Translations under genes and position numbers: made by a program
Source: an uncultured virus (IMG/VR IMGVR_UViG_3300002839_000259)
Lineage: Duplodnaviria > Heunggongvirae > Uroviricota > Caudoviricetes
IMG/VR virus record: IMGVR_UViG_3300002839_000259
Reading direction: 5' to 3' (one strand)
Length of the DNA: 64,000 nucleotides
Notes under the pieces: model-generated
Told to the model about the DNA's origin: nothing
Seen by the model: only the letters and a program-made list of their open reading frames with translations
Database searches by the model: none
In this document: positions 1 through 64,000 of the stretch, piece after piece
Layout of the letters: each line of letters opens with the position of its first letter
Numbering within the stretch: position 1 is the first letter of the stretch

Positions 1-3000
1 CCGGTGACGGTATCGCTTGTGAATGTCCAGCTATTTGTGCAAGCACTTTCCTTAAACCATCCGCTGAATGTATAGCCTGTTCTGGTCGGAGCTGTCGGTG
101 TTGTTGCCTTCGCACCATAGTTGATGGCCTGAGATGTCACGGCGCTGCCACTCTGTGAGTCAAAACTCACCGTATAGGTGTTGATCGTCCATTTGGCATA
201 TAATGTTGTATTACCTGCCACGGTGTCACTCGTGAACGTCCATACGTCAGTGCAAGCACTTTGCTTAAACCAGCCTGCGAACACATATCCCGTTTTAGTA
301 GGTGCTGTAGGGGATGTCGCTTTTGCGTCATAATTGACGGCCTGTGCTGTCACGACGTTGCCACCTTGTGAGTCAAAACTCACGGTGTAGCTAATCGGGG
401 TCCATTTGGCAAAAAGTGTATCATTTGCTGTGACCAGAGTGCTGAACACATAAGCGCTTGTGCAACCGGCTTCGTTATACCATCCACCGAACGTATAACC
501 TGATCTAGTAGGCGCTGTTGGTGTGGTGATTGCCGTATTGTAGTTCGTTACGATTGCTGTTACAGCAGTTCCACCCTGGGAGTCAAACGACACTGTGTAA
601 GTATTAATCGTCCATTTTGCGTAAAGAGTATCATTTGCAGTAACCAGTATGCTGAAAATATAAGCATTTGTGCAACCAGCTTCGTTATACCAGCCACCGA
701 ACGTATATCCCGTTCTGGTCGGAGCTGTTGGTGACGAAATTGATGTATTGTAGTTTGTTACGATTGGGGTAACAGCACTGCCGCTCTGTGAATCAAAAGT
801 CACTGTGTAACTGTTGATCGTCCATTTTGCATAAAGAATGTCATTTGCGGTAATCAGAGTGCTGAACACATAAGCGCTTGTGCAGCCCGGTTCGTTATAC
901 CAACCGACAAAAGTATATCCAGTTCTGGTAGGCGCTATTGGCGCTGTGATTGCTGTATTGTAGTTTGTTACTTTTGCAGTAACGGCGCTACCACTCTGTG
1001 AATCAAAAGTCACTGTGTATGTATTGATCGTCCACTTGGCATAAAGGATATCATCAGCTGTAACAGGTGTGCTGAACACATAAGCACTCGTGCAACCGGC
1101 TTCGTTAAACCAACCGCCGAACGTGTAGCCTGTTCTGGTAGGTGCTGTTGGTGTTGCGATCACAGTGTTGTAGTTTGTCACTATTGATGAGACTGCTGTA
1201 CCGCTCTGGGAGTCAAATGACACGGTGTACGTGTTGATCGTCCATTTGGCGTAAAGTGTAGTATTATTCACAACTTTGTCTGTTGCGAATGTCCAACTCG
1301 TTGTGCAACCACTTTCCTTGAACCAACCGCCGAACGTATAGCCTGTTCTGGTAGGCGCTGTTGGTGCTGTTATTGCAGTGTTATAGTTTGTGTTTTTTGG
1401 TGCAACAGCGCTTCCGCTCTGAGAGTCAAAAGTTACTGCATAAACGTTGATTGTCCATTTTGCATAAAGTGTTGTATTGTCCATAACTTTATCACTTGCG
1501 AACGTCCATACATTTGTGCAGGCACTTTCCTTGAACCATCCACCGAACGTATATCCTGTTCGGGTAGGCGATGTTGGTGCTGTTATCGAGGTATTGTAGT
1601 TCGTGTTCTTGGGTGCGACGGCACTACCGCTTTGGGAATCAAATGTAACTGTGTAAATATTAATGGTCCATTTCGCGTAAAGAGTGTCATCAGCTGTAAT
1701 AAGCGTGCTAAAATTGTATGCGCTTGTGCAACCTACCTCATTATACCAACCGCCGAAGGTATAACCTGTTCTGCTAGGCGCTGTTGGAGCTGTGATCACC
1801 GTGTTATAGTTCGTCACGATTGGTGCGACGGCTGTTCCACTCTGTGAATCAAAATTCACAGTATAGGTGTTGATCGTCCACTTGGCGTACAATATTGTGT
1901 TATCTTCAACAACACTAAAGACTCGATCATCAGTGATTATCTCATCACCAAACACCCAGGCATCAGTACAAGCACTTTGCTTAAACCAACCGCCGAACGT
2001 ATAACCGGTTCTGACCGGAGCTGGCGGCGTCGTTATAGTGGCATAATAATCTGCCACTTTTGAAGACACTGCGCTCCCACTCTGTGAATCAAAACTCACA
2101 GTATAACTATTAGTTGTCCATTTGGCAAAGACTGTTATGTTGTCGGTGATCTTATCCGTTGCAAAAACAAACGGCGTCGTGCCACCAGAGTCTTTATACC
2201 ATCCGACGAAAGCATGGCCTGCTTGCGCAGGTGCTGTTGGTATAACTGCACAGGTGTTGTAATTCACAACCTGGTCGTCCACCTCACTCCAACATTGAGA
2301 GTTAAATGTGACTCGATATGTGTTAATCGTCCATTTAGCATAAATGGTCGTAGCATTCATTATTTTATCATTATCAAATGACCAGCTGTTTATGCATCCA
2401 CTTTCTTTAAACCAGCCGGAGAAGGTATACCCCGTTCTCATGGGATTTACCGGTGTTGTTATAGTCGTATTGTAATCAGCCACCTTTGGCGATATCAAGC
2501 TACCACTCTGTGAATTAAAGCTCACAGTATAACTGCGTGGCGTCCACTTAGCAAAAAGTGTATCATCGCCGGTAACCAATGTGTTGAAAACATATGCACT
2601 TGTGCAACCGGCATCGTTATACCAACCAACGAACGTATATCCGGTTTTTGTCGGGGCGATAGGTGTTGTGATCGCGGTATTATAATTTGTTACTTTTGAT
2701 GCGACAGCACTACCACTCTGAGAGTCAAAATTCACTGTGTAGGTGTTAATCGTCCACTTGGCATAATATATGATATCAGTGGCCGGATATTTAACCGGCA
2801 ATATCGTGATTTGTGGAATAGTGCATGCTGGTGTTGTAAACCAACCGCCAAATGTATAACCTGTTTTACTAGGATCAGACGGCATGTCTCTTGTTGAGAT
2901 GATCTGACCTGTTATACCATTCATATTAATGTCGCTTTCGGCTGTACCACCGTCTAAATTAAACAAAATAGAAACGGGGTTAACATCCCACTTAGCATAA

Positions 3001-3527
3001 TAAGTAATACCTTTATCGGGGTATTTGACAGGCAATTGAGTGACAGGCAATCCTGTTAATGATGAGTTATCGTACCAACCGGCAAATACGTAATTTACTT
3101 TTGTTGTTGTCGGCATGGTCTGGTTAACAATTGTCTGATTGACGATACCAACCATTGTGGATACTGAAGCACCGCCGTTCGTCACAAAATTAATCTGTGG
3201 GCCGCTGTTTTCCCATTTAGCATAAATAGACTGGTTGACAAGCAAGACATCCTTGCTAAAATCCCACTCAGTGAAAAACCAAGCCTCTTTGTACCAACCC
3301 AAAAACGTGAAGTTAGCCCTGACAGGATCAGCCGGCCGGGTTACTAGCTTCGATACAGGATCGGCTGTCACGCTCTGTATGAGTGACCCTCCGCCAGTAT
3401 TAAACGACAGCTTACTCTGAGAAACGGTTTCAGCATTAACTGAAACAGATGTTGTTAACATAAATACGCCACAACACAACAGAAACGCAAACAACATTAG
3501 CGTAACTTTTAAATTTTTTGTTTTCAT
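1..3527 (-). CDS. Secreted/surface protein with ~15-16 tandem InlB B-repeats (Listeria-Bacteroides repeat, Flg_new); runs off the window start
   Basis: Hand translation from ATG 3527 gives MKTKNLKVTLMLFAFLLCCGVFMLTTSVSVNA (signal peptide), then ~73-aa repeats YTVxFDSQxGS...PTRTGYTFxGW...LYAKW. Still in frame at base 3; absent from the ORF track because no stop lies in the window. Confidence 0.9.
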   Translation of the reverse strand, partial: MKTKNLKVTLMLFAFLLCCGVFMLTTSVSVNAETVSQSKLSFNTGGGSLIQSVTADPVSKLVTRPADPVRANFTFLGWYKEAWFFTEWDFSKDVLLVNQSIYAKWENSGPQINFVTNGGASVSTMVGIVNQTIVNQTMPTTTKVNYVFAGWYDNSSLTGLPVTQLPVKYPDKGITYYAKWDVNPVSILFNLDGGTAESDINMNGITGQIISTRDMPSDPSKTGYTFGGWFTTPACTIPQITILPVKYPATDIIYYAKWTINTYTVNFDSQSGSAVASKVTNYNTAITTPIAPTKTGYTFVGWYNDAGCTSAYVFNTLVTGDDTLFAKWTPRSYTVSFNSQSGSLISPKVADYNTTITTPVNPMRTGYTFSGWFKESGCINSWSFDNDKIMNATTIYAKWTINTYRVTFNSQCWSEVDDQVVNYNTCAVIPTAPAQAGHAFVGWYKDSGGTTPFVFATDKITDNITVFAKWTTNSYTVSFDSQSGSAVSSKVADYYATITTPPAPVRTGYTFGGWFKQSACTDAWVFGDEIITDDRVFSVVEDNTILYAKWTINTYTVNFDSQSGTAVAPIVTNYNTVITAPTAPSRTGYTFGGWYNEVGCTSAYNFSTLITADDTLYAKWTINIYTVTFDSQSGSAVAPKNTNYNTSITAPTSPTRTGYTFGGWFKESACTNVWTFASDKVMDNTTLYAKWTINVYAVTFDSQSGSAVAPKNTNYNTAITAPTAPTRTGYTFGGWFKESGCTTSWTFATDKVVNNTTLYAKWTINTYTVSFDSQSGTAVSSIVTNYNTVIATPTAPTRTGYTFGGWFNEAGCTSAYVFSTPVTADDILYAKWTINTYTVTFDSQSGSAVTAKVTNYNTAITAPIAPTRTGYTFVGWYNEPGCTSAYVFSTLITANDILYAKWTINSYTVTFDSQSGSAVTPIVTNYNTSISSPTAPTRTGYTFGGWYNEAGCTNAYIFSILVTANDTLYAKWTINTYTVSFDSQGGTAVTAIVTNYNTAITTPTAPTRSGYTFGGWYNEAGCTSAYVFSTLVTANDTLFAKWTPISYTVSFDSQGGNVVTAQAVNYDAKATSPTAPTKTGYVFAGWFKQSACTDVWTFTSDTVAGNTTLYAKWTINTYTVSFDSQSGSAVTSQAINYGAKATTPTAPTRTGYTFSGWFKESACTNSWTFTSDTVT

Positions 3528-3850
3528 TACAGACACCAAAACCTTTCTTTGAAAATTCTTGAAGCAAACATTGATTTAATCATATAGTTCACCATTTTTG
3601 TATAAAAACCCGTGGCACAAATAGCGGACAAAACCGTGATGTACCAATGGTTGATTCATCGCCGTAAATTTAATAAGTGACATATAAACAACACCGCCTT
3701 TTAATTCATCATTTTTTAAATACTAGATATACATAATTATATCACATTGTAGCCAATGTTACAATTAAAAACATGATATTTTGTTGATAAATCAGCATTT
3801 ATTTAAATAGATAGTCGTGAGATGCAAAGATTTTGGAGAAACGACAAGCT

Positions 3851-3872
3851 GTGTTGTCACCAACACCGGGGA
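3851..3872 (+). promoter_or_regulatory. Hairpin-CG motif (GTGTTG family)
   Basis: GTGTTG-TCAC-CAACAC-CGGGGA, ~55 nt before the RnlB-like gene. Confidence 0.7.
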
Positions 3873-3926
3873 GATATGTGAAACACAAGTATTTGTGTAA
3901 AAAACTAAAAAACGAGGTATTGTGAA

Positions 3927-4319
3927 ATGACTTTAGAAATAGATATTAGAGCAAAAAACTACGAAATCAACGTGCTTGATCAGGATGACTACGCAGCCAT
4001 TGTTTTTTCGACATCCTGTGCAAAACCATCGTTAAACTTAGACGAATTAAATAAAGACTTAACAAGGCTCGATATCAAAAATAAGAAAATTATTTTTGAT
4101 ATGATGATTGATATGGGAAACACGGCCGAGCGATTCACAGAAGCAGTATTCAACGGCGAACACCTGGTTCCCGCAACTTTTGCCTTTGCAAAAATTGATA
4201 AGAAAAGCCCGTTGCGTCAATGTTCTGCCGACTTCTTCATGAAAAATCCATCAATGTTAGAATATTCCGTCCTAACATCCGTTCAGCAAAAATTAATCAA
4301 CAAAGGTATTGCAATCTAA
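3927..4319 (+). CDS. RnlB/LsoB-family antitoxin-like protein (no adjacent toxin)
   Basis: 130 aa; AIVFSTS..P...ELNKDL...IIFDMM..G...RF...LEYSVLT parallels E. coli RnlB as I recall it (AVVMATG..P..EIE..L..ILFDLL..G..RF..LEASVLS). Confidence 0.7.
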   Translation: MTLEIDIRAKNYEINVLDQDDYAAIVFSTSCAKPSLNLDELNKDLTRLDIKNKKIIFDMMIDMGNTAERFTEAVFNGEHLVPATFAFAKIDKKSPLRQCSADFFMKNPSMLEYSVLTSVQQKLINKGIAI

Positions 4320-4350
4320 CCAAAAAATAAATAAAAAAGGACGTGTAACT

Positions 4351-4779
4351 ATGCAAAACAAAGAAATTCTCTCGTTTCACGGCGATCACCACTTTTTGTC
4401 AAACTTTCATTCTTGCCAGACAATATACAAAGGTGTGACGTTCCAGAACAGTGAGGCGGCTTTTCAGGCTCAAAAAGAGCCTGCTCGGGCTCATGAATTT
4501 GCAAATTTGGAACCAGGAGCTTCTAAGAAGTTAGGTTTTAAAGTCAAACTGATCCCAAATTGGGATAAACTAAAAGATCAAGTCATGTACGACGTTGTGA
4601 AAGCTAAGTTTTCACAAAATCCGGATTTACTGACACAATTACTGGCTACCGGTGATGTGCATTTGGAAGAAGGCAATACCTGGCGTGACAGATACTGGGG
4701 TACGGTTAATCGATGTGGTCAAAATAAACTCGGTTGCATTTTGATGCGACTGCGCGCAGAACAAAAAAATCTAATATGA
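4351..4779 (+). CDS. NADAR (YbiA-like) family protein
   Basis: FLSNF...SEAAFQAQK...KFSQN..L...LLATG...LEEGN..DRYWG....GQNKLG.ILM motifs; ATG 4351 with AAAGG upstream. Confidence 0.92.
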   Translation: MQNKEILSFHGDHHFLSNFHSCQTIYKGVTFQNSEAAFQAQKEPARAHEFANLEPGASKKLGFKVKLIPNWDKLKDQVMYDVVKAKFSQNPDLLTQLLATGDVHLEEGNTWRDRYWGTVNRCGQNKLGCILMRLRAEQKNLI

Positions 4780-4833
4780 TTAAAGTCACGGCGTAAATGC
4801 CGTGACAAAGCTATAATCAAAAGTTAAAAGCAA

Positions 4834-4855
4834 GTGTTGCGCGCAACACCGGGTA
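4834..4855 (+). promoter_or_regulatory. Hairpin-CG motif (GTGTTG family)
   Basis: GTGTTG-CGCG-CAACAC-CGGGTA upstream of ssb. Confidence 0.7.
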
Positions 4856-5024
4856 AACAATTGAAGCATGATCAATAGGAGAAAAAAGGTCTGTGCTAAA
4901 ACCGAGACAAAGCAAAACCAAAAGCAGATAACAATGGTGTTATCTCGAATGGTCAATTGAAACAATATCAAAACCAGTAAAAAAAATTAAAATAAACTAA
5001 AATAAAAAAGGATGGTATTAAAAG

Positions 5025-5510
5025 ATGAGCAACTTAAGAAATATGTATTTATTCGAGGGCCGTTTGGCCAAAGCACCTATTTTCCTTGACAACAAAGATG
5101 GTTCAAAGAAAGTATTGTTGACGATTGCTATTCAAAACGACTTCAAGAACAAGAAAACAGGCGACAAAGACAGCCAATTCATTCCATTCCAGGGCTTTAT
5201 CGCAGCTGGAAAAGGCAAGGGAGTGTACGATTTCATCGAAAAAGGGTCTTTAATCGGCGGTGCTGCTGAACTACGCAATAACAACTACGACGCAGCTGAC
5301 GGTACTAAAGTATATGGTATTGTTAACGTTATTCAAAAAATTGATTTGAAAGAATCTAAGTCAACAACTGATGCACGTCACGCAAACACTGGTGTAACAA
5401 CTGCGCCACAAGCGCCTATTGGATCCGAAGAACCAATGACTGACGAACAGGCCGCTGCAAACCTTGAATCAATCATGGCAATGGAAATGAACGACGTACC
5501 ATTCGCTTAA
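5025..5510 (+). CDS. ssb: Single-stranded DNA-binding protein
   Basis: OB-fold pattern (GRLAKAP...KGSLI...LRNNNY...G) and acidic tail ending DVPFA. Confidence 0.9.
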   Translation: MSNLRNMYLFEGRLAKAPIFLDNKDGSKKVLLTIAIQNDFKNKKTGDKDSQFIPFQGFIAAGKGKGVYDFIEKGSLIGGAAELRNNNYDAADGTKVYGIVNVIQKIDLKESKSTTDARHANTGVTTAPQAPIGSEEPMTDEQAAANLESIMAMEMNDVPFA

Positions 5511-5519
5511 GCGAAATAC

Positions 5520-5562
5520 AAAAATGCACCCTGTGATTATTCACAGTGGTGCATTTTTTTTA
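5520..5562. terminator. Bidirectional intrinsic terminator
   Basis: AAAAATGCACC-CTGTGATTATTCACAG-TGGTGCATTTTTTT between convergent ssb and parM. Confidence 0.85.
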
Positions 5563-5570
5563 TAATTAAA

Positions 5571-6803
5571 TTATTTTGTTTCAGGTAATGTCCCATGCGA
5601 CCGATGATTAGCCAGCGCCACATCATAGAGGCCTTCGCGGTTTAAGTTGCGTGCATAAGCTGAATCCAGATACAAAATTGGAAAAGCATCACCGCCGGTA
5701 AAGCTTTTTGTCTTTTCAATTAATTTATCATGAAGGACACTTTTCATTGGGGTTGCCCCGCCACCGTAAACATAGATCACTTCGACATTGCCGGTGCTTA
5801 AAATGCGGGATACCTCACGAATGATAGCATTGACCAGATCAACTGATTCAGCATTAATGATACCATCAACGGTTTTCTTTTTAGACCTGTTAAAAGCTGT
5901 TTCAGGCTGTTGCATGAAATTAGCCACGGCCTTTCGGGTGCGCCACGGCATGTTGGCTTTCTGAATCGACGCCAACGACTGTTCGATGACCGAACCGTAA
6001 CCCTGTGGAATGGTCGAACTGGCGATGACATTGAAACGACCCTCAGTGATAACTGGGAAATTAACGGTACCTTCACCTATATCAATGCCGCAGGTATTAT
6101 TACACTTGATCACATCCATTGCAGTGATACCATCCATAGCGTCGGCATCACGGGAGCGAATGTCATCTAAAAGTGCTTGGATAAATAGAGCGCCCTTATT
6201 GACAATAGCAAACTGCGCCGAAATTCCTTCGGGAAGAACCTTGACTTCACCAAATGAGATCACAACATGAACATTCTGTTCAAAATTGCAGATGGTCACT
6301 TCATGATGTCCCTTTGTAAACTGTTGTGCAAAACGTTCACGGTGCATGATGTACTCGTTGATCGGCAGAGCCAGTGCCACCTGCGCATCGACATGCAGTA
6401 CTTCGGTCGGCAGTTCTTTATGTTCTTCCCAGTAATGTTTAAGTGCGCTGCCGGCAACAGAGCTGAGTATTAAAATTGAAGATAACTCCTGTTGGGCTTT
6501 GGATAAATTAGCATCGGCAATATCAAACTCGATGAGTTGATGACCTGTGGCAATAGCGCCTTGTCCGAATGTGAAATAACGATGATCAACGATTAAAGAT
6601 GAGCGAAATTGGCAGACAATTCGATTAAAAATATCACTCACGTACTCATCTGAGGGAAGATCCGGCACTGCTAATCCAGAAACCAATCCGGCCACACATG
6701 CCGGAATATCAATCTTACTGATCTCATTATTCAAACCCAAACAGGAACCTTTGACGTAGCCATTGCCAATATCTAATCCAATAATTGTTGTATTGTTATT
6801 CAT
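5571..6803 (-). CDS. parM: ParM/StbA-family actin-like plasmid segregation ATPase
   Basis: Phosphate-1 IGLDIGNGYVK, connect VLPEG, phosphate-2 GIDIGEGTVN, adenosine VYGGGA; likely start MNNNTT at 6803. Confidence 0.88.
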   Translation of the reverse strand: MNNNTTIIGLDIGNGYVKGSCLGLNNEISKIDIPACVAGLVSGLAVPDLPSDEYVSDIFNRIVCQFRSSLIVDHRYFTFGQGAIATGHQLIEFDIADANLSKAQQELSSILILSSVAGSALKHYWEEHKELPTEVLHVDAQVALALPINEYIMHRERFAQQFTKGHHEVTICNFEQNVHVVISFGEVKVLPEGISAQFAIVNKGALFIQALLDDIRSRDADAMDGITAMDVIKCNNTCGIDIGEGTVNFPVITEGRFNVIASSTIPQGYGSVIEQSLASIQKANMPWRTRKAVANFMQQPETAFNRSKKKTVDGIINAESVDLVNAIIREVSRILSTGNVEVIYVYGGGATPMKSVLHDKLIEKTKSFTGGDAFPILYLDSAYARNLNREGLYDVALANHRSHGTLPETK

Positions 6804-6869
6804 GAAGTTCTTTTCCTCTATTCTTTCTCGATATGATTTTTTATTTTTACGCACCAGCACTATGGCCAA

Positions 6870-7379
6870 TTACATCAAACTGTTTAAAAGTGTTGATCCT
6901 GCCTCAACCGATTCTGACGAATCCGATGGTTTTGCTTGTTCTATAATAGGATCGATCGCGGGTTGTTCAGGTTCTAGTAATTCGTGTTCTGTGGATGTTT
7001 GCAATTCCGGTGACACAGCGTCAAGTTGTTCTATAATTATATCATCGGGTGCGTGTTCGGTGGTTTCAATTGGTGCAATGACAACTGTAATCGGTTCGGC
7101 AACAACATCTTGAATATCTGCATCAGATACTGGTGGCTTTGATACGACCACATCAACCCCGATTTTTTCAGATGGTGTTGCAACCAATGTTTCGATCGAC
7201 TTGACTAACTGCTCTTTGCGTCGACACGTGACATCGGAATAACCGTTTTTTTCAATGTCGTCAGTAACTAGTGCACGAAAGGATGCATGTATGTCGGCCT
7301 GGGCGGCAATCCAATCGTTGGTAGACGTGTCCGCTGCGGGCACTGATAATCGATACCTTCGCATAGTGGGTTTGCTCAT
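6870..7379 (-). CDS. Probable ParR-like centromere-binding adaptor
   Basis: Small gene directly upstream of parM; RHH-like N-terminus (RRYRLSVP...) and acidic low-complexity tail. Confidence 0.65.
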   Translation of the reverse strand: MSKPTMRRYRLSVPAADTSTNDWIAAQADIHASFRALVTDDIEKNGYSDVTCRRKEQLVKSIETLVATPSEKIGVDVVVSKPPVSDADIQDVVAEPITVVIAPIETTEHAPDDIIIEQLDAVSPELQTSTEHELLEPEQPAIDPIIEQAKPSDSSESVEAGSTLLNSLM

Positions 7380-7475
7380 TATTATAGTCTCACTTTCTAT
7401 TGTTTATTCAATCAATGATGCCTGCTTCAACTTGAATCAACTTCTTGGGTATTGTTTAATTCATTTGTTGGTCTT

Positions 7476-7504
7476 ATTATAGCACAAATTAAACCCAATG
7501 TCAA
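7476..7504 (-). promoter_or_regulatory. Consensus sigma-A promoter for parR-parM
   Basis: Minus strand TTGACA-17 nt-TATAAT with extended -10 TG. Confidence 0.85.
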
Positions 7505-7874
7505 CCCATAACCGTGTCACTTTCGACCATATGTGAGCATAAAATGATACTACCAGCAACAAATAGAATTGTGTGCCAAAATAACACCATAACAAACCCA
7601 ATCGCGACCAACAATAGGCCAAGCTGATATTTTATCATTGAGCAAGTCGTAGTCTGGTCAAAAAACGACCACCAAATGGACGCGAAGTGGCACAAAAATA
7701 AACCATATTTGTACCACAGATGTGCTTAAACCGCCATTTTTAATCACCCGTTTATTGCAAATTCTCCTCAAATATGAAACGTTTTGCACAATAAAAAGGG
7801 TGCAACCAGAACACGGATATGTTATAATTATAGTATAAATGTTTATTTCAAAAACACAATTGAAAGGAATAGCT

Positions 7875-8744
7875 ATGCGATACATTAAAATTAATGACAT
7901 CCGACCCAATATGTTATCGGCCTCAAATCTGTATGATCGCAATCATCAACCCGTCATGCGCGCCAATTGCCGACTGACACATGAACTGATTGCCGAGCTC
8001 ACCCAGTATGATTACAACGGTTTATATATTTATCAAAACCGTGACAAAATAGCCGACATGAAAAATAAATTACAACCTGAATATCCAACAAACATGTGTC
8101 AGGCCGTTTATCTGGCTAATACACTAATCAATCACGTCATGGGCGACATTCAAGTCAGCAAACACCTGATCAGCATGACCAACAGGGAACCCACTCATAT
8201 TGACCACTATATAGAGGTTGCATTAATATCGGTCTTGATTGGTATTAGTCGAGGATTAATCATCAACCAACTGACTGAACTAACGCAAGCTGCAATACTT
8301 CACGATCTGGGAAAAATTATGATTGACAAAGACATTCTTAATAAACCCGAAAAACTAACCCCAATCGAATATACCTACGTAAAAAACCATACCGAATTTG
8401 GTCATCAATTAATTATGAGCGATGACAATGCCGCCAATTGGAGTGTTGCCAATGCTGTGAGGCATCATCACGAAAATCATGACGGTAGTGGTTACCCTAT
8501 GGGACTTAAATGCAATCAAATTCCTGTATATGCACAAATTATTCATATTGCAGACGTCTATCAGGCTATGTTGTCAAATAGAGTGTATAAGAAGTCAATG
8601 GCACCGGACGAGGCTATGATTTACATGATGCAACAAATTGGCATCATGTTTGATCCAACCATGATATATCACTTTGTAAAACAGATCATCCACTATCCGA
8701 TTGAGGCCACTGTTATTTATCCTGGGATTACCAAAACAGCCTGA
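7875..8744 (+). CDS. HD-GYP domain phosphodiesterase
   Basis: LHDLGK...KPEKLT..E...H...G...HHHENHDGSGYP.GL...I..IADVY.A....R.YK. Confidence 0.9.
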   Translation: MRYIKINDIRPNMLSASNLYDRNHQPVMRANCRLTHELIAELTQYDYNGLYIYQNRDKIADMKNKLQPEYPTNMCQAVYLANTLINHVMGDIQVSKHLISMTNREPTHIDHYIEVALISVLIGISRGLIINQLTELTQAAILHDLGKIMIDKDILNKPEKLTPIEYTYVKNHTEFGHQLIMSDDNAANWSVANAVRHHHENHDGSGYPMGLKCNQIPVYAQIIHIADVYQAMLSNRVYKKSMAPDEAMIYMMQQIGIMFDPTMIYHFVKQIIHYPIEATVIYPGITKTA

Positions 8745-8764
8745 CAGCAGCCGCTGTCCGAGTA
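8743..8764 (+). promoter_or_regulatory. Hairpin-CG motif (GACAGC family)
   Basis: GACAGC-AGCC-GCTGTC-CGAGTA. Confidence 0.7.
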
Positions 8765-8822
8765 AAACATTGGACTTAAAATCTTTTAAAGTTATGGATT
8801 TCAACCGGGTGGCCGAAAATGC

Positions 8823-8844
8823 GACAGCGTTCGCTGTCCGGGTG
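8823..8844 (+). promoter_or_regulatory. Hairpin-CG motif (GACAGC family)
   Basis: GACAGC-GTTC-GCTGTC-CGGGTG heading ncRNA copy 1. Confidence 0.75.
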
Positions 8845-9132
8845 AAGATCAGACGAGAGATCCCTGTGGTGTTGCAGAGCCAACCACTTGATACTTAATT
8901 AACCGCATCTTTCGCAAAAACATAAGTCTCCTCCGACTTTATTCCACTCAAAAAAAATACTCGGTTCTGCTTTTATTTATTTGTCGAGAATATAGTACTG
9001 GTGTTTGCCTCCTCCTAATGTTTTCACCAGGCAGGTTCGATCCCTGCAATCGGCAAAATACGGACACAATTTTACCTCACTTTTTTCTCAAGAAACAACC
9101 TCGCTGCTTTATGCCGAGGTTGTTTTTTTTTT
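8845..9132 (+). ncRNA. Putative structured sRNA, copy 1 (anti-SD loops plus tRNA-like T-arm domain)
   Basis: No credible ORF; paralog at 16402-16677; AAGTC-TCCTCC-GACTT hairpin; GCAGG-TTCGATC-CCTGC T-arm; ends in terminator 9093-9132. Confidence 0.7.
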
Positions 9133-9197
9133 AGGTGAAAATTTTGATCAACTAATAATATAACAGTCGCAGGACTAAAAACTAAGGAGATATAAAA

Positions 9198-9845
9198 ATG
9201 GAAAATAACAAAAATGAACCGAGTGTAGCTATGTCACCTGTTATGACAAGTCAAATTAATGCAATCTTTATTGAAGACCTATCGTCTTCTGAAAAAATGC
9301 AAATACTGTTTCATCATGTCAATCGTGAGCTGGTCAGCAAAATACGTGAAGCGGCCAAAGAAAATAACTTAAAAACTGCAACGGATTTGATCAAGAGCTG
9401 TCCTAATCATTCAATTGTGCTAGATTATGACGAAGACGATGAATTAGCCTATGTCACATTTGATGAAAAAACGTATGAACAACTGCTCGAAGACCTTGAG
9501 TCGTGTTGTCAATTAAATCGTTTTTATACCGAACGACAATTGACTCAGCTTGAAATCATTGAATGCATGCACACACTATGGGAAGAAAGCCGTTTGTGCC
9601 CATGCGCCGATGGAAATACCAACTATTATGAAAATCGATTAATCGAAGCCCTTGGAATTGCCAAAGAGAACGTCACAGCTGCATTTACCTCGCTTATTGA
9701 TGTGACAGACGCCGATATCTACAATTATTTCGAAGCATATTATCTGAATTTATATATCTCAGATGAGGCAAATATCATGGACTTAAAACATCCCATCATA
9801 TTTGAAGACGGCCACGTCCATCAAATATTTCAAGGCGAGTACTAA
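9198..9845 (+). CDS. Hypothetical acidic protein
   Basis: 215-aa ORF with AAGGAG RBS. Confidence 0.75.
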   Translation: MENNKNEPSVAMSPVMTSQINAIFIEDLSSSEKMQILFHHVNRELVSKIREAAKENNLKTATDLIKSCPNHSIVLDYDEDDELAYVTFDEKTYEQLLEDLESCCQLNRFYTERQLTQLEIIECMHTLWEESRLCPCADGNTNYYENRLIEALGIAKENVTAAFTSLIDVTDADIYNYFEAYYLNLYISDEANIMDLKHPIIFEDGHVHQIFQGEY

Positions 9846-9872
9846 AAAATAAAAGAAAATGAGGACATAACT

Positions 9873-10667
9873 ATGAAAACTGTAAATAACTATATCAAAC
9901 ACGTATATGACACGTATCGCGCCGACGCGATTCATCTTGAAATTAACGTGCGTGAGCCAAATGGCCGAATTACAAGCTTAAATGACCTAATCACAGACGG
10001 TCGCTACTCAAATGATAAGAAAACTGAGCGCGTATTTGATCTGCAAATACTGCCCGAACAAATTAAGTTGATTCATGAAGCCAGCGACAATTTCGAGCAC
10101 AACCCATGGAAAAACCCACCGTACGTACAGTTAGAGCTGACCTATGCTCAGGCGGATGCCATCTATAATCTTAACGCGTATTATGTGTGTGATTCCAACA
10201 ATTATATTGAAACACATCCAACACTGTGGTTCAAATTAGACGGCATAAAGCAATACCTTAAAAAATATCATGCAAATAATGGTCACACGCTTGCTTTTTA
10301 TGACGATTACGATCCAGCTTTTCAACTCATCAATATGATTGTCCAGACAAAGGCCAAAGGTGACGCATTCTTAAACGGCGAAGTCAAAAACAGCGCCGGC
10401 ACAGCCATTGAATATGAAAAAATTAATCGTCACGTACCAATTAGACAAAATGTTGACAAATCAATATGGCAAGAATTAGACTGCAACTTTTATGATGAAG
10501 AAGACGAATGCTGGTGCATTGACGCCTGGAGCGACTTGAATCAGGATACAGAGGGTCAGGTCATTGCCAAAGTATTTGCCGATCGCGTGGTTTTTCTCGA
10601 CTGCGCATCTATAAATGAAGCCAATGTCCAAGATTTAATCAAAACCATCCGACACGAAAAATTCTAA
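9873..10667 (+). CDS. Hypothetical protein
   Basis: 264-aa ORF with GAGG RBS, operon-like spacing. Confidence 0.75.
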   Translation: MKTVNNYIKHVYDTYRADAIHLEINVREPNGRITSLNDLITDGRYSNDKKTERVFDLQILPEQIKLIHEASDNFEHNPWKNPPYVQLELTYAQADAIYNLNAYYVCDSNNYIETHPTLWFKLDGIKQYLKKYHANNGHTLAFYDDYDPAFQLINMIVQTKAKGDAFLNGEVKNSAGTAIEYEKINRHVPIRQNVDKSIWQELDCNFYDEEDECWCIDAWSDLNQDTEGQVIAKVFADRVVFLDCASINEANVQDLIKTIRHEKF

Positions 10668-10706
10668 ATTTTGCATAAAAAAAAAAGAAAGTGAGCTAAA
10701 AATAAC

Positions 10707-13700
10707 ATGACATTAAGAATTCTGCACAGTGCCGACTGGCACTTAGAAGGCAAAGGCCGGTTCCCAGGCAAAGAAGAAGGGACGATCGCATGCCTCGAAT
10801 ACATGCTGGAGCAAGCAGTCACACTCGCACCTTCAGCGATCTTAATCAGCGGAGACATCTTCGATAAATCCAAAGTATGGATCGAACGCGGCGTCAAAGA
10901 AATCAGTGTCGCCCACTCCCTGATCGAACGACTCAGCCATATTGCACCGGTTGTTGCCATCAAAGGCACTCCTAATCATGACGGTAAAGAACAGTTTGAA
11001 TTGCTGCAAGAAATGCTGAGCAACAACGATCAAGTTAAACTGATCACTGAACCCGAATTGTATAACCTGCAAACAAAAGATGGTCCACTCAGTATTGTCG
11101 GTATCCCGGGACTTGACCATGGATCCTACAGAGCTATTAACCCAGGGTTATCCAAAGGCGACGAAAATCAGGCATTAACCAACGAGCTCATGGCAATTAT
11201 CACAGAGCTGAGAAGCTGCTGCCAAACAGGCCAAAAATCGGTTTTAATGGCACATTATACCACGACCGAAGCAAATACCGAGAGTGGCCAGATGATGATG
11301 TTCTCAGAATGTGAAGTGATTTTACCAAAAGATCAACTCCAAGCCCTTAATTTTGATTTAATCGCCATGGGACACATCCATAGACCTCAGCAAGTTGCCG
11401 GTAGCAACATCTTTTACTCAGGTGGAATCAACGCATTCACCTTTGGTGACGAAGATCAGTATCGTGGTTTCTATCTGCATGATCTTGACGCCTTAACAGC
11501 TGACTTTCACGTCACACCGTATCAGCAATACCAAACCCTGAAATTTGATGACACCGCCATCGAAGAGTTTAACAACGGTGACTATTCTTTGCTTGACATG
11601 CTTGATGTCGCGGATAAAGTCGTACGTATTTACTACGAAGCGACTCAGGAAAACATCAATCAGTTTAATGCAACGGCCTTGGAAGCTGAACTCATGCAAA
11701 GTGCCCGCTGGGTCAGTGAAATTTCCTGCGAAAAATGCCTGACATTAAATCGCACCACAACTATGGGTGTCGATCCAATCGTTAATATTCAAGAATATTT
11801 CAAAGATGATGACAATTTGAGCGACATTATGTTATTAGCACAACCCATCATCGACGAAAAGACGATCACTGGCAATAAAGCCCAGGGTCGGATCATGCCT
11901 ATCAGCATCGAAGTCCGTAATTATCGTAGTTACGAAAAAGAAAGCTATGACTTTTCAAATATTGATTTTGCCACAGTTATCGGTGAAAACGGTGCCGGTA
12001 AGTCAGCCTTCTTTATGGATTCAATCATGGATTGTCTGTTTGAAGAAACCCGTGAAAATGACTTAAAGGGCTGGATCAGAAACAGCGACGGTGTCAAAAG
12101 CGGCAGCATCACATTTTGCTTCAGTGTCGGTGATTCGATTTGCCGTGTCGTACGCACCCGGGCCAAATCCGGAAAATGCACACTATCTTTATGCGAATTC
12201 GTTGACGACGAGTGGATTGACAGCTCCGGAGAAAAACTCAAAGAAACTCAGGAATTAATTATTCAGTTAGTGGGCGATTCCCTGACCCTCAAATCCTGTG
12301 CCCTCGTGATGCAAGATCAATATGGCATCTTCCTGGACGTTGACCGCACCGAACGGATGCGTGTGTTGGCCGGACTACTCGGCTTAGACCTGTATGAACA
12401 AGCTAAAGACGTCTTTGCCGAAAAAGCGACAGACACCAGGCGTGAGCTCAATTTCCAAAAAAAGATAAAAGAAGATTTAATCGACATTATCCGAAATGGC
12501 AAATACGCGACCGCCGATCTGGCCATCTGCAAGCAACAGCAATCTGAAAAAGAGCTGGAACAAATTACTATCGAAAAAGAAATCAAACAGATTGAAGACA
12601 GCAAGAGCCTACATAATCAATTGATTGATGCGGATAAAAACAAAACCGTCCTCGAAAATGATCTGTATGGGATTAACACCGTCATGAATCAATTAAATGC
12701 CGAGATCCATGCTTTAAGCGAATTATTAAGCCATGAACAGGATATTCGCAAAAATGCTGGCGATGCCCGCAATCTTGAGACTCAAATTCAAGGTTTTGCA
12801 GCACTTGAACGACAACACGCCGAGCAACACGCGCTAAACATCAAACTTAATCAGCAAAAAGCCACGAGTGCTCTTGAAATTGAGAGCTTGAATGAACAAA
12901 TAGCATCCACCAATATGGTGTTGACTCAAAAAGATGCGATTACACGTAAGGCTGATACATATGCTGAAAGTCGTAAACAGCTCGACGCGAGGCTTATAAT
13001 CGGCGAAAATCACATCAGAATGCTTAATGAACAACAGAAACTCAACGAAAACTATACCTTGAAAACTCAGGCATACGAACATGAATATAACAATCGCATG
13101 GATGCTTATGATAGAGCCAAAGAAAATCACAATCTCGTCGAAAGCTCCGGCTGCAAGGGCTCAATCACATGTCCATTTGTTGACAAAGCCAAAAGCGAAG
13201 GGTCAAATCTAGCCTCGATGCGGGAAACAACCGAAACATGGAAAGCCGGCGAACTCAATACGATCAATGCGCTGACCAACCAGCTCAATCAAAAGTCGCA
13301 AGCTATTACTGATCTACACTATGATCCCCTAATCGTTGAAAATCTAAAATCAACCGTCAAAGAACATCAAAATGCAGCACAAGAGCTTGCTCAGCTGGCA
13401 ATTTATGAAGAAAAAGCCATTGATTTAAGCGTCCGCATCAAAAACGAACAAATTAAAAATGATGCCATTGAAACTGAATTAGCAAATAATGTGATTAGCT
13501 TAAACAATCTTACAACACAATTAAATCAACGCTCTGTATTGGTTAATGCCTTTGGTCAAATCAAACATTACATTGATCAAGAACAATTAATCAGTGGCAA
13601 CAAACAGGTTTGTGCCCTCAAAACAGCTACACTTAATGAAAAATCAATCGAAAAAGACAAATGCGTCACCCAGCTGGGCCAATTGGACAGCACGATCACA

Positions 13701-14426
13701 GCCCTGACCAAGCAATTAAAAGCGTTTATCATGCAGCGGTCACAAAGTGATGCTCAGATTGCTCTGAAGCAAATCAAAGAAGACATCAAAGCACTGATGC
13801 ACCTGGACGCGACACTGACAATCAGGCGCGAAGAACGTGTGGCGAAAATTGCAGAGCTAAAAGAACTACAAATCATAATCAAAGCCCTATCCGGACAACT
13901 CGTATTGCTTGATCAACTAAAGATTGCCTGCTCCTATGCAGGTATCCCCCACCTGATCATAAAAGACGAGATCAAAATAATCGAGAATAAAGCCAATGCG
14001 ATTCTGTCACAGATGAGCAACGGTGTCATGACTGTCAGCTTTGAAACCGAAAAGGTTACGAAAGCCAATGGTGGAAAAGAAGTGCCTGTCCTGGATGTCT
14101 TGATCAATGACAGCAATACCGGTACATTGTCCTACAAGTCCCGCTCCGGCGGTGAACGCGTCAAAGTCGCACTTGCGTCGGCGCTGGCTCTAGCCGAGCT
14201 TAAAGCCACCAAAACAGGCGTTCAAATGGGCTTCATGTTCATTGATGAACCTCCGTTCTTAGATATCAACGGCATGGAAGCCTATTGTGACGCCCTTGAA
14301 ACAATTAATCGGCGCTACGCTGGGATGAAAGTGCTGGCCATCACACATGACGTGTCGATGCAGTCCCGATTCATGCAATCGATCTCGATCATCAAGAATG
14401 ACGGCATCAGCCAGATTGTTGCATAA
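10707..14426 (+). CDS. Fused SbcD (Mre11-like nuclease) - SbcC (Rad50-like SMC ATPase)
   Basis: N-terminal DWH, GDIFD, GTPNHD, GHIH metallophosphoesterase motifs; then Walker A GENGAGKS, coiled coil with central CKGSITC, signature RSGGE, Walker B MFIDE, H-loop ITHD. Confidence 0.92.
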   Translation: MTLRILHSADWHLEGKGRFPGKEEGTIACLEYMLEQAVTLAPSAILISGDIFDKSKVWIERGVKEISVAHSLIERLSHIAPVVAIKGTPNHDGKEQFELLQEMLSNNDQVKLITEPELYNLQTKDGPLSIVGIPGLDHGSYRAINPGLSKGDENQALTNELMAIITELRSCCQTGQKSVLMAHYTTTEANTESGQMMMFSECEVILPKDQLQALNFDLIAMGHIHRPQQVAGSNIFYSGGINAFTFGDEDQYRGFYLHDLDALTADFHVTPYQQYQTLKFDDTAIEEFNNGDYSLLDMLDVADKVVRIYYEATQENINQFNATALEAELMQSARWVSEISCEKCLTLNRTTTMGVDPIVNIQEYFKDDDNLSDIMLLAQPIIDEKTITGNKAQGRIMPISIEVRNYRSYEKESYDFSNIDFATVIGENGAGKSAFFMDSIMDCLFEETRENDLKGWIRNSDGVKSGSITFCFSVGDSICRVVRTRAKSGKCTLSLCEFVDDEWIDSSGEKLKETQELIIQLVGDSLTLKSCALVMQDQYGIFLDVDRTERMRVLAGLLGLDLYEQAKDVFAEKATDTRRELNFQKKIKEDLIDIIRNGKYATADLAICKQQQSEKELEQITIEKEIKQIEDSKSLHNQLIDADKNKTVLENDLYGINTVMNQLNAEIHALSELLSHEQDIRKNAGDARNLETQIQGFAALERQHAEQHALNIKLNQQKATSALEIESLNEQIASTNMVLTQKDAITRKADTYAESRKQLDARLIIGENHIRMLNEQQKLNENYTLKTQAYEHEYNNRMDAYDRAKENHNLVESSGCKGSITCPFVDKAKSEGSNLASMRETTETWKAGELNTINALTNQLNQKSQAITDLHYDPLIVENLKSTVKEHQNAAQELAQLAIYEEKAIDLSVRIKNEQIKNDAIETELANNVISLNNLTTQLNQRSVLVNAFGQIKHYIDQEQLISGNKQVCALKTATLNEKSIEKDKCVTQLGQLDSTITALTKQLKAFIMQRSQSDAQIALKQIKEDIKALMHLDATLTIRREERVAKIAELKELQIIIKALSGQLVLLDQLKIACSYAGIPHLIIKDEIKIIENKANAILSQMSNGVMTVSFETEKVTKANGGKEVPVLDVLINDSNTGTLSYKSRSGGERVKVALASALALAELKATKTGVQMGFMFIDEPPFLDINGMEAYCDALETINRRYAGMKVLAITHDVSMQSRFMQSISIIKNDGISQIVA

Positions 14427-14504
14427 TCGTAATTTATTTTGTTAAAATTAATAAGCCACCACCCAAAAAGTGGTGGCATCTTTAAAAAGAAAGTGAGAGA
14501 AAAT

Positions 14505-15044
14505 ATGCAATGTAAAAAAATTAAGCCCAATGTTGACCGCTACCACTTGCGTTTTCACTATGAAGACGATCCAGATATGTATCATCGCTGTATGTGGGCA
14601 AACATCTATTTAGATCACGATACGTTTACACTGTTTGCCAATACTGATTGCGGTGATTATTCCTATTCCTGGCCCGTATCTGAGCACGAAACGTTTTTGC
14701 ATTTAATGAGTCGAATTGATGTCAACTATTTGCTCAGCAAAATTGCGACTAAAAGTATGTTTAACCTCAAAGCCAGCAAAGAGCAAATGATCCAAGCGAT
14801 ACTCGAATACGACGAAGGCATCAAATCGAATGATAAACGATTGGCTCAAATTATAGACATCGACGATTGCAGCAGTGAAGACATGTTTTACATCGCCGTC
14901 GCTTGGATCACAAACGATCTGTGCGATTTTGAAATCAATATTATCAAAGAATATCAGGCTAATGCAAAAACATTCGGCGAAGTATTTATTGAGTATTTGC
15001 AACCGATTTTGCGATCGAATGATGTAACCATGATTACAAAATAA
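14505..15044 (+). CDS. Phage-like hypothetical protein
   Basis: ATG 14505 after AGAAAGTGAG; DCGDYSYSW...YLLSKI pattern. Confidence 0.7.
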   Translation: MQCKKIKPNVDRYHLRFHYEDDPDMYHRCMWANIYLDHDTFTLFANTDCGDYSYSWPVSEHETFLHLMSRIDVNYLLSKIATKSMFNLKASKEQMIQAILEYDEGIKSNDKRLAQIIDIDDCSSEDMFYIAVAWITNDLCDFEINIIKEYQANAKTFGEVFIEYLQPILRSNDVTMITK

Positions 15045-15067
15045 TTAATTGAAAACGAGAAATTAAT

Positions 15068-15505
15068 ATGAATAAAATTAAACGAATACTGAAATACGAA
15101 CGCGGATCCATTGATAGCAGCTATTACGGACTATGTCTGATGAGCAGCCTCGCTTTGATAGCTCTTATATTTGTTGGGATTGCTATGTTTCAAGAAGCTA
15201 CACTTCCTGCAAATGTAACGGGGCATACCTATGCGACAACGGATCTTGGACGACCCGGTGTTATTGAAATACTGGCATTCACCAAAAATAACGTCGTTAA
15301 GGTGACCCAGTCGAATCAAAGTTCCGAAACGCCCTATGTGAAAACAGGTAAAGCAACCATCGAATTTATTTCACCAATAGATAATAAAAAATATACTGGC
15401 ATATATGTGAGTGAAAATACACTCAAAACACAAGTGGGACTCACAGCAGATGACCAATTGATCATCACGAGCTCAGACGGATTAGCCACTATATTGAAAC
15501 ATTAA
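15068..15505 (+). CDS. Hypothetical protein with one TM segment
   Basis: Hydrophobic stretch at residues ~20-41. Confidence 0.65.
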   Translation: MNKIKRILKYERGSIDSSYYGLCLMSSLALIALIFVGIAMFQEATLPANVTGHTYATTDLGRPGVIEILAFTKNNVVKVTQSNQSSETPYVKTGKATIEFISPIDNKKYTGIYVSENTLKTQVGLTADDQLIITSSDGLATILKH

Positions 15506-15537
15506 CGACAGAAATTAAATAAGAAAGTGGGCCAAAA

Positions 15538-15990
15538 ATGAGTAATCAAAAAAAAGCAAAATCTGAAAAAACAGGTAAATGGATCGTTGGCAGCCTTGCC
15601 GTGGCAAACCTTGGCTCGTATATCATCGAAGCTGCCGAAACCATTGACGGCAAATTGGTCGTCAAAGACGCAACCCTTGTCGACATGGGCACCGTCTGCG
15701 ATTTTATCACCAGTACAAGCACCAATGAAAAGCCATTTGCCGAATTGTATGAACATGATATTATCAAAACATCTGTGAGCCAAACAAATCCGATTACAAA
15801 CAAGCTTGAAAATATTGACCTTATCGGTGAGATTCTCTGGAGCAGTGATTATTTCCAGTGGGAAGTTTCCACCACAGAAGGTGATATCGTCCGATTATTC
15901 AAATTTATAGAAGATTTTGGTATCGACACAATTGTCGGCAGCTACTTTGATACACCTGAATATGTTGAAATAAAGAAAGCGAGAAAATAA
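15538..15990 (+). CDS. YopX-like phage protein (paralog of 58210-58644)
   Basis: KAKSEKTGKWIVGSL...TVCDF...ELYEHDII. Confidence 0.65.
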   Translation: MSNQKKAKSEKTGKWIVGSLAVANLGSYIIEAAETIDGKLVVKDATLVDMGTVCDFITSTSTNEKPFAELYEHDIIKTSVSQTNPITNKLENIDLIGEILWSSDYFQWEVSTTEGDIVRLFKFIEDFGIDTIVGSYFDTPEYVEIKKARK

Positions 15991-15991
15991 A

Positions 15992-16231
15992 ATGACTAAA
16001 AATGAAAAAAGCATTCACATGAAAAAGATCAAACGATTTATCAGCGGCCTGCAACACAGCGATGACGTAAAAGGTCAGCCATTACTGGAACTGAATGCAA
16101 TCAAGGGTGCATATCAAAACCTGGCAATTAATGGTCAAGCCAGTACTGATCTTGCAAATGTTGCAAAACTGTTTGAAAGCAATAATTTTAATGTGCAGCA
16201 GCACGCATCCCAATGGCAGATTCGATTGTAA
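15992..16231 (+). CDS. Hypothetical protein
   Basis: 79 aa, AGAAAGCGAG RBS. Confidence 0.6.
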   Translation: MTKNEKSIHMKKIKRFISGLQHSDDVKGQPLLELNAIKGAYQNLAINGQASTDLANVAKLFESNNFNVQQHASQWQIRL

Positions 16232-16379
16232 TCAAATAATTGCAAAAATGTTGAAAAACTATTATAATTCGAAATCCAGTATTTGTTGCGTCTTTGGTGC
16301 CAATTAAACACATCAATGATTAATCAAGACAGCGCTGTTAAACAATAGTGCTGTCTTTTTTTGTTAAAAAGCTAAGTGC

Positions 16380-16401
16380 GACAGCGTTCGCTGTCCGGGT
16401 G
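16380..16401 (+). promoter_or_regulatory. Hairpin-CG motif (GACAGC family)
   Basis: GACAGC-GTTC-GCTGTC-CGGGTG, ~17 nt after terminator 16326-16362. Confidence 0.75.
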
Positions 16402-16677
16402 AAGCTTGGACGAGAGATCCCTGTGGTGTTGCAGAGCCAACCACTTGATACTTAATTAACCGCATCTTTCGCAAAAACATAAGTCTCCTCCGACTTTATA
16501 CACTCAAAAAAATAAGGTTCTGCTTTTACTTACCTGTTGAAATATGGTACAGATGTTTAATCTCCTGAACACCTGACGGGTTCGAGTCCTGTAATCGACA
16601 AAAACATACTTCTATCTCCCATCCTTTTACCTAAAAAAAAAACAATCTAGCGATTATCGCCAAGGTTGTTTTTTTTT
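16402..16677 (+). ncRNA. Putative structured sRNA, copy 2
   Basis: Near-identical to copy 1 over ~120 nt, then compensatory divergence in the tRNA-like domain (ACGGG-TTCGAGT-CCTGT); terminator 16641-16677. Confidence 0.7.
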
Positions 16678-16695
16678 AATTGCTTGTGAACACGA

Positions 16696-16716
16696 GCAAT
16701 CCGTGATTGCCGATGG
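16696..16716 (+). promoter_or_regulatory. Hairpin-CG motif (GCAATC family)
   Basis: GCAATC-CGT-GATTGC-CGATGG between a terminator and fic. Confidence 0.8.
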
Positions 16717-16762
16717 TATAATAGATTATTGAAAAAATAAATAATAACAGAAAGGTGATAAA

Positions 16763-17593
16763 ATGACGGATCAAAAATATTATGAAACCTATCAAGAAAT
16801 TGAAGAAACGACTGATCCACAGCAAAAGGAAAAATACTGGAAAACTGGATTTGGGCTGAATAAAATTGATTATTTAGAGCCTTCGGATTATTTGACCAAA
16901 ACATTGTTACCTGAACACTTTACCGGGAAGCTGACTTATCAGGAGGTTGAAAGTGCTTTAGTCAATCACTACCAAACTCTGCCGGAGGATGATCAAACTC
17001 TAAGGGAGCGTGAATGTGACATTGTCTCGACCCGTATTGCCAGTTTGCTTGATAACTCTGGATTTGTTTTTAATCCGGCATCACTAAAAGGCATCCATCG
17101 GTATCTTTTTAAAGATATTTTATCGGAAAAATGGGTTGGTGAATTTAGAGAGAAGAATATCTATAAGAAGGAGCCTATTCTTAATGGGGGGTCGGTGGCC
17201 TATGCCAATTATTTTATGATTGAAGACACATTGCAATACGACTTTGAGACAGAGCGTAAGAAAAATTATGCTGGCACAGATATTCAAGAAAAGATAAAAG
17301 GTATTGCAGCCTTTACGTCAGCCATCTGGCAGATCCATCCATTTAGAGAAGGTAATACCCGAACGGTGGCCGTATTCATGGTTCAGTATCTGAACATTCT
17401 TGGTTTTCAAGTTGATAATACACCGTTTGAAGCAAATGCCAGTTATTTTAGAAATGCCCTGGTGCGAGCAAATTATTCAAATCAGGCTAAGAACATCAGC
17501 TATACTGATTTGTATTTAATCAAATTTTATGAAAATCTGTTGAATCAAGCTGACCACATATTGTTAGATCAGGCAGAAAAGATTTTGGTATAG
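16763..17593 (+). CDS. fic: Fic-domain protein (AMPylase) with N-terminal extension
   Basis: HPFREGNTRT Fic motif. Confidence 0.9.
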   Translation: MTDQKYYETYQEIEETTDPQQKEKYWKTGFGLNKIDYLEPSDYLTKTLLPEHFTGKLTYQEVESALVNHYQTLPEDDQTLRERECDIVSTRIASLLDNSGFVFNPASLKGIHRYLFKDILSEKWVGEFREKNIYKKEPILNGGSVAYANYFMIEDTLQYDFETERKKNYAGTDIQEKIKGIAAFTSAIWQIHPFREGNTRTVAVFMVQYLNILGFQVDNTPFEANASYFRNALVRANYSNQAKNISYTDLYLIKFYENLLNQADHILLDQAEKILV

Positions 17594-17888
17594 GCTTAAC
17601 GCCAAATTAAAAGAAAGATGGTGATAAAATGGGACTGAGCATAGAAATACAAGTTGGTAACACCGATCTTATCAATGCGAATCGCAAATATATTGATAAA
17701 AAAACAAAACATGAGATATTATCAGGGATTCACTGCACGCTAAAACCAATTGATACGATTTACCACGATTGGGCTTTGCTCGAAAAACTGGATTGTGTGA
17801 CCGCAAAATCGATTCAAAATTGTGAATATGTGCTCTTACAAAAAGACGCTGTTCACAACCTGGAAAAACAAGACCTATCAGATGTTAC

Positions 17889-19263
17889 CTGAAAATAGCC
17901 GTAAAGCCCCTCGCTTCAGCCATGGGGATATAAGGCTGCCACCCGTCTGAAAAATAATAAAGAAAGGACTAAAACGAATGAAGTTAACGCATCGCATTAA
18001 ATTAAAACTCAGTCACAATGATTTTCAGATGGCCAAAGTGCACTCAATGGAAGCTGCCCGGTGCTGGAATGATATGGTGAAACTGGCGAATACCCATAGT
18101 GATGATCAGCAGAAATGGACTCATCACTATGATCTGCAAAAACTGCTAAAAATGCAGTATCAGCTGTCGTCAACCACGATTCAGGGATTGACTGATAAAT
18201 TCTGTGCAAATCGTTTAACGGCGTTGCAGCTTCATAAAAAAGGCTTTACCAAAGCCCGCTATGCGCACCACGAAAAACACTTTTTCTGCCTGCCGTTAAA
18301 AATTGCCAATTTTAAGAAGACCGACGAGCTGACGCTTCGCATCACGCTGTCCAACGGTAACTATCTGTCACTGCCATTTGCGTTTGCTCTGCCGTCCTAT
18401 GGCGAATTATCATTTAAAGACGGTGCCTACTATTTTTATTATGGCATTTCAGTCGACGAAGCCGTGGCTGTCACAAGCGATATCCAGGCAGGTATTGACC
18501 TGGGCGAAGTCCATTCGATTGCCATGGTCACGTCAAACGGTGACGCCCTGATTCTTTCCAATCGCTACGGCCGAAGTGTTAAACGCTACCGTAACAAGAA
18601 ACTCGGCCAGTTTGCCAAACGATTATCACACTGCAAAAACGGGTCGAAAAAACATAAGCAATTAATTAAAGCCAGGGCTAAGGTCAAGTCTAAAACCAAA
18701 CATCAGCTCCGGAACTACTATCATCAGACCACGGCGAAGGCCATTGACTTTGCCCGGGAGCACCACGTTTCGGAAATTGTCTGCGGCGATATTAAAAACG
18801 TTGCCAAAAACACTAAGAAAAAAAAGCGGGTTGGTCGGCTTAACCGTCAGAAGCTGTCTCAAGCTGAATTTGGAACACTCAAGTTTTATCTTAAATATAA
18901 GTCCAAATTAAATGGCATTGTCTTTAAATTAGTCGACGAAGCCTATACCACACAAACCTGTCCGGTCTGCGGACAACGCCACAAACAACAGGGCAGAACT
19001 CACAAATGCCCGTGCGGATATACCGCTCACCGGGATATCGTCGGTGCCTGGAACATTCTAAACAAACGGCATTCACATCCGTTAGTTGATTTTTCAGTCA
19101 CCGGAAGGCACCCGTTAAAAGTATCTTGCTAGCAAGCAAGTAGTCGCACTCGACACGTGCCAAAGTCAACTGGCCATTAGCCAACCGCTGCCGAAACGAG
19201 TTTCGTTTCCGTAAGTTCGCCGTACCCAGGAATCCCCTCGCTTTAGCCATGGGGAGGTGTCAA
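17889..19263 (+). mobile_element. Non-autonomous IS200/IS605-family (IS1341-like, tnpB-only) element
   Basis: Target TTAC at 17885-17888; left end AAAG+CCCCTCGCTTCAGCCATGGGG hairpin; right end GAAT+CCCCTCGCTTTAGCCATGGGG...TCAA (IS608-type guide and cleavage tetramers). Confidence 0.92.
17978..19132 (+). CDS. tnpB: TnpB RNA-guided endonuclease
   Basis: RuvC-I GIDLG, VDEAYTTQTCPVCG..CPCG zinc finger, RuvC-III HRDIVGAWNI. Confidence 0.93.
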   Translation: MKLTHRIKLKLSHNDFQMAKVHSMEAARCWNDMVKLANTHSDDQQKWTHHYDLQKLLKMQYQLSSTTIQGLTDKFCANRLTALQLHKKGFTKARYAHHEKHFFCLPLKIANFKKTDELTLRITLSNGNYLSLPFAFALPSYGELSFKDGAYYFYYGISVDEAVAVTSDIQAGIDLGEVHSIAMVTSNGDALILSNRYGRSVKRYRNKKLGQFAKRLSHCKNGSKKHKQLIKARAKVKSKTKHQLRNYYHQTTAKAIDFAREHHVSEIVCGDIKNVAKNTKKKKRVGRLNRQKLSQAEFGTLKFYLKYKSKLNGIVFKLVDEAYTTQTCPVCGQRHKQQGRTHKCPCGYTAHRDIVGAWNILNKRHSHPLVDFSVTGRHPLKVSC

Positions 19264-19280
19264 GAAAGATATAATCAACA
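19100..19280 (+). ncRNA. Predicted omegaRNA (right-end scaffold plus flank-derived guide); 5' end approximate
   Basis: Structured right end after tnpB (e.g. GAAACGAGTTTCGTTTC); the established TnpB omegaRNA location. Confidence 0.65.
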
Positions 19281-19376
19281 GACTCATTGATACTGTCGAC
19301 TTTGAGACACAGACGGTAACGATGTTGTGCAAATGGTGAAAAATTAAATTTAAAACAAGAAAGCGAGAAAATATAA

Positions 19377-19745
19377 ATGCAGAACGAAACAACCTGTAAT
19401 TACACGATTTACAATCCTTCAGAACACGGTTACACTGACATGGAAGGTCTTTACTACAAATGCACGTGTGGCGCCTGCTATATTGATATAGAGGACGCAC
19501 TCGAATGGACTTTTTGCCCCCATTGTGGTACCGAAATTGATAAACGCGAACAATTGTTGTGCGTCACATGTCTTCATACCGAACTAGAAGAAGGTGACTA
19601 TTATTGCACGCATGATGACGGTGTGCATTACTGCGAATACATCACCGATATGGACTTTGAAGGATGTAAACAATATGAAAAAAGACCAGACGCCAAAACG
19701 GTATATAACAGCGTGAGTGGAAAAAACGTCATTGTTGTCGATTAA
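19377..19745 (+). CDS. Cys-rich zinc-ribbon protein
   Basis: CTCG, FCPHCG, CVTC motifs. Confidence 0.7.
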   Translation: MQNETTCNYTIYNPSEHGYTDMEGLYYKCTCGACYIDIEDALEWTFCPHCGTEIDKREQLLCVTCLHTELEEGDYYCTHDDGVHYCEYITDMDFEGCKQYEKRPDAKTVYNSVSGKNVIVVD

Positions 19746-19770
19746 TTGATTGAGAAAGTGAGAATATAAC

Positions 19771-20496
19771 ATGATATTTAACATGCGATTAGAAATACTT
19801 AACGACAAAATTTTAATCTGGAGCACTACAGCCAGAGAAAACAGCGTCATCTATGACAGCACCAATGATTTAGACGGCTGTGACCGGCGCAATTTGTCCC
19901 AATATGCCGATTTTTTACGCGATAATGGCGAGATTAAAGAGTCCGACAGGATCACAGAACACTTAGGGAAAATCATACGTGCACTCACTATTCCGGAATT
20001 AATACCGACTGGAAATTATAAAGTCGACTCACGGTTTGCTTATTTGCAAACTACTATCAAGGAATACACGGATCACTATGGCTTAGACTTAGATCCGGAC
20101 TTCCAACGAGCCCATGTCTGGTCAATGGAACAGCGCATCAAATTTGTTGAGTTTATCTTACAGGGAGGCAAAACGAACCCCATATACTTTAACCACACAG
20201 CGTGGATGACCGGTGCCGAGGGTGACTTCGTCATCGTGGACGGCAAACAACGGCTCACCTCCCTGCTCATGTTTTTAGATAATGCATTTGCAGTACTAAA
20301 AAATCTTGATCCTGATGGCATCGGCTTTTATGCCAGAGAGTTTGATTTTATCCCGAATAATATCGCCCTTGTGGTCAATAATTTACCAACGCGAAAACAG
20401 GTGCTGGAATGGTATCTGCAAATCAATAAGGGCAATGTAGCACATACTGAATCTGAATTGCAAAAAGTTGAAGACTTATTAAAATCTGAAAAATAA
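19771..20496 (+). CDS. Stand-alone DUF262 (GmrS/ParB-like NTPase) protein
   Basis: PDFQRAHVWS...IVDGKQRLTSL...IN. Confidence 0.85.
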   Translation: MIFNMRLEILNDKILIWSTTARENSVIYDSTNDLDGCDRRNLSQYADFLRDNGEIKESDRITEHLGKIIRALTIPELIPTGNYKVDSRFAYLQTTIKEYTDHYGLDLDPDFQRAHVWSMEQRIKFVEFILQGGKTNPIYFNHTAWMTGAEGDFVIVDGKQRLTSLLMFLDNAFAVLKNLDPDGIGFYAREFDFIPNNIALVVNNLPTRKQVLEWYLQINKGNVAHTESELQKVEDLLKSEK

Positions 20497-20536
20497 AGGG
20501 GTGTCAAAAATGGAAAAGAAAAAAGGCGGCCAAATC

Positions 20537-20764
20537 ATGAGCAAGCCATTCGAAATACCGAAATACATTTTAGTGGCGTTAGACCGACGGCGCAAAGCAG
20601 CTCTTGCATTCCAGACACAGGACTATATCGTTTCAACCTATTGCCAGAAACACGAAATCGATACCGAATTCATCTACAGTCATGCTGAGTGTATTGTCGA
20701 ACCCGACGGTGCCTATGAACATACGCTCACTGATATCCGAAAACATTTTAACAGAAAAGATTAA
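20537..20764 (+). CDS. Hypothetical protein
   Basis: ORF; likely start MSKPFEIP after AAAGGCGG. Confidence 0.55.
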   Translation: MSKPFEIPKYILVALDRRRKAALAFQTQDYIVSTYCQKHEIDTEFIYSHAECIVEPDGAYEHTLTDIRKHFNRKD

Positions 20765-20783
20765 AATAAAAGGAGAAAATGTC

Positions 20784-21398
20784 ATGACTAAAGATGAAAA
20801 ATACACCCAAACAGATCTGAAAGCTCTCGGTCTGACCACAAGCACCATCAATCGTTTTTTTCCAGACCCAGAGTTGCGTGATAACCCAATGTATCGTTCG
20901 GCCGCTCCGATGAAAATTTATGATCCGGTTTATGTTGCAAGAATAATGGCCACCGCCGAATTTAAAGACCATCAGGAAAAATCAGAAAAACGGAAAATAT
21001 CAGCACAGAAGGTTGTGATCAAAAAACGAGAACAGTTAGAAAACGACATCAGCGAGAAAATCAAACAAATCAAAGTTCAGAAAAAACCATTCGAAAAAGT
21101 TTGCAACAACGCCTTATTGGCAAAACAAGACTGGTGCAGCGCAACCGAACAGTTTGATAATAATCCATACGAAGCGCAAGATCATGTTCGGTTGCGCTGG
21201 ACTGTCAACTATATCAGACACGAATTAACAACCTATGATGACAACCTATATCAAATCAAAGGTTGCGTCGGCGTCAGGCAAGCTTATAATAGATACAAAG
21301 ACGCGGTTTTAAATCAAATTGCCAGGATCTATCCCGATACCAAAGACGAATGCGAGCGACAAAAACAGGCGATGCAAAACAATCAGAGATGTTACTGA
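20784..21398 (+). CDS. Hypothetical protein
   Basis: Start MTKDEKY after AAGGAG; VNYIRHELTTYD segment. Confidence 0.75.
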   Translation: MTKDEKYTQTDLKALGLTTSTINRFFPDPELRDNPMYRSAAPMKIYDPVYVARIMATAEFKDHQEKSEKRKISAQKVVIKKREQLENDISEKIKQIKVQKKPFEKVCNNALLAKQDWCSATEQFDNNPYEAQDHVRLRWTVNYIRHELTTYDDNLYQIKGCVGVRQAYNRYKDAVLNQIARIYPDTKDECERQKQAMQNNQRCY

Positions 21399-21735
21399 TT
21401 GTTTTTTTATATAAAAAAGTTGCGTCTGATTAACTAAGTTGAATTGAGCACATAACTCAAAACAACCGAATCACAGACAATGTATCGTTTTGAGTATACG
21501 TTTTGTATCGCTTAAAAAATAAGAATACCAGAACTGTATTTGTTATTTGCAAGGTACAGCTAAAGATAAAGATAAAGATAAATATAAAATTAAATCAAAG
21601 AAAGGATCTCAATCAATATGCACAACACAGATAAGAACATCTTATTTAACCTCAAAACGGTTCAGTCCATCCTAACCAAACACAATCAGGCCACACGCGC
21701 AACCAAAATTAAAAACAGAAAGCGAGTCAAAAAAT

Positions 21736-22116
21736 ATGAATAGATCAATTTCAAACAGATACAGACTTTCAGTGCCTGATGTCGATACATCGACGAATGA
21801 TTGGGTTGCAAAACAAATCAATCTGTCGGCGTCTTTTCGACTGTTAGTCACTGAAGATATTGAAAGAAACGGATATGAAGACGTCACCTGTCGTCGCAAA
21901 AAGAAGCTATCAAAAACAACAACATCACCTTCTAAAAATGTAAAAGACAGTCAAATAAAGACGGAACTGTCAAAAATGACAACAGCGCCTGATAAAAACA
22001 CAAAAGACAATCAAGTAAAAACGGAGCTGTCAGATGTAATCAGCTTACAAGAGCTAAAACAATTTAAAAAATACATTACAAAAATTGAAAAACGCATACA
22101 TGCTAAATTAAATTAA
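21736..22116 (+). CDS. Orphan paralog of the ParR-like DNA-binding domain
   Basis: RYRLSVPDVDTSTNDWVAKQINLSASFRLLVTEDIERNGYEDVTCRRK closely matches the N-terminus of 6870-7379. Confidence 0.8.
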   Translation: MNRSISNRYRLSVPDVDTSTNDWVAKQINLSASFRLLVTEDIERNGYEDVTCRRKKKLSKTTTSPSKNVKDSQIKTELSKMTTAPDKNTKDNQVKTELSDVISLQELKQFKKYITKIEKRIHAKLN

Positions 22117-22137
22117 AAACAGAAAGCGAGTACAGAA

Positions 22138-22377
22138 ATGGCACTAATCAAAAAAGAAATTGATCAAATCAACGAGCAGCATTTCCTTGGTATAAATTAC
22201 ACATCGGAAGAACTGGCGCTGCGATGGTTGCTGGATGGCATTTTTCAAGAATTCGATATTACCGCGGATGGGGCGTTAGTCGACGGATATGTTGAGATAT
22301 TTAAAAACGATGTGATCACACTGGAATCAAAAGCGGAAATACAAACGATGTTGCTTGCAACAGCCGACCAAAATTAA
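22138..22377 (+). CDS. Hypothetical protein
   Basis: 79 aa, AGAAAGCGAG RBS. Confidence 0.6.
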   Translation: MALIKKEIDQINEQHFLGINYTSEELALRWLLDGIFQEFDITADGALVDGYVEIFKNDVITLESKAEIQTMLLATADQN

Positions 22378-22595
22378 AATAACAAAAATGCGAGGCGAAA
22401 ATTTGATAAAATTAATCAGCAAAATATTACACTATTTAGATGCAATTGTGTTATATTATCGACAATCCTGGCTCGAACGCAAGAAATAATAATGAGACAA
22501 TCGAAAAAGACAATACTGCTATTAAACAGCAGTATTGTCTTTTTTTTTTTTGCATATTATAAACTTTTTAAACTGCGAGTTGCAATAATTGTTTA

Positions 22596-22940
22596 TCAAC
22601 CCACAAAATCGAACGCCGTCGGTAACCAGTGTGGTTTCTTATATTCTTTGCCAAAAGTAGCCAATGGCAAAGTGAGACCGCCACCGTCAATAAGATAAAC
22701 TAAAGGAGGTGTCGTAAATGGACGAATAAAACCATTACTTTTCAAGTCAGCAACAACACCAATAGCCTCTGGATTCCAACCTGACCAATAAACAACATTA
22801 CCATCAACGCCACCACATATATCATAATCACCTTTCCACGCAAAACCAAACTTGGTGAAAATATTCTCAATCTCAATATAACTTGTACCAGGATTCATTT
22901 TTACATAACTCACTATCTCATTCTTAATTTGCTCTATCAT
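22596..22940 (-). CDS. Hypothetical phage/island-type protein
   Basis: Start MIEQIKNE after GAGG; composition differs from neighbours. Confidence 0.7.
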   Translation of the reverse strand: MIEQIKNEIVSYVKMNPGTSYIEIENIFTKFGFAWKGDYDICGGVDGNVVYWSGWNPEAIGVVADLKSNGFIRPFTTPPLVYLIDGGGLTLPLATFGKEYKKPHWLPTAFDFVG

Positions 22941-23129
22941 TTTTAACCAATACCTCAAACTTTCATTTATAAATTTTCTATACGATTTCTGTTTTCAGAT
23001 AGAAGTCTTGTTGCTAAATATGCAACAGACCTTTATACTGCTATTATATCAAATATTTCCCCATATATCAAGAGATTTTTATATTTTAGGATAAAAAATC
23101 GCCCCCGAAAGAGCGATTTATATCAATTG

Positions 23130-25427
23130 TCAAACCAAAAGTTGCAACCGTTGTTGCAACTGCGATCGACGTTCTGCAACCGGTGTATCCAAGCATAGTT
23201 GAATAGTCTCCCTGGAACCAACCAGATCAACAACTTTTTTAGCCCTGGTAACCGCCGTATAAAATAAATTACGAGTTAAAAAGTTATTCTGAACTGCCCA
23301 GGAACTCTGCGACAGCGAACACTGTGCTGACAGAATAACGACCTGATATTCACAACCCTGAGATTTATGGATCGTCATGGCGTAGGCTAATTTTAGTTCA
23401 GAAATATACTCTTTCGTGATATTGAAACGCCGACCATCATCCATTTGAACACGAATATAGGATTCTTCGCCAACTTTTCCGACGTATTCCAAAATCGTGC
23501 CACAGTCCCCGTTAAAAATGCCGGTACCGGATTTGATTAATTTATCCTCGGCACTGTACAAGTCATAAACACTGTCCCAATGATTCTTAGTTTGCATGAC
23601 CCGATCACCAACTCGAAACGGCATGGGTATCTTATTTAGCCAATAGATAAATCCTGGTGCGGCATAACCTCGTACAGCCGGACCAATCGTTGATTCCGGA
23701 TTAATTTTATCCTGAATGGCACGATTGAGTTCAGTAACACCTGTGGGACCATTATTCGTAGCACACAGCAGACAAAGCTGATCCATGGCAACACCGTCTT
23801 TTACATATTTGATATACTGATCGACCAAGTGTGTTTGATACGCATCTGAGTCACTAGCGAACGGCGTAAATGCAAACGTATCGGGGTCAAATAATAATTG
23901 GTCAAACGGTTTGCCTGCGTTAATGTCATCAGCATTTTGAATTAATACTTGGCCATCACTAGCACGATAACAAACCGATAATTTGGTGACAGGAATAACT
24001 TTGCTTTCGCACACATCACGAAAAAATTGACCCGCTTCGATACTGGGCAACTGATCCTGATCACCGACTAAGACAACCTGGCTGTCTTTATACAGCTCCA
24101 CCATTGACGCCGCCGTAGACAATCCGATCATTGAACACTCATCTATAATAACAAGTGACCGCTTGCGTTTCTCAGCGGCCTCACGACCGTCAGAACCTTT
24201 TTCATGCCGTGCCATCATAAGTTGTCGCATAATCGTTTCGGCTTGTAAATCTTCGTTGTTAATAGCTTCTGTCAAGCGTCTTGCCGCTTTTCCTGTCGGT
24301 GCAGCAAGGATCACATTTTGATTTGAAATGCATTGCCAGCAGTAAATCAAACAACCAAGAATCGTTGTTTTACCACGACCCGGTCCGCCTGTAATTACAC
24401 TCAAAGGCCGTTTGATTGCTGTTACAATCGCCAGTATTTGCTGGCCGTCTAACACAACACCACAGTTATCCTGATAATCCTGGATATGTGCATAAATTGT
24501 TTTGGCCGACACAGATACTAACGGCGCTTTTTCGAGCAGATGCGTCAAGCAGGAGGCGGCTTGTTGTTCAGCATCGTAAGAGTCTTCGCTGTAAGCCAAA
24601 TATTGATCGTTGATTTCAACCACAGCTAATCGCGGCAGTGATGCCAATTGTGAAAAAGCATCGATCACTTGTTGCCGGTCCACACACACAGTCAATAATC
24701 GACAGGTGTGATTAATCAACGCCTCATTAGCTTGTCCGTCGGACAAACATAAATAACTGTCTCCTCGATCAGCAAGCTGTTCGATCACGGCCTGTTGCAG
24801 ACACTCGTTAATCCGTGTCGTCATATTGATGTTCATCAATCCGGCAATCTCATGGGCAATCCGAAACGAAATTGACTCACATTCATAAACCACGTCGTAG
24901 GGTTGTGTTTTTAGTTTTTTTACGGCATCCGCACCATAGGTGAGCACCAACTCGTCAATCATGCGTTGTTTTAACATCGGAAAATGTTTTAACAATTGGT
25001 GTTTGACATTGCGACTGCCCACACCGGCAATTAATGTCTCAATAATCGCATCAGACAAATTCAGCTGTTTTAAGTCTTTTGGTGTGTCGCTGATGATAGA
25101 CAATACCTTGGATCCGAATAAATTATAAATTTTTGTTGCAGTCGTGATCCCGACCCCGGCAAACAAAGGACTTGACAAATAGTGAATAGTTGCTTTTTTA
25201 TCCATGATGGATTCAACGCCCAGTGCGACAAACGTATCGGCATTCGTGAAATGCCCGAGTAAAACAAGGGCACACCCGTTGGCCACCGCCATTTGGGTTG
25301 AACCGGTCACTTTGATGTCACCTGCGTGATCATCAGTGTCAAAGAAACAGCCGAACCAGCCGTCCGGTTTGGGGCAGTTTTTGAATAGCTGTTTGATGGT
25401 TCCTGTTAATTCGACTGTTTCGATCAT
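23130..25427 (-). CDS. recD2: RecD2-like SF1B helicase
   Basis: HhH GVGITTA, TGGPGRGKTT, APTGKAARRL, IDECSM, GDQDQLPS, AYAMTIHKSQGCE, YTAVTRAK. Confidence 0.92.
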   Translation of the reverse strand: MIETVELTGTIKQLFKNCPKPDGWFGCFFDTDDHAGDIKVTGSTQMAVANGCALVLLGHFTNADTFVALGVESIMDKKATIHYLSSPLFAGVGITTATKIYNLFGSKVLSIISDTPKDLKQLNLSDAIIETLIAGVGSRNVKHQLLKHFPMLKQRMIDELVLTYGADAVKKLKTQPYDVVYECESISFRIAHEIAGLMNINMTTRINECLQQAVIEQLADRGDSYLCLSDGQANEALINHTCRLLTVCVDRQQVIDAFSQLASLPRLAVVEINDQYLAYSEDSYDAEQQAASCLTHLLEKAPLVSVSAKTIYAHIQDYQDNCGVVLDGQQILAIVTAIKRPLSVITGGPGRGKTTILGCLIYCWQCISNQNVILAAPTGKAARRLTEAINNEDLQAETIMRQLMMARHEKGSDGREAAEKRKRSLVIIDECSMIGLSTAASMVELYKDSQVVLVGDQDQLPSIEAGQFFRDVCESKVIPVTKLSVCYRASDGQVLIQNADDINAGKPFDQLLFDPDTFAFTPFASDSDAYQTHLVDQYIKYVKDGVAMDQLCLLCATNNGPTGVTELNRAIQDKINPESTIGPAVRGYAAPGFIYWLNKIPMPFRVGDRVMQTKNHWDSVYDLYSAEDKLIKSGTGIFNGDCGTILEYVGKVGEESYIRVQMDDGRRFNITKEYISELKLAYAMTIHKSQGCEYQVVILSAQCSLSQSSWAVQNNFLTRNLFYTAVTRAKKVVDLVGSRETIQLCLDTPVAERRSQLQQRLQLLV

Positions 25428-25594
25428 GGTGTACCTGTCTTTCTTGTTATGCAGCCATCCTGGTTGGTATTGCATTTCTTTAATATTTACTTATTCTATA
25501 GTCATATTATATCACAAAAACCCTCATAAATCAACGTTTTTTTGATAATTATGAATAAATCATCCATTGTTCAAGCAACAATAGTTCATCAAGT

Positions 25595-25615
25595 GCAATC
25601 GATGATTGCCGATAG
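25595..25615 (+). promoter_or_regulatory. Hairpin-CG motif (GCAATC family)
   Basis: GCAATC-GAT-GATTGC-CGATAG before the Panacea gene. Confidence 0.8.
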
Positions 25616-25669
25616 TTTATTTGATAATCAACTTTGAAAAAATATAAAATCGAAAGTGAGAAAATAAAA

Positions 25670-26125
25670 ATGATATATGATGCAATGGACGTTGCCCATT
25701 ATATGATTGATTGTTGTTTTGAAATTGGCGCACCTGTGAGTAACACCAAGCTGCAAAATTTGTTGTATTACGCGCAAGGCCAATCATTACAAGCAACTGG
25801 CCAGCCATTATTCAAAGATGAAATGTATGTTTGGGGATTGGGTGTCATTATTTATAAAGTGCACCGCAAATATTCTGTCTTTTGCGCATCCAATATTTTC
25901 AAAAGGTCAACGGACAGTATTGTCAAAGGAGATCAGCTGGCCGAACTTATTATCATCAAAACACTCATGGAACAACTTCCGCTTAATTTGTGGCAACTCA
26001 TCGACAACATCAAAGGCGAAGATCCCTGGAAATACAATTATCAGGTGTATGGCAAAAAAACTTTAATCCCAGTGGAATCCATTAAAAATTATTTTTGCAG
26101 TAAAAATGCAAATCAAAAAATATAA
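25670..26125 (+). CDS. Panacea (SocA/DUF4065) antitoxin-like protein, monocistronic
   Basis: DAMDVAHY...SNTKLQNLLYYAQG...PLF.....W.LG.....PW....IP.ESI..YF; followed by a terminator. Confidence 0.85.
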   Translation: MIYDAMDVAHYMIDCCFEIGAPVSNTKLQNLLYYAQGQSLQATGQPLFKDEMYVWGLGVIIYKVHRKYSVFCASNIFKRSTDSIVKGDQLAELIIIKTLMEQLPLNLWQLIDNIKGEDPWKYNYQVYGKKTLIPVESIKNYFCSKNANQKI

Positions 26126-26295
26126 TATCAAAAGACGGTATTGATTGAAAATAATCGTGTCGTCTTTTTAATTTTTGTAAAAACAGCGCCCCAATTTTAA
26201 TTTCAATGATTTTGAGACGAGAGTGCCTCCATAAAACCAATTTCAAGCAAAAAACAGTTCAAAAATAAGGCTTTTCGTCAAAAAAACCGCTTTTT

Positions 26296-26440
26296 TTCAA
26301 ATATCGCCCATATTTCCGTTTTGAGCCGTTTTAGCAAAAATAGGAACTAAGTGACCTGTGGTATCTTCTTATTGCCTAATTTATGACCAGAAAAACGGTA
26401 TTTGTGGATGCTGGTGACATATGCGTGGCTCATATTTGAA
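26296..26440. repeat. Long imperfect hairpin element, copy 1 (ssi/sso-like)
   Basis: Arms TTCAAATAT/ATATTTGAA and CCGTTTT/AAAACGG; core AAAATAGGAACTAAGTGACCTGT shared with 31756-31870. Confidence 0.6.
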
Positions 26441-26488
26441 TTTTGTAGAAGTGTTGGTCAAAGGTTGTTTCTTATTTATTTTGAATGA

Positions 26489-26509
26489 GCAATCTCCGAT
26501 TGCCGATGG
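26489..26509 (+). promoter_or_regulatory. Hairpin-CG motif (GCAATC family)
   Basis: GCAATC-TCC-GATTGC-CGATGG. Confidence 0.8.
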
Positions 26510-26554
26510 TGGATTTAGAAATCATGAAAATAAAAATAACGAAAGTGAGATAAG

Positions 26555-26773
26555 ATGAAACTACAAACGAAAGAAGATATTATCAAATGGATAAGAGTAA
26601 AGTCAGCTGAACTGACGGAGACAATTGACGACACCCAGACCCAGATCGACGCATTAACCGAAGGTGAATTAATTCAAGAAGAATGTGACACCACGGAATT
26701 ATGGGAAAATAACGATCGGGCCAATAACAAACAAGAAATATTGTTGGAACTGCTATTTCAAATTGAAGAATAA
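26555..26773 (+). CDS. Small acidic hypothetical protein
   Basis: 72 aa, GAAAGTGAG RBS, very Glu/Asp-rich. Confidence 0.65.
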   Translation: MKLQTKEDIIKWIRVKSAELTETIDDTQTQIDALTEGELIQEECDTTELWENNDRANNKQEILLELLFQIEE

Positions 26774-26860
26774 AAAGACGCGTGCACAACTACTGGTCTA
26801 ACCAAAAATAATCTATGATTGCAGGTAGTAACATAAAATTAAAAAAAGTGAGATAGAAAG

Positions 26861-27148
26861 ATGGAAAATACAAACAGTAAAATAACCGTAAAAACAGGTA
26901 TGACAGAACATGAGCTGAATGTCTGGACGGCAATTATATATAACCAGATAGACGAGTGCAACGTTATTATTGCAAATAACGACACAGGCAGCATGAAAGA
27001 ACGTTATGCAAAAGGTAAGATTGAAGGTCTGGCTGAAGCAATGACCTGGTTATCAATTGTTGAAGATAACAAGCGTTTCCGTAAATACATTGCTGAAATT
27101 GAAACACGATTGCAGCAACGGGACGATCCAACCGAAAACACTCAGTAA
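26861..27148 (+). CDS. Hypothetical protein
   Basis: 95-aa ORF with RBS. Confidence 0.65.
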   Translation: MENTNSKITVKTGMTEHELNVWTAIIYNQIDECNVIIANNDTGSMKERYAKGKIEGLAEAMTWLSIVEDNKRFRKYIAEIETRLQQRDDPTENTQ

Positions 27149-27177
27149 AAATAAACCGAAAGGACTTTAATAAAAAA

Positions 27178-27483
27178 TTGGATAATATAATCGATGATAC
27201 GCATCATCAATGTCAATACGAAATTGTTAATATTACAAACTCTGAAAAATACCCAAACTACATATATCACTGGCAAAAAACCGATCAACCAATCAGGTCT
27301 TTTGACATCAACAAATTGTTAGTGATCATTCGAAACACATACCCAAAACATTTATTGCTCGGTTGTCCAGATACTACAATCAGGTTTGATGTTCGTAATC
27401 GCATTTATGATGCGCCGGAGTATCTGTTCATGATTGGATTGCACGAACCCTACTACATCGGCATCAAAAAATTTCTTAATTAA
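27178..27483 (+). CDS. Hypothetical protein
   Basis: 101 aa, TTG start after GAAAGGA. Confidence 0.55.
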   Translation: MDNIIDDTHHQCQYEIVNITNSEKYPNYIYHWQKTDQPIRSFDINKLLVIIRNTYPKHLLLGCPDTTIRFDVRNRIYDAPEYLFMIGLHEPYYIGIKKFLN

Positions 27484-27524
27484 AACGTCTGAAACATCTC
27501 CATTACTTTAGCCATGGGGGGGTG

Positions 27525-28316
27525 TCATAAAAGGCTTCGACGCTTATTTAACGCTTTGTCGGTCATGAGATCTGAATCGTACCACATGGGACCCACTTTT
27601 TCCATTATAGTGTAATAAACGCGGGTGTACCTATTGCCTGTTTTTCCCATCACATACGTAACACTTATTTCAGAATATTTATTAATTTGTTTGAGAGTCT
27701 TTTCAATCACATGTCGTTTAAAATCATAAGGTGTGTAAATTGGGCCAATAGCGGTTCCACTTTTCGTGTATTCAATGGCATCTATTTTTTCGGCATAATC
27801 ATCGAGATCAAAATCGCACTTTCCCAGGCCTGCATAAGATTTTAATAACTCATACACTCTGATTGTATACAACCCTGACATTACTGAAGCAATTTTGAAC
27901 GTAGCCGTTGTATATTTCACTTTAATATCAATCAGATAGGGTTTTAAATAGGGGTTCAATTTTAATTTTATGGTACCACTGTTGGGTTCGATCACAGGAC
28001 TTTCTATCCATCTGATCAAAGGTATTGATCCTTCAGCTGTCGGCATCCAGAATGATTTATCGGCAAGAGTCTTAATTGAAGTTTTTACGTGTTCATAATT
28101 GCTGCCACTGCGTTTTTCAATTCCGCAGACCTCGCAAAACTCATTAATCTCAAAATCATAGGTTTCTAGATCTTTATCTTCAAATTTAATTTTAGAAATG
28201 AGAAACCAAACAATCTTTTGCTCGGTTGCAGTGAGATTGTATTTTGATTTTTGAATCAAATCATTTCTTTTTATGACACTATACTCCCGCACCTGTTGCA
28301 ATTCTCGTTTGTTCAT
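27525..28316 (-). CDS. repB: Rep_3-family (RepB) plasmid replication initiator
   Basis: VIKRNDLIQ..YNLTATEQKI...LIRWIES...LKPYL...Y...YTIRVYELLK...DFKRHVIE.TLKQIN; start MNKREL. Confidence 0.9.
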   Translation of the reverse strand: MNKRELQQVREYSVIKRNDLIQKSKYNLTATEQKIVWFLISKIKFEDKDLETYDFEINEFCEVCGIEKRSGSNYEHVKTSIKTLADKSFWMPTAEGSIPLIRWIESPVIEPNSGTIKLKLNPYLKPYLIDIKVKYTTATFKIASVMSGLYTIRVYELLKSYAGLGKCDFDLDDYAEKIDAIEYTKSGTAIGPIYTPYDFKRHVIEKTLKQINKYSEISVTYVMGKTGNRYTRVYYTIMEKVGPMWYDSDLMTDKALNKRRSLL

Positions 28317-28347
28317 TTTTATCACCCCTAGTTTCATATTAGCACAC

Positions 28348-28830
28348 TGAAACAGAATGTGCAATTGCATTGTTCTGTATTAAAACAGAATGTTTTGACA
28401 TCATCTGTATTTTAAAATGTATAAGCTATGGTTACATATTGACAAGCTAAAACAGAATGTTTTGACATCATCTGTATTTTAAAAACACATAATATATAGT
28501 TGTGTATTAGCATATTAAAACAGAATATATAATTGCACGGTTCTGTTTTAAAGCGCATACTTTGACATCATTATTTTGATAGATTTAAATTGACCTGTTG
28601 ATAACTTTGTGTCAGAACGTTCTGGTTTGTGCGCCAGAGTACTCTGGTTTGTGCGCCAGAATGCTCTGTTTTCTTTTTATGAGCGACAACTGTGATGGCG
28701 CCACAACGCCGCAAAAACGAGTTGGCACGATTCTTGCTAAAATTAACTAAATTAGCTAAACTATTTATATAGTACTGTTAACCTACCGTGTTAAATTTTT
28801 AATAAATATATTTTTTCAAAATAATTAAAT
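28348..28830. other. Iteron-type replication origin / rep operator region
   Basis: Repeats AAAACAGAATGTTTTGACATCATCTGTATTTTAAAA (x2) and related; DnaA-box-like TGTTGATAA 28596-28604; three ~22-bp repeats with a CAGA-N4-TCTG core at 28606-28669; AT-rich tract after 28740. Confidence 0.75.
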
Positions 28831-28846
28831 AAAGGAGCAATACAAA

Positions 28847-29470
28847 ATGATTTCAAAAAATGATATCGAATTTTTAATAAACTTGCAACACGAACTAAAC
28901 ACGCAGGACAACGACTGCAACGCCGACCCTGTCTTCTGGGGCATTATGCAAAAAAGTGAAGTAGCGGCCTATCCCGGTTGCGGCAGCGAACTGTCTATTC
29001 GTTATGATGGCAAAGTTTATCATGATGACAAAGATGATTTAAAAGAACTGACAGAACTGCTTCTGGAAGAATTAAGCGAATATGATATTTCTGACGAAAT
29101 TAATGAGTTGATAACAATCAATGATTATTGCGATCTGATGACATATCATGATCTTGATGCCGAAATTATGGAATCTGACATAGCTGACGAACTCTGCACC
29201 AGCACCGGTGCATTTCTAACCAAAAAAGCCGCTAAAGAATATATTCAGAAATTTAGTTATAATCATAAAAAACCGCACACATATGCGATGACGGCCTACC
29301 GAAACTTTGAACTCGAACACTTGATTACAATACTCAAAGACACTGATTTCGGTAAACTTTTGAAAATAATTTCAGAAGAAGAACAACAAAATGCAACCTG
29401 TCTGGATGTGTTCAAAGGCGTAATCTCAGAAAAAGACGAGCCTGTTAACGTGTCTGTCAAAACACAATAA
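28847..29470 (+). CDS. Phage-like hypothetical protein
   Basis: LQHELNTQDND.NADPVFW...FLTKKAAKEYI....YN. Confidence 0.75.
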   Translation: MISKNDIEFLINLQHELNTQDNDCNADPVFWGIMQKSEVAAYPGCGSELSIRYDGKVYHDDKDDLKELTELLLEELSEYDISDEINELITINDYCDLMTYHDLDAEIMESDIADELCTSTGAFLTKKAAKEYIQKFSYNHKKPHTYAMTAYRNFELEHLITILKDTDFGKLLKIISEEEQQNATCLDVFKGVISEKDEPVNVSVKTQ

Positions 29471-29487
29471 GAAAGGTACCACATATA

Positions 29488-30096
29488 ATGAAATCAATGC
29501 GATTTAATACTGAAATGGTGCGAGCCATTCTTGCTAAGCGAAAAACCGTCACCCGGCTGATTATCAAACCTCAGCCAAAGTTTATCGAACATGATACGTC
29601 AAAGGTATATGCATGCAAAGATATGAAACAAGTCGAAATCAAACCGCCATATAAAATAGGTGATGTTGTCTGGGTTAATGAAACATGGAAACATTTTGAA
29701 AAATCTATTGGCAAAGGCGAAAGTTGTCATATCGAAAAATTTATAGCTTACAAAGCTGATGAAGATGATAACAGTATCCAAAAATCAAGCGAATGGTTTG
29801 AAGGAAAATGGCAACCATCGAGCCGCATGAAAAAAGAATCCGCCCGAATCTTTTTAAAAATCACGGACATCCGTATTGAACAATTACAAGAAATTACTGA
29901 AACACAGGCAATAAAAGAAGGTTTCAAAAATGGAGGACTTGCTGAACCATGGATAACCGCAACCAATGCCTTTATCCAAAATTGGGACGGCCAACTCAAG
30001 TCCCATGACCGTGATACCAATAGATGGGGCGCCATGCCTCGCATATGGGTCTGGGTAATTGAATTCGAAATCGATTCAAATTTGTCAAAAATATAA
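29488..30096 (+). CDS. ASCH/PUA-like phage protein
   Basis: FNTEMVRAIL..KTVTR...GDVVWV.ETW...WQPS..M...RI.L.ITDIRIE.LQ.I....AI.EG...VWVIEF. Confidence 0.75.
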   Translation: MKSMRFNTEMVRAILAKRKTVTRLIIKPQPKFIEHDTSKVYACKDMKQVEIKPPYKIGDVVWVNETWKHFEKSIGKGESCHIEKFIAYKADEDDNSIQKSSEWFEGKWQPSSRMKKESARIFLKITDIRIEQLQEITETQAIKEGFKNGGLAEPWITATNAFIQNWDGQLKSHDRDTNRWGAMPRIWVWVIEFEIDSNLSKI

Positions 30097-30116
30097 AACT
30101 GAAAGTGAGAAAACTT

Positions 30117-30788
30117 ATGTTAAAAGAATGGTACGAATTAAAATTTACCCGTGATGAAAACTGCAAACTATCGAAAAAAGTTGTTGCGTCACTATTAAAT
30201 GATAGATTAAAAGAAGTTGATTACAAGCTTCGCGATGCTGGCAACAAATTTGAATCCAGCGATTGGGGTTGCTGGGAAACAATGATCTCTGAATTGTGTG
30301 TAATCAGTCGGAAATTACCCGGCGTGCTGCTCATCGTGACAAGCGAAGCTGAAGACTGTGATTGCGCTAATACAGGGAAATTTCAACGGCACTATTTCAA
30401 AGATGGCCAAACAAACTCTGTTTTCGGAAATATCGCGTATCCTGAATACCAGGGGCCACCGCTCGATTATATACATAAATGCGACCCAGATAAAATCGTA
30501 TTTGGACACGAAGCCAAAATGATCGCTGAATTTAAAGAAAAATTAAACGAATCAGGCACCCGTAAGGAATGGCAAGATAGCATTGCTAAGGCGTATGCTT
30601 CAATTGATTTTAAGAAAAAAACAATTGAAAAAATGGATGCGCTCGGACTATACGAAAAGTATTTATTTGAATTAGACGCCAGCCCCACCTGTTTGGTGAT
30701 TAACGATGTACTGTGTGGATTGATGTATTTCTATAATATGGATATTCTCGCGCAAATAGAAACAACAAAGTACGTGATCGCATGTTAA
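30117..30788 (+). CDS. Hypothetical protein (family also at 40907 and probably 62812)
   Basis: ISRKLPGVLLIVT...FQRHYFKDG segment shared with paralogs. Confidence 0.7.
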   Translation: MLKEWYELKFTRDENCKLSKKVVASLLNDRLKEVDYKLRDAGNKFESSDWGCWETMISELCVISRKLPGVLLIVTSEAEDCDCANTGKFQRHYFKDGQTNSVFGNIAYPEYQGPPLDYIHKCDPDKIVFGHEAKMIAEFKEKLNESGTRKEWQDSIAKAYASIDFKKKTIEKMDALGLYEKYLFELDASPTCLVINDVLCGLMYFYNMDILAQIETTKYVIAC

Positions 30789-31222
30789 CCAAGGCCGTTG
30801 CCATAGCCGTCGATGTGCATGAAGGGCAACGCGACAAAGGTGGTCAATCATATATCATGCACCCGATTAGAGTGATGTTAGCGTGTGAGACGACATATGA
30901 GAAGATTTGTGGCGTACTTCATGATGTTGTCGAAGATTCTAATGTTACACTCAAAGATCTTGAAGCCGCCGGTTTTCCTGCTGAGATTATCAAAGCGCTC
31001 GACTGTCTTACCAGGAGATCAAGTGAGAGTTACGATGAATTTATTGATCGTGTGCTGACAAACGAACTGGCTGTACGCGTTAAGCTGGCCGACATCAATG
31101 ATAACATGGATTTATCACGGCTCAAGTGTGTGACACAACAAGATCTGGATCGCTGCAAAAAGTACCAAAATGCCATGACGAGGATCGTGAATCATCTCAA
31201 AAGAAATAACATCAATTTATAA
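30782..31222 (+). CDS. Small HD-domain hydrolase (RelA/SpoT HD / Mesh1-like)
   Basis: H.GQRDKGG.SYI.HP..V...LHDVVED...VKLAD..DN. Confidence 0.85.
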   Translation: MLTKAVAIAVDVHEGQRDKGGQSYIMHPIRVMLACETTYEKICGVLHDVVEDSNVTLKDLEAAGFPAEIIKALDCLTRRSSESYDEFIDRVLTNELAVRVKLADINDNMDLSRLKCVTQQDLDRCKKYQNAMTRIVNHLKRNNINL

Positions 31223-31281
31223 ACATATTCAAAAGAAAAGACAACACTGTGATTGACGCATAGTGTTGTCTTTTCTTTATG

Positions 31282-31554
31282 TTAGACGATCCAGATGTTA
31301 TTGATTTTTTTTCCATCGTATTCAAAACCGATTAAGTCGCGTTTACATACGTTTCCCAGGTCGTCAACTTTTGCATCGTCAGGTTCCTGCATGATAATAT
31401 AATCGAGTTTTCTGTTTTTAAAATCTAAACGCACGTCTGACGGATTTTCAAAACATTTACCTGCATTATCTTTTGCAATACGTTTAATATCAGACATTCT
31501 GATTTCACGTACATCCTTCAATTCGTTGTAAATAGTTGTCATGTTAACTTTCAT
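31282..31554 (-). CDS. Hypothetical protein
   Basis: 90 aa, AAAGGAG RBS, bidirectional terminator 31235-31277. Confidence 0.7.
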   Translation of the reverse strand: MKVNMTTIYNELKDVREIRMSDIKRIAKDNAGKCFENPSDVRLDFKNRKLDYIIMQEPDDAKVDDLGNVCKRDLIGFEYDGKKINNIWIV

Positions 31555-31755
31555 TTTTTATCTTTCTCCTTTTATTTTATTGGAACATAATGGGGAACAA
31601 CACTTTGTTTGTTTCGTAAGACTATTATATAATAAGCTCGCGATAAAGCCAAAAGGTATTTGATAAATTTTTTGCGACGCTGAAACACTCATTAACTGAC
31701 GTTTGAGCAAAAATCGGGATATAACCAGCGTTTTTCGCACTAAAACACACTATTT

Positions 31756-31870
31756 TTCAAATACGTCCCATATTGCCGTTTTAAGCAGTTTTCTCTAAAA
31801 TAGGAACTAAGTGACCTGTTGAGTTCCCTTATCGTCTAATTTATGGCATTAAAAAAGCATTAATGTGCCA
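31756..31870. repeat. Long imperfect hairpin element, copy 2
   Basis: Homologous to 26296-26440. Confidence 0.6.
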
Positions 31871-31895
31871 TTGTTGTTTTAATTATGCATAATAC

Positions 31896-31915
31896 GCAAT
31901 CACGATTGCCGGTGG
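31896..31915 (+). promoter_or_regulatory. Hairpin-CG motif (GCAATC family)
   Basis: GCAATC-AC-GATTGC-CGGTGG. Confidence 0.8.
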
Positions 31916-31955
31916 ATTATTTGATATTTAAATTATTAAAAATGGAGGTGCAGAA

Positions 31956-32129
31956 ATGAATAACACTGAAAAAATAAAAGACCCGTTTTGTTACAACCCA
32001 AATAATGACCCATATCCCTTATGCAATGGTGTCAGTAAACGAGATGGCAAAACCGTCATGAACTGTGGTGACTGCTGTCTTTATGAAAATATGGACAATG
32101 AAGGTGGGTACGACCACTATGATGCATAG
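31956..32129 (+). CDS. 57-aa Cys-rich protein (below ORF-track cutoff)
   Basis: GGAGGTG RBS; MNNTEKIKDPFCYNPNNDPYPLCNG...CGDCCLYENMDNEGGYDHYDA. Confidence 0.65.
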   Translation: MNNTEKIKDPFCYNPNNDPYPLCNGVSKRDGKTVMNCGDCCLYENMDNEGGYDHYDA

Positions 32130-32162
32130 CACAACTAAATAAATAGAAAGCTGGTAAAAAAT

Positions 32163-33338
32163 ATGTTAGAACTCCATGGTAAACACGCAAACGCAAAAGT
32201 CTTTACGGATCGAATCGAAAATGGTGCGATCGCCCAATTAATCGAACTCCTTAACGAGCCATTTACAAAAGATTCAAAAATCCGCATCATGCCTGATTGT
32301 CACCAGGGAGCCGGCTGCGTCATCGGTACGACCATGACGGTCACCGACAAAGTTGTGCCGAACTTAGTAGGCGTTGACCTTGGCTGTGGCGTCCTTGCCT
32401 TTAATTTAAAAGACGCGGTGATCGATCTGCCCAAATTGGATATTTTTATTCGTGAGAATATCCCGTATGGATTTAATGTTCACGAGGATGAACAACGCTT
32501 TGATCACATCAAAGAGTTGCGTTGTATTGCTCACATTAATCAAAGTCGTGTCCTTAAAAGCATTGGAAGTTTAGGTGGAGGCAACCACTATTTTGAGTGT
32601 GGCGTCGACGATCAGGGTAACACGTATCTGACGATCCATTCCGGTAGTCGTTACCTCGGTAAACAGATTGCCGAATATTATCAAGAACTGGCTATTAAAG
32701 GCCTGACCGATGTCGGTGACCAGGTTAAGCAACTCGTTAAAAAACTCAAATCCGAAAATCGTCAGAATGAAATTGAAGCGTCTATTAAAAAGATCATGCC
32801 ACCAAAGATTAATAAAGCCCTTGCTTATCTAGAAGGCCAAAATCTCAGCGATTATCTGCATGATATCAAAATTGCGCAAGAATACGCCTATCAGAATAGA
32901 TATGCGATGGGACTCGCTATTTTGAAACACCTGAATATCACTGAAATCGATTGTTTTGACACTGTTCATAACTATATCGACACTGATACCAGAATACTTC
33001 GTAAAGGCGCCATACGTGCCAACAACGGTGATATCGTGATGATCCCAATCAATATGCGTGACGGCTGTCTGCTCGCTCGTGGCAAAGGTAATCCCGATTG
33101 GAATTATTCGGCGCCACATGGAGCAGGAAGGCTTTTTAGCCGTGGTCAGGCTAAGCGAAATATCACACTCGAAGCCTTCGCTGAGAGTATGACGGGCATT
33201 TATTCAACATCAGTTCGATCAGATACCATTGATGAATCACCGTTTGTGTACAAACCAATCGCTGAAATAATTGAAAATACCAAAGACACGATCGAAGTAA
33301 TCTCAATCATCAAACCCATCTATAATTTCAAAGCATAG
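32163..33338 (+). CDS. rtcB: RtcB family RNA ligase
   Basis: MPDCHQG.G..IG, VGVDLGCG, SLGGGNHYFE, HSGSR, HNY, RKGA, SAPHGAGR, DESP..YK. Confidence 0.95.
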   Translation: MLELHGKHANAKVFTDRIENGAIAQLIELLNEPFTKDSKIRIMPDCHQGAGCVIGTTMTVTDKVVPNLVGVDLGCGVLAFNLKDAVIDLPKLDIFIRENIPYGFNVHEDEQRFDHIKELRCIAHINQSRVLKSIGSLGGGNHYFECGVDDQGNTYLTIHSGSRYLGKQIAEYYQELAIKGLTDVGDQVKQLVKKLKSENRQNEIEASIKKIMPPKINKALAYLEGQNLSDYLHDIKIAQEYAYQNRYAMGLAILKHLNITEIDCFDTVHNYIDTDTRILRKGAIRANNGDIVMIPINMRDGCLLARGKGNPDWNYSAPHGAGRLFSRGQAKRNITLEAFAESMTGIYSTSVRSDTIDESPFVYKPIAEIIENTKDTIEVISIIKPIYNFKA

Positions 33339-33366
33339 GTATTGTGCATTGAAATTAGAATTCATC

Positions 33367-33409
33367 AAAAAAGCCTTCCAGATGATAACATCATCTGGAA
33401 GGCTTTTTT
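33367..33409. terminator. Bidirectional terminator
   Basis: AAAAAAGCCTTCCAGATGAT-AAC-ATCATCTGGAAGGCTTTTTT. Confidence 0.9.
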
Positions 33410-33429
33410 ATTATAAGGTACGATTTTTG

Positions 33430-36111
33430 TTACTCAATTGGTGCTCGTCGACCAACAAGTAGACCAACGACCTTGCCACTATTTTTAATCGGCGCCACAT
33501 CAAATATCACAGCTGCATTCGTGACTTTGCTGATGGTTTCTTCCGAAATAGCAGACTTGCCGTTAAAGCCATCTTCATACCAGAATTCACCCCAGGCATC
33601 AAACTCGCCATGGTCCTTAACATACTTGGCATGTCCTGCGAGATTCATTACGGCAACATCCTGATATCCCATGCGTTGCACTTCACCGGAAACAACATCA
33701 ACCTGCGTTTGCCAGTCCATAGTTTCAACCGGCGATCGTGACGACATTTCGATAAGTAATTGCAATGCTTTATTATCAGCTTCACTCGTATCTTGTTTGA
33801 TAGGCTTTAGTTTAAATGCGCTGGTCATCTGTTTAAGCATTTCAGCCTGGCTGGAAAGTTCTTCGGCTGATGCGGCACTTTCTTCAGCTGTGGCGGCGTT
33901 GGTTTGAACAACAATCGAAATCTGTTCAATACCCTGCGTGATTTGAGCAATCTCTGAGGCCTGGTCATTGGATGCACGTGCAATATTGCCGACCAGACCA
34001 GTAACCTTCTCAATTTCATTCAAAATTTCAACCAGACTTTTGGCGGTATCGTCGGCAATCTTGGTGCCAGCTGTGACCTTGTTAATGGAGCCTTCGATCA
34101 AATCGGCCGTTTGTTTTGCGGCTTCAGCACTACGGGCGGCCAAACTTCTAACTTCTTCCGCAACAACGGCAAAACCTTTACCATGCTGTCCGGCCCGAGC
34201 GGCCTCAACTGCTGCGTTTAACGCCAGAATATTAGTTTGGAAGGCGATATCATCGATGACCTTGATAATCTTGAAAATGCTCTTGGATGAGTCGTTGATT
34301 TCGACCATGGCGGATACCATATTTACCATTTGCAAATTACCCACTTCGGCGTTGGCACGAACCTCAAGCGCAAGTTCATTAGCTTCGTTGGCATTCATGG
34401 CGTTTTGTTTGGTTTCTGCGGCAACTTCTTCGATCGAAGCCGTGAGTTCTTGAATAGAGCTTGCCTGTTCCGTAGTACCTTGAGCCAAAGCCTGACCGCC
34501 TTCAGAGATTTGAACGGCACCGGCATTAACCTGTTCGGCGGAAATATCAATATCTTTCATAACATCGCTTAAAGTCGCGGTGATGTTATTGATAACAAGC
34601 TTAGCTGCATTAAAATCACCATGATAATAGGCTTTGATTTCCTTAGTGAGATCGCCTTCACCGATAAGCTTGAGAAGTGATGTAATGTCAGCCACATAAT
34701 TTTTAAGAAAATTAATTGTACGATTCATGGTTTCTTTTGTTTTGACGTGCTGACCTTTGAAATTACCCTCCATAACAAAATCCAGATGACCTTTTGACAG
34801 TTCGTCCAAAGCCTCCGCAGTAGCATGGATTGGCTCGATGACTGCATCCAGGGTTTGATTAAACCCCGAAACAATATTACCAAATTCTCCAGGAAATTTA
34901 CTGACGTCCCCGCGGCTTTCAAGATCACCATCTACGGCAAGCGTGGCCATCGTTTTTGTTTCTTCCACCAGCATTGAAATATTTTCCATAGCCTGGATAA
35001 ATGCCGGAATTAATTCATCATTGTCGCTTAATTTCCCGCCAATATTTTTCAAAGCTTTGATCGAATCTGCAAAGTCACCGTTGGCTATATTAGTGGTCAC
35101 TTTAATCATCGTATCAAAATTATGGATAAGCGCATTGATCGATTCAGCTATTTCAGCATAAATACCTAAATACTGCGATTCCATCTTTTCCGTGAAATTA
35201 TTCTTGCTCATGAGACCCAATATATGACTCCCTTCTGTCAGAGCGCCCAAACCGTCAATACAGGCGTTGATATTCGTTTTAAGATCGTTAAAATCGCCGT
35301 TATATTCCGTCGTTATTTTTGGTGGAATCACACCGTTGCCGATGCGCTCAATAGCCTTATTGGCCACTTTCAAAGGTTTGACAAAGATGTCAACGACATT
35401 ATTCAGAGCAACGATCATATCTTTGTAAGAACCTGCATGTTCATTGGTGTTACCTCGATAATTAAGTTTGCCTTCCGAAGCGGCATCACCAGACAACAGG
35501 ATGGCATCATGTACGCGATTCATTTCTCTTTGTACAGCAATTATTGAGTGTACAATTACATCATCGTCGGACCGTGGTGTTATCTCAACAGCAAAGTCAC
35601 CCTGAGACATCCGTTGAACGATCTGCGATATGTCCCTGTTATTTTGAATAATTTTGTCAAAAGACCGCATTAAATCACCGATTTCATCATGTGATGTCAC
35701 TTCAATGTCTATGTCAATTTTTCCCAATATGACCTGATCAGCTACTTCTTTGAGCCTGATAATCGGTTTGGCAAATTTTTGTGTCATCACATACGTGACA
35801 ACACCGCCGATTAAGGCAATGAGCAATGAACTCAATAGAATCTGGTTTCTCAAATTGCCGATTTGAACCAGAACATCCGTATTGGACGTGTCAGTTAACG
35901 CTGTTGCGCCCAGATTAGACGCAATAATGCCAAGTGAAAATACTGCCAGTGCGATCAGCAATATTGTGAACAACAATAGTTTTGTAGATATTCGGGATCG
36001 GCGGGAAGCTTTCCCCCGAGTCAGTTCAGCACGACGCGCTGGGATTTCTTGTGCAACACCTGTGACAGGTTCTGATACCCGTGTCAACCTCAATTTTTGA
36101 TTATTAGTCAT
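33430..36111 (-). CDS. Methyl-accepting chemotaxis protein with poly-HAMP region and C-terminal Cache-like domain
   Basis: Two TM helices, HAMP repeats, IAFQTNILALNAAVEAARAG.HGKGFAVVAEEVR.LA. Confidence 0.92.
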   Translation of the reverse strand: MTNNQKLRLTRVSEPVTGVAQEIPARRAELTRGKASRRSRISTKLLLFTILLIALAVFSLGIIASNLGATALTDTSNTDVLVQIGNLRNQILLSSLLIALIGGVVTYVMTQKFAKPIIRLKEVADQVILGKIDIDIEVTSHDEIGDLMRSFDKIIQNNRDISQIVQRMSQGDFAVEITPRSDDDVIVHSIIAVQREMNRVHDAILLSGDAASEGKLNYRGNTNEHAGSYKDMIVALNNVVDIFVKPLKVANKAIERIGNGVIPPKITTEYNGDFNDLKTNINACIDGLGALTEGSHILGLMSKNNFTEKMESQYLGIYAEIAESINALIHNFDTMIKVTTNIANGDFADSIKALKNIGGKLSDNDELIPAFIQAMENISMLVEETKTMATLAVDGDLESRGDVSKFPGEFGNIVSGFNQTLDAVIEPIHATAEALDELSKGHLDFVMEGNFKGQHVKTKETMNRTINFLKNYVADITSLLKLIGEGDLTKEIKAYYHGDFNAAKLVINNITATLSDVMKDIDISAEQVNAGAVQISEGGQALAQGTTEQASSIQELTASIEEVAAETKQNAMNANEANELALEVRANAEVGNLQMVNMVSAMVEINDSSKSIFKIIKVIDDIAFQTNILALNAAVEAARAGQHGKGFAVVAEEVRSLAARSAEAAKQTADLIEGSINKVTAGTKIADDTAKSLVEILNEIEKVTGLVGNIARASNDQASEIAQITQGIEQISIVVQTNAATAEESAASAEELSSQAEMLKQMTSAFKLKPIKQDTSEADNKALQLLIEMSSRSPVETMDWQTQVDVVSGEVQRMGYQDVAVMNLAGHAKYVKDHGEFDAWGEFWYEDGFNGKSAISEETISKVTNAAVIFDVAPIKNSGKVVGLLVGRRAPIE

Positions 36112-36284
36112 GATAACACCTTTCAAGTATAATGATTTTGATGATGTTATTATATCACACATTAATCATAAAACGCTGATAATTGAGCGTTTTTTTAAAT
36201 TTATTTATTTTAAATAAGAGATAAAAGTTAAGTTTGACGAAACACGTGCGATGCAAATTTTTAATTATGTGTGATAAAAATAAA

Positions 36285-36305
36285 GCAATCATCGATTGCC
36301 GATAG
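36285..36305 (+). promoter_or_regulatory. Hairpin-CG motif (GCAATC family)
   Basis: GCAATC-ATC-GATTGC-CGATAG. Confidence 0.8.
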
Positions 36306-36349
36306 CTGTTTTAGAAAAAATAAATTAGAAAAATTTGGGGGAAAAAATA

Positions 36350-36526
36350 ATGTTAAACGGATTAGGACCAATTCTTAACGGGTTTTTCAACGGTGTGGCA
36401 CCGAGTGGGTCACCGACAGCGATTGGGTTGAACGCGATTGGAATCAATGCTGGATCTGTATCAAAATTATTGATATTTCTGACTATTTTAACAGGTATTT
36501 GGTTGTTCTTGAAATTCAAAAATTAA
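36350..36526 (+). CDS. Small Gly-rich membrane peptide
   Basis: MLNGLGPILNGFFNG...KLLIFLTILTGIWLFLKFKN directly after the motif. Confidence 0.5.
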   Translation: MLNGLGPILNGFFNGVAPSGSPTAIGLNAIGINAGSVSKLLIFLTILTGIWLFLKFKN

Positions 36527-36622
36527 TCAATTTCGGGTTTTAACCTATGCACGTGGCTGAATATGATATAATAAAAAGAGATTACATCAAAAAATTAAGA
36601 CGAAAAATAAAAAGAAAGCAGT

Positions 36623-37507
36623 GTGTCTAACATGTTACTAAAAACCAAAGTTAAAAATGAGATTCAGCACAAAGAATTTTATAACCACTATGATCCAAAC
36701 TTCAAAGCACTTGAAATACCAACTGGTGTCGAAATGATCAGCGCCAACAGTTTCTCTGGCTGCGACGACATTGAAGAACTGATTATTCCTGCCAGTGTCC
36801 ACATCATTGGGCGATATTCCTTTGAAAAATGCACGAATCTGAAGAGAGTTATTCTGTCAGAAGGTTTGCTTAAAATTGGCAAAGACGCATTTTCCGGATG
36901 CACAGCTCTAAAAAACATCAATTTGCCCGACAGTTTGGAAAAAATAAGAAGCGGCGCCTTTCGCGGCACCGGCATCACAGAAATAAACATTCCGCCAAAA
37001 GTGACGATCATTAACGAAGCCACCTTCGAGAATTGCCAGCAATTAAAAGTTGTCACAGCCGAAAATATCAAATCCGTCAAACAAAGCGCTTTTAAGAACT
37101 GTTGCTCGCTTATATTATTAAACATATTTAAAGACGGATTTCAAAAAGTGCACGACAAAGCCTTCGCCGGTTGTATTAAATTAAAACAGGTAATCTTACC
37201 AAACAGTTGTACTTCAATCGGTGCGTATGCATTTGGGTCATCTGGTATTCAACACTTTGACTTCCCTAAAAAGATAAAAATCGTCGAACGAGGACTTTTT
37301 AGTGATTGCACGGACTTGGTGTCAGTTGATCTGACCGATCAAATTGAACATGTTAAAACGTATGCTTTTTATGATTGCGAAAAACTGCATAATTTAAATG
37401 TTCCAGCAGATATTAAAACAATTGATGAAGATGCCTTCACGCATTGTAATAACTTGGATATCAAGATTATACATGATATGAACGCTCGTTGTCAGCAAAA
37501 CAACTAG
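36623..37507 (+). CDS. BspA-type leucine-rich repeat protein (LRR_5), no signal peptide
   Basis: Repeated I...AF..C..L..I.LP units. Confidence 0.9.
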   Translation: MSNMLLKTKVKNEIQHKEFYNHYDPNFKALEIPTGVEMISANSFSGCDDIEELIIPASVHIIGRYSFEKCTNLKRVILSEGLLKIGKDAFSGCTALKNINLPDSLEKIRSGAFRGTGITEINIPPKVTIINEATFENCQQLKVVTAENIKSVKQSAFKNCCSLILLNIFKDGFQKVHDKAFAGCIKLKQVILPNSCTSIGAYAFGSSGIQHFDFPKKIKIVERGLFSDCTDLVSVDLTDQIEHVKTYAFYDCEKLHNLNVPADIKTIDEDAFTHCNNLDIKIIHDMNARCQQNN

Positions 37508-37602
37508 GTCTCAGACGACTGAGATTCATAAAACAATCACGCCCTACATATTGATTCAGAACGAGACAATGCTATTAATTAATAGTATTGTTTTTTTTTT
37601 TT

Positions 37603-37624
37603 GATAACATGCGTTATCCGGGGA
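37603..37624 (+). promoter_or_regulatory. Hairpin-CG motif (GATAAC family)
   Basis: GATAAC-ATGC-GTTATC-CGGGGA immediately after a terminator U-tract. Confidence 0.7.
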
Positions 37625-37663
37625 TAGTTTGAGAAAAAATAAGTGAAAAAGGGAGAACAGATT

Positions 37664-38128
37664 ATGAAAAACAAAATAGCAAACAAAACTAACGACTTAT
37701 TCAATAAAACCCGGACGGCACTGCTCGAGAAAATAAAAGCGGCAGACTGGGGTGAAATAACCATCCAGATGAAAAAGAGCGGTCATGAATTATATATCAA
37801 ACCAATGTCTCAAATGTGTCATAAAATCGAAGATCTTAGCGACATTGAATACTACTTAGTTGATGGGAGTCCTATTTTACACATGGGCAGTGACTCGTTA
37901 GATCGGTTGGTCAACGATTTGATTAACTACGATCAACTATTGATTGAACTTGACGACAGCAAAACAAAGCTCAAAAACTTCTTTGACGAATACGTTGTTA
38001 CTGAAGCCAAGGATCCCAATTATAAGACCTATGAATCCGAAAATTTTGGTACATATTCCGACTGGCACAAAGATGTCTTCGGCTATCGCCCACGTGGTAT
38101 CGTGTTTGGCGAAAGATTGGCGGCATAA
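37664..38128 (+). CDS. Hypothetical protein
   Basis: C-terminal YSDWHKDVFGYRPR; start MKNKIANK. Confidence 0.7.
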   Translation: MKNKIANKTNDLFNKTRTALLEKIKAADWGEITIQMKKSGHELYIKPMSQMCHKIEDLSDIEYYLVDGSPILHMGSDSLDRLVNDLINYDQLLIELDDSKTKLKNFFDEYVVTEAKDPNYKTYESENFGTYSDWHKDVFGYRPRGIVFGERLAA

Positions 38129-38130
38129 TC

Positions 38131-38784
38131 ATGGATAGCATAAAAATAAATACTGCAAATAAAGCAAAACGTCATCGTTACCGCTACATTCTCGGTGATC
38201 CGTCGGTGTTACGCCGACCGATCAGTCATTTTAGACTGGTGTCGAGTTATGCACTTCATAAAATGACACAGGTTCAAGTGATCCGCATTCAAATTCCAGA
38301 TGATATGATCCTGGAAAAATTGCCGTTTGAAATATATTCTACGACAAAAGACACGCGACTGATCAGTGAGTTAAAACCTGTGATTGCTATTAAAATAAAC
38401 AATCATTGGAAACCCCAATCACTGCGAAAAATTGCCGTGAACAGTGACTTTGCCTTCGTTGCAGAGCACATGACCGAAATCGGTTATAAATATGACGCAA
38501 AAATCGGATATTACAAGCCTGTCATCTTTAAATTCACGTGCTTGCGTACACGTAAAACGTTTAACAAAATCGGCAGTGATATTAAATCCGTTGTCGACAT
38601 CTTTGCGAATCAGTGCGAGCCATATGGCTTGATCTGTCAGGCGGCCATTAAATCAACCCACATGGGTCTAATCAATTGCTGTAAAAATAATGAGAGCGTT
38701 GATTCGTATCGCATCAACCAACTGTCTTACAAAGAGTTAAAAACGATGGACCGGCAAAAACAACAGGTCTTTGCCATAAATTAA
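38131..38784 (+). CDS. Hypothetical basic protein
   Basis: 217-aa ORF coupled to the previous gene. Confidence 0.65.
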   Translation: MDSIKINTANKAKRHRYRYILGDPSVLRRPISHFRLVSSYALHKMTQVQVIRIQIPDDMILEKLPFEIYSTTKDTRLISELKPVIAIKINNHWKPQSLRKIAVNSDFAFVAEHMTEIGYKYDAKIGYYKPVIFKFTCLRTRKTFNKIGSDIKSVVDIFANQCEPYGLICQAAIKSTHMGLINCCKNNESVDSYRINQLSYKELKTMDRQKQQVFAIN

Positions 38785-38806
38785 ACAAAAATAGCATTAA
38801 AACAAA

Positions 38807-38926
38807 CTGGTACCGTGTCACTAAGAGTCTGAAAAAGACTGTGCCACTTTGCGGACATAAACCCGCGACCAGATCTTTATGAAACACCAAGACCCCACAT
38901 GCCCAGCGCTGTGGGGTTCTTTTTTT
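38807..38926 (+). ncRNA. Candidate structured RNA (three-way junction) plus terminator
   Basis: CTGGT/ACCAG closing stem; GTGTCAC/GTGCCAC with TAAG bulge and AGTCT/AGACT hairpin; GCGG/CCGC hairpin. Confidence 0.45.
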
Positions 38927-38932
38927 AAAATC

Positions 38933-38953
38933 GCAATCGCCGATTGCCGGTAG
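38933..38953 (+). promoter_or_regulatory. Hairpin-CG motif (GCAATC family)
   Basis: GCAATC-GCC-GATTGC-CGGTAG, ~6 nt after a terminator. Confidence 0.8.
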
Positions 38954-39242
38954 AACAATTGATAAGAAAGTAAAAAAGCATGAAAGTATGTCTGTACATA
39001 TTTACAAAAATATTAAAATAAAAACATGAAAGCGAGACTAAAACGATGAATGATTCCCAGATAAAAGAGGCAATGGCAGAACGTGATAACACTATGTGCG
39101 CGCAATACAATGCTGAATTATTCAATAATTTTAGCAGCACGATAAATGACGACAATGCAAATGAAGACCAGTGGTGTTAAAATAAATATTAACACCGATA
39201 TCTAACGAAGCTATATTCAGAGCTTCGTTATTTTTTTTAAAC

Positions 39243-39262
39243 GCAATCGCGATTGCCGATGG
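39243..39262 (+). promoter_or_regulatory. Hairpin-CG motif (GCAATC family)
   Basis: GCAATC-GC-GATTGC-CGATGG, ~4 nt after terminator 39203-39238. Confidence 0.8.
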
Positions 39263-39317
39263 CAGATTGAGATAGTTAAAAAAATAATAAGAAAAAATAA
39301 GAAAGCAGGCCGTGAAA

Positions 39318-39485
39318 ATGAATCAAAGAGAAAAATTGATTGTGTTGTATAATCAGACTGATGATCTTTCCAGCGAAGAAAAAAACAGATTAACTGAATT
39401 GTTTGAATCAACAATTGACACATATCTTGCCGCAAAAGGAGTTAAAATAATTGACAATGAATCAAACAGAGATTGCAACAAATGA
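39318..39485 (+). CDS. 55-aa protein paralogous to the C-terminus of 40227-40637
   Basis: LIVLYNQTDDLSSEEKNRLTELFESTIDTYLAAK vs LIVIFKASDNLSNKDKATLTKQFESTIESYLAAK. Confidence 0.6.
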   Translation: MNQREKLIVLYNQTDDLSSEEKNRLTELFESTIDTYLAAKGVKIIDNESNRDCNK

Positions 39486-39703
39486 TGGAACAAAACTGGC
39501 GTCATCATTTTATGGTGATTGCACGATCGTTAGTCAAAAAATAATTGATGCGCTATGTCGTCAAAACCTGGTCGTAAACTGTTTCATAACAGCTGAAAAT
39601 GAAGCATCTGATTATTGGTTTTATCTGGCTAAGAAAAAAGCTGGACTCGGCAAAAAATATTATGCTGTCAAAAAATAAAATGAGAAAGAAAGTGAGATAA
39701 AAT

Positions 39704-40207
39704 ATGAAACCGAATACTGAAATTATGAACAAACTTCGTGAGCATCTCAATGATAACACGCCGTTGATATTACTTTATGATGCAAAAAACAAGACAAACA
39801 TGCATTTCATTACTGCAACCGACATTGGCCTGTTGATGAACACAGAGGTTTTCACACTAGGTTGTCGCCAGTTAACTGACAAAAACGCAATAACGGGCGC
39901 CACACTAGTGCCAACAACTGATGGCACAGGCTATCGTCAATATTTCAAACTGCATCATGTTATTGGCGATGCTATATCATATGCCAAACTACATTGCAAC
40001 GAAGCACCTGTTTTGATTTTTGATGAATTTGATAAGACAACAGCTGAAATAGCTTCTGCAATATTATCAATCGCACCATCCCGTCGCATCGGACCAACTA
40101 AATTGCCGAATAATCTAAGAATTATTATTGTAGGTGAAGAAAAAGACTGCATTGATAAACCTACATTTGCCAGTGCCGTTTCGCATCACACCTGGCTCAA
40201 AATTTAA
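39704..40207 (+). CDS. Degenerate MoxR/AAA_5-like ATPase domain
   Basis: Walker B LIFDEFDKT and RRIG..KLP.NLRII present; Walker A replaced by YDAKNKT. Confidence 0.6.
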   Translation: MKPNTEIMNKLREHLNDNTPLILLYDAKNKTNMHFITATDIGLLMNTEVFTLGCRQLTDKNAITGATLVPTTDGTGYRQYFKLHHVIGDAISYAKLHCNEAPVLIFDEFDKTTAEIASAILSIAPSRRIGPTKLPNNLRIIIVGEEKDCIDKPTFASAVSHHTWLKI

Positions 40208-40226
40208 AGAAAGCGAGTGTCAACCA

Positions 40227-40637
40227 TTGAAAAGGATATATCGAACCGTTGATATTGTTTCAGACAACCAACAAGATGGCACGCCTTATTGTTTTTGCAC
40301 ACAAGCCGCAGCAACACCAATAGAGAGCGATGATTTGTGCACGCTATATGACTACGTTTGTGAAGCCGAAAAACCAAAAAAAGTGCGCCAAATTGACATT
40401 CGTAGTTTAATTCGCAATGCACCAGATGTGGTACTATCCATCGAAAGTCCTTTCCAGTTACGACGCTTTATTGGTATCAAACAAATTGTTATAGAAACCG
40501 CCGAAAAAGAAGAATTAATCGTGATATTTAAAGCATCTGACAATCTTTCGAATAAAGACAAAGCTACGCTAACTAAACAATTTGAGTCAACGATTGAGTC
40601 ATACCTTGCCGCAAAAACAGCAGAAATTAAAAAATAA
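40227..40637 (+). CDS. Hypothetical protein
   Basis: TTG start after AGAAAGCGAG. Confidence 0.55.
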   Translation: MKRIYRTVDIVSDNQQDGTPYCFCTQAAATPIESDDLCTLYDYVCEAEKPKKVRQIDIRSLIRNAPDVVLSIESPFQLRRFIGIKQIVIETAEKEELIVIFKASDNLSNKDKATLTKQFESTIESYLAAKTAEIKK

Positions 40638-40658
40638 AATACGAAAGTGAGAAACAAA

Positions 40659-40886
40659 ATGCCAACTATTGAAATCGACGACAAACAAGCTATTTGCAAT
40701 TTATTATTAACAACATTACAAGCCACCAGGGCCCATCAAAATCTTAAATCACTGTCCTATCAAATGCACGAAAACAACGATGAAACAGTTACCGCCAGTT
40801 TCGAAAATCAGTCAAATATTACAATTAACGTCAGCTGTGACAGTGGTATTGCCCTGATTCGTGACGTTATTGCCGGAATTAATTAA
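40659..40886 (+). CDS. Hypothetical protein
   Basis: EIDDKQAICNLL..TLQATRA...INVSCDSGIALIRDV. Confidence 0.65.
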   Translation: MPTIEIDDKQAICNLLLTTLQATRAHQNLKSLSYQMHENNDETVTASFENQSNITINVSCDSGIALIRDVIAGIN

Positions 40887-40906
40887 AAAGAAAGCGAGAA
40901 AAAAAT

Positions 40907-41459
40907 ATGATCGAATATTGGTACAAATTGGAATTCAGCAAAGATACTGATTGTAAAATGTCAAATGATGACATCAATAATGAATTGATCAAACTCTTAG
41001 CAACAACAAGCAGTCTGCTGGTCCACACCGGGACGAAATTAATCTGAAGATTGGATCAACTGGGAAACGATGATTCCCGATCTCAGCAGAATCAGTCAGA
41101 AATTACCTGGCGTGCTGATTACTGTCACCTGTGAAGATGACGACACCGATTACCGTGGTTCTTCCGGAGAATTTAAGCGTCATTATTTCAAAAACGGCGA
41201 CGTACAGACCGTCAATGGCATGATTAGCTATCCAGGATACCTAGGTGAAACACAAAAACTGATTGACGATTATGTCAAAAACGACGAAGAACAGTTGTTA
41301 CAACTTCAATTAACCATTCTCAAATGCCACAAAAACTGATTGACGATTATGTCAAAAACGACGAAGAACAGTTGTTACAACTTCAATTAACCATTCTCAA
41401 ATGCCACAAAGACGAATTCGATCGAAAATTGAAGCTGAATCTGTCAAAACAGCCATTAA
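40907..41459 (+). pseudogene. Frameshifted paralog of 30117-30788 with a 77-bp tandem duplication
   Basis: MIEYWYKLEFSKDTDCK...GTK / frameshift / SEDWINWETMIPDLSRISQKLPGV; duplicated unit 41251-41327 = 41328-41404. Confidence 0.8.
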
Positions 41460-41480
41460 ACATTGAAAGTGAGAAAAAAT

Positions 41481-42041
41481 ATGAATCAAACTAATATGAT
41501 TGCCGTCAAATTTTCAGAATATGAAAAACACGGCTGTGTTAATTGCGGGTGTGATTATAACAGCGTTGATGCGTGTCGAACCGGATCAACGATTCCCGTA
41601 ATCTGCAATGAATGTGATACACATTTTGTAATTTTATCCGATGACCTTACGCATTCGGCGATAAGTTTCGGTGAAGAACGATTCACGCCTCAATTACAGA
41701 CACATCCCCGCCTTGGCATTCCCAAACATGAGTACGTCAGACCCGACATCCGACCCGAAACTGAAGGAGACTTCTGGGCACCAAGAGGCATTGGCTATGA
41801 TTTGAGTGGCTTCGTGAAATCAAAAGAAGCAGGCGCACGGATCATCGATATGGTTCGCACTATTATTGGAAAAGATCCCAAATCCTGGCTGGATTACCGA
41901 CCATCTGAACCCAAATGGATCCAGGTCAAAATTCAGGCATCCGATGACTTTGATTTAGAAACATTGCGTGACTTGTGCAAAGACGATGGAATCATCACAG
42001 AAGCAAAATTAAAACAAGCACTGGTTGCGCAAAACAATTAA
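41481..42041 (+). CDS. Zinc-ribbon hypothetical protein
   Basis: GCVNCGC...CNEC motifs. Confidence 0.7.
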   Translation: MNQTNMIAVKFSEYEKHGCVNCGCDYNSVDACRTGSTIPVICNECDTHFVILSDDLTHSAISFGEERFTPQLQTHPRLGIPKHEYVRPDIRPETEGDFWAPRGIGYDLSGFVKSKEAGARIIDMVRTIIGKDPKSWLDYRPSEPKWIQVKIQASDDFDLETLRDLCKDDGIITEAKLKQALVAQNN

Positions 42042-42060
42042 AATAAGAAAGGTGTTATCT

Positions 42061-42999
42061 ATGACATTTTTAACAAATAAACACGTAAAATGGCTATGTA
42101 TTTTGATAAGTTTTGTATTAATTCTCTGTTTGACAGGTTGTTCAAGCCTTGTCACTTCATCAAAAACTGACAAGCATGCACCAAGCGATTCTGCTAATAC
42201 GCCAGTTGCGACAACACCTGTCACAGGTGAATTAAAAGTGCATTTTATTGATGTTGGCCAAGCAGATTGCATTCTGATTCAGCAGGGAAATGCGAACATG
42301 CTCATCGATGCCGGCAACAACGAAGACAGCCAAACCATTAAAAATTATTTAGACATCAATGGCATCACAGTCCTTGATGTTATCATTGGCACACACACTC
42401 ACGAAGATCATATTGGCAGCTTAAATATGATACTGAACACATTCCCGGTGGGAAAAATATACTTCCCTAAACAGACAACAACGACCAAAACATTCAAAGA
42501 TTTTGTGACAGCCGTTAAAGATAATAATCTGTCACTAACAGCACCCACCGTTGGCGATTCATTTAGCATCGGCGATGCAACAGTTACGATCTTAGCACCC
42601 AATGGCACAAAATATGACGATGCAAATGATTATTCAATTGTTACAAAAATCACCTTTGGTGATACATCATTTTTATTAACAGGCGATGCTGAAGCCGCTT
42701 CAGAAAAAGAAATGCTCGCCAGTGGTGTGGATTTATCAGCAACGGTATTGAAAGTCGGCCACCACGGTTCAAAAACATCAAGCAGCGAGAAATTTATCAA
42801 TAAAGTGGATCCCAAATATGCCGTAATAAGTGTCGGAGCAGACAATTCGTATAACCACCCTGCCAATGAAACTATGCAACGTTTAGAAGCAAACGGCATA
42901 CCCGTTTACCGCACCGATGAGAATGGCACAATTGTTGCATCAAGCGATGGAACTAACGTAACATTTAATACGAATCCTGGCGATTATACTGGACGATAA
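42061..42999 (+). CDS. ComEC/Rec2-like metallo-beta-lactamase-fold lipoprotein (probable nuclease)
   Basis: Lipobox LTGC; FIDVGQAD, THTHEDHIG, TGDAE, KVGHHGS, YNHP, RTDENGTI. Confidence 0.9.
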   Translation: MTFLTNKHVKWLCILISFVLILCLTGCSSLVTSSKTDKHAPSDSANTPVATTPVTGELKVHFIDVGQADCILIQQGNANMLIDAGNNEDSQTIKNYLDINGITVLDVIIGTHTHEDHIGSLNMILNTFPVGKIYFPKQTTTTKTFKDFVTAVKDNNLSLTAPTVGDSFSIGDATVTILAPNGTKYDDANDYSIVTKITFGDTSFLLTGDAEAASEKEMLASGVDLSATVLKVGHHGSKTSSSEKFINKVDPKYAVISVGADNSYNHPANETMQRLEANGIPVYRTDENGTIVASSDGTNVTFNTNPGDYTGR

Positions 43000-43054
43000 A
43001 AAACCGAATTTATTTCAAATATAATCGAAAGATTTTAAAATAAGGAGAAATAAA

Positions 43055-43258
43055 ATGAAATATCGAACATATAAAAATATGGAAAGAGCTACTCAAATGA
43101 TCTTTGATAAGGGTTATACGTGGGAGGAAGCTAATAAAATGGCAATCAATATTTTTGATAGTTATGATCCGAAAGGGCTGTCAATTGAAGGTCATATTTC
43201 TAAAATATTATCGAAAGAAGCGTGGATAAAAGAAACAAAAGAAGGGTTGTGGACATAA
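43055..43258 (+). CDS. Hypothetical protein
   Basis: 67 aa, AAGGAG RBS. Confidence 0.65.
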   Translation: MKYRTYKNMERATQMIFDKGYTWEEANKMAINIFDSYDPKGLSIEGHISKILSKEAWIKETKEGLWT

Positions 43259-43470
43259 TGCACGTAATTATTGATCGATTTGAAGGTAATTTTGCCGTAT
43301 GTGAAAAAGATGATCGGAAAATGATTAACATTGATCGATTAAGACTTCCTCCGGAAGCTGAAGAAGGTGATGTTCTGGTCATAAACGGTAATGCGATTAC
43401 CATTGATTTAGACGAAACCATAAAACGAAAAGAAGAAATAGCCGATCTTACCAAAAATTTATGGCAATAG
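43258..43470 (+). CDS. DUF3006 family protein
   Basis: IIDRFEGNFAVCE...LPPEAEEGDVL. Confidence 0.85.
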   Translation: MHVIIDRFEGNFAVCEKDDRKMINIDRLRLPPEAEEGDVLVINGNAITIDLDETIKRKEEIADLTKNLWQ

Positions 43471-43505
43471 TGTAAAATTCAATATGAGAAAGTGAGATCA
43501 GATCA

Positions 43506-43865
43506 TTGAAAAATTATGTAATACCTTTTTTTGTAATTGTGTTTGCCCTGATAATCGGATTAACCGGTTTTCTAGCAATCGATTATTTTTTCGGAACGGA
43601 TTTTATTCAAATCAGCCATGATGTAGACACTGAGACGAAAATAGAAACAACAGCTGAACCCGATCGATTTATCGAAATCAGCACAGAATTAATAAACGAC
43701 ACCCGATGCCGAATTGTCGTCGATCGCGAAACCCGCGTCGAATACATCATGGGTGATTATATGGGTGGTGGATCAATCAATCGCATTACGTTTGCGACAC
43801 CCTTGATTGATGCAAACGGCTCGCCGTTATTATACAATGGCGACCTGAATGCCACTGCAAAGTGA
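43506..43865 (+). CDS. Membrane-anchored phage-like hypothetical protein
   Basis: N-terminal TM; IVVDRETRVEY...TPLIDANGSPLLY. Confidence 0.7.
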   Translation: MKNYVIPFFVIVFALIIGLTGFLAIDYFFGTDFIQISHDVDTETKIETTAEPDRFIEISTELINDTRCRIVVDRETRVEYIMGDYMGGGSINRITFATPLIDANGSPLLYNGDLNATAK

Positions 43866-44289
43866 ATTAATAAAAAATAAAAAAATAACGCAACAGTGCG
43901 CCAAATATGCCAAATCTATTGAATTATCAGCAGATTATTAATAAAACATTAAATAAATGTGTTGTAAATTTTAAAAAAATAATATATAATGCGCTCAACA
44001 ATTAAATAAATAAAAAAAAGCCCCTCGCAAGAAAATATGATTTGACGATCATACAACTTGTATATTCCACTTAATGCCTCACCGCACTAAGAAGAACTTG
44101 AGAACGCTTTTCGATATCCTTATTATAACAAATAAGGAATTGAAACACAAGCATTTTTTAGCACTTTTTCTGTCTGCGCGACATTGAGGGTGCTTTTTTA
44201 TTGCTATTCTAAGCTATTCTTAAGCAATTATGAAATAAATAAGAATGAGGACTTGTCTACCCATGCAGAAAATAGGCACGGTATATGCG

Positions 44290-44478
44290 TATCAGAGGTG
44301 CACTAGAAACCACTTCTCCATGTTTCGTCAATGGGTTTACAACTTAACCATAAAATAAGTTGGGTAAAGGATCGCCGGTGTGGTGACTTCTCAAGATACG
44401 CAGCCTGCGTGTCGCTGGCCATGGACGGTGAATGGTATGGTAAACGGGATTTGATGATGTTTCTAGTGCAGACTGGTG
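44290..44478 (+). ncRNA. Candidate multi-branched structured RNA upstream of tnpB
   Basis: Perfect 12-bp closing stem TGCACTAGAAAC/GTTTCTAGTGCA with several internal helices; no credible ORF. Confidence 0.5.
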
Positions 44479-44709
44479 TAAGAACTCAAAGCATATTGAT
44501 CAAAAATTAACCCTATTCTAGGGATAATTGCGCCTTAATGTTGGCGAATCTAAAGCATATTGATTTATCAGATAACGTCACAAAACACCTCGCTTCAGCC
44601 ATGGAAAAGGTCAAAAGCTACACACAAATATCAGGGGAGAAACTCAAACTTGATAAAAAAATTATCGATGCAAACACTTCATTATTCAGAAAGGATGGTC
44701 ATCAATCAA

Positions 44710-46149
44710 ATGAAAGCGTTACAGAAGAAAACAATGCAGAAAAAGACCATCAGGCAAGTTAGCCAAACTGCTCTGGATGCGTATTCCATGGCTCAATTCC
44801 AAGCGATTGCCAACCGGTATGCCTCCGTCAAAAACTATGTGGCGTCCCGTTACAACGGTCCGAAAAGTCTGGTGTTACTTACGCGTTATCGCCAGACGAT
44901 AAGACCAGAGCTTAACCATTCGGATTTTTCCGAAAACTGCGGACTGTCAACAAGGTACTGGCAACTGGCGCTCGATGAAGCCATCGCAGGCATTAAAGCA
45001 GAATGGTCCAACACCAAAAATCGTGTCCGACAGGCTGTTCGATTAAATAATAACCTTTCTGAAAACGAAAAGCACTATATTAATTTTGTGTTGCATTGGA
45101 ATGATGTGTTATCAGCTATCTGTTGTTATCACGATTTTGTCGCACCCGATAAACTGCCGGATATCGGCAATCGGGAACACGCCATTCACAATTTAACAAG
45201 GCGTTATGTCCGTCGCTACAAAGGTCATGCATCCATTGCTAAAAAGAAACGCAGTTTCATGATTGACAGCAGTATGTATCGCTATCAAAACGGTCAGATT
45301 GAAATTGCCGGGTTGATATCCGGCAAGCGCCTGCGTATCCCGCTGACTGATAAAAATAAACACAAAGGCGTGCTCCGAGTCGTTCTGCTATCCGATGGTC
45401 GCCTAGAAATTCATAAGTGCAAGAGCGTCCGGTGTAATACTTTATTATCTAAAACCAAGAAAAACGAGCGTATACTAGCCATTGACAAAGGTTACACCAG
45501 TCTGTTTGCGACCAACACCGATCGCGAATATGGCATGACATTGGGTGTCCTCCTGAGTGCTGAAACCGAACGTCTTAATGTTAAAAATAAACGGCGTAAT
45601 GCAATTTGGGCACAGATGCACACGCTTGAACAAACAGGTGACCACGTAAAGGCCAATCGCATTCGTGATAACAACTTTGGCTATCTCAAATACAATCATC
45701 AGAAAAGACAACATAACGAACAGCTCATTAATTTAATCAATCATAGTATCCGTGCGATGCTTTTAATCGAACAGCCCAACCGGGTGATCGTTGAAGAACT
45801 TAATTTTAACAGCTGGTCAAGAAAGATGCCGAAACACATCAAGCGCAACTTATCGCGCTGGGTCAAGGGTGTGATTCAAACAAGGATTGATTATATTTGT
45901 GAGAGTTACAACATTCCGATTGAAAAAGTCAATCCGGCGCACACGTCGCAGATCTGCTGCAAGTGTGGCAAGTTCGGCAAACGTGTCGGCAAAACTTTTA
46001 CCTGTCCGACCTGCGGCCGGAGCGACGCCGATATCAACGCGGCGCATAATATTCACGATCGCTATTTTGATAAAGAAATTAATCCATACACGCCATATCA
46101 ACAAGTCAAAGTCATTTTGCAGAAACGGTTGCTGACAACCGCCGCCTGA
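44710..46149 (+). CDS. tnpB: Large TnpB (~480 aa), IS607-like clade suspected
   Basis: RuvC-I LAIDKG, RuvC-II VIVEEL, VNPAHTSQICCKC..CPTC, RuvC-III DADINAAHNI. Confidence 0.9.
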   Translation: MKALQKKTMQKKTIRQVSQTALDAYSMAQFQAIANRYASVKNYVASRYNGPKSLVLLTRYRQTIRPELNHSDFSENCGLSTRYWQLALDEAIAGIKAEWSNTKNRVRQAVRLNNNLSENEKHYINFVLHWNDVLSAICCYHDFVAPDKLPDIGNREHAIHNLTRRYVRRYKGHASIAKKKRSFMIDSSMYRYQNGQIEIAGLISGKRLRIPLTDKNKHKGVLRVVLLSDGRLEIHKCKSVRCNTLLSKTKKNERILAIDKGYTSLFATNTDREYGMTLGVLLSAETERLNVKNKRRNAIWAQMHTLEQTGDHVKANRIRDNNFGYLKYNHQKRQHNEQLINLINHSIRAMLLIEQPNRVIVEELNFNSWSRKMPKHIKRNLSRWVKGVIQTRIDYICESYNIPIEKVNPAHTSQICCKCGKFGKRVGKTFTCPTCGRSDADINAAHNIHDRYFDKEINPYTPYQQVKVILQKRLLTTAA

Positions 46150-46455
46150 TTTATATTAAATAAAAAATTAACACCGGCATCACAAGACCTGTTGTTTGCT
46201 TTCACAGGAATAATAAGGCTTTACGCTTAACAGCGGGGTGCCACCTTTTGATTTTGCGTGTTGCGACACTTGTTGTGACACCGCAACACACGGTTGTTTG
46301 AAGACGCGTGGACGCCCGGAGAACTTTTCCGGTCACGAAACTTGTCACGGGACCAACCACGACCGATTTAATCGGAGCGAATTATTATTAAAAAATGTTA
46401 GATTTTAGCAGGTTTAATGAACCCGATAGTGACCGCAAGTTTTAATGAGCCGCAA
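46150..46455 (+). ncRNA. Predicted omegaRNA / right end of the second TnpB element (boundaries uncertain)
   Basis: GC-rich hairpins (GTGTTGCG...CGCAACAC, CCGGAGAACTTTTCCGG, CCGATTTAATCGG) directly after tnpB. Confidence 0.6.
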
Positions 46456-46623
46456 CATTTTAGTTAGGTTGCACCTAACTACCTTTTCAGGGATAACTCT
46501 GCCCATTTCTTCCATGCTTCTCTCCTGTTCTAGCAATTGATTTTCAACACAAACGTTGGTGTAATCAAAAAGAGAGATAATGTTAAAATTTTAAATAAAA
46601 TCTAATCTAAATCAAAAAAATAT

Positions 46624-46878
46624 ATGAAATTAGAAAGGAATCAAATTATATCAAAGCCAAAGAAAAACAACCGATCAATACTCAGCTGCACCTATGAGGT
46701 TCTAAAAGTGTCTGTTTCCGGAACCAAAGCATTAATTGTAAACCTGGCTGATCCACCAGAATACTTTGTCGTCGAAGGCTTTGATGCCGACGCATTTGAC
46801 TGGAATTTTGGTCCCTATAGCAGCAATGACAAGGGTGATGCACATCGATATTTTAATGACCATGCCGCAAAAAAATAA
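46624..46878 (+). CDS. Hypothetical protein (start uncertain)
   Basis: ORF followed by terminator 46954-46990. Confidence 0.5.
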   Translation: MKLERNQIISKPKKNNRSILSCTYEVLKVSVSGTKALIVNLADPPEYFVVEGFDADAFDWNFGPYSSNDKGDAHRYFNDHAAKK

Positions 46879-47004
46879 ATAAATAAAAGGAGAAACAGAG
46901 AAACAACTGAACCACATTATCTTGTCGGTCAAAAACAAGTATAAGAAATAAGCAGGACAACACTCTGATCAAGATGTGTTGTCTTTTTTTGCATACAATA
47001 ATGA

Positions 47005-47025
47005 GCAATCGCAGATTGCCGGTGG
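47005..47025 (+). promoter_or_regulatory. Hairpin-CG motif (GCAATC family)
   Basis: GCAATC-GCA-GATTGC-CGGTGG after a terminator. Confidence 0.8.
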
Positions 47026-47313
47026 CGACTACAAACTATTAAAAAAGTGATGAGCCTATTCTTAGCGAAAGGATGTTTTCAAAATGAAACAATTCAAATT
47101 ATACAGCGATAACGGTAACTTACTGGCCTTTTTCATGAGTGACAATATAAACGAATCACGTGCCTATTTTAAGCAGTTGTTTCCAAAATTAACCAATGGT
47201 GTGATTATGTGCGTCAGCGACAACAATGCAAATGATTTTTGATCAAAATTGACTGATATAACAGCAATAAATACAAAAACATGATATAATATATCTAAGA
47301 AAGTGGTGTCACA

Positions 47314-47793
47314 ATGGGTCGTGGAAATGTGAGTGTGCAAGGCGAACACGAAGGTCTATTTTATATTGACTTAAATAATTTTTCCAGTCAATATAAAGAC
47401 GAAGAAGGTAATATGGTCGACGATTATGAGATACAAAACGAAGAATTGCAAACATCTCTGGGATTTTTCAAAGAATGTTTTATCAAAAAATATCCGTCAT
47501 TTACACTGTGTGATGAGTGGCTGGATCAGGAAACACACGCAGTATTAGAAAATGATGCATTTAACATCACTATCAGTGATAATGAATGGAGCATAGCTAT
47601 TTTATTACTGCAAAAAGAACCAGATGATTACCAACCTGGTAAAATTCTCGGTCAGCAAAAACGATTCTCAAAAATTTATTTAAATGGCATGAAAACCTGC
47701 CTGTTTCAACAATTTAAAGAAATTGGCGTTTACGGCGGTCCATGGACCCATGGTATGATTCGACGCGATGATACCAACACTGTTGCGGCGTAA
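47314..47793 (+). CDS. Hypothetical protein
   Basis: MGRGNV...EGLFYID...DNEWSIAI.LLQKE...G.WT.G. Confidence 0.75.
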   Translation: MGRGNVSVQGEHEGLFYIDLNNFSSQYKDEEGNMVDDYEIQNEELQTSLGFFKECFIKKYPSFTLCDEWLDQETHAVLENDAFNITISDNEWSIAILLLQKEPDDYQPGKILGQQKRFSKIYLNGMKTCLFQQFKEIGVYGGPWTHGMIRRDDTNTVAA

Positions 47794-47841
47794 AAACCGG
47801 CATTGATTAAACTTTTACTGTGAAAAGGGGATCCAACTAAA

Positions 47842-48135
47842 ATGGATATTCATTTAATTTTAAGCTCCATCGGCATGATAACGGCTGTTGTACTGGTCGC
47901 TATAACATTATATTTGCAAAAACGCAACAATTTCAAAACAACCAAAGTCCGAATGATATTGCATATACTCGTTATTGCATTGTGTCTCTTTTCAGTGGCT
48001 CAAATAAAAATAATGAATGCCCAAAAACAGACGCAGAGCAGCAATGAACAGACTTTTGTCAATGCTTGTGTGATTGAATTTCAACCCACAGTAAAAAGCG
48101 CGACTGATGATCAAACCATCAATATGACAAATTAA
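47842..48135 (+). CDS. Two-TM membrane protein
   Basis: Two hydrophobic segments. Confidence 0.6.
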   Translation: MDIHLILSSIGMITAVVLVAITLYLQKRNNFKTTKVRMILHILVIALCLFSVAQIKIMNAQKQTQSSNEQTFVNACVIEFQPTVKSATDDQTINMTN

Positions 48136-48171
48136 TTAAAAATCTGATAAAAAAGAAAGAAGAACTAAAAT

Positions 48172-48924
48172 ATGATCGAAACAAAATTAAAAACCATCAG
48201 CGTAACCCAGAAATGCCATGACTGCGGACAGGAATTTAATGTCAAATATACGTCCACAGGGTATTATGAATACACAGAAATCCCCTGTGACTGTGAGGAT
48301 AATTTTTCGCCGATTAATGGCCAACCCAGCATTGAACAATGGCTGGCGCAATTAGCCATAGAAAATAATAATCCTGAAAAACAGATAAACCATTATCCCG
48401 CAATTATCAAAAATTGCAGCAACTGCCGTGTCGCATGTGCGATTAACGTTCCAATATGCAATGCCGACGGACGATACGTCTGTGACGAACACGAGCTGAC
48501 TGATATTAAACCAATTGTTTATATTGCATCGGCCCTGCGTGGCGACATCAAGAACAATTTAATCAAAGCTGGTATTTACACCAGGCTGGCCATTAATTCA
48601 CAGGTTTTGCCAATTACACCACATCTCAATTGGGCTGCGATTTTTAACGACCTGATTATCGAAGAACGCATTCTTGGTATGAGCACCGGTGCCGAATTTT
48701 TATTAAAATGTGCAGCTATATGGGTGTTCGGATTTATTTCAGATGGCGTCCAGGGAGAAATCGACTTAGCACTGCAACACGGTATTCCTGTTTATCTGAT
48801 TGATCATGAGGCGTTGCTGACAATTTCTTCAGATGTCAACACCATTGAAAAAATTGCTAAGTCCGGTCTTTTTCCGGATGAAAAACCATATTCTAATGTC
48901 GAATGCTCCGGACAATACTATTAA
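48172..48924 (+). CDS. Zn-finger plus nucleoside-deoxyribosyltransferase-like (DUF4406-type) domain protein
   Basis: VYIASALRGD...PITPHL...C.AIWVFG.ISDGV..EI..A...GIPV. Confidence 0.7.
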   Translation: MIETKLKTISVTQKCHDCGQEFNVKYTSTGYYEYTEIPCDCEDNFSPINGQPSIEQWLAQLAIENNNPEKQINHYPAIIKNCSNCRVACAINVPICNADGRYVCDEHELTDIKPIVYIASALRGDIKNNLIKAGIYTRLAINSQVLPITPHLNWAAIFNDLIIEERILGMSTGAEFLLKCAAIWVFGFISDGVQGEIDLALQHGIPVYLIDHEALLTISSDVNTIEKIAKSGLFPDEKPYSNVECSGQYY

Positions 48925-48954
48925 GATGACATTGTCTTATTTCTGATGAATAGC

Positions 48955-48977
48955 GCAATCACTGTGATTGCCGAGTG
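48955..48977 (+). promoter_or_regulatory. Hairpin-CG motif (GCAATC family)
   Basis: GCAATC-ACTGT-GATTGC-CGAGTG. Confidence 0.75.
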
Positions 48978-49230
48978 TGTTAGATGAGATACCAAACGAC
49001 TATTAATGATAAACGTTGATATCTCATCATTATTTAAAAAATTAAACAATGCAATGACGCTAAAGATATGTCGCTGGTGCTTGAAAAAATGATAAGCGAC
49101 AGCGATTACACCTGGTGCGATGAAGAAAATCGATACGAATGCAACGTAGACGGATACGCATGTCAATCGTGTATATGTGTCAAACTTCTTGCAGAACATC
49201 ATTAGAAATTAATAGAAAGAAGGTCAAAAA

Positions 49231-49458
49231 ATGACAAGTAAAATTGATCAAAATGCCACGACCACCCGCTTGCAAAAATTCGGAAGAATGACCCGAGACG
49301 CCCTGTTTTTCGTACTGTTGTGCTGGATAATTGGAATCAACTTTGGTAATGGCGTGGCAAACCTATTGGCACAAAATTTTATGTGGGCCGGGTGCAGTCT
49401 CGCGGGTACATTTGGACTACTTGTAGGTATGGCCAGATTCATCTGGTATTTAAAATAA
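49231..49458 (+). CDS. Small membrane protein
   Basis: AGAAGG RBS, two hydrophobic segments. Confidence 0.6.
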   Translation: MTSKIDQNATTTRLQKFGRMTRDALFFVLLCWIIGINFGNGVANLLAQNFMWAGCSLAGTFGLLVGMARFIWYLK

Positions 49459-49478
49459 ATTGAAAGTGATGTAAAATT

Positions 49479-50027
49479 ATGCGAATATATGATTTAAAAG
49501 ATGGTATCAAATTTGAAGAAAACGGCGATGAAATTATCTGTTTTGCCGAATTAGACTGCCTGTTGCACGTCGGTGAAAACATCAAACTTAATAACAAGTT
49601 ATACCACGTGCATCACGTCGAACGCACTCGAAACTATGCAGGTGTACATGAACTCGAATTAAATACCACACCAAATCGAAGTGTTGAAGGTGATGAACTG
49701 CGCTGTCCCTACTGTAACCATAACCCCTGGCAAAATGAAATGGATTATGATACCGTAGAAGACCACGAATGTGATCACTGCGGCGGTATTTATAATTGGG
49801 ACGCAATTATTATTCGCAAATACACCACGGAAACTGTAAAGTCTCCAGTGATACGGCCAAAAGAAAGCCTTTGTGATAACGACGACCACAAAATAGAACA
49901 GTTATCTAACGAAGAACGACAGAAACGATACGATGATCTGGATAAAGAAATCGAATCCTGGCCCCGCTGGAAAAAAGATGCATACAACGATTTAAACGAA
50001 CGCTCAAATCATTCAAAAAAATATTAA
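49479..50027 (+). CDS. Zinc-ribbon hypothetical protein
   Basis: CPYC...CDHC. Confidence 0.7.
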   Translation: MRIYDLKDGIKFEENGDEIICFAELDCLLHVGENIKLNNKLYHVHHVERTRNYAGVHELELNTTPNRSVEGDELRCPYCNHNPWQNEMDYDTVEDHECDHCGGIYNWDAIIIRKYTTETVKSPVIRPKESLCDNDDHKIEQLSNEERQKRYDDLDKEIESWPRWKKDAYNDLNERSNHSKKY

Positions 50028-50048
50028 TTAAAAAACGAGGTGCCAATC

Positions 50049-50573
50049 ATGTCAAAAATATGTCCTCAATGTGGTATCACAATCAAAAACGGCAAACTGT
50101 GCTGCTCCTGCCAGCGATATTTCAAAGCAGGCGGTCAGATCTATGATCTTCCTATGCATGGCACCGTGCAGTATACCGATGACGATAAGGTTGTCTGCCA
50201 CATCTGCGGGATGGCCTTTGCAAAATTAGCAGAGCATGTCAGACTCAAACATAAACTCAGTGACCGTGAATATCGGGAAGAATTTGGCCTGGAATATCAT
50301 ACTCGACTAGTTTCGAACGCATATCATCAGAAAATGCAAGAGCATGCCCTTAAAAATAAAACATATCCAGAGAATTTTAAAGATACATGGTCTGGTGAGA
50401 AACGATGTCCTGCATCGCGTCTCGGCCAAAAACAATCACAACAAGAGATCGAATCCAGGCGAGAAGAACAGCGCATCAAAGGTCGTTTGTCAAAAACCAA
50501 AATGACCGATCAGCGGAAAACTGAAATGGGCAAAATCTGGAAAAAAAGTCTACCGCAAAATAAGAAAAAATAA
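50049..50573 (+). CDS. MucR/Ros-like zinc-finger protein
   Basis: VCHICG..F..L..HVR..H.LS..EYREEFGL. Confidence 0.65.
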   Translation: MSKICPQCGITIKNGKLCCSCQRYFKAGGQIYDLPMHGTVQYTDDDKVVCHICGMAFAKLAEHVRLKHKLSDREYREEFGLEYHTRLVSNAYHQKMQEHALKNKTYPENFKDTWSGEKRCPASRLGQKQSQQEIESRREEQRIKGRLSKTKMTDQRKTEMGKIWKKSLPQNKKK

Positions 50574-50629
50574 ATTAAAAAACACATAAAAATTATCCTG
50601 AAAAATAAAAAAGAGAGCGAGAAATTAAA

Positions 50630-51124
50630 GTGAAATACGCATCATTTGTAAAAAGAGCAGGGGCATACATGATTGATTTCGCCATCGTCTCAGTCCCACT
50701 ATATGTCATTGTCTCATTATTAATGCGATTGTTTTTCGGCAACCTCACGGCAGGGCCGGTTTACCCGTTTGTGTTATTGGGGCTGGTCTATTTTCCCTAT
50801 GGAATTATTGCGTATCTGGTGCAATATCCTGCTGCAAGTGACATATTAATGGTGGCCCTTTCAGCAGGTATGCTATTAATTTTAGAGACATCGGCCTATA
50901 CCGTCATGGAAACACTGAACGACGGCCGCACGATTGGTAAGAAACTTCTCGGCATTACTGTTGTCAGCGATGAGTACACGGAGTACACGCTGATTGCCAA
51001 GATATTCCGAAATACGCTAAAAATACTGAGTCGGTGTATATTATTTATACCCATGGCACCGATGCTGCTTACAGAGAAAAAACAAACAGCATATGACTTG
51101 TTTATTGGGACGGTGGTAGTTTAA
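50630..51124 (+). CDS. RDD family membrane protein
   Basis: YASFVKRAGAYMID...GRTIGKKLLGITVV...R...KQ..YD...GTVV. Confidence 0.85.
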   Translation: MKYASFVKRAGAYMIDFAIVSVPLYVIVSLLMRLFFGNLTAGPVYPFVLLGLVYFPYGIIAYLVQYPAASDILMVALSAGMLLILETSAYTVMETLNDGRTIGKKLLGITVVSDEYTEYTLIAKIFRNTLKILSRCILFIPMAPMLLTEKKQTAYDLFIGTVVV

Positions 51125-51151
51125 AAATAAGATATCCAAAGGAGGATTGTT

Positions 51152-51592
51152 ATGAATATTATTATGAAATTTGTAAAAATTATTGATCACACGGGACGTG
51201 AGCTCGAGGGTGAATGGAATAGAAAAATTTATATGTCAAATAAAGGTGCCGACCTGCATCGCGTTTACATCGATGGTGAGGAATTGCACATAAGCGAAGA
51301 TCAACTCCAGAGCATCTCAAACAGCCCGGAAGAAGCGAAAGATAATTTGCGTAAAAGAATATCTGAAGATACAAAAAGCCAGATACAGAGCAAACTAGAG
51401 AAGCTGACGCCAAAAGATAAATTTGAATTATCCCGAGAAATTATCAAAGACATGCAAGAAAATGGACCACAATCAGAAATACCTTTTCCTAAACGCAAAT
51501 GCTATATGGAATATTGCACAATCATGAATCAAAGTCGATACCATCCGCATTATGAAATAAAAAAAGATGAAAACACAGAAATCGATAGCTGA
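51152..51592 (+). CDS. Hypothetical protein
   Basis: AAAGGAGG RBS. Confidence 0.65.
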   Translation: MNIIMKFVKIIDHTGRELEGEWNRKIYMSNKGADLHRVYIDGEELHISEDQLQSISNSPEEAKDNLRKRISEDTKSQIQSKLEKLTPKDKFELSREIIKDMQENGPQSEIPFPKRKCYMEYCTIMNQSRYHPHYEIKKDENTEIDS

Positions 51593-51637
51593 TATGGGCG
51601 TATTTGAGTAAAAATAGAAAGTGAGGTGTAAAAGGCC

Positions 51638-52507
51638 ATGCAAATTGCAGTAAAGAGCTACTTCAGTGGCGCAGGGGGCATGGACGCAGGGCTTTTGCAG
51701 GCATCTGATAAGATTCATATTCTCGAGTCCTATGAAATTGACAAAAATTGTTGCGAAACGTTACGCAAAAATTTTAGTCATAAAATTAACGAAACCGATA
51801 TCACGAAAATAATGGTGTTAGACCAACAGGACGCCGACGTCTACGTGGGAACATTTCCATGTACGAAATACTCAACGGCAGCGGATCTCCGCGGAACCAG
51901 AACGGGGGATGATCTGTTTCTGCATTTTTTCAGACATGTTGTCTTGGCCAGACCTGAAGTCTATGTCGTCGAAAATGTCGTTGGTATGAGAAAATTCAGG
52001 GTCGTCATGGAAGCACTCACCCGCATTCCCGATTATTATGTCAGGGTCGAATGCCCTGTTGATGCCAATCTGTGGTTACCTCAGAATCGCAAGCGACTAA
52101 TCATCATCGGCAGCAAAAAACCGTTTGATATCACCTATCCGACCATGGGAAACGCCATTAAATTAAAAGACATCATCGAAAAAGACGCCGAGATGGAAAT
52201 TCCCGATTATGTATTACGACGAATGGCTGGCGGATACCGGGATCGACCCATTGTCAGTGATCCGACCAAAAATGATTTGGCCCCCACGTGCATCGCGCAT
52301 TATTCAAAAGATATGGGTACCAGGCTAATCAGAGATGGACTGCGAGACAGACCGTATACCGTCAGGGAATGGGCCCGACTGCAAGGTTTTGCAGATTCTT
52401 TTATTTTTGCCGGAAGTCGAAGTTCAAAGTATAAGCAAATTGGCAACGCCGTTGCTGTCCCGATGGGCTGCTGGGTGGGTGAACAGCTGAATAATTATTT
52501 TAACTAA
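51638..52507 (+). CDS. Orphan C5-cytosine DNA methyltransferase
   Basis: FSGAGG, FPC, ENV, Q.R.R, REWARLQGF, YKQIGNAV; no adjacent restriction gene. Confidence 0.93.
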   Translation: MQIAVKSYFSGAGGMDAGLLQASDKIHILESYEIDKNCCETLRKNFSHKINETDITKIMVLDQQDADVYVGTFPCTKYSTAADLRGTRTGDDLFLHFFRHVVLARPEVYVVENVVGMRKFRVVMEALTRIPDYYVRVECPVDANLWLPQNRKRLIIIGSKKPFDITYPTMGNAIKLKDIIEKDAEMEIPDYVLRRMAGGYRDRPIVSDPTKNDLAPTCIAHYSKDMGTRLIRDGLRDRPYTVREWARLQGFADSFIFAGSRSSKYKQIGNAVAVPMGCWVGEQLNNYFN

Positions 52508-52586
52508 GATTAAAAGAACGTGAAATTATTATGCGAAAAACGTTGTTGTAACTCGGTGTGATAAGAATAGAAAGAGAGATTTAAAA

Positions 52587-53063
52587 ATGGAATGCTGTTT
52601 AAAAAAAACGACGGACGACAAAACCTTAATCGGAGAGAAAAAATACTGTCATCATCAGAAAACGTGCTGCGACAAATGCCGATATAAGACCTGCCGTGAA
52701 AAATGCAGTCTGTTTCGCGAAGCAAAATCATGTGCGGATTGCAAATTTGCCGTTAAATCAAAGATTAAAGTCACAAAAGACTATCCGTTTAATCTAGCCG
52801 AACAGATTTTTGAAAATGATACAGACGCGTTAACGATTGATATACAAAACATCCTGATACTTCTTGACAACCTGACCAAACGTGAGCAAACCATCATTAA
52901 ACTTCGCTATATTGAGAAAAAAACCTATCGCGAAATAGGCAACATGCTTGATCTCAGCATCACATGTGTTCAATACAATCACACAAAAGCTCTACGAAAA
53001 CTCAAAAACCCGGCGCGGGCAAAATCAATCAGTAATTATCTTGGCGAATACACCATCAAATAA
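52587..53063 (+). CDS. Cys-rich N-terminus plus sigma-70 region 4 HTH protein
   Basis: LTKREQTIIKLRY...TYREIG.ML.LS...V.....KALRKLK. Confidence 0.8.
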   Translation: MECCLKKTTDDKTLIGEKKYCHHQKTCCDKCRYKTCREKCSLFREAKSCADCKFAVKSKIKVTKDYPFNLAEQIFENDTDALTIDIQNILILLDNLTKREQTIIKLRYIEKKTYREIGNMLDLSITCVQYNHTKALRKLKNPARAKSISNYLGEYTIK

Positions 53064-53081
53064 GAAAGTGAGAAACTATAA

Positions 53082-53735
53082 ATGATTAAAAATTGTAGCA
53101 ATTGCGGGCGAGGCATTGCCTTTGCCTGTCCTCAAAAATACGAATATGTGTGCGACAAGCACCTGTTTCCGCAGGGATATGGCACAAAACCGCTGATTTT
53201 ACTGGCCAACAGCGGTCACACCAATGACGCCTTGCTAAGTCATGTGATCCCCCTGGAATTGTCATTACCGTATCAACCCGACGCATCAACTACGGCCCTA
53301 ATTGCCGATATCAAACGCGACGCGATGCTAAAAAGTGATGCCATCTGGATATTTGGTGAGCTGCCGAATAATCTCTTATACGATATTGAAACGGCACAGC
53401 AAAGCGGTGTGCCAGTGTATCGTATTCATGAACAACGCGAATTTCCGCAAAATGCAATCATCTTTGAACTATTACAAATAGCAAATCAAATAGGCGTCGA
53501 CGATGATATCATCAAGATTAAATACAGTCCGAATTATCAGCATATCTCATTTTACACTGATTATGACGATGAATTGGATGAACCTAACGACATCGTCTAC
53601 GATTTATCTGATGTACCAGAAACAGAACGCGACTATTTGATGCATCGAATCAGCAAGCTGCCATTCGGACTATATACCAATGCCGATAGCGCTAAGAACA
53701 TAACAAAATTAAAAGAAAGCCTGTGTACACGATGA
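53082..53735 (+). CDS. Degenerate paralog of the 48172 protein
   Basis: IKNCSNC...YVCD.H and SDAIWIFG...DIE.A...GVPVY. Confidence 0.7.
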   Translation: MIKNCSNCGRGIAFACPQKYEYVCDKHLFPQGYGTKPLILLANSGHTNDALLSHVIPLELSLPYQPDASTTALIADIKRDAMLKSDAIWIFGELPNNLLYDIETAQQSGVPVYRIHEQREFPQNAIIFELLQIANQIGVDDDIIKIKYSPNYQHISFYTDYDDELDEPNDIVYDLSDVPETERDYLMHRISKLPFGLYTNADSAKNITKLKESLCTR

Positions 53736-54814
53736 GAGAACACAAAGAAAAATTGCAAAAATCAATTAAAAACGGCGATTTTAAGAATGACACCGTGGTC
53801 AAACACATAGTCATATCCGATGGAATCACAACCATATATAACAACGCCTTTGACAGCTACTATGCATTAGAAAAAATCACGTTACCCAAATCACTCACAA
53901 CAATTGGCAAACAAGCCTTTTGCAACTGCACCAAATTAGAATCGATTGTTATTAAAAACGGTGTCACCCATATCGGTGAAAAAGCCTTTCAAGGTTGTGT
54001 GAGCCTTAAATCAATTGATTTGTCAAAAACCACGATCACTGAATTACCGCGTGACGTCTTTGCCGACTGCTACACCCTGGAACGCGTATTCCTACCAAAA
54101 AGTTTAATAAAAATTGGCTATGGTGCTTTTGCCCGATGTCAAAATTTAATAGCAATCGAACTGCCAAAGGCGTTGACAGGAATAGGTCACCATGCATTTA
54201 GTGAATGCGGGATACTCAGAGCCGTTTTAATACCTGAAAGCGTCACCACAATCGGTGACGGAGCCTTCGCTGACTGCGAACAACTACGTCTAATCGACAT
54301 AAAAGGTCCAATCACGGAAATATCGACGCATTTATTTAAAAATTGTCTGCGACTGCGTGACATTGTTTTACCAAAGACGATCACGAAAATTGACATTGGT
54401 GCCTTTCGCAATTGTAAGAGTCTTAAAAAACTCGAATTACACGAACAGGTTAAAACACTTGAAAAAGAATCCTTCTGGGGTTGTTTTCAATTAAAGCATA
54501 TGATTTTACCGATAAGTGTGACACAAATTGGATACCAGACCTTTGCCAACTGTATGGCGCTTGACGAAATTAATTTGGGACGTGTCGAACAAATCGACGC
54601 CGAAGCTTTTTTGAATTGTATCAGCCTGCATTATTTACAATTACCGCACACGATCAAGACGATTGAATTACGAGCCTTTTTTGGCTGTATTAACCTTGAG
54701 AATATCATAGGTCTTTATCCGCCAGGAACGGACAAAGACCATATTAATGTTAAGCGATTGCTTGAACAATTAGAAGATGCTTTTGAAGACATCGACGATG
54801 TAACTGTGTGCTGA
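53723..54814 (+). CDS. BspA-type leucine-rich repeat protein (LRR_5), no signal peptide
   Basis: About 13 I...AF..C..L..I.LP units. Confidence 0.9.
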   Translation: MYTMREHKEKLQKSIKNGDFKNDTVVKHIVISDGITTIYNNAFDSYYALEKITLPKSLTTIGKQAFCNCTKLESIVIKNGVTHIGEKAFQGCVSLKSIDLSKTTITELPRDVFADCYTLERVFLPKSLIKIGYGAFARCQNLIAIELPKALTGIGHHAFSECGILRAVLIPESVTTIGDGAFADCEQLRLIDIKGPITEISTHLFKNCLRLRDIVLPKTITKIDIGAFRNCKSLKKLELHEQVKTLEKESFWGCFQLKHMILPISVTQIGYQTFANCMALDEINLGRVEQIDAEAFLNCISLHYLQLPHTIKTIELRAFFGCINLENIIGLYPPGTDKDHINVKRLLEQLEDAFEDIDDVTVC

Positions 54815-54850
54815 TCAGTCATCAAAAAATAACAGAAAGCGAGTTTCAAA

Positions 54851-55039
54851 ATGGAAAAATATATTATATATTTGATTTTGATGGTTGTTGTTTTTATTGC
54901 GACATCATTGCTGTTAAAAATGACAGAAAAAGACACATCGTATAATTATAGAGAAGGTTATCTCAAACTAATAAGAAAGGTGTCAATCATCGGGTTTGTG
55001 ATCATTGCCACATCATACGCCTATGTCATATTCAAATAA
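54851..55039 (+). CDS. Small two-TM protein
   Basis: AGAAAGCGAG RBS, hydrophobic. Confidence 0.6.
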   Translation: MEKYIIYLILMVVVFIATSLLLKMTEKDTSYNYREGYLKLIRKVSIIGFVIIATSYAYVIFK

Positions 55040-55140
55040 ATTGAAAAGTGCGTGCAAAAAATGGAAATATATTTTTATGTTCTAGTTCTGTTAAAATAAT
55101 AAAAAAATGCGATCATAAGCAAAAAGAAAGGTGAAAAATC

Positions 55141-55377
55141 ATGCCAAAAAATCCGATCATCAAACCCACCACGTTCTGCGAAATCTGCCGCGATGAAGTT
55201 GCTTATACCAAAAGCAACATCATGTTAAAACAAAATCTAAAAGGTATTATATGTGAATATCCCGGAAAAAAAGCCATTTGCAATCAATGCCAGGCTGAAG
55301 TTTGGATTCCGGCCATTCACGACAGCAATCTTGAATCGCTAATCAATGTCTATCAAAACAGACACACCAACGACTAG
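55141..55377 (+). CDS. MqsA/YgiT-type zinc-finger domain protein (no HTH, no toxin)
   Basis: FCEIC...LKG...EY.G..AIC.QC..EVW...IHD.NL..L...Y. Confidence 0.6.
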   Translation: MPKNPIIKPTTFCEICRDEVAYTKSNIMLKQNLKGIICEYPGKKAICNQCQAEVWIPAIHDSNLESLINVYQNRHTND

Positions 55378-55503
55378 CGAAACCGATGTAAAAAGCAATA
55401 ACGTTCCATATTGAGCCAAACGCTGACATGCAAGAATTGCTTAAATCAAATGCTGTACGAAAAATAAAGACATGGATGTAACTGAATAGCTTTGCCAGAA
55501 ATA

Positions 55504-55637
55504 TTGACATAGCGTGGACAAGCCTGTATAATAACAACATAAAGGCGCGACCGATAAGCGGTCAGACCTGAAAACCAGTGGTTTCTATAGTGAAAAACGC
55601 TAACCTCACACGCAACATCGGGGTTGGCGTTTTTTAT
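55504..55637 (+). ncRNA. Sigma-A-driven small RNA (promoter plus ~95 nt plus terminator)
   Basis: TTGACA-17-TATAAT at 55504-55532; GACCG-ATAAG-CGGTC hairpin; terminator AACGCTAACCTC...GGGGTTGGCGTTTTTT. Confidence 0.6.
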
Positions 55638-55682
55638 TTGCATTATTTTGTCAATTGATGATAAAATTAAAATAAAAATTGG

Positions 55683-55988
55683 GTGGCAATTAATTGCCAA
55701 CGCCCGGAAAAGAGATTAACCGTGGATCAGACCATAACATTAACAGCAACAACAGAAAGTCAAAAAAATGCACTACGAATAGCTGAACGGGACAACGAAA
55801 AGATAGCCTACGTGATCAAAGAAGCTCTGAGCAACTGGTATGCCTACAATAAGGATCGGTTAAACATTAATGATGCAAAAAACATGGATGTCATGCAATT
55901 AACCCTTCGGGTTGATGAGGAAACCTGGAATCTTTATAAGCTGTACATATCCGACACCATTGACCGATTACTTAATGATCTCAATTGA
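55683..55988 (+). CDS. Possible RHH-like DNA-binding protein (start uncertain)
   Basis: Two strand-helix-helix-like segments (TITLT..., QLTLRVDEETW...). Confidence 0.45.
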   Translation: MAINCQRPEKRLTVDQTITLTATTESQKNALRIAERDNEKIAYVIKEALSNWYAYNKDRLNINDAKNMDVMQLTLRVDEETWNLYKLYISDTIDRLLNDLN

Positions 55989-56087
55989 CACTTCTGTTTT
56001 TTGTGGAATTGATATAAATAAACTTTTGCCTTGCTTCAAAAAATGTGTATAATAGTGAATAAATTAGAACGGAAAGGTTGAATTAAA

Positions 56088-57044
56088 ATGATAGAAGATA
56101 ACACGATCGCCTCCTGGGAGAAAAAAATTACAAATGATTACGCACTTTTGGAACCTCGTCGCCGTGAAATAAACATGAAAATCAGTAGCGCCGTCATTGG
56201 TCTTAGTGCCGGAAGTGCTTTGGTTCAACTCTTTTCACGCAATGCAACAATCCACAAATTTTCACTTTTGATAGCCTGTGGATTGTTCATCATTGCCGTC
56301 ATTAATCTTTGCATTATCTATTCACGAAAAAAAAATATACATTTACAAATGTTTTACGACGACATGGTAAAAGAAGCAAAATTCTCAGATATTAATGCCA
56401 TCATAGACAGCTATTTTCCATTTATGATCAATTGCGCTACAACAATGAAACGCGAGGACACACTACTTTGGTCAAACATGATTTGTTCGTATTTTCAAGA
56501 AAAGAAGATCACACTGAGTCACAATGACTTTTGTAATATTCTTGGGATAATCATCTGTGATCCAATCGTTAATGACGCATTAAAAGAGCTCTATCCAAAT
56601 CCGATATATCCAATCAACATTAATTATGGGCGTGATGGAAATGCTCTGAGAAAATTGCGAAGTAATTATCCGGACAATACCAACATCATTCGTTGGCCAC
56701 AGTTCTACGGGTGGTCATCAGCAAAGTACGCGTGCACAACGATCACCAAGTTACGTAGCCAAGCTGTATATGACAGACTCGATGGAATGAGTGTACCCGA
56801 GCGTGTTTCAAATCCTAATTATGTATTGGATTCACAATTTCTTTTACCGTCCCTAAAAAGAATGCGACGTCTTTCAAAAGAAGAAGTTGTCTATTATTCG
56901 GCAACAGTAAGAGTTCGTGAGATCATAAGTGATTATATTAGTCAAATAAAAACCCCACAACCATGCATATATCCTGTGACTGGCACAAATCGATATGCAA
57001 GCCTTGCAAGTAATGACGCGTTGTTAAAATGTGCAAATAACTAA
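56088..57044 (+). CDS. Two-TM hypothetical protein
   Basis: 318 aa; upstream TGTGTATAAT and GAAAGG RBS. Confidence 0.7.
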   Translation: MIEDNTIASWEKKITNDYALLEPRRREINMKISSAVIGLSAGSALVQLFSRNATIHKFSLLIACGLFIIAVINLCIIYSRKKNIHLQMFYDDMVKEAKFSDINAIIDSYFPFMINCATTMKREDTLLWSNMICSYFQEKKITLSHNDFCNILGIIICDPIVNDALKELYPNPIYPININYGRDGNALRKLRSNYPDNTNIIRWPQFYGWSSAKYACTTITKLRSQAVYDRLDGMSVPERVSNPNYVLDSQFLLPSLKRMRRLSKEEVVYYSATVRVREIISDYISQIKTPQPCIYPVTGTNRYASLASNDALLKCANN

Positions 57045-57158
57045 TATGGTTGTTGATGGGGATATGACGTGAGTGAATAAAATAAAAAGAGTTCATGGCC
57101 TAATCGGCGGTGTGCTCTTTTTTTTTATATGCGAAAAAATTAGTAAATAAGCAAATGC

Positions 57159-57179
57159 GCAATCTCCGATTGCCGGTAA
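57159..57179 (+). promoter_or_regulatory. Hairpin-CG motif (GCAATC family)
   Basis: GCAATC-TCC-GATTGC-CGGTAA after a terminator. Confidence 0.8.
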
Positions 57180-57362
57180 AACAATTGAAAAATAAGTTCT
57201 AAAAATAATAAAACAAAATATAAGAAAGTTGGGAAAAATTATAGCAAATTCTGAAGCACAATACCCCAAAAATATGACCGAAACCGAAATTGAAGCAGCT
57301 TTGGTTGAATTATTGCGCAGATATGAAAGAGCTGTTCTCCGACAGGTATAGCGGTAAAATGA

Positions 57363-57383
57363 GCAATCACGGATTGCCGAAAG
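57363..57383 (+). promoter_or_regulatory. Hairpin-CG motif (GCAATC family)
   Basis: GCAATC-ACG-GATTGC-CGAAAG. Confidence 0.75.
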
Positions 57384-57557
57384 TGTCTTAAAAGTAGTAA
57401 CAAAAAAGATCATGCGTTTTGTTAGGGTGTGTTCATCCCCTGTGGCGCTGTAACCAAAATGTGATTGAGACGGAACGTTATTATAATGGTCCGTCTTTTT
57501 CCGTAAATTAAATCAAAATTAAATCAAAAATAAATAAAAATATGAGGAGCATCAAAA

Positions 57558-57749
57558 ATGACTATTATGAAGATTGTAACAAGTGATCGACAAGAACCTT
57601 TCATGCGCTCACAAGATATGCCTAGAAGCACCATGCTTGATCTGGCAAAAGTTGATCAGGCGGCCATTCGCAAAGATTTGAGCTACGGTCAGTATTCAGC
57701 CCTCAAACAAGCTGGTTGGCTTGATTGTAAAACCAATTACAAACGATAA
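57558..57749 (+). CDS. Hypothetical protein
   Basis: GAGGAG RBS, 63 aa. Confidence 0.6.
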   Translation: MTIMKIVTSDRQEPFMRSQDMPRSTMLDLAKVDQAAIRKDLSYGQYSALKQAGWLDCKTNYKR

Positions 57750-57752
57750 GTA

Positions 57753-57815
57753 TTCAAAAATAATAACATTGTCTACTCCTGCAAGTATCACGTGGTCTAG
57801 TGTCCGAAATATCGA
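57753..57815 (+). pseudogene. tnpA: IS200/IS605 Y1 transposase N-terminal remnant
   Basis: FKNNNIVYSCKYHVV*CPKYR (TGG>TAG in the YHxVWCPKYR motif). Confidence 0.85.
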
Positions 57816-58123
57816 TTAAAAAAGAACACTTTCATATCAGTGTTTCGCAATTATAGTACACCAATTGGTGTACTATTTTTTTACAATGACATGTTAAATC
57901 ACCAGTGTCATGTGCCGCATGCAAGAGCTGTGAAAAAGCCAAATGGATACAAAAAAATGATTCAAAATAACACACAAATAATAACGATTTCCCTTGTTTA
58001 TGAACGATTTCTGTTATATAATAACAGTGAAAGTTGTTATCAGAGTTGCTGTGCTGGCAATCTAATTATGGTTAAAATGCGGGCATATCTGAAATAGGTG
58101 TGTCCGCATTTTTTTCCATCAAT

Positions 58124-58144
58124 GCAATCTTCGATTGCCGATGG
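58124..58144 (+). promoter_or_regulatory. Hairpin-CG motif (GCAATC family)
   Basis: GCAATC-TTC-GATTGC-CGATGG, ~8 nt after terminator 58074-58115. Confidence 0.8.
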
Positions 58145-58209
58145 TCCACTGGTTAATTAAAACCTAAAACAAAAAAAATTAATAAATTAAAATAAAGAAG
58201 GTGAGAAAA

Positions 58210-58644
58210 ATGAGCAACAATAAGAGAGCAAAATCTAAAAATGCCGGGGAATGGGTCTACGGAAGTATCGCCAGAACCGAATCAGACGTCTATATCATTG
58301 AATCAGCCAAAACAGTTGACGGCAAACTTGTTATCAACGACGCAACGCTGGTCGATATAGGTACCGTTTGCGATTTCATAACACTGGTAGACACCGATAC
58401 GACCGTATTCACAGAGTTGTACCAATATGATGTTGTCAAAACAACCATAATGGACATGAACCTTGATGCAAATAGAGTCGAAGAAATTGATGTAATCGGC
58501 GTTGTATTGTGGAGCGATGATTTTCTGCAATGGGAAGTTGTTTCGACCAAAGGCGATATTCATCGGCTGAGTCAGTTTATTGAAGAATTCGGCATTGATT
58601 GTATTCTGGGAAGCCAGTTCGACATTGACATTACAACGCTGTAG
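58210..58644 (+). CDS. YopX-like phage protein (paralog of 15538-15990)
   Basis: Shares YIIE.A.T.DGKLV..DATLVD.GTVCDFIT and QWEV..T.GDI.RL..FIE.FGID. Confidence 0.7.
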   Translation: MSNNKRAKSKNAGEWVYGSIARTESDVYIIESAKTVDGKLVINDATLVDIGTVCDFITLVDTDTTVFTELYQYDVVKTTIMDMNLDANRVEEIDVIGVVLWSDDFLQWEVVSTKGDIHRLSQFIEEFGIDCILGSQFDIDITTL

Positions 58645-58784
58645 TATCAATGGATCTTTATTAAAAAATAAGAAAGTGGTGGAAAAAATGACCGTAGAAT
58701 ATGCTATTGGATTAATCGTGATAGGCATAATGAGCGCAGCAACCTTCGTTGTTGTCAAGCTCATCAAATGGCTGAATTTACAAG

Positions 58785-59147
58785 ATGATGCATGAAAATA
58801 TTTGTCTAACAAGGCATGACAAATTGGTTCGAGACAAAATAATTGATAATTTATCAAACAAAAATATTTCAACCGAATATCAGATACTTATTTCCGACGC
58901 GGACTTTCATGCTGCGCTGACAACTAAGCTCAAAGAAGAAGTCGACGAATATATCGCTGACAACAATGAAGCTGAATTGGCCGATATCGTGGAAGTAATA
59001 AAAGCTATCATGCAACTGAAAAACATCAGTGAACACGCACTTGAAAAAACCCGGTTAGAAAAGCTCGCCAAAAACGGAGGCTTCGAAAAACGGATTTATC
59101 TAAAAACAACATCAGAAAAATATGACAAAACTAAGAAAGTACGGTAA
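58785..59147 (+). CDS. MazG-like nucleoside triphosphate pyrophosphohydrolase
   Basis: KLVRDKI...KLKEEVDEY....ELADIVEVI...K..KNGGFEKRIYL. Confidence 0.85.
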   Translation: MMHENICLTRHDKLVRDKIIDNLSNKNISTEYQILISDADFHAALTTKLKEEVDEYIADNNEAELADIVEVIKAIMQLKNISEHALEKTRLEKLAKNGGFEKRIYLKTTSEKYDKTKKVR

Positions 59148-59150
59148 ACA

Positions 59151-59477
59151 ATGATGTTAACACATATTGAGCAAAATCCAGACATTCAAGCAGCTGCCAA
59201 AGCGACTAAAACAGTTATCATTTGTGGAGGCTGTCAAGGACACACCATCAGTGCAATGATTGTTAAAAAAATAAACGATACAACAGACAACGAGCCAAGT
59301 TTGGCACTTGTTGAACCACCGAAATTAATCAATGTAAACTACTTAACATCTTTCGATTTTGGAGACAACATGTGTGAAGAACCTAACTACATACAGAGAA
59401 AACCGTTCAAAAAAACAATGACTCACGCAGCTAAAAAAGCTCAAAGTAAAAAAATAAAGAGACAGAAAGCAAAATAA
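59151..59477 (+). CDS. Hypothetical protein
   Basis: 108 aa, coupled to nrdD. Confidence 0.55.
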   Translation: MMLTHIEQNPDIQAAAKATKTVIICGGCQGHTISAMIVKKINDTTDNEPSLALVEPPKLINVNYLTSFDFGDNMCEEPNYIQRKPFKKTMTHAAKKAQSKKIKRQKAK

Positions 59478-61786
59478 TGAAAAATCAAATTTCTAAACGC
59501 AATGGCCAGACCGTTGCCTTCGACAAACAAAAAATATTCAATGCAATTCGTAAAGCAAACACACACGTTACCGATGAAAACATCCATGACATTCAAAGTT
59601 TGACAGATCGTGTTGTTGCCAAATTGGATCCCAATAAAGTGCCATCGGTCGAAGCAATCCAGGACATGGTTGAAGAAGTCTTAATTCAAGCAAATTATGC
59701 CAAGACCGCCAAAGCCTATATTTTATATCGAGCACAACACTCGAAAGCTCGCCAGACTCAAAGCAACCTGATGGATGTCTACAAAGAGCTGACATTCAAA
59801 AGCGCCAAAGATGCCGATCTCAAACGGGAGAACGCGAATATCGACGCCGACACGCCTATGGGCACAATGCTAAAATACGGCTCAGAAAGCTCCAAATATT
59901 TTATCAACAACTATGTATTACCTGACGATATGGCAACAGCCCATACCAACGGTGACATCCATATTCACGATTTAGACTTTTACGCATTAACCGAAACTTG
60001 TTGCCAAATTGACCTACTAAAATTATTTAAAGACGGATTTCAAACCGGTCACGGTTCAATACGTGAACCAAAATCAATAAATGTCTATGCTGCACTCGCT
60101 TGCATCGCCATACAATCAAATCAGAACGAAATGCACGGCGGGCAGGGAATTCCTAACTTTGATTATGCAATGGCACCAGGCGTTGCGAAAACATTTAGAA
60201 AGTTTTATTTCAAAGCGTTGGGTGAGTATCTCAAAATTCGATTTAATATGAAAAGTAACGTTGTTCAAGACATTGTGTCTCAATTAAAAATACAACCAAT
60301 TCAACCGAAAATCAGTGACTCGGATCAATATTTATCAACATTAAAAACGGTATTGGATGAGTTTATACCCGGTAATACCGTCGACACACACCAATATGCC
60401 GAAGATACGGCATTTGATGAAACTAATGTCGCAACAATGCAAAGTATGGAGAGTTTGATTCATAATCTAAACACCATGCATTCCAGGGCCGGCGCCCAGG
60501 TGCCGTTTTCATCAATCAACTACGGAACTGACACGTCATCTGAAGGCCGCATGGTCATCAAGAATTTATTGTTGGCAACGATCCGAGGTATGGGCAACGG
60601 TGAAACGCCGATCTTCCCTGTTCAGATTTTCAAAGTCAAAGACGGTGTCAATTATGAACCAGGTGATCCAAACTACGATTTATTTAAACTGGCCATTAAG
60701 ACCAGTGCTAAACGATTATTCCCGAATTTTAGTTTCTTAGATGCACCATTTAATTTGCAATATTATAAAGACGGTGACTATGATACCGAAGTAGCCTACA
60801 TGGGTTGCCGCACCAGGGTCATGGGTAATACCTATGATAAAACCAGGGAAACCACCAATGGCCGTGGCAACTTAAGTTTCACCTCGATCAACTTACCGAG
60901 AATTGCCATCGAAGCCAACAAAGACATTGATAAATTATATGAACTGCTGGATCAGCGTATTGAGCTGGTCATCGCGCAATTGTTGCATCGCTACGGCATC
61001 CAGAGCAGCAAGACCGTTAAAAATTATCCGTTCCTGATGGGCCAAGGTGTCTGGATTGATTCCGATAAGTTAAAACCCAATGATACCGTTGCCGAAATTT
61101 TAAAACATGGCTCACTCAGTGTCGGCTTTATTGGACTGGCTGAAGCCCTGACAGCTCTAACAGGTAATCATCACGGCGAAAATACTGAGAGTCAAGCTCT
61201 GGGTCTCGCTATAATTGGACACATGCGGGAAAAAATGGATGAAGCATCTGAACACTATCAAATGAATTTCACATTACTTGCTACTCCAGCAGAAGGTCTT
61301 AGTGGTCGCTTTGTAAAAATGGATCAAGCCAAATATGGTGTAATTCATGGTGTTACTGACAAAGACTATTATACAAACAGTTTTCACGTGCCGGTTGGCT
61401 ATCAGCTCTCGGCACATAAGAAGATCAAGACTGAAGCACCATATCACAATTTGACGAATGCTGGACACATAAGCTACGTTGAATTCGACGGTGATATGGC
61501 CTCAAATCTGGAAGCCTACGAAAAAGTCGTCCGCGCTATGAAAGAAAGTGGCATCGGATATGGATCAGTGAATCACCCTGTTGACAGGGACCCAATTTGC
61601 GGATATAACGGCATTATCGGTAACGAATGTCCACAGTGCCATCGTATCGAAGATGACGAAAATCAAGGCTTCGAACGCATCAGACGCATCACTGGCTACT
61701 TAGTTGGAACAGTTGATCGCTGGAATGATGCCAAACGGGCTGAAGAAAAGGATCGTGTTAAACATGGAGTTGCAACTCAGAATTAA
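59477..61786 (+). CDS. nrdD: Anaerobic (class III) ribonucleoside-triphosphate reductase
   Basis: ATP-cone, HIHDLDFY, TCCQ, MGCR, YYTNSFHV, RRITGYL glycyl-radical motif. Confidence 0.96.
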   Translation: MKNQISKRNGQTVAFDKQKIFNAIRKANTHVTDENIHDIQSLTDRVVAKLDPNKVPSVEAIQDMVEEVLIQANYAKTAKAYILYRAQHSKARQTQSNLMDVYKELTFKSAKDADLKRENANIDADTPMGTMLKYGSESSKYFINNYVLPDDMATAHTNGDIHIHDLDFYALTETCCQIDLLKLFKDGFQTGHGSIREPKSINVYAALACIAIQSNQNEMHGGQGIPNFDYAMAPGVAKTFRKFYFKALGEYLKIRFNMKSNVVQDIVSQLKIQPIQPKISDSDQYLSTLKTVLDEFIPGNTVDTHQYAEDTAFDETNVATMQSMESLIHNLNTMHSRAGAQVPFSSINYGTDTSSEGRMVIKNLLLATIRGMGNGETPIFPVQIFKVKDGVNYEPGDPNYDLFKLAIKTSAKRLFPNFSFLDAPFNLQYYKDGDYDTEVAYMGCRTRVMGNTYDKTRETTNGRGNLSFTSINLPRIAIEANKDIDKLYELLDQRIELVIAQLLHRYGIQSSKTVKNYPFLMGQGVWIDSDKLKPNDTVAEILKHGSLSVGFIGLAEALTALTGNHHGENTESQALGLAIIGHMREKMDEASEHYQMNFTLLATPAEGLSGRFVKMDQAKYGVIHGVTDKDYYTNSFHVPVGYQLSAHKKIKTEAPYHNLTNAGHISYVEFDGDMASNLEAYEKVVRAMKESGIGYGSVNHPVDRDPICGYNGIIGNECPQCHRIEDDENQGFERIRRITGYLVGTVDRWNDAKRAEEKDRVKHGVATQN

Positions 61787-62237
61787 TGATGTAATTCCCG
61801 AATCAATTGTTGATGGACCAGGCATCCGCTATGTGATTTTCACGCAGGGATGCCCTCATCACTGCCCTCACTGTCATAACCCGCAGACACATGATTTTGC
61901 GGGTGGGTGCCTGAAAGACATTAACGATCTGTATGACGAGATCATTGAGAATCCGTTACTGCAAGGTGTTACGTTTAGTGGCGGCGAGCCGTTCTTGCAG
62001 CCAAAACCACTAACGATTCTGGCCAAAAAATTAAAACAAAACGGTCTTGATGTTGTGACCTATACTGGCTTTATTTATGAAAGTCTCAAACACATTGGCA
62101 CCGATGAGTTAGACTTATTGGCCGTCACCGATGTTCTCATCGACGGTGCATTTGACTATAATAAGCGCGATGCTTCGCTAAAATTCAGAGGCAGCGCCAA
62201 TCAGCGAATAATTGATCTACATCACGGTTTGCAATAA
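61764..62237 (+). CDS. nrdG: Anaerobic RNR activating radical-SAM enzyme
   Basis: SIVDGPGIR..IFTQGCPHHCPHCHNP, SGGEP, FRGSANQR. Confidence 0.95.
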   Translation: MELQLRINDVIPESIVDGPGIRYVIFTQGCPHHCPHCHNPQTHDFAGGCLKDINDLYDEIIENPLLQGVTFSGGEPFLQPKPLTILAKKLKQNGLDVVTYTGFIYESLKHIGTDELDLLAVTDVLIDGAFDYNKRDASLKFRGSANQRIIDLHHGLQ

Positions 62238-62274
62238 TCGAAAAATAATCAAATTAAGAAAGTGTGGTGAAGAC

Positions 62275-62583
62275 GTGGTTATATTGGATTTTCTACCAAA
62301 AGAAGACGAGACGACGGGTGTGTCTTACCGACTAACGTATGACTGTAAATATTATCATATTGAAAAGCACATCCTTAGCTTTCTCGTTTCGAAAAAGCGA
62401 CTGTCTAAAAAAGCTGTCAATGAACAACTGGGCATTGATCTGACCAAAAAAGCACAAAAATGGAACATCAACACCACACGTTATTGCGAAGAAATAATAG
62501 CATATGATATTGAAACCGCACGAAAAATAGCAAGTTATCGACACGGAGTTAGGTCCGTCGATGAAATCAGTTTAATTGAATAA
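62275..62583 (+). CDS. Hypothetical protein (start uncertain)
   Basis: ORF after AGAAAGTG RBS. Confidence 0.5.
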   Translation: MVILDFLPKEDETTGVSYRLTYDCKYYHIEKHILSFLVSKKRLSKKAVNEQLGIDLTKKAQKWNINTTRYCEEIIAYDIETARKIASYRHGVRSVDEISLIE

Positions 62584-62811
62584 AAGAAAGCAAGAAAAAA
62601 TGGAAAACGATGCAAGTCTACGCACGAATGCTATATTAACGCCGTTGGTACAATTTGTAAGACTTAATCTAAATAATTTCACAGGCCGGAGTGTTGGTCA
62701 GAAAAAGTGTGAAACTTTTTCGAGAGAAGAATAAGAGCCTGAAATGCGGAGTGTTATTTCCAACATTTCAGGCTGATTAATAAAAAATATATAACTAAGG
62801 AGAAATAAAAA

Positions 62812-63198
62812 ATGGCAAATTATTACTGCGGTTGCGAACCGTTGAAGAATACTAAGATGAAAGATGCCAAAGCACATCTCATTCTGATTCAGCAATTAAA
62901 AGAACACGAATTACTCAACTGGTTGTTCAACGAAGACAGTCTGAGCACCGAAGGTGAGGTTAACGACGTCGTTTTGATCGAACAGGAAATGATTGATATC
63001 TCACTTAAACTAAAAGACATCTTGATCTGGGTTGACATTTATGCAAGTAATATCGAAATCTGGCGTGACTATTATTTAAACGGCCAAACCCAAATGGTCG
63101 AAGCAACGCTGCCTAATATCAGTTTTCCGGATCCCTCATGGACACCGATTTTGGACGATGTTAAATGGGACGCATCACTTTTACAACAAGTATGTTAG
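62812..63198 (+). CDS. Hypothetical protein, distant paralog of the 30117 N-domain
   Basis: IWRDYYLNGQTQ...ISFPD vs FQRHYFKDGQTN...IAYPE. Confidence 0.65.
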   Translation: MANYYCGCEPLKNTKMKDAKAHLILIQQLKEHELLNWLFNEDSLSTEGEVNDVVLIEQEMIDISLKLKDILIWVDIYASNIEIWRDYYLNGQTQMVEATLPNISFPDPSWTPILDDVKWDASLLQQVC

Positions 63199-63215
63199 TG
63201 AAAAAGAGTGTCGCA

Positions 63216-63461
63216 ATGACATTTGGTAAATTAATTTATGAAAAAAGAATGGCTCAAGGCGTGTCGGCTAACCAGTTGACCAAAACGATGCAGATGCCTA
63301 TGGACTGTTTGATCCACATTGAAAATAGTGACGGTTATATCATCGACAAAGCGGATCTCGACGGTTTTATTGCACGTCTTAGCTTGGATGCAGCAAAAGT
63401 CAATACCGTCGTTAAATCGCTTAATTGCGACAAAATTTTGATATGTGGTATGATTGTATGA
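63216..63461 (+). CDS. XRE-like helix-turn-helix protein
   Basis: TFGKLIYEKRMAQGVS..QL........L.HIEN. Confidence 0.6.
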   Translation: MTFGKLIYEKRMAQGVSANQLTKTMQMPMDCLIHIENSDGYIIDKADLDGFIARLSLDAAKVNTVVKSLNCDKILICGMIV

Positions 63462-63626
63462 GATCAGAAAATCTTTGCCAAATTGCGGATGCTTTAATCA
63501 AAAATTTGATATTAAACATATGCTCGAGCCAATCGAAATATCAATCGAACCGTTTGTATTAATCGTATAGCAAAAATCAAGCATGGCCACAACGGTTGTG
63601 CTCTTTTTTTGCTATACGAAATAAGT

Positions 63627-63647
63627 GCAATCATCGATTGCCGATGG
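63627..63647 (+). promoter_or_regulatory. Hairpin-CG motif (GCAATC family)
   Basis: GCAATC-ATC-GATTGC-CGATGG after a terminator, before dcd. Confidence 0.8.
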
Positions 63648-63711
63648 TGTTTGTAGTAAATAAAATAAAAATTAAATACAAGAAAATATGCATAAGAAAG
63701 TTGAAATAAAC

Positions 63712-64000
63712 ATGATTTTATCAGACAAAACCATTAATAAATATCTAGCAAGCGGAGAACTGGCAATTACACCATTTGAAGCAAAGAACGTGCAACCGGC
63801 CTCGATTGATATTCGCCTGGGTCGCAACTTCTTAAAAGTAGACGAAAATACAGCAACCTGTATGACCCTCACCGACGAAATAAAATACACACAAATAATC
63901 GCCGATGAGATAATTATTCCGTCACATTCGTTTTTACTGGCGACGACAATGGAATACATCAAATTATCGAACAATTTAACCGCTTTTGTTGAAGGTCGCA
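63712..64000 (+). CDS. dcd: dCTP deaminase (runs off the window end)
   Basis: Hand translation MILSDKTI...VQPASIDIRLG...FLLATTMEYIKL...AFVEGR. Confidence 0.92.
   Translation, partial: MILSDKTINKYLASGELAITPFEAKNVQPASIDIRLGRNFLKVDENTATCMTLTDEIKYTQIIADEIIIPSHSFLLATTMEYIKLSNNLTAFVEGR

What the first reader, a model, noticed from the sequence alone, without database searches (positions are those of the whole stretch)
3851..63647. Dispersed, co-oriented hairpin+CG motif heading transcription units (19 copies, 4 covarying stem families): candidate structure-specific promoter or cassette-junction system
SEEN: G-N5-loop(2-5 nt)-N5-C followed by an invariant CG(A/G). GCAATC/GATTGC occurs at 16696, 25595, 26489, 31896, 36285, 38933, 39243, 47005, 48955, 57159, 57363, 58124 and 63627; GACAGC/GCTGTC at 8743, 8823 and 16380; GTGTTG/CAACAC at 3851 and 4834; GATAAC/GTTATC at 37603. 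Every copy I found is essentially intergenic and in the same orientation. Most lie a few to ~30 nt after an intrinsic terminator and ~40-100 nt before a + strand start codon or an ncRNA. Stem sequence and loop length vary while pairing and the 3' CG are kept, which argues for recognition of a folded single strand rather than a dimeric repressor site. KNOWN: coliphage N4 virion RNA polymerase uses 5-7-bp, 3-nt-loop DNA hairpin promoters with SSB and starts a few nt past the stem. HUH enzymes (IS608 TnpA, REP-associated TnpA) read a tetranucleotide at the foot of a hairpin. INFERENCE: this is either an element-specific hairpin/ssDNA promoter for early, sigma-A-independent expression (genes behind it include ssb, RnlB/NADAR, Panacea, Fic, RtcB and dcd), or a recombination/processing site delimiting gene cassettes. 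No cognate polymerase or recombinase is visible in the window.
Basis: partly seen in the sequence, partly recalled or inferred. Interest (0 to 1): 0.95.

Follow-up and report, generated by a model that had tools for sequence, protein, structure and literature searches.

The report
Hairpin-marked start signals of a giant mobile element
A 228-kb uncultured phage- or plasmid-like element from peat puts the same small DNA hairpin plus a short fixed tail in front of dozens of its gene units, which most likely marks an unusual, shape-read kind of promoter whose reading enzyme is still unknown.

Summary
A perfect 6-bp hairpin (G...C) followed by CGR occurs 22 times on the + strand of the window and 0 times on the - strand; shuffles give 0.52 for both strands. 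The window is part of a 228-kb metagenome contig. About 110 kb of it is readable and holds 35 sites, all on +, all between credible genes, with 8 different stem sequences and no wobble pair. A scan for the linear tail alone finds the hairpin again in 13 of 23 + matches and 0 of 7 - matches. A second conserved box, TTGATAAG, lies 11 nt after the stem. Nothing upstream is conserved. Ribosome-binding sites begin as close as about 27 nt after the stem. The best reading (0.5) is an element-specific promoter whose upstream edge is a DNA hairpin, like coliphage N4 early promoters in principle. It is not a member of that family: the loops are free, and no polymerase is seen in the readable 110 kb. An RNA-level leader and an ssDNA enzyme site remain rivals. 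No relatives and no RNA data were found, so start sites and cassette exchange are untested.

The parts
3851..3885 (+). Motif copy: stem GTGTTG/CAACAC, loop TCAC, tail CGGGG. It heads RnlB (3927-4319) and NADAR (4309-4779).
   Evidence: 26.9 bits
4834..4868 (+). Motif copy: stem GTGTTG/CAACAC, loop CGCG, tail CGGGTAAACAATTGAAG. It lies upstream of the SSB gene (5025-5510).
8743..8777 (+). Motif copy: stem GACAGC/GCTGTC, loop AGCC, tail CGAGTAAAACATTGG. It is in tandem with the next copy, 80 nt downstream.
8823..8857 (+). Motif copy: stem GACAGC/GCTGTC, loop GTTC. It heads copy 1 of a duplicated non-coding unit of about 300 nt.
16380..16414 (+). Motif copy: stem GACAGC/GCTGTC, loop GTTC. It heads copy 2 of the duplicated non-coding unit. 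Homology between the two copies begins 3 nt before the hairpin.
16696..16729 (+). Motif copy: GCAATC-CGT-GATTGC, tail CGATGG. It heads the Fic gene (16763-17593).
25595..25628 (+). Motif copy: GCAATC-GAT-GATTGC, tail CGATAG...TTGATA. It heads the Panacea-domain gene and sits in the divergent gap beside the - strand RecD2-like gene.
26489..26522 (+). Motif copy: GCAATC-TCC-GATTGC, tail CGATGG...TTAGA. It heads three small genes (26555-27483).
31896..31928 (+). Motif copy: GCAATC-AC-GATTGC, tail CGGTGG...TTGATA. It heads a 57-aa ORF and RtcB (32163-33338). The ATG lies 46 nt after the stem.
36285..36318 (+). Motif copy: GCAATC-ATC-GATTGC, tail CGATAG...TTAGA. It heads 36335-36526 and the LRR protein gene (36623-37507).
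37603..37637 (+). Motif copy: stem GATAAC/GTTATC, loop ATGC, tail CGGGG...TTGAGA. A run of 12 T abuts the stem. The ATG lies 45 nt after the stem.
38933..38966 (+). Motif copy: GCAATC-GCC-GATTGC, tail CGGTAGAACAATTGATAAG. The terminator T-run ends 7 nt before the stem.
   Evidence: 46.6 bits
39243..39275 (+). Motif copy: GCAATC-GC-GATTGC, tail CGATGG...TTGAGA. It directly follows the terminator at 39203-39230 and its T-run.
47005..47038 (+). Motif copy: GCAATC-GCA-GATTGC, tail CGGTGG. It heads 47090-48924, which includes the DUF7768 gene.
48955..48990 (+). Motif copy: GCAATC-ACTGT-GATTGC, tail CGAGTG...TTAGAT. This is the weakest copy (23.9 bits). It heads the long unit 49231-57044, which includes the Ros/MucR, RDD, C5-methylase and sigma region-4-only genes.
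57159..57192 (+). Motif copy: GCAATC-TCC-GATTGC, tail CGGTAAAACAATTGAAA. This is the best-scoring copy (47 bits).
57363..57396 (+). Motif copy: GCAATC-ACG-GATTGC, tail CGAAAG. A GC-richer stretch without an ORF follows it.
58124..58157 (+). Motif copy: GCAATC-TTC-GATTGC, tail CGATGG. It heads the unit that holds NrdD (59477-61786) and NrdG. Its flanks (CCATCAAT...CGATGGTCC) resemble the Clostridiaceae-type repeat core.
63627..63660 (+). Motif copy: GCAATC-ATC-GATTGC, tail CGATGG. It heads the dCTP deaminase-like gene (from 63697).
52587..53063 (+). 158-aa protein in which only sigma-70 region 4 is detectable. It is a candidate reader of the -35-like TTGATAAG box; this is inference only.
5025..5510 (+). 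SSB-like gene, itself behind a motif copy. It matters only by analogy with the SSB dependence of N4 hairpin promoters.

Best explanation
The motif is the promoter, or at least its upstream half, of an expression class specific to this element. It serves most + strand units of a 228-kb phage- or plasmid-like replicon.

The signal is composite. It has a 6-bp hairpin-forming inverted repeat that starts with G and ends with C. The free loop is 2-5 nt. An unpaired C-G-R-N-R-G follows, and 11 nt after the stem there is a TTGATAAG box.

The stem sequence changes freely as long as Watson-Crick pairing is perfect, and loop length changes too. So the repeat is read as an extruded or single-stranded DNA hairpin, not as duplex half-sites.

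Transcription would start between the stem foot and about 24 nt after it. The purine-rich G-R-N-R-G right after the stem is a candidate start.

It could be a polymerase of the element in the unread half of the contig, or host RNA polymerase redirected by element proteins such as the two sigma region-4-only proteins.

Shown: the anatomy, strand and placement, the covariation, and the lack of any upstream signal.
For: 1. Strand and chance. Perfect sites number 22 on + and 0 on - in the window, against 0.52 in shuffles. In the readable 110 kb they number 37 and 0. The covariance model finds 35 sites, all on +, with a gap from 23.9 to 16.6 bits before the next hit.
2. Hairpin selection. There are 8 stem sequences, all 204 cells are Watson-Crick pairs, and 5 of 6 pairs change on both sides. 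Without selecting for pairing, the linear tail alone is preceded by a perfect hairpin in 13 of 23 + matches (6 different stems) and 0 of 7 - matches. One-mismatch stems are at background level.
3. Loop length of 2-5 nt moves the two arms relative to each other, which is incompatible with a fixed-spacing dimer site.
4. Unit-head placement. All sites lie between credible genes. T-runs lie within 50 nt upstream in 22 of 34 sites and abut the stem at 37603, 38933 and 39243. A Shine-Dalgarno sequence plus start codon lies 39-71 nt after the stem in 17 of 35 sites. Several sites head RNA-like units without an ORF.
5. Nothing upstream is conserved: at most 0.4 bit at each of 50 positions. The two copies of a duplicated non-coding unit share sequence only from 3 nt before the hairpin onward, although their upstream contexts differ. 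Whatever expresses them lies in the hairpin or after it.
6. The - strand genes (Alp, RecD2-like, Rep3, MCP) have no copy. At least one has a canonical TG-extended sigma-A-type promoter, at 25534-25506. This fits two expression classes.
7. There are no G.T pairs in any copy. The loop's last + strand base is C in 16 of 29 three- and four-nt loops (p = 2e-5), so loops on the template strand begin with G. This is a weak pointer to DNA and to the template strand, as in N4 (passages of PMC4496689).
Against: - No transcription start site and no RNA data exist.
- No RNA polymerase, primase or dedicated sigma with a region 2 was found in the 110 kb I could annotate.
- The hairpins are weak: mean -3.7 kcal/mol as DNA. 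They also lack the conserved loop that makes N4 hairpins extrude.
- The 34 sites used for the pair counts were chosen for perfect pairing, so '100% paired' is partly by construction.
- The same hairpin-plus-CCGR core occurs in multi-copy intergenic repeats of several Clostridia genomes, in both orientations. These are not obviously promoters, so the core may serve another, host-level function.
- One site (L079:17382-17426) has CT instead of CG.
Confidence: 0.5

Rival explanations
1. RNA-level leader element. The hairpin plus CCGR plus UUGAUAAG is transcribed and works in the mRNA. It could be a 5'-terminal stabiliser, a processing site for an endoribonuclease, or a binding site for a translational regulator. 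Transcription would come from read-through or from unrecognised upstream promoters.
For: - Every stem starts with G, which would suit a 5'-terminal hairpin.
- The motif always lies in what would be the 5' leader, 39-71 nt before start codons.
- The element is rich in RNA-repair and anti-RNase genes: RtcB, two RnlB and a ProQ-like gene.
- The same core sits in 3'-UTR-like positions in Clostridia repeats.
Against: - T-runs of terminators abut or nearly abut the stem at several sites, and the 50 nt upstream carry no conserved signal.
- The duplicated non-coding unit shares nothing upstream of position -3.
- No G.U pair occurs in 204 cells or 8 stem types. That would be unusual for an RNA helix.
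Confidence: 0.22
2. Site for an enzyme that acts on single-stranded DNA. Candidates are an HUH nuclease or transposase (REP/RAYT- or IS200/IS605-like hairpin plus foot nucleotides), a cassette recombination site, or a primase/primosome loading signal on one strand.
For: - Hairpin plus a conserved foot sequence is the grammar of HUH enzymes.
- The tail often reads GTAG or GTGG.
- Strict single-strand orientation would follow from the direction of replication.
- The same core is part of REP-like multi-copy repeats in Clostridia MAGs, for example 15 pattern matches in G004.
- TnpB genes are present.
Against: - No Y1/HUH, relaxase or integrase domain was found in the 110 kb annotated.
- The one IS200-like gene checked in a repeat-rich host genome is not flanked by the hairpin.
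- The fixed downstream TTGATAAG box and the tight distance to ribosome-binding sites are not expected for such a site.
- Copies stand singly, not as paired ends.
- In the host repeat the hairpin is not kept in all copies. Of 13 aligned copies, 4 read GATTAC in the right arm, which breaks a pair, and 2 lack the hairpin.
Confidence: 0.15
3. Ordinary duplex operator or activator site (a palindrome bound by a dimeric regulator) placed upstream of a weak sigma-A-type core promoter.
For: The commonest form, GCAATC-N3-GATTGC, is a classical 15-bp palindrome. HTH, Ros/MucR and sigma region-4 proteins are encoded nearby.
Against: - Eight different palindromes would need eight regulators.
- The spacing between arms varies from 2 to 5 nt.
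- The tail is asymmetric.
- There is no -10 box at sigma-A distance from TTGATA, and the Shine-Dalgarno sequences lie where it would be.
Confidence: 0.05

Closest known systems
Early promoters of coliphage N4 read by the virion RNA polymerase (passages of PMC4496689)
   Same: - A short inverted repeat (5-7 bp in N4, 6 bp here) lies just upstream of the unit.
- Stem bases are free to vary if pairing is kept.
- An unpaired stretch lies between the stem foot and the presumed start.
- The signal is independent of -35/-10 boxes.
- An SSB gene is present in the element.
   Different: - N4 has three promoters with a conserved 3-nt purine loop and a GC-rich heptamer centred at -11.
- Here there are 35 or more copies, loops are 2-5 nt of any sequence, the tail is a conserved CCGR, and there is an extra TTGATAAG box.
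- No T7-like or N4-like polymerase is seen in the readable 110 kb.
- The host type is Firmicute-like rather than Gram-negative.
PeSL (promoter-early stem-loop) cassettes of T4-type phages (abstract of PMC2839356)
   Same: Small repeated regulatory modules lie between accessory genes, and a stem-loop lies next to a start signal. Such modules are possible homology for shuffling.
   Different: PeSLs join a strong sigma-70-like promoter to a terminator stem-loop. Here no sigma-70-type boxes fit, the hairpin has no T-run and is separate from the terminators, and its stem covaries.
Single-stranded DNA promoters (Frpo/ssi type) of conjugative plasmid leading regions (passages of PMC6294495; search listing of PMC11541004)
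   Same: Folded single strands act as promoters for co-oriented anti-defence and ssb genes early after entry.
   Different: By recall, those promoters are long folds that rebuild -35/-10 boxes. Here there is a 15-nt hairpin, and no relaxase or transfer genes are seen in the readable part.
REP/RAYT and IS200/IS605 end hairpins read by Y1 HUH transposases (recalled, not read here)
   Same: A hairpin with a few conserved nucleotides at its foot, strand specificity, and a multi-copy intergenic distribution. A look-alike core occurs in Clostridia repeat families.
   Different: No HUH gene was seen. The copies are single and co-oriented, stand at fixed distance before ribosome-binding sites, and carry a second linear box.
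Template-strand promoters of jumbo phage AR9 non-virion RNA polymerase (passages of PMC7598289)
   Same: Promoter recognition works on single-stranded DNA without sigma-70 boxes, in a large phage of a Firmicute host. Some tails here contain AACA.
   Different: The AR9 consensus A(-11)ACA-N6-U-A/G(+1) does not fit the spacing here. AR9 uses no hairpin. No split beta/beta' genes are seen in the readable part.

Membership tests
N4-type hairpin promoter | Inverted repeat forming a 5-7 bp stem directly upstream of the start | tested here: met
   35 sites have a perfect 6-bp stem.
N4-type hairpin promoter | Non-conserved stem bases may change if pairing is kept | tested here: met
   There are 8 stem sequences, and 5 of 6 pairs change on both sides. 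The tail-only scan finds 6 stem types without selecting for pairing.
N4-type hairpin promoter | Conserved 3-nt loop with specific purines (-11 A/G, -10 G) and a GC-rich heptamer centred at -11 | tested here: not met
   Loops are 2, 3, 4 or 5 nt (4, 20, 9 and 1 sites) with no fixed sequence. There is only a bias: the last + strand loop base is C in 16 of 29.
N4-type hairpin promoter | Start site at a fixed distance from the hairpin | not testable with these tools
N4-type hairpin promoter | Cognate T7-like (virion) RNA polymerase encoded by the element | tested here: inconclusive
   None was found among the ORFs of the readable 110 kb. Contig positions 1-111185, 200378-203513 and 223969-228044 could not be fetched.
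PeSL cassette | Strong sigma-70-like -35/-10 promoter in the module | tested here: not met
   No conserved upstream boxes exist. With TTGATA as the -35 box, the -10 box and the start would fall on or after the Shine-Dalgarno sequence or ATG.
PeSL cassette | The stem-loop is the terminator of the preceding gene | tested here: not met
   The hairpin is followed by CCGR, not by a T-run. Separate terminator T-runs lie upstream.
PeSL cassette | Gene gain and loss between relatives breaks at the modules | not testable with these tools
   No related replicon was found.
ssDNA (Frpo-type) plasmid promoter | Long folded single strand that rebuilds -35 and -10 boxes | tested here: not met
   The only conserved fold is a 15-17-nt hairpin without such boxes.
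REP/RAYT or IS200/IS605 end | Hairpin with conserved foot nucleotides | tested here: met
   C-G-R follows the stem in 34 of 35 sites.
REP/RAYT or IS200/IS605 end | Cognate Y1 HUH transposase gene | tested here: inconclusive
   There is no Y1_Tnp hit among the ORFs of the readable 110 kb. TnpB genes are present without TnpA. Half of the contig is unread.
REP/RAYT or IS200/IS605 end | Copies in both orientations or as paired ends | tested here: not met
   All 35 copies are on the + strand and stand singly.
Sigma-70-family two-box duplex promoter | -35 and -10 boxes 16-18 bp apart, upstream of the start | tested here: not met

The most novel reading that the evidence does not exclude
A replicon-wide class of shape-read promoters. 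Short DNA hairpins extruded from the duplex, with any stem sequence, a fixed C-G-R foot and a TTGATAAG box, drive 35 or more units of a 228-kb Firmicute-type phage or plasmid. The reading machinery is unrelated to N4 virion polymerase. It may be host polymerase re-targeted by sigma region-4-only proteins, or a host factor that also binds the same core in Clostridia repeat elements.
Probability: 0.3. Interest if true: 0.9.

Novelty: new variant of a known kind. Interest (0 to 1): 0.7.

Why it matters
Promoters read as DNA structure are known in essentially one system, the three early promoters of coliphage N4. A second, unrelated and far larger set would show that hairpin-dependent initiation is a general strategy of mobile elements. 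This set has 35 or more sites, free loops, eight stem types and an added linear box, and it comes from an uncultured Firmicute-type giant element.

It would also give a clean natural series of compensatory variants for biochemistry, and an orthogonal promoter grammar for Gram-positive engineering.

If instead the motif is an RNA or ssDNA-enzyme site shared with Clostridia repeat families, it points to an undescribed host factor.

Tried and rejected
- Relatives by DNA. Megablast of 20 kb against phage and plasmid collections found no match. blastn of one 61-nt site against phages found only chance matches in coding DNA.
- Relatives by motif.
  - IMG/VR with GCAATCNNNGATTGCCGRT gave 32 single matches and no multi-copy contig.
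  - IMG/VR with the linear tail gave 86 single matches, 0 preceded by a perfect hairpin.
  - Metagenome contigs: only the window's own contig has several matches.
  - Species genomes gave 98 stretches.
- Relatives by protein. The SbcCD-like fusion has none in IMG/VR, and the closest in plasmids is 39% identical, in the C. kluyveri phage-plasmid pCKL555A. That record showed fewer than 3 motif-type sites per half-record locus (L033, L034) in my scan. The sigma4-alphaCTD protein finds only itself.
- Covariance model over 88 genomes of the class of G002: 7 weak single matches in 6 genomes and no cluster.
- Whole genome or whole contig: not held.
- RNA evidence. No RNA holder is listed; 4 DNA runs hold the stretch.
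- Rfam. Nothing at gathering level in the window. Nothing convincing for the duplicated non-coding unit or the Clostridia repeats.
- Sigma-54, ECF, sigma-28 and AR9-type readings were compared by eye with recalled consensus sequences. All were rejected on spacing.
- RAYT link. The IS200-like gene of one repeat-rich genome is not flanked by the hairpin.
- Literature. Searches for hairpin promoters in phages, ssDNA promoters, and jumbo-phage promoters with stem-loops, and for four 12-nt strings of the motif, found no description of this signal. The string hits were primers in unrelated papers.

Full report
**What the window is**

The window matches positions 111,186-175,185 of a 228,044-bp metagenome contig. 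The spacing of eight motif matches is identical, and the overlapping loci are letter-for-letter the same. Loci fetched let me read contig positions 111,186-200,377 and 203,514-223,968, about 110 kb. The rest could not be fetched.

G+C is 39.6%.

Genes on the + strand include:
- RnlB, NADAR, SSB, an HD hydrolase, a 1239-aa SbcCD-like fusion, Fic, TnpB (two in the window) and a GmrSD-N protein;
- Panacea, RtcB, BspA-type LRR proteins, a metallo-beta-lactamase-fold protein, Ros/MucR, RDD and a C5 methylase;
- NrdD, NrdG and dCTP deaminase.

Further along the contig there are an HTH repressor-like protein, nucleotide kinases, second RnlB and Panacea genes, and a Cas12a gene with an 11-repeat array.

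On the - strand lie an actin-like partition protein, a RecD2-like helicase, a Rep3 initiator, a chemotaxis receptor, and an ORF of more than 1179 aa with 16 Listeria-Bacteroides repeats.

No virion gene, RNA polymerase, relaxase, integrase or Y1/HUH enzyme was seen in this half. I therefore call it a phage- or plasmid-like giant element. Strong GGAGG-type ribosome-binding sites point to a Firmicute-type host. The nearest homologue of the SbcCD-like fusion among deposited plasmids is in a Clostridium kluyveri phage-plasmid, at 39% identity.

Yes. The 13 GCAATC/GATTGC copies are exact (shuffles gave 0.03).

| Test | + strand | - strand | Control |
|---|---|---|---|
| G-N5, loop 2-5, complement, C, CGR, in the window | 22 | 0 | 100 dinucleotide shuffles: mean 0.52 for both strands, maximum 4 |
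| Perfect stems in the readable 110 kb | 37 | 0 | - |
| Stems with one mismatch or wobble | 47 | 33 | background on both strands |

So real copies are essentially always perfect.

I set aside three perfect hairpins inside genes (25239, 34851, 45918) because they lack the downstream box. The other 34 were aligned.

A covariance model built from the 34 recovers them and finds one new site, L079:17382-17426. That makes 35 sites, all on +, at 23.9-47 bits. The next best hit scores 16.6 bits. The new site has a perfect GCAATC stem and the TTGATAAG box at the usual distance, but CT instead of CG after the stem.

**Hairpin or palindrome?**

The 34 sites use eight stem sequences:
- GCAATC 21
- GTGTTG 3
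- GACAGC 3
- GCAATT 2
- GCAAGC 2
- GATAAC 1
- GCACGC 1
- GCAGGC 1

Five of the six pairs change on both sides, the outer G-C never changes, and there is no G.T pair in 204 cells.

These sites were picked for perfect pairing, so I made an independent test. I scanned for the linear tail alone: CCGR, 7-9 nt, then TT[G/T]A[T/G/A]A. That gives 23 matches on + and 7 on -. Of the + matches, 13 are preceded by a perfect 6-bp hairpin of six different sequences. None of the 7 - matches is.

Loop length is 2, 3, 4 or 5 nt in 4, 20, 9 and 1 sites. A duplex site for a dimer cannot tolerate that, and eight palindromes would need eight regulators. The repeat is therefore selected to fold.

**Anatomy beyond the stem**

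Aligned on the stem foot, the information profile is as follows:
- C and G: 2.2 bits each
- R: 1.1 bits
- T at position 4: 0.7 bits
- G at position 6: 0.9 bits
- TTTGA at positions 11-15: 0.5-0.8 bits each

In full form the tail reads CGGTAGAACATTTGATAAGA.

Upstream of the stem, none of 50 positions exceeds 0.4 bit. The only recurring feature is a terminator T-run at variable distance. A run of 6 or more T lies within 50 nt in 22 of 34 sites (9 of the 19 in the window). It touches or nearly touches the stem at 37603, 38933 and 39243 (terminator at 39203-39230).

**Where can transcription start?**

With a strict rule (SD-like pentamer plus start codon plus an ORF of 35 codons or more), 19 of 35 sites have a start within 200 nt. 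Seventeen of these lie 39-71 nt after the stem, and the median is 58. Several of the 16 sites without a call have weaker SDs visible, or head units without an ORF.

In eight sites the ATG lies only 39-51 nt after the stem. The SD then starts about 27-37 nt after it.

If TTGATA (positions 12-17) were a sigma-A -35 box, the start would fall about 35 nt later. That is on or beyond the ATG and downstream of the SD, and no -10 box stands there. So the obvious sigma-A reading fails.

Any start must lie upstream of about position 25, and there is no signal upstream of the hairpin. The two copies of a duplicated non-coding unit of about 300 nt (8823 and 16380) are nearly identical from 3 nt before the hairpin onward. 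They are unrelated upstream. Whatever expresses them is contained in the hairpin and what follows.

The purine-rich G-R-N-R-G directly after the stem would suit an initiating sequence. This is inference.

**DNA or RNA?**

This cannot be decided. The following points favour DNA:
- No wobble pair occurs.
- Pairing is perfect, which a cruciform needs on both strands.
- T-runs abut the stem.
- The last + strand loop base is C in 16 of 29 three- and four-nt loops (p = 2e-5), so loops on the template strand begin with G. Five of 20 triloops are GNA on that strand, against one on the + strand.

N4 promoter hairpins are read on the template strand and have G-first purine loops (passages of PMC4496689).

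Against DNA: the hairpins are weak, with a mean of -3.7 kcal/mol as DNA and -4.9 as RNA.

**Who reads it?**

This is unknown. The readable half encodes no polymerase.

It does encode two proteins in which only a SigA/RpoD-like region 4 is detectable. One is a 158-aa protein in the window (52587-53063). The other is a 205-aa protein just beyond it, in which region 4 is fused to an alpha-subunit C-terminal domain (L079:11825-12442). Region 4 binds TTGACA-type boxes, so these are candidate readers of TTGATAAG. This is a lead, not a result.

The - strand genes have no motif. At least the RecD2-like gene has a TG-extended sigma-A-type promoter. That would fit a host-read class and an element-read class.

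**A complication found on the way**

The exact core GCAATC-N3-GATTGC-CGRTRG also occurs in species genomes: 98 stretches were returned. Most are single hits in GC-rich genomes, but several Clostridia MAGs hold many.

| Genome | Matches to GCAATC-N2-5-GATTGCCGR |
|---|---|
| G001 | 9 |
| G002 | 2 |
| G003 | 4 |
| G004 | 15 |
| G005 | 2 |

The reversed control pattern gave 0 matches in these genomes.

The matches belong to two unrelated repeat families:
- A Lachnospiraceae-type multi-hairpin unit of about 155 nt that ends in a terminator, with 64 BLAST matches in G004.
- A Clostridiaceae-type unit, once present as 4.2 tandem copies of 69 nt between convergent genes.

In the Clostridiaceae-type unit the tail GATGGG pairs with an upstream CCCATC. 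The phage site 58124 shares that flank: CCATCAAT, hairpin, CGATGGTCC.

These repeats occur in both orientations and lack TTGATAAG. In the Lachnospiraceae family the hairpin is not kept in every copy: of 13 aligned copies, 4 have a broken pair and 2 lack the hairpin.

Rfam has no family for them. The one IS200-like gene I checked is not flanked by them.

I cannot say whether the shared core reflects a common host factor, common descent or chance. It lowers my confidence that the hairpin plus CCGR is a purely element-specific promoter signal, and it keeps the RNA-level and ssDNA-enzyme rivals alive. The full motif is rare in Clostridia genomes: 7 weak matches in 88 genomes, against 35 in 110 kb here.

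**Comparison with known systems**

- In principle the motif works most like N4 early promoters. It fails the family's loop and heptamer criteria, and no cognate polymerase is seen, so I do not file it there.
- It is not a PeSL cassette. It has no sigma-70 boxes and the hairpin is not the terminator (abstract of PMC2839356).
- It is not a long folded ssDNA promoter of plasmid leading regions.
- It does not fit the AR9 template-strand consensus.
- It shares the 'hairpin plus foot nucleotides' grammar of HUH enzymes, but not their paired, two-orientation distribution.

**Verdict**

| Reading | Confidence |
|---|---|
| Hairpin-dependent promoter class of the element | 0.5 |
| RNA leader element | 0.22 |
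| ssDNA-enzyme or recombination site | 0.15 |
| Duplex operator | 0.05 |
| Other | the remainder |

The earlier notes of this scan that I saw concern PeSL-like cassettes in other genomes. They gave me that comparator only.

Noticed in passing
L082:11129-14881 and L082:15032-15712 (contig 191485-195237 and about 195388-196068): The same contig carries a 1250-aa Cas12a (Cpf1) gene followed by an array of 11 repeats ending in TCTACTGTTGTAGAT, with spacing of 61-64 nt. A motif copy (contig 191283) lies about 190 nt upstream of cas12a.
   Followed up: partly
L079:11825-12442 (contig 176636-177253) and window 52587-53063: Two small proteins have only a SigA-like region 4 detectable. In one, region 4 is fused to an RNA polymerase alpha C-terminal domain. 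A search of 5.8 billion proteins returned only the fusion protein itself.
   Followed up: partly
window 8839-9140 and 16396-16690: A non-coding unit of about 300 nt is duplicated. Each copy sits behind a GACAGC-type motif copy and ends in a terminator with compensatory changes. It holds a T-arm-like GGTTCGATCC segment. No convincing Rfam match was found.
   Followed up: partly
L057:19981-20052 (contig about 223494-223565): A tRNA-like stretch with D-arm-like and T-arm-like segments (judged by eye) begins 24 nt after a motif stem. ARAGORN does not call it.
   Followed up: partly
window 3-3539 (- strand): An ORF of more than 1179 aa runs off the window. It has 16 Listeria-Bacteroides repeat (Flg_new) domains, seen in the DNA as about 15 tandem 210-nt repeats. 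Two BspA-type LRR proteins are also encoded (36623-37507, 53723-54814).
   Followed up: partly
L348:1410-1695; L368:1425-1580 and many loci of G004, G001 and G003: Clostridia MAGs hold multi-copy intergenic repeat families that contain the identical GCAATC-N3-GATTGC-CCGR core. One is a 69-nt unit present as 4.2 tandem copies. Another is a 155-nt multi-hairpin unit with 64 BLAST matches in one genome. Neither is in Rfam.
   Followed up: partly
window 25239-25255, 34851-34866, 45918-45934: Three further perfect G...C hairpins followed by CGR lie on the + strand inside genes. Only about 0.26 per strand is expected by chance. The one at 25239 shares the tail CCGAGTAAAACA with the site at 8743 and lies antisense to the 5' part of the RecD2-like gene.
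   Followed up: partly
window 17978-19132, 44560-46149; L057:43-372: There are three TnpB-type genes (one a fragment) and no TnpA nearby. The hairpin at 19193, just after the first tnpB, has CGT rather than CGR and may belong to its guide RNA region.
   Followed up: no
window 25506-25534 (- strand): A TG-extended sigma-A-type promoter (TTGATT, 17 nt, TATAAT) stands before the - strand RecD2-like gene. The - strand genes (Alp, Rep3, MCP, RecD2-like) carry no motif copy.
   Followed up: partly
L057:9975-10000 and L057:10409-10434 (before sites 102329 and 102763): Unlike the other sites, these two copies share about 21 nt upstream of the hairpin (AAATCATRTATAATAGTATTT), including a TATAAT. This looks like a recent duplication that includes a sigma-A-like -10 box.
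   Followed up: no
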